NCBI RefSeq assembly: GCF_004010195.1
Contig: NW_025214638.1
Location: 13,209-47,861 of the forward strand
Length of the DNA: 34,653 nt
Source of the DNA: Chiloscyllium plagiosum
Lineage: Eukaryota
Direction of reading: 5' to 3'
Part shown: one piece after another, positions 1 to 34,653 of the stretch
Layout of the letters: the number at the start of each line of letters is the position of its first letter
Position numbering within the stretch: the stretch's first letter is position 1
Program-made: the position numbers and the translations under genes
Notes under the pieces: model-generated
Databases searched by the model: none
Told to the model about the DNA's origin: nothing
The model's input: the letters and a program-made list of their open reading frames with translations, nothing else

Positions 1-377
1 GTTAAAAATCACACAACACCAGGTTATAGTCCAACAGGTTTAATTCGAAGCACACTAGCTTTCGGAGTGATTGTGGTGGGCTCGGTCGTAACACAGAATT
101 TATAGCAAAAATTTGCAGTGTGATGTAACTGAAATTATACATTGAAGAATTGATTGTCTGTTAAGCCTTTCATCTGTTAGAATACAGTGATAGTTTCACA
201 TTACACTGCAAATTTTTGCTATAAATTCTGTGTTACGATCGAGCCCTCCACAATCACCTGATGAAGGAGTGTCGCTCCGAAAGCTAGTGTGCTTCCAATT
301 AAACCTGTTGGACTATAACCTGGTGTTGTGTGATTTTTAACTTTGTACACCCCAGTCCAACACCAGCATCTCCGAAT
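1..377. mobile_element. Penelope-like family B pseudo-LTR, inverted (fold-back) arrangement
   Basis: 1-~125 is the reverse complement of ~200-341. The same sequence forms the 3' end of the RT/GIY-YIG element at 30149-34450. The + arm has a 3' extension at 342-377. Confidence 0.85.
255..289 (+). ncRNA. Minimal type I hammerhead ribozyme (family B, intact core)
   Basis: cac-CTGATGA-A-GGAG tgtcg CTCC-GAAA-GC-TA-gtg: full catalytic core, stem II, and 3-bp stem I (cac/gtg). Confidence 0.8.
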
Positions 378-1007
378 TATGTTAGGATGAGATGTGATGG
401 TTTGAGAGGTAGAAGTTAGCCAGGAAAAACCTAAGTAGAGAGCTCGGGAGAGCCAAGAAGGGAAGTGAGAAGTCATTGGCAGATAGGATTAAGGAAAACC
501 CTAAAGCTTTCTATAGCTACATTAGGAATAAAAGAATGATGACAGTAAAATTAGAGCCAATCAATCATAGTAGTGGCAAGTTATGCATGGAGTCAGAGGA
601 GTTAGGGAAGCTCTAAATGAATGCTTTTTTGTAAGTAGTCACACTAGAAAAAGTCAATGTGGTCGAGGGGAATACTGAGCTACAGGCTACTAAGTTTGAA
701 GGGATTGAGGTGCATAAGGAGGAGATGTTATCTATTCTGGAAAGTGTAAAAATAGTGAAGCTGGATGGGATTTGTCCGAGGATTCTCTGGGAAACCAGGG
801 AGGAGACTGCCAAGCCTTTGGCTTTGATCTTTATGTTGTCATTGTCTACAGGAATAGTACCAGAGACTGGAGGGTAGCAAATCTTGTTCCCTTGTTCAAG
901 AAGGGAGTAGAGACAACCCTGGAAACTGTACACTTGTGAGCCTTACCTCGGTTGCGAGTAAAGTGTTGGAAAGGGTTACAAGAGATAGGATTTATAATCT
1001 AGAAAGG
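378..1007 (+). mobile_element. CR1-like LINE ORF2 fragment (degenerate)
   Basis: Translations such as DGICPRILWETREETAKPLALIF match the CR1 pre-RT region; contains stops and frameshifts. Confidence 0.85.
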
Positions 1008-1014
1008 ATGGTAT

Positions 1015-1091
1015 TGGAAAACCACAGCAGGTCAGGCAACATCCGAGGAGCAGGAAACTCGACATTTCGGGCAAAAGCCCTTCATCAGTGA
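1015..1091 (-). mobile_element. Penelope family A pseudo-LTR fragment with hammerhead motif
   Basis: Minus strand reads CTGATGA-A-GGGC tttt GCCC-GAAA-TG-TC, followed by sequence shared with 33231-33324. Confidence 0.8.
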
Positions 1092-1104
1092 TTAAAGCAT
1101 GCTG

Positions 1105-1228
1105 GGAAATATAAACGCCTGATGGACAATAATATGATGTGATTAGCCAATATAAACTTATGATGGACAATAATATGATATCATTAGGAAATATAAATTT
1201 ATGATGGACAATTGTGATGCGATTAGGC
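1105..1228. repeat. 41-bp tandem repeat, ~3 copies
   Basis: AATATAAA(C/T) recurs at 1108, 1149 and 1190, each followed by TGATGGACAAT. Confidence 0.8.
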
Positions 1229-3457
1229 AAGATTTAGGATGCATAGGATGGGGAAGAAAACTGCAGGGGATGGGCACAATTGAAATGCGGAGCTTGTTCA
1301 AGGAACAGCTACTACCTGTCCTTGATAAATATGTACCTGTTAGACAGGGAGGATATGGCCGAGCAAGGGAGCCGTGGTTTACTAAAGAAGTTGAATCTCT
1401 TATCATGCGGAAGAAAAATGCCAATGTTAGGGTAAGATGTGAACGCTTAATTAAGGCACTTGAGAATTACTAGTTAGCCAGGAAAGAGCTAAAGAGAGAG
1501 CTAAGAAGAACCACGAGGGAACATAAGTAGTTAACAGATAGTATCAAGGAAAGCCCTAAAGTTTTCTGTAGGTATGGCAGGAATAAAAGAATAACGAGAG
1601 TAAGATTAGTGCCAATTAAGGACAATAGTGGGAAGTTGTGCATGGAGTCTGAGTAGATAGGAAAAGTGCTAACTGAATTATTTCATCAGTATTCACACTG
1701 GAAAAAGACAACGTTGTCGAGGAGAATGCTGAGATACAGGCTTCTAGACAAGATGAGATGGAGGTTCATGAGGAGGTGTTAGCAATTCTAGGAAGTGTAA
1801 AAAAGATAAATCTTCTGGGCCGGATGGGATTTATCCTAGGATTCTCTGGGAAGCCAGGCAAGAGATTGCAGAGCTTTTGGCTTTGATCTTTATGTCGTCA
1901 TTGTCTACAAGAATAGGGCCAGAAGACTGGAGGATAACAAATGTTATCCCCTTGTTCAAGAAGGTGAGTAGAAACAACCCCAGTAAGGATGGACTATTGA
2001 GCCTTACATCGATTGTGGATAAAATGTTGAAAGAGGTTATAAGAGATATGATTTATAATCATCAAGAAAGGAATACATTGATTAGGGACCATCAACATGT
2101 TTTTTGAAGTGTAGGTCATGCCTCATAAACCTTATTGAGTTCTTAGAGAAGATGACCCGACAGGTAGATGAGGATAAAGCTGTTGATTTCGTGTATATGA
2201 ATTTTGATAAGGTTTTAAAAAGGCATTTAATGAGGTTCCCCATGATAGCCTATTGCACAAAATGCAGAGGCATGAGATTGAGGGTGATTTAACAGCTTGG
2301 ATCAGAAATTGATCCAAGAAGACAGAGGTAGTGGTTGATGGAAAATGTTCATCCTAGAGATCAGTTACGAGTGGTGTACCACAATGATTTGTTTTGGGGT
2401 AACTGTTGTTTGTCATTTTATAAATGACCTAGATGAGGGCGTAGAAGGATGGGTGCGTAGATTTGCAGATGACACTGATGTCAGTGAAGTTATGGTTAGT
2501 GCCGAAGAATGTTGCAGGTTAGAGAGGGAAATAGATAATCTGCAGAGATGGCAACTGGAGTAACAGGAATAAAGAGTACAAGGCTAACGCAGTTTCGGTG
2601 AAATGGCCCATGCTAAATCGCCCATAGTATTCATAGATGGGTAAGTTTGGTGCATTAGTCAGGGGTAAATATAGGGTAAAGGTATTAGTCTGGTTAGGTT
2701 ACTTTTTGGAGGGTCACTGTTACTTGTTGGGCCAAAAGGTTGTTTCCATACTATAGGGATTTTATGATTCTATGATCTCTGTGGCCATGTACATAGATCC
2801 CAGAAAGTTGCCTCTCAGATTGTTGGGTTGTTAAGAAGGCATACGGTGTGTTCATTTTTATTGGTAGCAGGATTGAGTTTCGGAGCCATGAGGTCATGTT
2901 GCAGCTGTACAAAACTCTCGTGTGGCCGCACTTGCAGTATTGTGCACAATTCTGGTCGCTGCATTATAGGAAGGATGTGGAAGCTTTGGAAAAGTTTCAA
3001 AGAAGATTTACTAGGATGTTGCCTGGTATGGAGGGAAGGTCTTATGAGGAAAGGCTGAAGGTCTTGAGGCTGTTTTTGTTAGAGAGAAGAAGGTTGAGAG
3101 GTGACTTAATTGAGATATATAAGATAATCAGAGGATTAGATAGGTGGGACAGTGAGACCCTTTTTCCTCAGATGGTGATGGCTGGCACAAGGGGACATAG
3201 CTTTTCATTGAGGGATGATAGATATAGGACAAATATCAGAGGTAGGTTTTTTTACTCAGAGAGTAGTAGAGTCGTGGAACACACAGCCTGCAACAGTAGT
3301 GAACTCGCCAACTTTAAGAACATTCAAATTGTCATTGGATAAGCATATGGACGAAAATGAATAGTGTGGGTTAGATGGGCTTCAGATTCATACCACAGGT
3401 CAGTGCAAAATTGAGTGCCAAAGGGCCTGTACTGCACTGTTATGTTCTATGTTCTAT
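1205..3457 (+). mobile_element. CR1-like LINE, 5'-truncated, with 3' end
   Basis: RT motifs (SCLINLIEF, FADDT), C-terminal LYKTLVWPHLQYCAQFWS, and 3' tail repeat ATGTTCTATGTTCTAT. Confidence 0.9.
2595..2777 (+). mobile_element. 3' half of V-SINE/HE1-like SINE inside CR1
   Basis: GCCCATGCTAAATCGCCC...GACTT-like/TGTTGGGCCAAA body resembles the SINEs at 7953 and 11106; TATGATTCTATGA tail. Confidence 0.6.
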
Positions 3458-3461
3458 ATAT

Positions 3462-4159
3462 AATTCACTCTTCTATTGGATATTCTAAAATGCATGACCT
3501 CGCATTTGCCCGGATTGAAATCCATCTGCTATTTCTCCATCCAACTCTCCAATCTATCTATATTCTGCTGTATTCTCTGACAGTCCCCTTCACTACCTGC
3601 TACTCCACCAATTTTAATGGCATCTACAAACTTGTTAATCAGAAACCTATACCTTCCTCCAGATCATTTATATATATCACAAACAACAGTGGTCCCAGGA
3701 GGGATCCCTGTGGAACACCACTGGTCACAATTCCTCAATTTGAGGAATTCTCTTCCACTACTGCTCTCTGTCTCCTGTTGCCCAGCCAGTTCTTTATCCA
3801 TCTAGCTACTACACCTTGGACCCCATGCGACTCAGTTTCTCTATCAGCATACTATGGCGTACCTTATCAAACACCTCACTGAAGTCCATGCATATGACAT
3901 CTACATCCCTTCCCTCATGAATCAACTTTGTCACTTCCACAAATAATTCTATTAAGTTGGTAAGTTGGTAAATCATGACATTCTGTGAACAAACCATGCT
4001 GCCCATTACTGTTAAGCCTATTTTACTCCAAATGGGAATAGATCCTATCCCTCAGTATCTTCTCCAGCTTCCCTTCAACTGACATCAGGCCTAAAGTTAC
4101 CAGGATTATCCCTGCTACCCTTCTTAACCAAGGGGACAACATTAGCCTTTCTCCAATGC
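3462..4159 (-). mobile_element. CR1-like LINE RT fragment
   Basis: Minus translations LTNLIELFVEVTK..DFSEVFDKVRH and WRKANVVPLVKKGSRDNPGNFRP. Confidence 0.85.
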
Positions 4160-4689
4160 TGTGGTTCTGTTCGCCGATCTGGAAGTTTTTGTTGCAAACG
4201 TTTCGTCCCCTGTCTAGGTGACATCCTCAGTGCTTGGGAGCCTCCTGTGAAGCGCTTTTGTGGTGTTTCCTTAGGCATTTATAGTGGCCTGTCCCTGCCA
4301 CTTCCTGTTGTCAGTTTCAGCTGTCCGCTGTAGTGGCCGGTATATTGGGTCCAGGTCTATGTGTTTGTTGATGGAGTTTGTGGATGAGTGCCATGCTTCT
4401 AGGAATTCCCTGGCTGTTCTTTGTTTCGCTTGCCCTATAATGGTAGTATTGTCCCAGTCAAATTCATGTTGCTTGTCGTCTGCGTGTGTGGCTACTAGGG
4501 ATAGCTGGTCGTGTCGTTTCGTGGCTAGTTGATGTTCATGGATGGGGATCGTTAGCTGTCTTCCTGTTTGTCCTATATAGTGTTTTGTGCAGTCCTTGCA
4601 TGGGATTTTTTTAGAGCAAAACTAATGTAGTGTACAAAATCCCATGCAAGGACTGCACAAAACACTATATAGGATAAACAGGAAGACAG
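4160..4689 (-). mobile_element. Penelope-like family C 3' fragment (GIY-YIG endonuclease + pLTR) with 5' fold-back inversion
   Basis: Minus strand reads KIPCKDCTKHYIGQTGR..HEH..REFLEAWHS..SINKH. Plus strand 4615-4689 reads NVVYKIPCKDCTKHYIG*TGR. 4556-4608 and 4635-4689 are inverted copies. Confidence 0.85.
4194..4233 (-). ncRNA. Minimal hammerhead ribozyme (family C, intact core)
   Basis: gca-CTGAGGA-T-GTCACCT agac AGGGGAC-GAAA-CG-TT-tgc. Confidence 0.8.
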
Positions 4690-4886
4690 GGATACATAAT
4701 GGAGATAATTATTGTTAATTTCGATAATGCTTTCTTTCTATGTAAATAAAATTAATCTTTCTTCCTTGCAAGTCAAAATGTTAGTTAAAAATTTCACTTA
4801 GTAATCAATTTTTAGCCTAGCTAGATTTAAAATCTAAGATGGCTTTTCAGGCTACAAAAACTACTTCCGCAGTCCCTTCTTCTTTT
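4690..4886 (-). promoter_or_regulatory. Polypurine tract (4872-4886) and start of 3' LTR U3 (from 4871 downward)
   Basis: Minus strand AAAAGAAGAAGGGAC followed immediately by TG, downstream of the env remnant. Confidence 0.7.
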
Positions 4887-5089
4887 AAAACAAATGGGTC
4901 TAGAGTCGTGGCAAAAAGGGTAATATTGCCAGAGCCGGTGATGTAAATTCGGAATCGGACAGGTAGCCCTCAGAGTCGAAGGGCTGAAACTCAGGGATTA
5001 ATAAAGTTGGGAGGTTTGCCTTATGTCAGGGGTTTCCTTTGGAGGGGGTTTGATCAACAGTCTTTTTGACCGACTAGGAGGATAACAGG

Positions 5090-5432
5090 GTGGAGGGCAA
5101 CAGCAATGAGCTGATACACGTACAACACTGCTTAGCAAAAATAATAAGAACTGAAAGAGCAATAAAAGTAATGTCAAGCATTATATAGCCTTGCATGAGG
5201 GCACTGCCCCAACATTCAAACCAGTCATTCATCCAGCTCCACAGATCCCAACAGGAGCTGGTGTCACGGAATAGAGTGTGATTGGTGAGGTTTACAATGT
5301 GCTTGCTGGGGTCAGGTGTCTACATGCAACAACTCCATCAACAATGGCAGATGTGCCTCCTTTTTCAGCTAGTAGGTAATCTCGGGCCAAACTGTTTTTA
5401 GGGTCACTGTGAGAATGGTTATCATCTCTGCA
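5090..5432 (-). pseudogene. env: ERV envelope TM subunit remnant
   Basis: Frameshifted EMITILTVTL-KNSLARDYLLAEKGG..SCC.*TPD (immunosuppressive domain and CX6CC-like region), then Trp-rich WDLWSWMNDWFECWG and a hydrophobic TM segment. Confidence 0.8.
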
Positions 5433-5435
5433 TAT

Positions 5436-5597
5436 GGTGGCTCAGTGGCTGGCGCAGCTGCCTCACAGCACCAGGGTCCTAGGTTCAATTCCAGCATTGG
5501 GTGACTGTCTGTGTGGAGTTTGCATATTCTCCCCGTGTCTGTGTGTGTCCTCCCACAGTCCAAAGATGTGCAGGTAAGGTGAATTGGCCATGTTAAA
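5436..5597 (+). mobile_element. tRNA-derived V-SINE (HE1-like), 3'-truncated
   Basis: A box TGGCTCAGTGG, B box GGTTCAATTCC, core TGTGTGGAGTTTGCA..TCTCCCCGTGTCTG. Confidence 0.85.
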
Positions 5598-5629
5598 TCA
5601 ACTTTGTCACTTCCACAAATGGGTAACTT

Positions 5630-6375
5630 ATTCACATATTTTCCACTTTTTCACTGTTGTCGCAGTATGATCAGTTGTTGGGATGGTTTTGTTCTATATA
5701 CTAAATACATCTACTATTACTGGATAATATTTGTAGCAATGTATTCGAGGTAATTCTATAAAACCAAGTTGCAGAGAAATAGAAGGGCTCCCTAGGCAAG
5801 GGGGTGGTTCCAGAACCACATGGCATCCCTCTTACAGCATCCATCTTCCTTTTTACAAATTTGTCTTTTCTTTGCTGCTTTCTGAAAATCTGGGTGCCAC
5901 CAAGTTTCTAACAGAGTATTAACCTTGCCCAATTATGCACATAATCAACTGAACTAGATAGCAGCAAAGAAGGAACACAGGCCTGTCCTGCAGGGGTCTC
6001 CCTGAGTATCAAGGGAGCACCCTATTTGAGGCTATAGTTTGTGCCATCCAGCAGGAGCTCCTGCTGTGATTTCTGTACCTTACGAAAGACTGGTCTCCGC
6101 CCAGGTTTTGCTGGGAACCCAATGGGACCAGAAATTAGGGGTGTAAGGCAGTCTGCTCATTTCCATTGGAGACTGTATGAGTTGCCTCAGCATGAGCCAA
6201 AAACATTGATAACTGCCAGACTGGATGGACAAAAAAGCCTTGCCAGTAGGATGTCACGTGGAGGTTAAAATTCTCCATGTTCCTACAAGGCTTCATTATC
6301 TTCAACCACATCAAAAGCACAATGAGAGTCAGTGTATATTAGCAGATTTTCCTTTTGCCAGAATGCAAGCATATT
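5630..6375 (-). pseudogene. pol: ERV pol remnant: RNase H and integrase N-terminus/core
   Basis: ACILAKGKSANI(Y)TDSHCAF, AH..VSNGNE (RNase H); WWHPDF and LQLGFIELP..YKY..VIVDVFS (integrase). Many frameshifts. Confidence 0.75.
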
Positions 6376-6419
6376 GATCCCTGTGTTAGTTCCAAGGTAA
6401 CAATAATGACACTTCAGTA

Positions 6420-7300
6420 ACTCTCCGGTGGCCATATATGCCACAGTTTAAACAAGGACCTGCCATTGGCGTAGTACTGGGGTCTGCCTGTCCCCATTCC
6501 CAGGTTTCCTGCATGAAAGTGTTGCTCAGCAGTGGTCGATGGGTGGGCATCTGATGAAGGTTCTGCCCCCAGTTGGTATGCTGGTCTGAATCAACCCCAT
6601 CGGGGCTGGCAGGCAAGGGATCGCAAACTTGCTGGACATATTCAGTTTTACCTGTAACTTGGATCGTGGTCAGTCTTGCTCTGGGCATTCCAGCAGAAGG
6701 CCAGCACTCACCTCATTTGCAACCAGGAATTCTTAGACATGTTCACATTGTTTGTCTGCATCATGTCAGCGACACCAGAAGGAATACATGGCAACAGTAT
6801 AGCGTGAAACAAAGGTGAGTCAGCTTCTAAATTAAAGACGATCACCCGCAAATGTTCTATAACAGGCCACAAACTGCTCTCAATACGCCTCCTGACTCCC
6901 AAGGCTTGTGACTGCATTTCAGTACTTCACCAATATTCACAGGCCCGAGCAGCGCATTGTTCTTTCATCTGTGGGCTGTATACAACTTTCATCAGATAGC
7001 TGGCTACTTATTTCAGTCTTATAACGCAAGCCATTCTTGTGCAGGTCATTCCCCGAATTTTGCTGACTTTACATCTGTATCGTTCTTTGGACATATTGAG
7101 TAAATTGGGCCAGTTTCACCTTGCGATTAGGGGTTTGGTTCATTAACATAACTCAGATTCCCAGGATGATGCCTGATTTAGGATGGCTCAGACCGCTCAC
7201 CACAAAGATGTCAGCTATGAAGCCAGTTACTGATACTAGACCCTTCATCTTCAGAGTAAGGGAGTGGTTTAGAATCGGGGGCACACTGGGGACTATCAGC
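6420..7300 (-). pseudogene. gag: ERV gag remnant (capsid MHR + zinc knuckle)
   Basis: VNIGEVLKCSHKPWES/EAY*EQFVACYRTF (MHR-like, ~6840-6940) and GPCLNCGIYGH (partial CCHC, ~6428-6460). Confidence 0.7.
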
Positions 7301-7339
7301 AGATGTTAAGGGCTCACTGAGAATCCTGGAATGTTCCTC

Positions 7340-7952
7340 ATACGTGAGGAATAAGAGAATGATCAGGGAGAAGGTAGGGATAGCATAGTGAACGTGTGCG
7401 TGGAGTCTGAGCAGATAGGGGACGCACTAAATGAGTATATATTTTTGGTTCGGTTTTCACTGAGGAAAGGAACCTTGTTTTGTGTGAGAACTTTGAGGAG
7501 CTGGGATACAGGCTTGACCAGATCAGGATTGATGATGTTGATGTGCTGGAAATTTTGGAAAACATTAAGATTGATAAGTCTCCAGGACCAGACCAGATTT
7601 ATCCTAGGCTGCTCTGGAAATCAGGAAAGGAAGTTGCTAAGCCACTGATGAAGATTTTTGCCTCCTCAGACTCCACAGGAGTCATACTGGAAAATTGGAA
7701 GGAGGCGAATTTTGTTTCTCTTTACAGAAGGGTAATAGGGAAATCCCTGGCAATTACAGACCAGTCAGTCTTATGTCTGTGGTCAGCAAAGTTTTTGGAA
7801 AGAACTCTGAGACATAGGATTTATGACTATTTGGCAAAGCATAGTGTGATTAAAGACAGTCAGCATGGCTTTGTGAGGGGGCATGTCATGCCTCACAAAT
7901 CTTATCGAGTTCTTTGAGGAGGTAACCAGACAGGTTGGGCAGTGGATGTGGT
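7340..7952 (+). mobile_element. CR1-like LINE ORF2 fragment
   Basis: DKSPGPDQIYPRLL and SQHGFVRG motifs. Confidence 0.9.
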
Positions 7953-8277
7953 GTAGATTTAGATTAGATTAGATTACATTACAGTTTGGAAACAGGCCCT
8001 TCGGCCCAACAAGTCCACACCGACCCGCCGAAGCGAAACCCACCCATACCCCTACATTTACCCCTAACCTAACACTACGGGCAATTTAGCATGGCCCATT
8101 CACCTGACCTGCACATCTTTGGACTGTGGGAGGAAACCGGAGCACCCGGAGGAAACCCACGCAGACACGGGGAGAATGTGCAAACTCCACACAGACAGTC
8201 ACCTGAGGCGGGAATTGAACCCGGGTCTCAGGCGCTGTGAGGCAGCAGTGCTAACCACTGTGCCACCGTGCCGCCCC
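7953..8277 (-). mobile_element. Full-length V-SINE (HE1-like)
   Basis: GGCGGCACGGTGGCACAGTGG head, GGTTCAATTCC B box, V core, (TCTAA)n tail. Confidence 0.9.
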
Positions 8278-8410
8278 AATCCACAACCACCTGATGCAGG
8301 AGCAGTGCTCCGAAACCTAGTGATTCCAATTAAGCCTGTTGGACTATAACTTGGCGTTGTGTGATTTTTAACTTTGTACACCCCAATCCAACACTGGCAT
8401 CTCCAAATCT
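8278..8410 (+). mobile_element. Penelope family B pLTR end with degenerate hammerhead
   Basis: Matches 248-377; core mutated to CTGATGC...GAAACCTA. Confidence 0.85.
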
Positions 8411-9230
8411 CGAAAAAAAGTGTGAATAGAGAAGACTTTTATTAATGCAGCTTACAGTCATTTCACAGCCTCTAACGCTATAAATGAGCAATGACTGATC
8501 ACAAGCAGTTAAGAAACAAATTTGGAATTTAAATTGAGTGACCAGAACCAGATAATTATAATGAATTTCAGAGTTGGAAACTGTGTACATTTTATATTAT
8601 AACATTGCGTTTTGAATAAATTAATTTCCAGTTTATATTGAAGACTCTTTGCAAAATTCATACACAGTAGGAAGAAAATATATATGTTAATAGCTGTAAT
8701 TTAATATGCACATAATAGAACAATCCTGCTACAATTTTATGTATGCAACTCCAAGCAGATTTGAATCATTTTTGTGACATGAAAATCTGTTTGTTCTTAT
8801 TAATTAACAGTGAACTGTCTCAGCCACTTGTTCAGTTTCCATCTCTCAATTAGAAAATGTGATTATATTAGTCATTTTTTAAAACCATTTGTATTAGTCC
8901 TGAATTACATAATCAGAATTAATTGGCAAGATCAATTGGTTTTTATAACTTTATACATTGTCAGTGATCTGTGTCATTCCTCCTGGTTAATTTGAAGCAT
9001 GGCTGTATTGTTTAATGTTCATCTGGACCATGCCTTAAAACAAATTGAGCACTGTACATCCAATTGGCAACAGAAGTAGGCAATATGATAGAAAGTGTAA
9101 GAAGCAAAGCATTTAAAAAAAGTTGAATTCAAAGCGCTGTAAAAAGAATATAAGTTCTACTCAGGGCCCTGGCATACAGACACTATTTAAGGAAGGGGAT
9201 GACACTGATAGGGATGAGGAATGGGGATTT

Positions 9231-10927
9231 TAGAATACAGAACATGAACATAGAAAAGTACAGCACAGAACAGGCCTTTGGCCCACGATGTTGTGCCGAA
9301 GTTTAATCCTAATGTAAAATATAATAACTTAATCTACACACCCCTCAACTCACTGCTATCAATGTGCATGTCCAGCAGTAGCTTAAATGTCCCTAATGAC
9401 TCTGCTTCCATCACCCCGCTGGCAATGCATTCCAAGTATTCATAACTCTCTGCGTAAAGAACCTAGCTCTGATGTCCCCTCCATACCTTTCTCCTAATAT
9501 GACCCCTCGTGCCAGTCAAACCTGCCCTGGGGAAAAGTCTCTGGCTATTGACTCTATCCATGCCTCTCATTACCTTGTATACCTCGATCAGGTCTTCTCT
9601 CTTCCTCCTTCTCTCCAGAGAGAACAGTCTGAGCTTATTCAAACTTTACTCATAAGGCAAGCCCTCCAGTCCAGGCAGCATCCTGGTAAACCTTCTTTGC
9701 ACCCTCTCCAAAGCCACTGCATCTTTCCTGTAGTCGGGCAACCAGAACTGGACACAATATTCCAAGTGTGGTCTCACCAGGGACTTGTAGAGCTGTAGCA
9801 AAACCTCGCAGCTCTTAAACTCAATCCAGCTGTTAATGATAGCCAAAACACTACATGCTTTCTTAACAACCCTATCCACTTGGGTTGTAACTTTGAGGGA
9901 TTTATGTACACCCAGATCCCTCTGTTCCTTCACACTGCCAAGAATCCTGTCTTTAATCCTATATTCAGCATTCGAGTTCGATCTTCCAAAATGCATCACT
10001 TTGTATTTATCCAGGTTGAACTCTAATTGCCATTTCTCAGCCCAGCTCTGTATCCTGACTATGTCACACTGCAGCCTGCAATAGCCCTCGATATTGTCAA
10101 CGGCACCTCCAACCTTTGTGTCGTCAGGAAATTTACTTACTCGCCCCTCAACCTCCTCCTCCAAGTCATTTATAAAACCTACAAAGAGCAGAGGCCCAAG
10201 AACAGAGCCCTGTGGGACACCACTCAACACTGACCTTCAGGCAGAATACTTTCCATCTACAACCGTTCTCTGCCTTCTGTCAACCAACCAATTCTGAATC
10301 TAAATAGCCACATCTCATTGCATCCCATACTTCCTGACTTTATGAATGAACCTACCATGGGGAACTTTTTCAAATGCCTTGCTGAAGTCCATATACACCA
10401 CATCCACTGCTCGACCTTCGTCAACCTGTCTTGTCACCTCCTCAAAGAACTCGATAAGATTTGTGAGGCATGATCTGCCCCTCAAAAAGCCATGCTCTTT
10501 GTCTTTAATCATGCTATGCTTTGCCAAATAGTCATAAATCCTATCCCTCAGAATTATTTCCAAAACTTTGCTGACCACAGATGTAAGACTGACTGATCTG
10601 TAATTGCCAGGGATTTCTCTATTACCCTTCTGAAAAGAGGGACAACATTCGTCTCCTTCCAATTTTCCAGTATGACTCCCGTGGAGAGTGAGGAGGCAAA
10701 AATCTTCATCAGTGGCTTAGCAACTTCCTTTCTTGCTTGACAGAGCAGCCTAGGATAAATCTGGTCTGGTCCTGGAGACTTATCAATCTTAATGTTTTCC
10801 AAAATTTCCAGCACATCAACATCATCAATCCTGATCTGGTCAAGCCTGTACCTCAGCTCCTCAAAGTTCTCATTCACAACAAGGTCCCTTTCCTCAGTGA
10901 AAACCAGAGCAAAATAAATACTCATTT
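9231..10927 (-). mobile_element. CR1-like LINE 3' portion (RT to 3' end)
   Basis: SGVPQGSVLGPLLF, SKFPDDTK, LVRPHLEYCVQFW; tail repeats near 9231-9255. Confidence 0.92.
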
Positions 10928-10949
10928 ATAGCACTATACCATAGCACTA

Positions 10950-11660
10950 TATACACGCACATGAATCCATGTAAGACTCTATTAACTCATTTTTAAGATT
11001 AGAATCAGTCTAAATATTATGGCACAGACAGCAACACACAGGAGCTAATACCTTTACCTTATTACCTGAGGTGACGCCAGTTGTTAAAGTTGATCAAGGA
11101 ATATAGGCACGGTGGCAGAGTGGTTAGCACTACTACCTCACAGCAATAAAAACACGGGTTCAATTCCCACCTCAGGCCACTGACTGTGTGGAGTTTGCAC
11201 GTTCTCCCCGTGTCTGCGTGCATTCCTTTGGGGTGCTCCGGTTTCCTCCCACAGTCCCAAAATGTGCAGGTTATGAAAGTTAGCCATGTTAAATTGCCCG
11301 TAGTGTTAGGGGCAGGGATAAATCTACGGGAATAAGTCGGCGTGGTTTGTGCGTTCGTGTGGACTTGTTGGGCCTAAGGGCCTGCGTCCACACTCTAAAT
11401 AAACTAAAAAAATATTTTGTGATTTACATATGAAAGAAGTGGAACTAACATGGCCATTTTAACAGATGAGTTACTTAACAAACAATAAAGGTATTTTTCA
11501 ATGTATAATTTCAGTTACATAACAGTGTAAACATTTGCTATAAATTCTGTGTCTTACAATTGTGTACTCCACAACCATCTGATGAAGGAGTGGCGTTCCG
11601 AAAGCTGGTGCTTCCAATTAAACCTGTTGAACTATAACCTGGTGTCGTGTGATTTTTAAC
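10950..11660 (+). mobile_element. Penelope family B 3' UTR/pLTR (hammerhead 11576-11610 with non-cleavable UG), interrupted by a SINE
   Basis: Collinear with 26420-27057; ends GATTTTTAAC. Confidence 0.85.
11106..11405 (+). mobile_element. V-SINE (HE1-like)
   Basis: GGCACGGTGGCAGAGTGG, GGTTCAATTCC, V core. Confidence 0.9.
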
Positions 11661-13305
11661 TTTTTTTCAAGGGTTGTAAGGTTGATGTGAACAAAACCTT
11701 CTAGTGCACAAACATTGACTTATCCAAAAACACAGATATTAACAATAGCATCTTAACTTTTGTTATACAATCACCAGGAAGCAAATGTGCATTCAAACCA
11801 GACCACAAATTTAACCTGTCCACAAGCTTCAGGGAATCAGCACTGAGTCAGTTTCTGTCTCTCTCTCGCTCTCTTACACACTCAGTTTCCTTTGAACACT
11901 TGTAGTTTGTAGTTATTAACATGAGCAGTATAACCTGCACTGAAATATAAATAGCTGTCTGAATTTACCCTGTATATTGTACTTATTGACATGAACAGGA
12001 TACCCTGCACTAAACAGGAAATAGCTCTCTGAGTTTATCCAGTTGTTTGTACTTATTGACAGAGTACTGTACCCTGCACTGTCCTGTAAAAACTGGAAAT
12101 AGCTGTCTGGGTTAACCCTGTAGTTTGTAGTTATTGACTTGATCAGTATAACCTGTACTAAAGTGGAAAAAGCTGTCTGAGTTAACCCTGTAGTTTGTAG
12201 TTATTAACATAGGCACTATAACCTGTACTGAACATTAAATAGCATTCTCAGTTTAAGCTGTAATTTATTGTTATTGACATGAGCAGTATATCCTGCACTG
12301 AAGTATAAATAGGTGCATGAATTTGCCTTGTAGTTTGGAGGTATTGACTTGATCTGTATAACTCACACCAAAGTGGAAAAAGCTGTCTGAGTTAACCCTG
12401 TAGTTTGTAGTTATTGACATGATCAGTATAACCTACATTGATCTGTAACTAGCTGTCTGATTTTATCCTGTAGTTTGTAGTTATTGACATGTGCAGTATA
12501 TCCTGCATTGAAATATAAATACCTGTCACATTTACGCTGTAGTGGGTATTTATTGACAAGAGCAGTATATCCTGCACTGAACTGTAAATAGCCCAAATGA
12601 GGTAAACCTATAGTCTGTAATTAATAACATGAGTAGTATATCTTGCACTGAGTCTACTTTGTAGCTTGTAGTTATTAAAATAAATGGTATACCCTGTTCT
12701 GAACTGTAAATAGCTGCCTGATTTACCTTTAATCTGTAGGTATTGACATGAGCAGTCTACTTTGCACTGAATTGCAAATATCTGAGTTTACCTTGTTGTT
12801 TTGTAGTTATTGACATGAGCAGCATACCCTGCACTGAATTGCAAATATCTTTCTCAGTTTACCCAGTACTTTGTAGTTCTTGACATGAGCTGTATAACCT
12901 GTGATGAACTGTAAATAGCTGTCTATTTCACCCTACAGTTTGACAAGTACAGTATACCCTGCACTGAATTGCAAATACCTCTGTGAGGTTATCCTGTGGT
13001 TTATAGTTATTGCCATGAACAGTTTAACCTGCACATAATTGTAAGCAGATGTCTGAGTTTACACTGTAATTATTAGTTATTGACATGAGAGTTTACCTTG
13101 CACTGAACAGTCAGTAGCTTTCTAAGTTTATCCTGCAGTTTGTAGGTATTGTCATGAGCAGGATACCCTGCACTGAACTGTAAATAGCTCTCTGAGGTTA
13201 CTCTGCAGTTTGCAGTTATTGACATGAGCAGTATATCCTGTACTGAACTGTAAATAGCTATCTGAGTTTAACCTGTAGTTTGTAGTTATTGTCATGAGTA
13301 GAATA

Positions 13306-13587
13306 GCTGAAAATGTGTTGCTGGAAAAGCACAGCAGATCAGGCAGCATCCAGGGAACAGGCGAATCGACGTTTCGGGCATAAGCCCTTCTTCAGGAATG
13401 AGGAAAGTTTGTCCAGCAGGCTAGTCCCTCCTCCCTACCTTTTATCTTAGCCTGCTGGACAAACTTTCCTCATTCCTGAAGAAGGGCTTATGCCCGAAAC
13501 GTCGATTCCCCTGTTCCCTGGATGCTGCCTGACCTGCTGCGCTTTTCCAGCAACACATTTTCAGCATCTGCAGACCTCACTTTCTCC
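13306..13587. mobile_element. Non-coding Penelope family A inverted pLTR mini-element with two intact hammerheads
   Basis: Arms 13306-13423 and 13448-13565; hammerheads at 13364-13399 (-) and 13472-13507 (+); 14-bp TSD TCATGAGTAGAATA (13292-13305, 13588-13601). Confidence 0.9.
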
Positions 13588-15757
13588 TCATGAGTAGAAT
13601 AACCAGGACTGAACTGTAAATAGCTTTCTGAGATTACCCTGTAGTTTGTAGTTATTGACATGATCAGTATAACCTGCACTGAATGGTAAATCAATTTCTG
13701 GGTTTACCCTGCAGTTTGTAATTATTGACATGAACAGTCTACCCTGCACTGAACAGTGATAGCTTGCTGTGTTTACCTTGTAGTTTGTAGTTATTGGTAC
13801 AAGCAGTATAACCCACATTGAACTGTAAATACCTGTAACGTTTACCTTGCAGTTTGTTGTATTTGACATGATCAGTATACTCTGCACTGAAGTGTAAATA
13901 GCTGTCTGAGATTTAGTTGTAGTTTGTAGATATTGACATTAGCAGGATGCACTGCATAGTCCTGTAAATAGCTGTTTGGGTGTCCCTGTAGATTGTAATT
14001 ATTGCCATGAGCAGTACAACCTGCACTGAATTGCAAATAACTGACTGAGATTACCCGGTAGTTTGTAATTATTGACATAAGCAGTATAACCAGCATTGAA
14101 CTGTAAATATCTGTCAGGTTCACCCCACAGTTTGTAGTATTTGATCAGTATAGTCTGCCCTGAAGCGTAAATATCTGTTTGAGTTTTACTTGTAGTTTTT
14201 AGATATTAACATGAGTAGAATACAATGCACTGAACTGTAAATAGATGTCTGGGATAATCCTGTAATTTGTAGTTATTGACGTAAGCAGTTTAACCTGCAC
14301 TGAGCTGCAAATAGATGTCCGGGTTTACCCTGTAGTTTGTAGTTATTGACATGAGCAGTCTACACTGCACTGAACTGTAAATATCTGTCTGTGTTTACCT
14401 TGTAATTTGTAGTTATTGACATCAGCAGTATTCCTTGAACTGAACGGTGAATATCTTTCTGAGTTTACCCAGTACTTTATAGTTATTGACATGAGGACTT
14501 TCACCAGCACTGAATTGTAAATAGCTGTCTGAATTTACCCTGTAGTTTGTAGTTATTGACGTGAGCAATATAAACTGCGCTGAACTGTAACTATAACTGT
14601 AGATTACCCTGTACTTTGTAGTTATTGACATTACCCTGCACTGAACTGTAAATACCTCACTGAGGTAACTGTGAAGTTTGTAGTTATGGACATGAGCAGT
14701 TTAACCTGTTCTTAAATGTAAATAGATATCTGAGTTTACTATGTAATTGTTAGTTATTGACATGAGCAGTATATCCTGCACTGAACTGTAAATAGCTATC
14801 TGAGTTTACCGTGTAATTGTTGTTATTAACAAGAGCAGTGTAAACTTGCAGTGAACTGTAACTGGCTTTCTGTGTTTACCCTGTAGATTGTAGTTATTGA
14901 CATGAGCAGTATAACCTGCATTGAACTATAATTAGCTTTCTCAGTACACGCTGTAATTTGTAGCTATTGTCATGAGCAGAATAACCAACACTGAAATGTA
15001 AATAGCTTTCTGAGATTACCCTGTAGTTTGAAATTATTGACATGAGCAGTATATCCTGCACTGAACTGTAAATCACTGTCTGTGTTTATCCTGTCATTTG
15101 TCGTTATTATGATGAGCAGTATAACCTGCACTGAAGTGTAAATAGCTCTCTGAGTCTACCCTGTAGTTTGTCATTATTAACATGAACAGTATACCCTGCA
15201 CTGAAATGTAAATAGCTCTCTGAGTTTACCCTGTAGTTTGTCATTATTAACATGAACAGTATACCCTGCACTAAACGGAAAATAGCTGTCCGGGTTTACT
15301 CGCTTGTAGTTATTGACATGATCAGTATACCTGCACTGAAGAGTAATTGGCTGACCTTTGCTTGCCGTTTGTAGTTATTGACATGAGCAGTATACCGTGT
15401 ACTGAACTGTAAATAGCAGTCTGAGTTTACCCTGTAATTTGTAGTTATTGACATGAGCAGTAGAACCCACACTGAACTTTTAGTAACTGACTGAGAATTC
15501 TCTGTGATTTGTAGTTATTAGCATGAGCAGTATAACCTGCACTCAACTGTAAATAGCTCTCTGGATTTAGCCTGTAGTTTGTCATTATTTACATGAACAG
15601 CATGCCCTGCACTGAACTGAAAATATCTGTCTGAATTTACCCAGTAGTTTGCAGTTATTGACATGAGCAGTATACCTTGCACTGAGGAATAAATAGCTTT
15701 CTATGTTTAACCTGAAGTTTGTAGTTATTGACGTGAACATGCACTGAACTCCAAATA

Positions 15758-16482
15758 AAGAAGAACAAATAACAAAGAAAATTTAAGGCCCAGGAACAGG
15801 CCCCTCAGCCCTCCAAGCCTGAGCCAATCCAAATCTACTATCTAAACCTATCGCCCAATTCCTAAGCATCTGTATCCCTCTGATCCCCACCTACTCTGCA
15901 TCTGTCCAGTTGCATCTTAAGTGAATTTACCATGCCTTCCTCTACTACCTCTGCTTGCATCGCGGTTCAGGCTCATATCGCCCTCTGTGTAAAGTACTTG
16001 CCGCGTGTATCCCCCCTAAACTTATCACCTCTCACCTTGAAAGCGTGAATCCTTCAACCTGGGAAAATGCTTATCTCTATATACCCTGTCTATACCCTTC
16101 ATGATTTTGTAGGCCTCAATCAGGACCCCCTCAATCTCCTTTCTTCTAAAGAAAACAAACCTAACCAACTCAACCTCTCTTCATATCTAACACCTTTAAC
16201 ACCAGGCAACATCCTTGTAAACTTCCTCTTCACCCTCTCCAATGTGTCCACATCCTTATGGTAATGTGGCGACCAGAACTGTACACAGTATTCTAAATGT
16301 GGTTGAATCAATATTGTGTATAATTTTAACATGACCTACCAGCTCTTTCACTCAATACCCTGTCAGATGAAGGGGAGCATACCATATGCCTTCCTGACCA
16401 CCCTATCCACCTCTGTAGCAAACAATGGACCTGAACTCCCAGATCTCTCTGCTCATCAACTTTTCCCAAGTCTCTTCTATTT
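15758..16482 (-). mobile_element. CR1-like LINE 3' fragment inserted in the satellite
   Basis: LYTILIQPHLEYCVQFWSPHY..ERVKRKFTRMLPG; 3' UTR toward 15760. Confidence 0.9.
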
Positions 16483-19292
16483 AACTGTCTGAGAATTCTC
16501 TGTAATTTGCAGTTGTTGGTGTGAGCAGTATGTACTGCATTGAACTTAAAATAATTCCCTGAGGTTACCCTGTAGTTTGTCGTTATTTACTTGAGCAGGA
16601 TACCTTGCATTGAACTGTACATAGCTGTCTGAGATTACCCTGTAATTATTAGTTATTGACATGTGCAGTACACTCTGCACTGAAATGTAAACAGCTGTCT
16701 GAGTTTACACTGAAGTTTGTAGTTATTGACATGAGCAGTAGAACCAGCATTGAACTGTAAATTGATGTCTGATATTACCCTGTAGTTTGTAGTTATTGAC
16801 ATGAGCAGTATGCCCTGCACTGAACTGTAATTAGCTGTTTGATATTACCCTTTAGTTTGTAGTTATTAATATGAGCAGTATGACCCACACTGAACTGTAA
16901 ATAGCTGTCTGAGTTTACCCTGTATTTTGTAGTTATTGACATGAACGGTATAACCTGCTGTGAACTGTAAATAGCTGTCAAGTTTACTCTGTAGTTTGTA
17001 GCAATTGATATGAGCAGTATACTCTGCACTGAAGCGTAAATAGCTGTCTGAGTTTTACTTGTAATTTGTAGACATTGACATGAGCGGTCTACTCTGCACT
17101 GAACTTTAAATAGCTGACTGAGTTTTCCATATAGTTTGTGGTTATTGACATGTGCAATATCACTTGCACTGAACTGTAAATAGCTGTCTGAGTTTACCCT
17201 GTAGTTTGTAGTTATTGACATGGGCCGTATAACCTGCATTGAATGATAAAAGGCTTTCTGACTTTATGCTTTAATTTGTAGTTATTAACATGAGCTGTAT
17301 AACCTGCACTAAACTGTAAATATCTCCCAGCATCTACCCTGTAGTTTGTCATTATTAACATGAGCAATATAATCTGCACTGAACGGTAAATAACTATCTA
17401 AGTTTACCCTGTAGTTTGTAATTTTGACATGAGCAGTACAACTGGCACATGAACTGTAAATAGCTGTCTGAGTTTGCCCTGAAGTTTGTAGTTATTGACA
17501 TGAGCAATATACCCTGCACTGAACTGTAATTAGCTGTCTGATATTACCCTTTAGTTTGTAGTTATTAACATGAGCAGTATGACCCACACTGAACTGTAAA
17601 TAGCTGTCTGAGTTTGCCCTGAAGTTTGTAGTTATTGACATGAGCAGTATACCCTGCACTGAACTGTAATTAGCTGTCTGATATTCCCCTTTAGTTTGTA
17701 GTTATTAACATGAGCAGTATGACCCACACTGAACTGTAAATAGCTGTCTGAGTTTACGCTGTAGTTTGTATTTATTGACATGAGCGGGATAACCTGCACT
17801 GAACTGTAAATTACTGCCTAAGTTTATCTTGTAGTTTGTAGTTACTGAATTGAACTCTATAACCTGCACTGAACTGTAAATAGGTCTCTGAGTTTGCCTT
17901 GTAAGTTTGTAGTTATGAACTTGAGCAGTATATCCTGCACTGAAGGGTAAATGACTCTCTGAGGTAACCTTGTGCTTTATAATTATTAACATGAGTAGTA
18001 TACTCTGCAATGAACTGTAAATAGCTATCTGTGTTTACCCTGCAGTTTGTAGATATTATCCTGAGCAGTATAATCTGCATTGAACTCTAAATAGCTGTCA
18101 TGTTTACCCTGTAATTTGTAGTGAGCAGTATACTTTGCACTGAAATGTAAATAGCGGTGTTTTACTTGCGGTTTGTAGTTCCTGACAGGAGCAGTACACC
18201 CTGCAGTGAACTGTAAATAGTTGTCTGAATTTATCTGTAGTTTGTAGTTATTGAAATGAGCAGAATATCCTGCACGTAAGTGGAAATAGCTTTCTGGATT
18301 TACCCTGTAATTTGTAGTTATTGACATGATCAATATAACCAGCACTAAACTGTAATAACTTTCTGAGGTTACCCTGTCATTTGTAGTTATTAACATAAGC
18401 TGTATAACCCGCACTGAACTTTAAATAACTGTCTGAGTTTACCCTGTAGCTTGTAGTTATTGACATGAGCAGTATATCCTGCACTGAACTGTAAATACAT
18501 GTCTGGGTTTATCTTGTTGTTTGTAGTTATGAATATGTGTACTGAATTGTAAATAGCTCTCTGAATTTATCCTATAGTTTCTAGTTATTGACATGATCAG
18601 CATAACCCGCACTAAACTGTAAATAGCTTTGTGAGATTACCCTGTCATTTGTAGTTATTAACATGAGCTGTATAACCCGCACTGAACTTTAAATAGCTGT
18701 CTGAGTTTACCATGTAGTTTGTAGTTGTTGACATGAGCAGTATACCCTGCACTGAAATATAAATAAGTGTCTGAGCTTACCCTGTCATTTGTAGTTGTTG
18801 ACATGGTAAAACCTGCAGCAAACTGAAAGTACTGTGTTTACCTTGTAGTTTGTAGTTATTAACATGAGTATTTTCACCTGCACTGAACTGTAAATAGCTC
18901 GCTGAGTTTACCCTGTAGTTTGTGGTTTTTGACATGAGTAATATACCCTGAACTGAACTCTAAATTCCTGTCTGAATTTACTCTGTCATTTGTAGTTATT
19001 GACATGATCTTTATACTCTGCACTGAACTGTAAATAGCTGTCTGAGTTTACCCTATAATTTGCAGTTATTGGTTTGAGCAGTATAACCTGCATGGAAGTG
19101 TAACTTGCTGTCTGACTTTACCTTGTCATGAGTGGTTATTAACATGAGCAGTATATCCTGAGCTGAACTGAAAATAGCTCTCTGGTGTAAATCTGAACTT
19201 TGTCGTTATTAATATGAGCAGAATACACTGTACTGAAGTGTAAATACCCCTCTGAGTTTATCTTGCAGTTTGTAGTTATTAACATGAGCAGT

Positions 19293-20445
19293 GCTGAAAA
19301 TGTGTTGCTGGAAAAGCGCAGCAGGTCAGGCAGCATCCAGGGAACAGGAGAATCGACGTTTCGGGCATAAGCCCTTCTTCAGGAATGAGGAAAGTTTGTC
19401 CAGCAGGCTAAGATAAAAGGTAGGGAGGAGGGACTTGGGGGAGGGGCGTCGGAAATGTGATAGGTGGAAAGAGGTCAAGGTGAGGGTGATAGGTCAGACG
19501 GGGGTGGGGGCGGAGAGGTCGGGAAGAAGATTGCAGGTTAGGAAGGCGGTGCTGAGTTCGATGGATTTGACTGANNNNNNNNNNNNNNNNNNNNNNNNNN
19601 NNNNNNNNNNNNNNNNNNNNNNNNNNNNNNNNNNNNNNNNNNNNNNNNNNNNNNNNNNNNNNNNNNNNNNNNNNNNNNNNNNNNNNNNNNNNNNNNNNNN
19701 NNNNNNNNNNNNNNNNNNNNNNNNNNNNNNNNNNNNNNNNNNNNNNNNNNNNNNNNNNNNNNNNNNNNNNNNNNNNNNNNNNNNNNNNNNNNNNNNNNNN
19801 NNNGCAGGGGAAGGTGCGGGGAGTGGAGGTTGGGTTGGTGGGGGGTGTGGATCTGACGAGGGAGTCACGGAGGGAGTGGTCTTTACGGAATGCTGATAGG
19901 GGAGGGGAGGGAAATATATCCTTGGTGGTGGGGTCCGTTTGGAGGTGGCGGAAATGACGGCGGATGATGCGCTGTACATGGAGATTGGTGGGGTGGTAGG
20001 TGTGGACCAGTGGGGTTCTGTCCTGGTGGCGGTTGGAGGGGCGGGGCTCAAGGGCGGAGGAGCGGGAAGTGGAAACGGTGGAGGGCATCGTCGACACGTC
20101 GGGGGGAAATTGCGGTCCTTGAAGAAGGAGGCCATCTGGGTTGTACGTTTTTGGAACTGGTCCTCCTGGGAGCAGATGCAGCGGAGTCGAAGGAATTGGG
20201 AGAATGGGATGGCGTTTTTACAGGGGGCAGGGTGGGAGGAGGTGTAGTCCAGGTAGCTGTGGGAGTCGGTCGGTTTGTAGTAGATGTCCGTGTTGATTCG
20301 GTCGTCTGAGATAGAAATAGAAAGATCGAGGAAGGAGAGGGAGGAATCTGAGACTGTCCAAGTGAATTTGAGGTCGGGGTGGAAGGTGTTGGTGAAGTGG
20401 ATGAACTGTTCAACCTCCTCATGTGAGCACGAGGCGGCGCCGTAT
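19293..20445 (-). mobile_element. Penelope family A, 5'-truncated (RT thumb to pLTR; N-gap 19575-19803)
   Basis: FLDLSI..TDIYYKPTDSHSYLDYTSSHP..KNAIPFSQFLRLR.ICS; intact hammerhead at 19351-19386; flanking ATGAGCAGT duplication. Confidence 0.9.
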
Positions 20446-23400
20446 ATGAGCAGCATATGAGCAGTATATGCTACATTGAACTGTAAATAGCTGTCTGAGT
20501 TTACCCTGTATTTTGTTGTCATTGACATGTGCAGTATATACTGCACTAAACTGCAAATAGCTGTCAGTGTTTACTCTGTAGTTTATCATTATTGACATGC
20601 GCTGTGTACCCTCCCCAAACTGTAAATAACTCTCAGATTTTACTCTATAGTTCGTAGTTATAATCATGAGCGGTACTGCACTGAACTATAAGTAGCTATC
20701 TGAGTTTACCTTGTAGTTTGTAGTCATTGACATCAATCATATAGTGAACTGTAAATATTTGTCTGAGTTTACTCTGTAGTATGTACTTGCTAACATGAGC
20801 AGTGTATCCTGCATTGAACTCTAACTAGCTGTCTGAGTTTACCTTGTAGTTTGTAGTCATTGTTATGAGCAGTACGAGCACCGAACTCTAAATAGCTGTT
20901 TGAGTTTACCCTGTAGTTTGTAACTATTGACTTGAGCAGTATTACCTGCACTGAAATATAAATAGCTGTCTGAATTTACCCTGTAGTTTCTAGTTATTGA
21001 CATGAGCAGTATATGCTGCACTGAACTGTAAATTTCTGTCTGACTCATAGAGTCATAGAGTTATACAGCACGGAAACAGACCCTTCGGTCCAATTCGTCC
21101 ATACCAACCAGATATCCCAACCCAATCTAGTCCCACGCCCAACAGCTGGCCCATATCCCTCGAAACCCTTCCTCTTCATATACCCATCCAAATGTCTTTT
21201 AATTGTTCCAATTGTACTCACCTCCACCAGTTCCTCTAGCAGCCCATTCCACACATGCACCACTCTCTGCATTAAAGTTTTTCCCCTTAGGACTCTTATA
21301 TCTTTCCCCTCTCACTCCTCCACAAGCCCAGGGAAAACACCTTGTCCATTTATCCTATCCATACTTCTCATGATTTTATAAACCTCGATAAGGTCACCCC
21401 TCAGCCAACGACACTCCAGGGAAAGCAGTCCTAACCTATTCAACCTCTTCCTATAGCTCATGTCCTTCAAACCTGGCAACTTCCTTGTAAATCTTTTCTG
21501 AACCCTTTCAAGTTTCACAACATCCTTCCAATAGGAAGGAGACCAGAATTGCACGCAATATTCCAAAATGACTGAACCAATGTTCTGTGTGGCTGCAACA
21601 TGATCTCCCAACTTCTGTAGTCAATACTCTGACCAACAGAGGAAAGCAAGCCAAACACCTTCTTCACTATTCTATCTATCTGCGACTCTACTTTCAAGGA
21701 GCTATGAAAATGCACTCCAAGCTCCCTCTGTTCAGCAACACTCCCTAGGATCTTACCATTAAGTATATACGTCCTGCTCTGATTTGCTTTCCCAAAATGC
21801 AACACCTCCCATATTACTAATTTAAACTCCATCTGCTACTCCTCAGTCCATTGACTCATCTGATCAAGATCCCATTGTAATGCAAGGTAACCTTCTTCGT
21901 TATCACTATGCCTCCAATTTTAGTGTCATCAGCAAACTTACTAACTATACCTCATCAGTTCACATCCAAATACTTTGTACAAATGACGAAGAGGAGTGGA
22001 CCCAGCACCAACCCTTGTGGCACTCCATTGGTCACTGGCCTCCAATCTGAAAAACAACCCTCCACCGTCACTGCCTGTCTTCTACCTTTGAGCCAGTTCT
22101 GTATCCAAGTGGTGAGTTCTCCCTGTATTCCGTGAGATCTAACCTTACTTACCAGTCTCCCATGGGCATTTTTGTTGAACGCTTTACTGAAGTCCATATA
22201 GATCACGTGTACCACTCTGCCCTCATCAATCCTCTTTGTAACTTCTTCAAAAAGCTCAATCAAATTTGTGAGGCATGATTTCCCACGCACAAAGCCATGT
22301 TGATTATCCCTAATCAGTCCATGCCTTTCCAAATACATGTACATCCTCTCCCTCAGGATTCCCTCCAACAACTTACCCACCACCAAAGTCAGGCTCACTG
22401 GTCTACAGTTCCTTGGCTTCTCCTTACCACATTTCTTAAATAGTGGCACCACGTTTTCCAGCCTCCAGTCTTCCGGCACCTCACCTGTGACTATCGATGA
22501 TACAAATATCTCAGCAAAGGGCCCAGCAATCACTTCCTTCGCTTTCCACAGAATTATAGGATACACGTGATCAGGTTCTGGGGATTTATCCCCTTTTATG
22601 CGTTTCAAGACACCCATCACTTCCTCCTCTGTAATATGGACATTTTTCAAGATGTCACCATCTGTTTCCCTACATTCTATATCTTACACGTCCTTTTCCA
22701 AAGTAAGTACTAATGCAAAGTACTCATTTAGTATTTCTCTCATTTTCTGCAGCTCCACACAAAGGCCACTTTGCTGATCTTTGAAGGTCCCTATTCTCTC
22801 CCTTGTTACCTTTTTGTCCTTAATGTATTTGTAAAGTGCTCCCCAATGACACCTCAGTCACCTGCCCTGCCTTATTTCCCAAGAGGTCAGGTTTTACACC
22901 TTCTCTATTAGGTTCATCCACAAACTGAATCAGAAAATTTTCAAATACGCACTTAAACTCGTCTCCTTTTAAACCCTCAATGCTATGGCAGTCTCAATCA
23001 ATGTTTGGAAAGCTAAAATCCCCTTCCATAACCACACTCATCTGACTATTAGGGGATCTATAATGCAATCCCAATAAGGTGATATTCCCTTTCTTATTTC
23101 TCAGTTCCACCCAAATAACTTCCCTGGATTATTTTCAGGAATATCCTCCCTCAGTACAGCTGTAATGCTACCCTTGTCAAAAACGCCACTCCCCCTCCTC
23201 TCTTGCTTCCCTTTCTGTCCTTCCTGCAATATTTGTATCCTGGAGCAATACTCTGCCAGTCCTGTCCACTACTGAACCATGTTTCTGTAATTGCTGTGAA
23301 GTCACAGTCCCATTTTCCTAACCGTGCCCTGAGTTCATCTGCCTTCCCTGTTAGGCCTCTTGCATTGAAATAAATGGAGTTTAATTTATCAGACCTGCCT

Positions 23401-23848
23401 CGTTCTCTGCTTTGTCCGTGCCTGCCCTGACTGTTTGACTCACTTCTTTTCTCACCTGTACCAGTCTCAGATTGATTTCTTCCCTCAATATCTCCCTGGG
23501 TCCCACCCCCCCTCCATTTTACTAGTTTAAATCCTCGCGAGCAGTTATAGTAAATCTCCCTGCCAGTATATTAGTTCCCTTACAATTTAGGTGCAATGTG
23601 ACCTTCTTGTACTTGTCATTTCTAAGCCAAAACAGATTCCAATGATCCAAAGCTGTGAATCCTTTTCCAATGCACCAGCTCCTCAGCCATGCATTCATCT
23701 GCTCTGTACCCCACATGTACCCCACAGTGCATTAGAGCCCGTATCAATACCAGAAACTTGGCTGTTTGTACTACGTTCCCCTGAGAATCCTTCACCCCCT
23801 ATATTTTCCAAAACAGCATACTTGTTTGAAATGGGGATAGTTATAGAA

Positions 23849-23968
23849 GAGGAGAAAGTGAGGACTGCACATGCTGGAGACCAGAGTCGAATTCCTGAAG
23901 AAGGGCTTATGCCCAAAACGTCGATTCTCCTGCTCCTTGGATGCTGCCTGACCTGCTGTGGTTTTCCA
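23849..23968 (+). mobile_element. Penelope family A mini-insertion (inverted tail + hammerhead with GAAA to AAAA change)
   Basis: GAGGAGAAAGTGAGG... inverted tail joined to CTGAAGAAGGGCTTATGCCCAAAACGTC; imperfect TSD ATAG(TT/CC)ATAGAA. Confidence 0.8.
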
Positions 23969-24643
23969 TAGCCATAGAATATTCCTGCACTACGTGCCTC
24001 TCTCTCTTACTTTTTCTGTAGTTAACCCGTCAATGTGACTGTATCTACAACTTTTCTCCCTTCCTATAGCTGCCATCCATCATACCTCCTTGCTCTTGTA
24101 AATTCCTCATTGCCTCTAACTCACTACAACCATTCCATTCGATCTGATAGGATTTGCAACCAACAAAATTAATTGCAGGTATAATCCTCAGTGATGCGTA
24201 CACTTTCCCTAAATTCCCACATCTGACAAGAAGAGCATATCACTCTACTAAGGGTCTTTTTTGCTTCTTCCAATCTGCACATCAAGAAAATAGCATCGTA
24301 TTATTCCTCTAAAAATCACTGCTCCAGGTTAAATTAATACTTATCGCTTACATTTTTAAGTTTAATCAAGAGACTTATCTCAATGAAACATATAAATGAG
24401 AAAGAGCCCACTCTATTCACTACTACAGTAAGGCCCCAAGACCACACTTTAAACTATTCACCTATCTGTTCCTGTGCTGTAACCTCTCCCACATAGGTTC
24501 CTCCAAGATCAGTTGTGAATTTCGCTGTTTGTTAATTTTCCCAGATACATTCCGATGTCCAATGATAAATGAATTCAACAGCAAAGGTAGTAACTGCGCA
24601 GATACACTGCAGTGTCAGTTAGCTATATGGGTTTCTTTCTCTG

Positions 24644-24773
24644 ATTCCTGATGAAGGGCTTTTGCCCGAAATGTCAATTTCGCTGCTCCTTGGATGCTGC
24701 CTGAACTGCTGTGCTCTTCCAGCACCACTAATCCAGAATCTGGTTTCCAGCATCTGCAGTCATTGTTTTTACC
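24644..24773 (+). mobile_element. 130-bp hammerhead-only Penelope (A' subfamily) insertion
   Basis: Starts 4 nt before CTGATGA; perfect 15-bp TSD GGGTTTCTTTCTCTG (24629-24643, 24774-24788). Confidence 0.9.
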
Positions 24774-25021
24774 GGGTTTCTTTCTCTGTCTCTCCTGCAC
24801 TGATCTCACCATGTGCTGCTTTTGTCTGGTCCTCTCCCTTTTAATAGTGCCGTTATTTTAACATTGTTTTTGCTCCAATTTTCCAAAACAATGCAACAGC
24901 ATATAAAACAATAATTGCTGCCCCTGGAATTTGAGAAAATCACCTCCAACACCAAGAAAGGAGCAGCCTGTTACAGCCAGAAATTGTTCCTATCCTCTAT
25001 CTTGGATTACCAGAATCCTTC

Positions 25022-25112
25022 ACAGTTTATATTGTAATTTGTAGTTATTAACATGAGCAGTATAACCTGAACTGAACTGTAAATAGCTCTCTGAGGATTC
25101 CATGTAATTTGT
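25022..25112. repeat. Terminal monomer(s) of the 70-bp satellite
   Basis: The satellite resumes roughly in register beyond the CR1 insertion. Confidence 0.85.
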
Positions 25113-26327
25113 TTCATAACAGATAAACTCCTCCACTTTGTCTCAATAAAGCTGAGAGTTCGTTCACACTCAGTTCTGCTGCCAAGTCTGCTCCAGCCTG
25201 GAAAGTCGTGTCAACCGCATTGAATCAGACAATGCTTAGTGTCAATCCAGGATGGGAGCGAAACTACACTCCCTCAGCTCTGACTCCATCCTCTCCCTTA
25301 AACTAATTCAGCAGGTGGATTGAAACCTAAATTGTAGTTCTAGTATAGAGGAGATTGAGAGTAGAGAGGTCCAACATAAGGTTTCAGGGTCATAAGAGGC
25401 ACCAGCAAGCAAAATATTGTGTGAAGTCTGTGAATCCAGAAGAAGATGGGTGAACTTGCAAGCATGGGTTGGTACCTGGGATTTAGATGCTGTGGCCATT
25501 TCGGAGACATGAGTAGAGCAGGGAAATGAATGATTGTTGCCGATTTCATGATTTAGATGTTTCAGTAAGAACAGAGAAGATTATAAAAGGTAGGGGTGGT
25601 GTGGCACTGCTAGTCAAGGACAGTATTAGGGCTGCAGATGGACGTTTGAGGACTCATCAACTGAGGTAGTATGAGATGAGATTAGAAACAGGAAAGGAGA
25701 GATCACTCTGTTGGGAGTTTTCTATAAGCCTGCGAATAGTTCCAGAGATTTTGAGAAAAGGATAACAAACATTACTCTTGATAGGAGCGAGTGTGACAGT
25801 GTAGGTGTTATGGGGGACTTCAACTTCCCTAATATTGACTGGGAAGACTATAGTTCAAGTACTTTAGATGGGTCAGTTTTTGTCCATTGTGTGAAGAAGG
25901 GATTTCTGATGCAGTACGTAGAGAGGTCAACAAGGGATGAGGCCACATTAGATTTGATACTGGGTCATGAACATGGCCAGGTGTTAGATTTGGTGGTAGG
26001 TGAGCATATTGGTAATAGTGAAAACAATTCAGTTATATTTACTTTAGAGATGGAGAGGGATGGGTACATACTGGAGGGCAAGAGCTATAGCTGGGGGGAA
26101 GCAACAATGACATGATTCAGAAAGACTTAGGATGCATAGGATGGGGAAGGAAAGTGCAAGGGATGGGCACAATGGAAATATGCAGCTTATTCAAGAAACA
26201 AATAATGCATGCACTTGGTAAGTATGTACCTGTCAGACAGGGAGGAAGTTGACGAGCACAGGAGCCATGGTTTACTCAGAAAGTTTAACCTCATGACAAG
26301 AGGAAGAAGAAGGCTTATGTTAGGATA

Positions 26328-27057
26328 TGTGTGGTGAATTTGTACTTGCAGAGTTACATTGCACTTTGCTCAAAAACTGCATACATTCATGTAGAACTCT
26401 GAGCTCAAAAACTGCATGAATTTATGTAAAACTCTGTTATCTCACTTTTTAGATTAGAATCAATCTAAACATCAGGTCATAGACAGAGAACACAGGGGGC
26501 TAACACCTTCAACATATTCTGGATCAGTGGTGCTGAAAGAGCACAGCAATCCAGGCAGCATCCGACGAGCAGCAAAATCGATGTTTCAGGCAAAAGCCCT
26601 TCATCAGGAATAAAGCTTTATTCCTGATGAAGGGCTTTTGCCCGAAACGTCGATTTTGCTGCTCGTCGGATGCTGCCTGAATTGCTGTGCTCTTCCAGCA
26701 CCACTGATCCAGAATCTGGTTTCCAGCATCTGCAGTCATTGTTTTTACCTTCAACATATTGTCTAGCTATCACCATTGTTAAAGCTAACCCGAGAATGCA
26801 ACTTTTAAAAAAAGGGTTTCGTGATTTACACATGAAAGAAGTGAAACTATCACTGTACTCTAACAGATGAAAGGCTTAACAGACAATCAATTTTTCAATG
26901 TATAATTTCAGTTACATCACACTGCAAATTTTTGCTATAAGTTCTGTGTTACAATCGAGCCCTCCACAATCACCTGATGAAGGATCGTCGCTCCAAAAGC
27001 TAGTGTGCTTCCAATTAAACCTGTTGGACAATAACCTGGTATTGTGTCATTTTTAAC
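26328..27057 (+). mobile_element. Penelope family B 3' UTR/pLTR insertion
   Basis: Perfect 12-bp TSD TATGTTAGGATA (26316-26327, 27058-27069); degenerate hammerhead at 26971-27005. Confidence 0.9.
26519..26746. mobile_element. Palindromic double-hammerhead A' mini-element nested in family B
   Basis: Spacer-less inverted repeat 26517-26714 centred on AAAGCTTT; 14-bp TSD ACCTTCAACATATT (26505-26518, 26747-26760); intact + hammerhead at 26620-26655. Confidence 0.9.
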
Positions 27058-27219
27058 TATGTTAGGATAAGATGTGAAGGCTCAGTTAGGGCAGGTGAAG
27101 AGTTATAAGTTAGCCAGGAAAGACCTAAAGACAGAGCTAAGACAAGCGAGGAAGGGACATGAGAATTTGTTGGTGGATAGGATCAAGGATAATCCTAAAG
27201 ATTACTACAGGTACATCGG

Positions 27220-27868
27220 TGTAGGAATAGATTTACTAATCCACGATAGGCCCACAAAAGCAAATTGGCCAAATTGTACCAGAACACCCAGACTTCCCGA
27301 GCAGCTCACAAACTGGATCTGACAGCATGCAGACTGTAAGCTCCCATGGACATGACAGAGCACCACAGATATGTCAAAGCCCTAAGGGCAGTTTCACAAC
27401 CCAACAATACCAAAGCTACACAAAAAAAAGGACAGACAGACAGGCACCAGCAAAGGACATGCTCCAGGAACAGGACAATGGAAGCACCTCACCACTCCAG
27501 AAGAGACTTTAACACCTACCTGTGGAAATGAATGGAGCCATGATACATGATGTTGCATTGTGTGAAGGAACAGGGCATTCATCCGATTAAACTGTTTTCC
27601 AGTCAGCACACTTGTAACTAAATTACTCCATTTCCACAAACATTGTAGTTTCCCATTTCTTAATCAGTGTCATTGTGCAGCATTATTATAAAACTGGTCT
27701 CAACCTCAGCCCTGGGAGAAGACATCTGATCTGTCTGTGCAGACTATCAGTTCTGTGTCAGCTCGTCTGTTTTCTCATCCAGCCATATCGCTTGCAATAA
27801 ACTGTTTGTCAATTTTACTCCGAGCTGTGTTTTGTGATCTCGAACCTATTGGGCAAATTTCTCCGACA
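27220..27868 (+). mobile_element. ERV 5' LTR
   Basis: TGTAGGA...TCCGACA termini, TATAAAA at 27687, AATAAA at 27796, followed by TGGCG at 27872 (PBS-like) and GGTAAG splice-donor-like site at ~27907. Confidence 0.75.
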
Positions 27869-28860
27869 GTTTGGCGTTAGACCCCTTTTCTTTTATTTCA
27901 CAACAGGGTAAGCGAACCTCTCATTTTAAATTTAACCCAATTGGTACCTGGTGGCTAGCCTTGCCCAGCGGGTCAGACCAGAAAGGCTGAACGAAGGCAG
28001 AAGTTGGCCACAATTCTGATCTGCAGCGAATTTGGCTTCAGCTACTGCAATTTGGAATGTGAGTAGTGACCCTTGCCTAGGGAGGTTGGCATTGGACTCT
28101 TCAATTGCTGCCAGCTCAGGCAGTCTGGTAAGCGGCTAAATTAATTTTCAAATTTAACTAATTGGCAGCCGACTGCTCCTGCAATTTGGAACGTGAGTAG
28201 TGACTCTGGCCTGTGGAGGTGAACACTTGGCTCCTAAATTGTTAAATGAATTTTAAGCTGCCACGTCTGGGCCTGAGGAGGTGGTCTGATGGGAAAGTAA
28301 GTTAATTGGCAGCTAGTAATTCGGTACTACACAGAGTGGACTGGACTTGTGGAAGTCGTCACCTGTGCTACATTAATTACCTGAAATTTTACAACAAACT
28401 TAATTTGGCCCACGCGTGATTCACCTTGAGTCAGAACTGCTGTCATGAACCTGTTCTAGCCAGGAGAAAGATGGTCGGGCAGAGAAAGTTAGTCACAATA
28501 CGTGGAGAGACCGTTCGTCAAATTCTCACTTTGCTACCGATGCATCTATCGAATTCAATCGAACAAAATTGACTTGGGCCTAGCTGTGTTGTCTTGTCCT
28601 GTGGTGTTTCAGTGTTTGCTTTGGGTGCGTCAGCTTGTTCTGTGCTTACTGAGTACTGCTTCGTAAATTTCAGGTGTCCGTTTTGGTTGTGTTTGTTCAG
28701 CGCTGAAGTGTTTGTTTACTTTGTGGTCAGCGATTACACGCTTGAGTAACTTTTATTGCCTAGCCTGTCAATCACTGGCTGTGTTCTGTTAGCTCTCTGT
28801 TTATTTTCCCTCGAAACCTAATACAGCACTTAGAAATCATCCCAAGCGGTCCAGGACGCC

Positions 28861-30148
28861 ATGGGGTCACGGACATCCATCATCTGCCGGGAGATGCCAG
28901 CTATGGGAGCTGGGCAACCTCAACCACGTGGTGAGAACGGCCCAGGGCCGAAAATGAATAAGAGTACGCTGTAAAGGCATCGTAAATACGTTGACTGCAA
29001 GAACAAGGTAGGAGATGCTCTTGTTACACCTGGGCCACCGGCAGACAATGTGCTAAAATACACAGGGGATAGCTGTTACGTTATCCCCTTCACAAGGGAC
29101 CTTTAAACCTGGTCCCATATGAACTGGCCATATTTGGGGGGGTGGGGGGGTTCTTCAAAATTGATAAAATTGATTACTGGACCATGGCTGTGGGAAATAG
29201 AACCCACTCACTTCAATAATTTCAGTCCAAGACAAGATCTGAAGCAGCAGTATCGTTTATTACACTCTTGCAAGAGTGGTGTCTACAAGGTAGGCACACC
29301 GAGTTTAACGAGTACACAACTCTTATACAATTCATTTCTCCTTTTGTCCTCCCATTGCTCCTCCCTTGTTTACATCTCCCACTACTCTAAACCCGGCATC
29401 CATTATTCTTGTTTATCTCTTGCCTGTTCAGCCTTGTGCATGACAAAATGCAGGTTTTGCTTGGCTGTTTCACCACATCCCTCGGTGGTCTATTGTTAGC
29501 ATATATCCTCCTTCACTGCCATCTGCTTCCTTGCTTGCTAAAGCAACATTTCCTCCAATTTTTTGCCCACACTAGGCCTTACGACCTCTTGATTGTGGAT
29601 ATTTTTGTTTTGTTTTGCATAAGCATGAAACAGATGCTTATAAGTCTTTGTACAAGCATATATTGCTGAACCTACCCCCCCCCCCACCCCCCCACCTTCA
29701 TGATTCAGCCTTGAGAATTTTGCAGACAACAACATTTTTAATTGCTCCTCACAATAGCCATTACGGGGTGGGGGGTTGGGGGGAGGCACGAGGATACCTC
29801 ATGGGACACTATCTACATGTTACAATGTCTTGCAAAATTTCAGGACATTGCCAAACACCACCAGTCCCTGAAGTTAAAGACTGCAGCAATAAAACCCCAA
29901 TGGCAGAGACCCCTACCACCCCAGGCACAGCCCCACTGCCCTACACCCCGCAATACCCTAAACTTCCCTACCGGCCCCAGAACCAGACCCCGCTGCTAAA
30001 TGAAGTGGCTGCCTTTGTTACCATGCAGCCCACGAGAAGCTCGCAGCAGAATACAATAGCCGCTGAGCATTCTGAGTCATTGCCACTGCCCCACTCAGAC
30101 AATAAAGTCAGGCTCACATGCAGCACGACCGCTGCCTTGAAAAACCAG
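28861..30148 (+). pseudogene. gag: ERV gag N-terminal remnant (MA / late-domain region), interrupted by an antisense LTR
   Basis: GCCATGG start giving MGSRTS (myristoylation pattern); WP..G..FKIDKI; Pro-rich GTAPLPYTPQYPKL. Confidence 0.6.
29189..29565 (-). mobile_element. Second-family LTR (29189-29548) with PPT-like tract, antisense inside gag
   Basis: Minus strand: CAAAAAATTGGAGGAAA, then TG start, TATAAG (~29325), AATAAA (29256-29261), ending CCCACA. Confidence 0.55.
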
Positions 30149-30614
30149 GTTAAAAATCACACAACACCAGGTCATAGTCCAACAGGTTTAATTGGAAGCA
30201 CGCTAGCTTTCGGAGTGTCACTCCTTCATTAGGTGATAGTGGAGGGCTCAATCCTAACACGCAGAATTTATAGCAAAAATTTACAGTGTGATGTAACTGA
30301 AATTATACATTGAAATATTGATTGTCTGTTAAGTCTTTCGTCTGTTTGAATTCAATGATAGTTTCACTTCTTTCATGTGTAAATCACAAAACCTTTTTTT
30401 AAAAGGTTGCATTCTCAGGTTAGCTGTTAACAATGGTGATAGCCAGACAATATGTTGAAGGTGTCAGCCCCCTGTGTTCTCTGTCTATGCCATGATGTTT
30501 AGATTGATACTAATCTAAAAAGTGAGATAACGGAGTTTTACATGAATTCATGCAGTTTTTGAGCAAAGTACAATGTAACCCTGCAAGTACAAATTCACCC
30601 CACAAAATATATAT

Positions 30615-30815
30615 GCGTATGTGGGTCTTTGTCTGTCTGTGAATGTGTGTATCTGTCTGGTTGGTGAGTGTGAGAAAGTGTTTGTGTAATGAATATAGAG
30701 TGTCTTAATTCTGTGAGGTGGTGCATGTGTGAGTGTGCATGCCTGTAAGGGTGTGTGAGTATCTGTGTGTGTGTGTGAGTGCTTGTGTGTAGGAGTGTCT
30801 GTGTGTGTGTATAGT
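30615..30815. repeat. Degenerate (GT)n low-complexity tract in family B 3' UTR
   Basis: Interrupted TG dinucleotide runs. Confidence 0.8.
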
Positions 30816-31155
30816 GTAATGGTGGTCACCTGTAATGTGACATGAAACCAAGGTCCCGGTTGAGGCCCTCCCTATGGGTACCAAAATTAGCTATCAGCCT
30901 CTGCTCGGCCACTTTTCACTGCTGCCTGTCCCGAAGTCCGCCTTGGACGGTGGTCACCCAAAGGGCCGAGGTTGAATGTCATGGACCACTGAAGTGTTCC
31001 CCAACTGGGAGGGAACACTCCTGTCTGTTGATTGATGTGCAGTGCCCATTCATCCGTTGTTGTACCCTTTATTCAGTTTCCCCAATGTACCATGCCTCAG
31101 GGCATCCTTGCCTGCAACATATAAGATAGACAACATTGGCTGAGTCACATGAGTA

Positions 31156-33324
31156 GCTTCGAGGAGAAAGTGAGGTTTCTCCATCACCTCACCACGCCCA
31201 ACGTCACCCCCACGCCAATCTCGGTCCTAACCCCCACGCCCAACCCCGCCCACACTCCCAGCTCCAGCCCCACACCAGGTCCTAGCTCCCAGCCCCTGCC
31301 GTGTTTTCACCAACCCTCCAGAACTACCCCTCTCTGAGGATGAAAGATCAGTCCTCAGCAGAGGCCTCACCTTCATTCCCCTACGGTCTGGGATTAACGA
31401 GTTCAACATGCGGCGTGACATCGAACAATTCTTCCGCCGCCTTCGCCTCCTTCTTCAACCAAGACTCTCGCCCACCCTCTGACGACCCCTTCTCCCACCT
31501 CCAACACACCCCATCCACCTGGACACCCTGTGCTGGCCTCTTACCTGCCCTCAATCTCTTCATAGCCAACTGCCGCCGCAACATTAACCGCCTCAACTTC
31601 TCCACCCCTCTCACCCACTCCAACCTCTCACCCTCGGAACGTGCAGCCCTCCACTCTCTCCGTACCAACCCCAAACTCACTATCAAACCGGCAGACAAGG
31701 GAGGCGCGGTAGTAGTTTGGCGCACCGACCTTTACACCGCTGAGGCTAAATGCCAGTTCGCGGACACCTCCTCCTACTGCCCCCTTGACCTTGACCTTGA
31801 CCCCACCTCCCACCACCAAACCATCATCTCCCAGACCGTCCATAACCTCATCACCTCAGGGGATCTCCTATCCACCGCCTCCAACCTCATAGTCCCACAG
31901 CCCCACACCACCCATTTCTACCTCCTGCCCAAAATCCACAAACCTGACAGCCCCGGCAGANNNNNNNNNNNNNNNNNNNNNNNNNNNNNNNNNNNNNNNN
32001 NNNNNNNNNNNNNNNNNNNNNNNNNNNNNNNNNNNNNNNNNNNNNNNNNNNNNNNNNNNNNNNNNNNNNNNNNNNNNNNNNNNNNNNNNNNNNNNNNNNN
32101 NNNNNNNNNNNNNNNNNNNNNNNNNNNNNNNNNNNNNNNNNNNNNNNNNNNNNNNNNNNNNNNNNNNNNNNNNNNNNNNNNNNNNNNNNNNNNNNNNNNN
32201 NNNNNNNNNNNNNNNNNNNNNNNNNNNNNNNNNNNNNNNNNNNNNNNNNNNNNNNNNNNNNNNNNNNNNNNNNNNNNNNNNNNNNNNNNNNNNNNNNNNN
32301 NNNNNNNNNNNNNNNNNNNNNNNNNNNNNNNNNNNNNNNNNNNNNNNNNNNNNNNNNNNNNNNNNNNNNNNNNNNNNNNNNNNNNNNNNNNNNNNNNNNN
32401 NNNNNNNNNNNNNNNNNNNNNNNNNNNNNNNNNNNNNNNNNNNNNNNNNNNNNNNNNNNNNNNNNNNNNNNNNNNNNNNNNNNNNNNNNNNNNNNNNNNN
32501 NNNNNNNNNNNNNNNNNNNNNNNNNNNNNNNNNNNNNNNNNNNNNNNNNNNNNNNNNNNNNNNNNNNNNNNNNNNNNNNNNNNNNNNNNNNNNNNNNNNN
32601 NNNNNNNNNNNNNNNNNNNNNNNNGCAAGAAATGCAAAACTTGCGCCCACATCTCCCCCCTTACCTCCCTCCAAGGCCCCAAGGGATCCTTCCATATCCG
32701 CCACAAATTCACCTGCACCTCCACACACATCATTTATTGCATCCGCTGCACCCGATGTGGCCTCCTCTATATTGGGGAGACAGGCCACCTACTTGCGGAA
32801 CATTTCAGAGAACACCTCTGGGACACCTGGACCAACCAACCCAACCATCCCGTGGCTCAACACTTCAACTCCCCCTCCCACTCCACCAAGGACATGCAGG
32901 TCTTTGGACTCCATCATCGCCAGACCATAGCAACATGACGGTTGGAGGAAGAATGTCTCATATTCTGCCTCGGAACCCTCCAACCACAAGGGACGAGCTC
33001 AGATTTCTCCAGTTTCCTCATTTCCCCTCCCCCCACCTTGTCTCAGTCAAATCCCTCAAACTCAGCACCGCCTTCCTAACCTGCAATCTTCTTCCTGACC
33101 TCTCCGTCCCCACCCCACTGTGGCCTATCACCCTCACTTTGACCTCCTTCCACCTACCGCATTTCCAATGCCCCTCCCCCAAGTCCCTCCTCCCTATCTT
33201 TTATCTTAGCCTGCTGGACACACTTTCCTCATTCCTGAAGAAGGGCTTATGTCGGAAACGTCGATTCTCCTGTTCCTAGGATGCTGCCTGACCTGCTGCG
33301 CTTTTCCAGCAACACATTTTCAGC
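31156..33324 (+). mobile_element. Penelope-like family A nested in family B (N-gap 31961-32624)
   Basis: IKPADKGGAVVV, FYLLPKIHK, CKTC, IIYCIRC..LYIGETG; pLTR hammerhead at 33231-33266; 11-bp TSD TCACATGAGTA (31145-31155, 33325-33335). Confidence 0.92.
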
Positions 33325-34465
33325 TCACATGAGTACCTGCCATGTACAAGGTGGGAGGTGTCCCCACGCATAATGGTGGTATCTATGTCCACATTCTGAC
33401 ACGTCTTGCAGCGCCTACTGTGACAGCGTTGTATGGAAATGTCCCGAGAGCCGGGCAGCTTGCTACGAACAATGATCTGCTTGAGGTTTGGTGGTTGTTT
33501 AAAGGCAAATAGTGGAGGTGTGGGGAAGGTCTTGGTGAGGTGCTCATCCTCATTGATAATGTGTTGCAGGTCAAGAAGAACATGACGTAGTTTTTCATCT
33601 CCTGGGAAATACTGAACACCTGTCAGTTGCAACACGTGTCGTCATTACAATTCCTTGCTGTGGCACGTTGGAACTGGTGGTCGATGAGTTGGGCATTGTA
33701 CCCCGTCCTTTTGAGGGATCCCTGAGTACTTCCAGGTGTCCATCACGTTCCTCCTTATCTGAGCAGATCCGGTGTACGGGTAGGGCTTGTCCATCGGGGA
33801 TGGCTGTTTTAATATGTTTTGGGCGGAAACTGGAGCAGTATAGCATTGTGAGGATGTCTGTAGGTTTGCGGTAGAGTGTGGTGCTGAGGTGTCCATCCTT
33901 GATGGAGATGCATGTATCCCAGAATGAGACAGATAGTCGATAGTAATCCATGGTGAGTTTGATGGTGGGATGAAACTTGTTGATATCACTGTGCAGTTTT
34001 ATCAGTGACTCCTCGCCATAAGTCCAGAGGAAGAAAATGTCATCAATGTACCTGGTGTATAATGTTGGTTGGAGATACCGCATAGAGAAGAAGTCTTGTT
34101 TGAACCTGTGCATAAAAATGTTGGCATATTGGGGTGCAAATTTGGTCCCCATGGCTGTTTTATGTGTCTGGATGAACAACTGGTTGTCAAAGGTGAAGAC
34201 ATGATCAAGGATAAAGCGGATGAGTTGTAGGATTATGTTTGGAGATTGGCTGTTGTTGGTGTTGAGTACTTCGGCTGTTGTTGTGATGCCATCACTGTGG
34301 GGGATGCTGGTGTAGAGTGCAGAAACGTCCATTGTGATGAGGAATGTTCCCGGTTCGACTGATCCATGGGTGCTAAGTTTCTGTAAGAAATCTGTAGTTT
34401 CGTGACAGAAGCTGGGGATCCCCTGTACAATAGGTTTCAAGAATCCAAATCCTAAAAAAACCAGG

Positions 34466-34627
34466 ACACTGGATGCCAGTTTCCATGCATTTTGCTTGGA
34501 CCTACTCCCCTTGATAAGCCCTGGACCCATGCAGGATGCCCCAGACCCATTGCAAAGTCCACTCGCATTTTATAATTGGCTGCTACAAATTTCCACCATT
34601 TACAACTGTCTTCCACAAGATGTGCGA
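34466..34627 (+). pseudogene. gag: ERV gag capsid N-terminal remnant (continuation after the Penelope insertion)
   Basis: KPWT.. and APDPLQSPLAFYNWLLQISTIYNCLPQDVR resemble the start of gamma-type p30; the TSD links it to 30148. Confidence 0.6.
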
Positions 34628-34653
34628 TAGGGTTAGGGTTAGGGTTAGGGTTA
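34628..34653 (+). repeat. Vertebrate telomeric repeat (TTAGGG)n at window end
   Basis: TAGGG-TTAGGG-TTAGGG-TTAGGG-TTA, perfect, G-strand running toward the end. Confidence 0.9.

What the first reader, a model, noticed from the sequence alone, without database searches (positions are those of the whole stretch)
255..33266. About 16 minimal hammerhead ribozyme motifs from three Penelope families, with a covarying palindromic loop III
Seen: the motif CTGANGA-N-stemII-GAAA-NN-TH occurs in three sequence-unrelated pLTRs. A/A' have GGGC-N4-GCCC and GAAACGTC, B has GGAG-N5-CTCC and GAAAGCTA, C has a 7-bp stem and GAAACGTT. In every copy attached to an ORF it is sense to and downstream of that ORF. 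Intact cores: 255-289(+), 4194-4233(-), 13364-13399(-), 13472-13507(+), 19351-19386(-), 26620-26655(+). Stem III is reduced to ACGT or AGCT, palindromic in each family. Known: Penelope-like elements carry minimal type I hammerheads that cleave as dimers through such palindromes. Inference: these shark-like families use self-cleavage to process their RNA, and these particular variants may be uncharacterised.
Basis: partly seen in the sequence, partly recalled or inferred. Interest (0 to 1): 0.7.

Follow-up and report, generated by a model that had tools for sequence, protein, structure and literature searches.

The report
Shark Penelope hammerheads: capped, cut, polyadenylated
The motifs are real tiny hammerhead-ribozyme motifs in the end repeats of Penelope-type jumping genes, a known kind; the copies' ends suggest the element's messenger RNA likely starts just before the ribozyme, is usually copied uncut, and is sometimes cut in living cells, because U6 RNA copies are joined exactly at the predicted cut.

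Summary
Observation confirmed: 16 homologous motifs, 6 intact (shuffles: mean 0.04). They lie in pLTRs of two Neptune-like families (A, B) and one Poseidon-like family (C) of a shark. Minimal PLE hammerheads with palindromic helix III are published (2014), so the ribozymes are new members of a known kind; this genome holds about 2x10^5 intact motifs. The genome also records how the RNA is handled. Copy 5' ends pile up at the ribozyme's 5' edge (A 139 of 255, B 39 of 68), not at the cut (8 and 2), and an extra G precedes an initiator-like A (58 and 66 of 100): likely a copied cap on uncut RNA. RNA reads show poly(A) added 29-32 nt past B's cut. U6 copies join at the exact predicted scissile bond at 8 loci, indirect evidence of cleavage in vivo. 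So the ribozyme likely sits in an LTR-like repeated end between cap and poly(A). C shows none of these footprints. No cleavage was assayed. This scan noted the cap, poly(A) and U6 footprints before on other DNA of this and other genomes; my literature searches did not find them in print.

The parts
1..199 (-). Family B pLTR, inverted arm; hammerhead core deleted (18 nt)
198..373 (+). Family B pLTR, sense arm of an inverted unit
220..225 (+). TATAAA, 30 nt before the inferred start at 250
   Evidence: sequence; TATAAA in 17 of 20 B copies covering the site
250..250 (+). Inferred transcription start of B (A, 37 nt before the cut); extra G before it in truncated copies
   Evidence: inference
255..289 (+). 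Intact B minimal hammerhead; C3 at 258, predicted cut 286/287
298..303 (+). ATTAAA polyadenylation signal; poly(A) sites map to 315 and 318 by homology
1015..1092 (-). A' pLTR stub, loop III decayed (ATGT)
4150..4670 (-). Family C (Poseidon-like) 3' fragment: GIY-YIG region, TATAAA, pLTR
4194..4233 (-). Intact C minimal hammerhead; C3 at 4230
8280..8409 (+). B pLTR stub, core broken
11405..11663 (+). B 3' fragment, H17 is G, broken
13306..13588 (.). Head-to-head A unit in the 70-bp satellite, 13-bp target duplication; intact cores 13364-13399(-) and 13472-13507(+); initiator-like TCATTCC at 13470-13476
19293..20457 (-). 5'-truncated A element (RT part, N gap, pLTR) with intact core 19351-19386
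23863..23968 (+). A stub starting at -32 with an inverted tail piece in front; G12 mutated
24644..24775 (+). A' stub starting at -32, preceded by a G not in the template; loop III decayed
26513..26750 (.). Head-to-head A' unit; intact core 26620-26655(+), decayed core 26576-26611(-)
26747..27058 (+). B 3' fragment, G12 mutated
30149..31155 (-). B element, 3' part (GIY-YIG region, 3' UTR, pLTR; G5 mutated at the core, C3 at 30232)
31156..33324 (+). 5'-truncated A element nested in the B endonuclease region, 11-bp target duplication; RT/zinc-finger/GIY-YIG remnants; helix II broken (C3 at 33235)
33325..34627 (-). B element, RT part (RVT_1, E 2e-7), 5'-truncated against telomeric repeats at the contig end

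Best explanation
These are minimal type I hammerhead motifs in the pseudo-LTRs of endonuclease-bearing Penelope-like retrotransposons, and in families A and B the ribozyme likely lies in a short repeated end of the messenger RNA: a capped transcript likely starts 32 (A) or 37 (B) nt before the predicted cut and, in B, RNAs are polyadenylated about 30 nt after it. Steps: (1, inferred) Pol II starts at an initiator at the ribozyme's 5' edge. (2, inferred from Anolis PAc and from the two 3' end classes seen here, about +60 and +95) the element's RT primes inside the 5' pLTR and usually runs off the capped, uncut 5' end, adding one G and often folding back, which makes the 90-130 bp stubs and head-to-head pairs that fill this window. 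(3, inferred) a full-length cap-to-poly(A) RNA carries two ribozyme copies, which can pair through the ACGU or AGCU palindrome, probably with protein help, and cut at low efficiency. (4, indirect record) cutting happens in the germ line, since U6 is joined at nucleotide 1.1. Cutting at both ends would strip cap and poly(A) and leave a unit-length RNA with ligatable ends (not shown). Most inserted copies are inert.
For: Intact motifs 6 vs 0.04 by chance; 80 in 1.32 Mb of evenly spaced genome samples vs 0-1 in shuffles. Three Watson-Crick pair types at each of helix I pairs 1-3 across 13 representatives; G10.1-C11.1 kept in 11 of 13, G.U in 2. Loop III palindromic in 90 of 129 relaxed hits; 27 of the other 39 are CpG-decay forms. 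In A the motif is non-coding: ATG at +134/+135 in 4 of 4 loci examined. 5' ends at -45..-15: A 139 of 255, B 39 of 68; within 3 nt of the cut: 8 and 2. Longer arm of inverted A pairs ends at -34..-27 in 27 of 35. G before A-32: 58 of the first 100 of 8,721 matches vs 19 and 24 of 100 at neighbouring positions; 15 of 20 such G not explained by an inverted arm. G before A-37 in B: 66 vs 18 of 100, p 6e-12. Initiator consensus YYANWYY at -34..-28 in 66 of 84 A copies; TATAAA in 17 of 20 and AATAAA/ATTAAA in 54 of 67 B copies. 442 + 537 RNA reads with poly(A) at +29/+32; 0 of 70 genomic B tails are A-rich there. U6 joined at nt 1.1 in 7 of 7 A-pattern matches (6 loci) and 1 of 1 B match with a 0-60 nt gap allowed, plus L351.
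Against: No cleavage assay; no 5'-end RNA data. RNA reads show no pile-up of starts or ends at the cut in A or B, though poly(A) single-cell libraries would lose such products. In A the G:A ratio at -33 vs -34 is not significant (p 0.14), and base tallies rest on the first 100 matches, all on one chromosome. The core is no more conserved than the +17..+48 flank within A (0.95 vs 0.92) or B (0.94 vs 0.91). Family C shows scattered 5' ends and no U6 junction. No poly(A) among the six listed loose ends for A. The poly(A) reads come from one run of an unnamed organism and may derive from few host genes ending in B copies. Two of 20 dispersed U6 copies join an A-type ORF internally, so 5'-OH ends also arise otherwise. 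The modelled dimer (-13 to -15 kcal/mol for A, B) is far above the dimer minimum (-23 to -29). In Anolis PAc the ribozyme was not needed for insertion in vitro (PMC11167929).
Confidence: 0.7

Rival explanations
1. One reading: the ribozyme is the routine processing step that defines the template RNA, so inserted copies derive from cut (or cut and re-ligated) RNA.
For: U6 junctions show cutting occurs. Long copies run ORF, intact ribozyme, then +55 or +94 in B, beyond the poly(A) site, which a re-ligated circle would explain. Model proposed in PMC4209133.
Against: Only 8 of 255 (A) and 2 of 68 (B) 5' ends lie near the cut, and several of those are helix I fold-backs or alignment breaks; stubs start at the cap-like site with the ribozyme whole. 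Long copies are also explained by read-through of tandems or by a strand jump between the two repeated ends.
Confidence: 0.15
2. The fold is kept as a protein-binding, promoter or RT-pausing element; the 5' pile-up is RT stalling plus fold-back at the ribozyme's helices, and catalysis is incidental.
For: 82 of 216 A ends are in inverted pairs, with junctions inside the helices; the downstream flank is as conserved as the core; catalytic mutants of PAc insert normally in vitro (PMC11167929).
Against: Stalling would be expected on the 3' side of a structure, not just after it; it does not explain the position-specific G in two families, the initiator and TATA spacing, or U6 junctions at the exact bond. 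The catalytic core is the only part shared by A, B and C.
Confidence: 0.12
3. The short copies are a separate non-autonomous SINE or retrozyme family.
For: Most copies are 90-130 bp and lack ORF sequence; tandem retrozymes derived from pLTRs are reported in vertebrates, including one cartilaginous fish (10.64898/2026.07.22.740005).
Against: The stubs are the same sequence as the pLTRs of ORF-bearing copies and continue into the ORF 5' region in tandems; they are dispersed, not tandem monomers; lengths form a continuum.
Confidence: 0.03

Closest known systems
[quoted passage not shown]
   Same: Type I, no true helix III, palindromic 15.2-16.2, extra base after A9, G10.1-C11.1, thousands of dispersed truncated copies, opposite-strand pairs, found in Neptune and Poseidon elements.
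   Different: No shark in its Table S1; about 2x10^5 intact motifs here against about 4,000 and 9,000 reported for coelacanth and Xenopus (other descriptor); the parts read report no cap, start site, poly(A) site or in vivo cut.
Poseidon element PAc of Anolis (Frangieh et al. 2024, PMC11167929; parts 1-2 of 4 read)
   Same: Internal RT starts downstream of the hammerhead that explain two 3' end classes and the tail; ribozyme not needed for insertion; no RNA ends at the cut in RNA-seq.
   Different: In PAc the ORF starts inside the ribozyme; in family A the ATG is at +135. PAc work gives no cap site, poly(A) site or genomic record of cutting.
Drosophila virilis Penelope promoter (Schostak et al. 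2008, PMC2377424; passages read)
   Same: Transcription starts within the pLTR, upstream of the hammerhead.
   Different: TATA-less with DPE and an intron between start and ribozyme; here B has a TATA box and the inferred start abuts the ribozyme with no intron.
U6/LINE-1 chimeras made by RtcB ligation (Moldovan et al. 2019, PMC6789731; abstract and introduction read)
   Same: U6 3' end joined to a retroelement RNA that needs a 5'-OH, then reverse transcribed.
   Different: Here the partner is a PLE and the junction is the predicted ribozyme cut.
Retroviral and LTR U3-R-U5 ends and minus-strand strong-stop DNA (recalled, no call)
   Same: Works like it in layout: TATA, start, repeated segment, poly(A) site, downstream priming site; short run-off cDNA.
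   Different: No tRNA primer site, integrase or true LTR; priming is target-primed by a GIY-YIG nick. Not a member.

Membership tests
Minimal type I hammerhead (PLE min-HHR) | Core CUGANGA ... GAAA ... UH | tested here: met
   6 intact in window, 80 in 1.32 Mb
Minimal type I hammerhead (PLE min-HHR) | Helices I and II with compensatory changes; G10.1-C11.1; extra base after A9 | tested here: met
Minimal type I hammerhead (PLE min-HHR) | Palindromic helix III remnant | tested here: met
   90 of 129, most others CpG decay
Minimal type I hammerhead (PLE min-HHR) | Self-cleavage after H17 as a dimer | not testable with these tools
   indirect only: U6 junctions at nt 1.1 for A and B
Rfam hammerhead families | Match to a curated covariance model | tested here: not met
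   no hammerhead family at E up to 10; the models expect a full helix III
EN+ Penelope-like elements | RT followed by C-terminal GIY-YIG endonuclease | tested here: met
   B RT RVT_1 E 2e-7; A GIY-YIG E 0.005, below the Pfam cut-off; relative P0040 has both; YIGET/YIGQT motifs in A, B, C
EN+ Penelope-like elements | pLTR on both sides in tandems, inverted 5'-truncated partner, 30-40 bp tail on one end | tested here: met
Neptune/Nematis clade (A, B) | CX2-5CxxC zinc finger in the RT-EN linker | tested here: met
   B in window translation; A read in a related locus DNA and partly in window, where N gaps cut the motif; criterion from 10.1101/2021.04.23.441226
Neptune/Nematis clade (A, B) | Placement in an RT tree with named reference elements | not tested
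   no reference set on hand; A and B RT parts 41% identical over 78 aa
Penelope/Poseidon clade (C) | No linker zinc finger before the GIY-YIG motif | tested here: met
   L077 and L310 translations; no tree made
Non-LTR retrozymes | Tandem monomers each with a hammerhead, no ORF link | tested here: not met
   no tandem array of the motif in the window; ORF-linked

The most novel reading that the evidence does not exclude
The pLTR of these Neptune-type elements is a ribozyme-containing R region: cap just before and poly(A) just after the hammerhead give every full-length RNA exactly two copies, whose dimer cleavage strips cap and tail and yields a unit-length ligatable RNA, while uncut RNA gives strong-stop stubs; the genome keeps fossils of all three states (cap G, U6 ligated at the cut, poly(A) site), the first in vivo record of cutting by a metazoan minimal PLE hammerhead.
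Probability: 0.35. Interest if true: 0.75.

Novelty: new member of a known kind. Interest (0 to 1): 0.52.

Why it matters
What PLE hammerheads do, whether they cut in cells, and where PLE RNAs begin and end are open questions (PMC4209133, PMC11167929, 10.1101/2021.04.23.441226). The footprints here name exact positions to test: a start site at the ribozyme's edge, a poly(A) site 30 nt past the cut, and U6 ligation at the scissile bond. The motifs themselves are ordinary; their number also means about one intact motif per 17 kb of this genome, many transcribed passively inside host RNAs, with B copies able to end host transcripts.

Tried and rejected
Rfam scan: only spurious miRNA hairpin hits. 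Single-strand folding of the cores: weak z-scores (-0.35 to -2.5), only helix II stable, uninformative. MAFFT put family B one column out of register, so pairs were read by script from 13 chosen representatives instead and no shuffle control for covariation was run. First 5'-end mapping over-extended and lacked long B references; one search gave false peaks at +1/+2 and -12 from subfamily differences, seen by eye; replaced by profile mapping. A CATGAG target preference, suggested by three window insertions, held in 2 of 49 random copies: rejected. A cap-derived G in long copies (strand-jump signature): 2 of 103 A and 0 of 37 B, no support. Run X22 laid no reads, no test; no listed holder was on record as RNA. 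One search used a wrong frame and was redone. Lunse et al. 2016 (PMC5785218) was not held; I know it only by title and through a review (PMC6765202, passages). Species and assembly were not pursued beyond 'shark'.
Full report
Observation. Homology scans give 16 copies: nine A/A', six B (one lacking 18 nt of the core) and one C. A strict descriptor returns exactly the six named cores; 100 dinucleotide shuffles of the window gave 0.04 hits on average. The other ten carry core, helix II or CpG changes. Rfam finds no hammerhead at E up to 10. Positions below are counted from the predicted cut: -1 is H17, +1 is nucleotide 1.1.

Carriers. A, B and C are 5'-truncated Penelope-like elements. B's RT scores RVT_1 at E 2e-7 and A's endonuclease GIY-YIG at E 0.005, below the cut-off. 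A and B have the cysteine linker of the Neptune/Nematis type; C has none and reads like Poseidon (criterion from passages of 10.1101/2021.04.23.441226; no tree was made). A and B RT parts are 41% identical over 78 aa, while their pLTRs give no cross-hits. The named relatives of B's RT are shark proteins, 82-86% identical at best. In tandem copies elsewhere the A ribozyme also lies upstream of the ORF, and the ATG is at +134/+135 in the 4 loci examined, so the motif is non-coding in A. In the window one A copy is nested in the B endonuclease region with an 11-bp duplication, and three insertions are head-to-head pairs; a read-through RNA of these pairs is predicted to bury the ribozyme in a long hairpin.

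Selection on the fold. In 138 evenly spaced 10-kb samples (1.32 Mb without N) the descriptor finds 80 intact motifs against 0-1 in five shuffles: 60 per Mb (bootstrap 46-75), or about 160,000-270,000 if the samples are typical. With the palindrome not required, loop III is ACGT in 73 and AGCT in 17 of 129 hits; 27 of the other 39 are the CpG-decay forms ACAT and ATGT. Across 13 hand-picked subfamily representatives helix I pair 1 is C-G, U-A or A-U, pair 2 U-A, A-U or C-G, pair 3 U-A, G-C or C-G (U.U in A3 and A'), and helix II changes in pairs as well (no shuffle control). Within A the core is more uniform (0.95) than loop II (0.75), N7 (0.52) and the upstream flank (0.61), but not clearly more than the +17..+48 flank (0.92); B is similar (0.94, 0.76 upstream, 0.91 downstream).

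Where copies begin. Profile mapping of the random samples (ends next to N or a sample edge, or not covering the tail, dropped; the two arms of a pair both counted) puts 139 of 255 A ends and 39 of 68 B ends at -45..-15, and 8 and 2 within 3 nt of the cut; several of the latter are fold-backs on helix I or alignment breaks. In inverted A pairs the longer arm stops at -34..-27 in 27 of 35. The A peak is the A of TCATTCC, an initiator match (YYANWYY, recalled consensus) in 66 of 84 copies covering it; B has TATAAA in 17 of 20 copies, 30-32 nt before the A at -37. Whole-genome exact counts for the A3 core: 8,640 with a non-template base at -32, 8,721 at -33, 3,937 at -34, 22,503 with the template C at -33. 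Among the first 100 listed (all chromosome C1; my hand tally) the base at -33 is G 58, A 30, T 12, against G 19 at -32 and G 24 at -34 (p 2e-8 and 2e-6). The G:A ratio alone at -33 vs -34 is not significant (p 0.14), because perfect palindromes add A. Flanks of the first 20 G copies show 15 not explained by an inverted arm. In B the base at -38 is G in 66 of 100 (3,563 matches) against 18 of 100 at -39 (2,958 matches), p 6e-12; G:A 66:9 vs 18:19, p 1e-5. Untemplated G at 5' ends is read as a copied cap for LINE-1 and SVA (PMC4859970, passages). I infer capped, uncut templates. Family C does not show this: 5' ends in 29 best-scoring loci are scattered, five at -57..-66.

RNA. Raw reads of run X21 (poly(A) single-cell, coded organism) laid on an A copy show a fourfold depth step and the top 5' loose end at -32, both strands, 92% of reads running on into other sequence, and little ORF coverage: mainly passive transcription of stubs. 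On a B copy, 442 and 537 reads carry poly(A) after +29 and +32, on the sense strand, behind ATTAAA/AATAAA at about +10..+17 and before a GU-rich stretch. None of 70 genomic B tails is A-rich there, and the hexamer is one of the two canonical forms in 54 of 67 copies. Depth does not fall at the cut, so these RNAs are uncut; cut products would be lost in such a library. The number of source loci is unknown.

Evidence for cutting. This lead came from earlier notes of the scan and was tested here. Of 20 dispersed U6 copies taken from 48 scored, two join A' exactly at G+1 and two join the A-type ORF internally. Genome-wide patterns that allowed a 0-60 nt gap between the U6 end and the PLE tail gave 7 matches for the A group (6 loci, one shared with the sample), all joined at +1, one for B, joined at +1, and none for C: 8 loci in all, none at the cap site where ordinary copies peak. 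RtcB joins U6's cyclic phosphate to a 5'-OH (PMC6789731, abstract), the end a hammerhead leaves. This is indirect but position-exact.

Mechanism. Shown by sequence: motif, covariation, location, end distributions, extra G, poly(A) site in B, U6 junctions. Inferred: start at the ribozyme's edge; internal RT priming as in PAc (PMC11167929) with run-off at the cap, giving stubs and fold-backs; low-efficiency, probably protein-assisted dimer cleavage. In B, start before and poly(A) after the ribozyme give a full-length RNA two copies of it, as the dimer needs. Long B copies extend to +55 or +94, past the poly(A) site, so they need a read-through tandem, a re-ligated circle or a strand jump; I could not tell these apart.

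Known and new. Minimal PLE hammerheads, their palindrome, dimer need and low activity are published (PMC4209133; review PMC6765202, passages). Its Table S1 lists no shark; a 2026 preprint includes one cartilaginous fish for tandem retrozymes and does not mention promoters, caps or polyadenylation in its main text (supplements closed). Searches for Penelope with shark, pLTR truncation, polyadenylation, capped start or untemplated bases (listings only) showed no paper that by title or abstract reports these footprints; most subscription papers and Lunse et al. 2016 were not visible. The scan's own notes report the cap, poly(A) and U6 footprints several times in this and other genomes; these are not independent support. 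Verdict: real, a new member of a known kind; the interest lies in the testable map of RNA ends, not in the motif.

Noticed in passing
window 34628-34653: The 5'-truncated B element ends directly in (TTAGGG)n at the contig end, in the orientation of a true telomere; a healed end or an interstitial repeat.
   Followed up: partly
window 1-373; L040, L042-L045, L050, L051, L056, L059, L060: The inverted B unit has the same junction (-164/-91) at ten other selected loci with different right flanks; L044 and L056 also share the 18-nt core deletion, so the composite may have spread as a unit or the junction is a hot spot.
   Followed up: partly
window 11901-21043: A 70-bp satellite of about 100 diverged units, interrupted by two A insertions at the same register of the unit.
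   Followed up: partly
L185, L202, L126, L095 (random samples): Older A-related subfamilies with 5-bp helix II and TCAGTT or TCAGTC at the inferred start, also initiator-like.
   Followed up: partly
L355, L356, L359, L364, L367-L370; window 8207-8279 and 5436-5495: 8 of 20 dispersed U6 copies are joined to the 5' end of a SINE-like repeat that also occurs in the window.
   Followed up: no
L095:5042-5140 and related A1 copies: Subfamily A1 has a perfect 4-bp helix I and an AATAAA at about +49; best candidate for an in vitro test.
   Followed up: no
window 9646-10925(-), 21312-23570(-), 25675-26115(+): Decayed LINE fragments with RVT_1 and AP-endonuclease hits.
   Followed up: no

What the first reader, a model, noticed from the sequence alone, without database searches (positions are those of the whole stretch)
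34466..34653. Retroviral capsid sequence truncated directly by telomere repeats
Seen: gag-like coding sequence runs to ..GATGTGCGA and switches with no degenerate transition into perfect TAGGG(TTAGGG)n, in chromosome-end orientation, at the end of the window. Known: abrupt junctions of this kind typify de novo telomere addition at breaks. Inference: a healed chromosome break (terminal deletion or microchromosome end; programmed breakage is speculative) inside an ERV. Only ~4 repeats are visible, so an interstitial tract is possible.
Basis: partly seen in the sequence, partly recalled or inferred. Interest (0 to 1): 0.7.

Follow-up and report, generated by a model that had tools for sequence, protein, structure and literature searches.

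The report
Telomere-repeat scar in dead shark retrovirus
A broken, likely retroviral relic in shark-like DNA stops abruptly at about four perfect telomere repeats where the assembled sequence ends; this is likely an ordinary scar of telomerase acting at a DNA break, and whether it is a true chromosome end remains untested.

Summary
Bases 34628-34653 are TAGGG(TTAGGG)3TTA, perfect, G-strand outward, with no variant repeats before them. The preceding 172 bases match a bamboo-shark protein whose nearest look-alikes are Gag p30/p24 clusters; this support is indirect, as Pfam and PDB gave nothing. New anatomy: the fragment is the far side of a larger dead provirus (LTR-like 27220-27868, leader, 5' gag 29897-30149). 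Its gag is split by two nested Penelope retroelements, each with a target-site duplication, and by a frameshift. An abrupt junction is shared by healed ends and by short interstitial telomeric insertions, which number hundreds per mammalian genome and often sit in repeats. Base 1 of the window also falls exactly on a repeat terminus, so this is probably a small scaffold broken at repeats at both ends. No reads could test the junction. Best reading: one-off telomerase addition at a break, now a chromosome end (0.45) or rejoined internally (0.35); artefact 0.12. Nothing supports programmed breakage. A new case of a known kind; low interest.

The parts
34628..34653 (+). Perfect telomeric tract TAGGG(TTAGGG)3TTA, G-rich strand pointing off the end of the sequence; true length unknown
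34456..34627 (+). Gag remnant (likely start of capsid), frameshifted near 34529, cut off by the telomeric tract
   Evidence: tblastn to P0004 residues 90-151; Atlas Gag_p30/p24 look-alikes of P0004; related contigs in 4 of 4 runs laid
34456..34465 (+). Right copy of the 10-nt target-site duplication of the outer Penelope insertion
   Evidence: identical to 30140-30149; 26 of 5000 random window pairs give a match this long
33325..34442 (-). 5'-truncated part of the outer Penelope-like element (reverse transcriptase remnant)
   Evidence: RVT_1 E 2.1e-7; related contigs leave the stretch at 34440-34442 in 4 of 4 runs; reading frame resumes at 31155
31156..33324 (+). Inner Penelope-like element nested in the outer one; holds a 664-N assembly gap (31961-32624); 11-nt target-site duplication at 31145-31155 and 33325-33335
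   Evidence: GIY-YIG E 0.0052, below the curated cut-off; duplication, 9 of 5000 random pairs; gap
30150..31155 (-). 3' part of the outer Penelope-like element with its terminal repeat
29897..30149 (+). 5' part of the same gag, ending at the left target-site duplication (30140-30149)
   Evidence: P0004 residues 7-94, 38% identity, E 3e-9 within the window
27869..29896 (+). Primer-binding-site-like start (TGGCG at 27872) and long proviral leader
   Evidence: read by eye; the motif is recalled, not matched to a tRNA by any search
27220..27868 (+). LTR-like segment, TG...CA ends, AATAAA at 27796, starting where an older LINE fragment stops
   Evidence: read by eye; LINE similarity ends at 27213-27229; no second LTR in the window
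1..20 (+). Window start falls exactly on the terminus of a Penelope terminal repeat: likely a scaffold end
   Evidence: same terminus at 5 other places; three of them diverge upstream at exactly this base; about 1.5e-4 for this family by chance

Best explanation
The 26-base perfect TTAGGG tract abuts a frameshifted, insertion-split remnant that is likely retroviral gag, and it was likely added once by telomerase at an accidental double-strand break, which probably became a new chromosome end. Order of events: a provirus inserted into an older LINE (inferred), a Penelope element then landed in its gag and a second Penelope landed in the first (shown by the two target-site duplications), and at some time a break 172 bases further on received telomeric repeats (inferred). 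If terminal, the rest of the provirus and everything distal was lost, which is tolerable only near an existing end. The ERV is a bystander: the break hit it because such DNA fills the region.
For: Perfect repeats starting abruptly, no variant-repeat zone, G strand outward, at the last base. Rest of gag, pol, env and the second LTR are absent from the window. Related gag copies exist in 4 of 4 runs laid, so the sequence is a dispersed family and not a subtelomeric unit. The scaffold bridges two other gaps with Ns but not this end. Human healed terminal deletions show telomere joined directly to the breakpoint with 0-3 bp microhomology, often in repeats (PMC4427916, passages). FISH found no interstitial telomeric sites in three carpet sharks (PMC7648076, passages), so a long tract would be terminal. 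In cancer cell lines 46 of 51 outward-oriented short-read sites proved to be long telomeres (PMC11293586, passages), though that is a somatic, selected set. About 9 kb of 70-bp satellite nearby is compatible with a chromosome-end region (weak).
Against: Only 26 nt are seen. Short interstitial insertions give the same junction and are common in mammals. The other end of the window seems to stop at an ordinary repeat, so failure to extend says little. Outward orientation has a prior of one half. FISH misses short tracts (PMC8537989, Introduction). Window GC is 0.43 and I found no host gene or other mark that places it at an end. Microhomology at the junction could not be counted.
Confidence: 0.45

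Rival explanations
1. Short interstitial telomeric sequence: telomerase added a few repeats at a break in the dead ERV, the ends were rejoined, and the assembly simply stops inside the tract. Same chemistry as the best explanation, no loss of distal DNA.
For: 229 human and 142 horse loci of at least four repeats (PMC7215372); 244 mouse and 250 rat loci, and 16 primate loci inserted within repetitive elements (PMC2246262); young loci are near perfect; such loci are reported in a catshark (PMC8537989). The window's left end also stops at a repeat, and what would follow the tract is multi-copy ERV sequence.
Against: A tract of a few dozen bases is normally spanned by reads or bridged by an N gap, as two other places in this scaffold are (inference). 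No count of such loci exists here for this genome, because no whole genome is held.
Confidence: 0.35
2. Assembly artefact: a chimeric read or a gap-closing step appended abundant telomeric sequence to a contig end.
For: Gapped, fragmentary scaffold; very short tract at the extreme end; none of the 24 listed runs holds more than 0.27 of the sampled words, so the locus has no independent confirmation.
Against: The junction is clean and the tract is error-free and outward-facing; assemblers usually need several reads to extend an end (general knowledge).
Confidence: 0.12
3. The repeats were not made here by telomerase: they are the edge of a captured telomere or of another inserted element that carries TTAGGG units.
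For: Telomere capture is a known route to stabilise breaks (PMC4427916; PMC11293586); the region is full of nested insertions.
Against: No other tandem TTAGGG or CCCTAA run accompanies any repeat in the window; no TERC-like RNA match in 33000-34653; capture usually brings variant repeats or subtelomeric sequence along (inference).
Confidence: 0.05
4. Programmed or recurrent chromosome breakage that uses this ERV family as a telomere-addition site.
For: Ratfishes are listed among animals with programmed DNA elimination (PMC9894435, passage).
Against: One junction only; the provirus is decayed and split by later insertions; no conserved break motif seen; no similar note among this scan's findings (unchecked index).
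Confidence: 0.03

Closest known systems
De novo telomere addition (chromosome healing, neotelomeres), e.g. human 18q terminal deletions (PMC4427916) and Cas9-induced neotelomeres (bioRxiv 10.1101/2022.10.31.514589)
   Same: Perfect TTAGGG joined directly to non-telomeric sequence, G strand outward, breakpoint inside a repeat.
   Different: Here the tract length, the loss of distal DNA and the microhomology are unknown; it sits in a reference assembly of a shark-like genome, not in a patient or cell line.
Short interstitial telomeric sequences (s-ITS) inserted at double-strand breaks (PMC2246262, PMC7215372, PMC8537989)
   Same: At least four near-exact units, abrupt edge, located inside a transposable element.
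   Different: The far flank, which defines an s-ITS, is not in the window; no TERC-derived piece was found on the visible side.
Endogenous retroviruses of cartilaginous fishes (CmiERVs, PMC4422223, abstract only); nearest protein P0004, named by its source a hypothetical protein of Chiloscyllium punctatum
   Same: LTR-like, leader and gag order; Gag p30/p24-like capsid region.
   Different: No pol or env is present, so the lineage cannot be assigned; the copy is split by two nested Penelope elements and a frameshift.

Membership tests
Healed chromosome end (neotelomere) | Perfect telomeric repeats joined directly to non-telomeric DNA, without variant-repeat zone | tested here: met
Healed chromosome end (neotelomere) | G-rich strand runs 5' to 3' towards the end | tested here: met
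   prior one half
Healed chromosome end (neotelomere) | Kilobase-long tract with no sequence beyond | not testable with these tools
   window ends after 26 nt; no genome held; the read tool skips the repeat
Healed chromosome end (neotelomere) | Distal DNA lost from the genome | not testable with these tools
   no whole genome
Healed chromosome end (neotelomere) | 0-4 nt microhomology to the telomerase template at the break | tested here: inconclusive
   related contigs cover up to 34627 but their continuations were not shown; also not discriminating, since s-ITS share it
Short interstitial telomeric sequence | [quoted passage not shown] | tested here: met
   4.3 copies, 100% matches
Short interstitial telomeric sequence | Non-telomeric flank resumes beyond the tract; empty allele or orthologue exists | not testable with these tools
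   window ends; no run holds the locus
TERC-ITS | Flank derived from telomerase RNA | tested here: not met
   visible flank is gag-like; no Rfam telomerase RNA match at E up to 5; far flank unseen
Endogenous retrovirus (gag/capsid) | Capsid homology | tested here: inconclusive
   Atlas features 0.94 to Gag_p30/p24 clusters, 9 of 10 best hits agree, structure rows TM 0.51-0.56 under the naming bar; no Pfam or PDB support
Endogenous retrovirus (gag/capsid) | LTR, primer-binding site and leader upstream of gag, same strand | tested here: inconclusive
   TG...CA segment with AATAAA and a following TGGCG seen by eye; no second LTR to confirm
Endogenous retrovirus (gag/capsid) | pol and env, paired LTRs, target-site duplication | not testable with these tools
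   would lie beyond the window end
Programmed chromosome breakage site | Junction present in soma, absent in germline, recurring among individuals | not testable with these tools
   no tissue-resolved reads

The most novel reading that the evidence does not exclude
Carpet-shark chromosome ends are routinely remade by breakage and fresh telomere addition inside transposable elements, possibly as a programmed germline-to-soma event like the DNA elimination reported for ratfish, and this junction is one such site.
Probability: 0.04. Interest if true: 0.75.

Novelty: new member of a known kind. Interest (0 to 1): 0.22.

Why it matters
If terminal, it is a natural example of a vertebrate chromosome end made by healing, with a datable landmark: the missing 3' half of the provirus and the interrupted LINE tell what was lost, and it would anchor a small scaffold to a chromosome tip in a group where telomere-to-telomere assembly is still hard (bioRxiv 10.1101/2025.06.08.657570, passage). 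If interstitial, it is one more telomerase repair scar, of which mammals have hundreds. Neither changes what is known about mechanism. Only recurrence at many ends, or a germline-soma difference, would make it important.

Tried and rejected
Whole-genome search: none held. Pfam, PDB and Atlas on the window's own 58- or 74-aa piece: nothing. Word-index protein searches: no longer relatives of the piece or of P0004, and only P0004 itself among 4 near-length candidates. Of 4 phmmer hits, P0001-P0003 are long repetitive proteins with unrelated domains and were dropped as chance; only P0004 was kept. Metagenome scan: 424 pattern matches, none confirmed. Rfam on 33000-34653: 2 matches, both far below gathering score, no telomerase RNA. 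Sequencing runs: 19 of 24 listed hold part of 33330-34627, none half, best 0.27, which fits related Penelope copies and not this locus. Laying 4 of those 24 runs on 34250-34653 gave zero depth on 34628-34653 in all 4, but the tool skips that repeat and drops loose ends there, so this is no evidence either way. The 324-codon minus-strand frame 33595-34569 reaches into the gag remnant, but related Penelope contigs leave at 34442, so the overlap is incidental. A structure prediction of P0004 was not available, so the capsid call lacks a fold search against solved structures. Paper searches: all six terms of 'chromosome end, telomere addition, truncated, retrotransposon, abrupt, vertebrate' in 0 papers; shark + ITS terms 11 papers; shark ERV terms 1 and 4 papers. 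None of the listings describes this junction, but the library lacks most subscription journals, and supplements (such as ITS locus tables of PMC8537989) were not read.

Full report
Observation. The window ends in TAGGG(TTAGGG)3TTA at 34628-34653. It is the only tandem telomeric run in the window, has 100% matches, and is expected by chance about once in 1e10 windows. The nine in-phase hexamers before the junction match the telomere unit at 0-3 of 6 letters and the nearest variant hexamer is about 490 bases upstream. The switch is therefore abrupt, and the G-rich strand points off the end.

Is it gag? The window's own piece gave no hit in Pfam, PDB or the ESM Atlas. A full phmmer scan returned 4 proteins; three are unrelated repetitive proteins and one, P0004, is a real relative, named by its source a hypothetical protein of Chiloscyllium punctatum. 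By tblastn, P0004 residues 90-115 lie on 34456-34533 and residues 121-151 on 34529-34621 in another frame; 0 of 200 shuffles scored as well. P0004 residues 85-225 have Gag_p30/Gag_p24 clusters as nearest look-alikes (0.94, 202 of 256 features, 9 of the 10 best named hits agree; structure rows under the naming bar), but no Pfam or retroviral PDB hit. So 'capsid-like gag remnant' is likely but rests on one indirect line plus the anatomy below.

P0004 residues 7-94 also match 29897-30163, so the gag begins 4.3 kb upstream and is split. The insert is bounded by a 10-nt direct repeat at 30140-30149 and 34456-34465 (26 of 5000 random pairs do as well). It is a minus-strand Penelope-like element (RVT_1 E 2.1e-7; related contigs leave the stretch at 34440-34442), itself interrupted by a plus-strand Penelope-like element at 31156-33324 with an 11-nt duplication (9 of 5000); the outer element's frame reads on across that point. 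Further upstream lie an LTR-like segment (27220-27868, TG...CA, AATAAA at 27796), a TGGCG at 27872 where a primer-binding site would start (recalled motif), and a long leader. The LTR-like segment starts where an older LINE fragment stops. No second LTR is in the window. The provirus is thus dead: split, frameshifted near 34529 and CpG-depleted (observed/expected 0.22-0.35 in LTR and gag). Related gag sequence occurs in contigs of 4 of 4 runs laid, at depths of about 2-760 against 2,000-130,000 for the Penelope part: a dispersed, modest-copy family.

What kind of record is this? The window holds two N gaps of 229 and 664. Its first base falls exactly on the terminus of a Penelope terminal repeat, a point at which three other copies diverge from one another; for this family alone that has a chance of about 1.5e-4, more if all repeat families are counted. 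I infer that the window is a whole small scaffold that stops at repeats at both ends. This matters: the stop at TTAGGG is what an assembler would do whether the tract is 40 bases or 10 kb (inference).

Read evidence. No whole genome is held. Of 24 listed runs none holds more than 0.27 of the sampled words of 33330-34627. Four were laid; the tool skips the repeat and drops the loose ends there. The junction therefore has neither support nor contradiction, and microhomology could not be counted.

Mechanism. Shown: the tract, the abrupt edge, the split gag, the order provirus, then outer, then inner Penelope. Inferred: the repeats were added by telomerase at a double-strand break. Two known outcomes give this same edge. 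In healing, the repeats grow into a telomere and distal DNA is lost; human 18q deletions show direct joins with 0-3 bp microhomology, often in repeats (PMC4427916, passages). In the other outcome the nascent repeats are end-joined and stay inside the chromosome (bioRxiv 10.1101/2022.10.31.514589, passage); such short interstitial tracts number 229 in human and 142 in horse (PMC7215372, passages), 244 in mouse and 250 in rat, with 16 primate cases inside repetitive elements (PMC2246262, passages), and occur in a catshark (PMC8537989, passages and Introduction). For a real end: the scaffold bridges two other gaps but not this one; short tracts are usually spanned by reads; FISH found no interstitial sites in three carpet sharks (PMC7648076, passages), so a long tract would be terminal; 46 of 51 outward short-read sites in cancer lines were long telomeres (PMC11293586, passages; a selected somatic set); natural ends tend to have variant repeats proximally (same paper), which are absent here; about 9 kb of satellite lies nearby, and simple repeats were examined as a feature of shark chromosome ends (bioRxiv 10.1101/2022.10.17.512540, passages; weak). 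Against: only 26 nt, FISH misses short tracts, the left end also stops at a plain repeat, and orientation is a coin toss. My weights, which are judgements and not computed: healed end 0.45, interstitial insertion 0.35, artefact 0.12, capture or another element 0.05, programmed breakage 0.03.

Comparison with what is known. It works like telomerase addition at a break. It meets the visible criteria of both a neotelomere and a short interstitial tract; the features that separate them could not be tested. It is not a TERC-flanked tract on the visible side. The ERV cannot be assigned to a lineage without pol; shark ERVs are known (PMC4422223, abstract). Programmed elimination is listed for ratfishes (PMC9894435, passage), but one junction in a decayed element gives it no support. 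My paper searches listed no description of this junction; they cover open-licence papers only.

Verdict. A real sequence feature, correctly seen, with a plausible but unproven reading. It is a new instance of a known kind of scar, and the ERV is most likely a bystander. Interest 0.22. One long read across the junction would settle it.

Noticed in passing
window 30140-34465: Clean three-layer nesting: provirus, outer Penelope-like element, inner Penelope-like element, each insertion with an exact 10- or 11-nt target-site duplication.
   Followed up: yes
window 11901-21043: About 9 kb of a diverged 70-bp satellite (68-75% matches) in several blocks, interrupted by Penelope-like pieces near 13306-13565 and 19293-20450.
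   Followed up: no
window 1-20: The window starts exactly at a Penelope terminal-repeat boundary, suggesting it is a whole small scaffold.
   Followed up: partly
window 26513-26718 and 13306-13565: Near-perfect palindromes of Penelope-like ends: 103-nt arms with no spacer (95%) and 118-nt arms with a 24-nt spacer (97%).
   Followed up: no
window 255-290 and related copies near 8290, 11580, 26970: Penelope terminal repeats carry a CTGATGA...GAAA core that resembles the minimal hammerhead ribozyme known from such elements (recalled; not tested here).
   Followed up: no
window 28041-28107 and 28175-28241: A 67-nt direct repeat (79% identity) inside the proviral leader.
   Followed up: no
P0004 (public protein, not in the window): Annotated as a hypothetical host protein of Chiloscyllium punctatum but probably a retroviral gag remnant.
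   Followed up: partly
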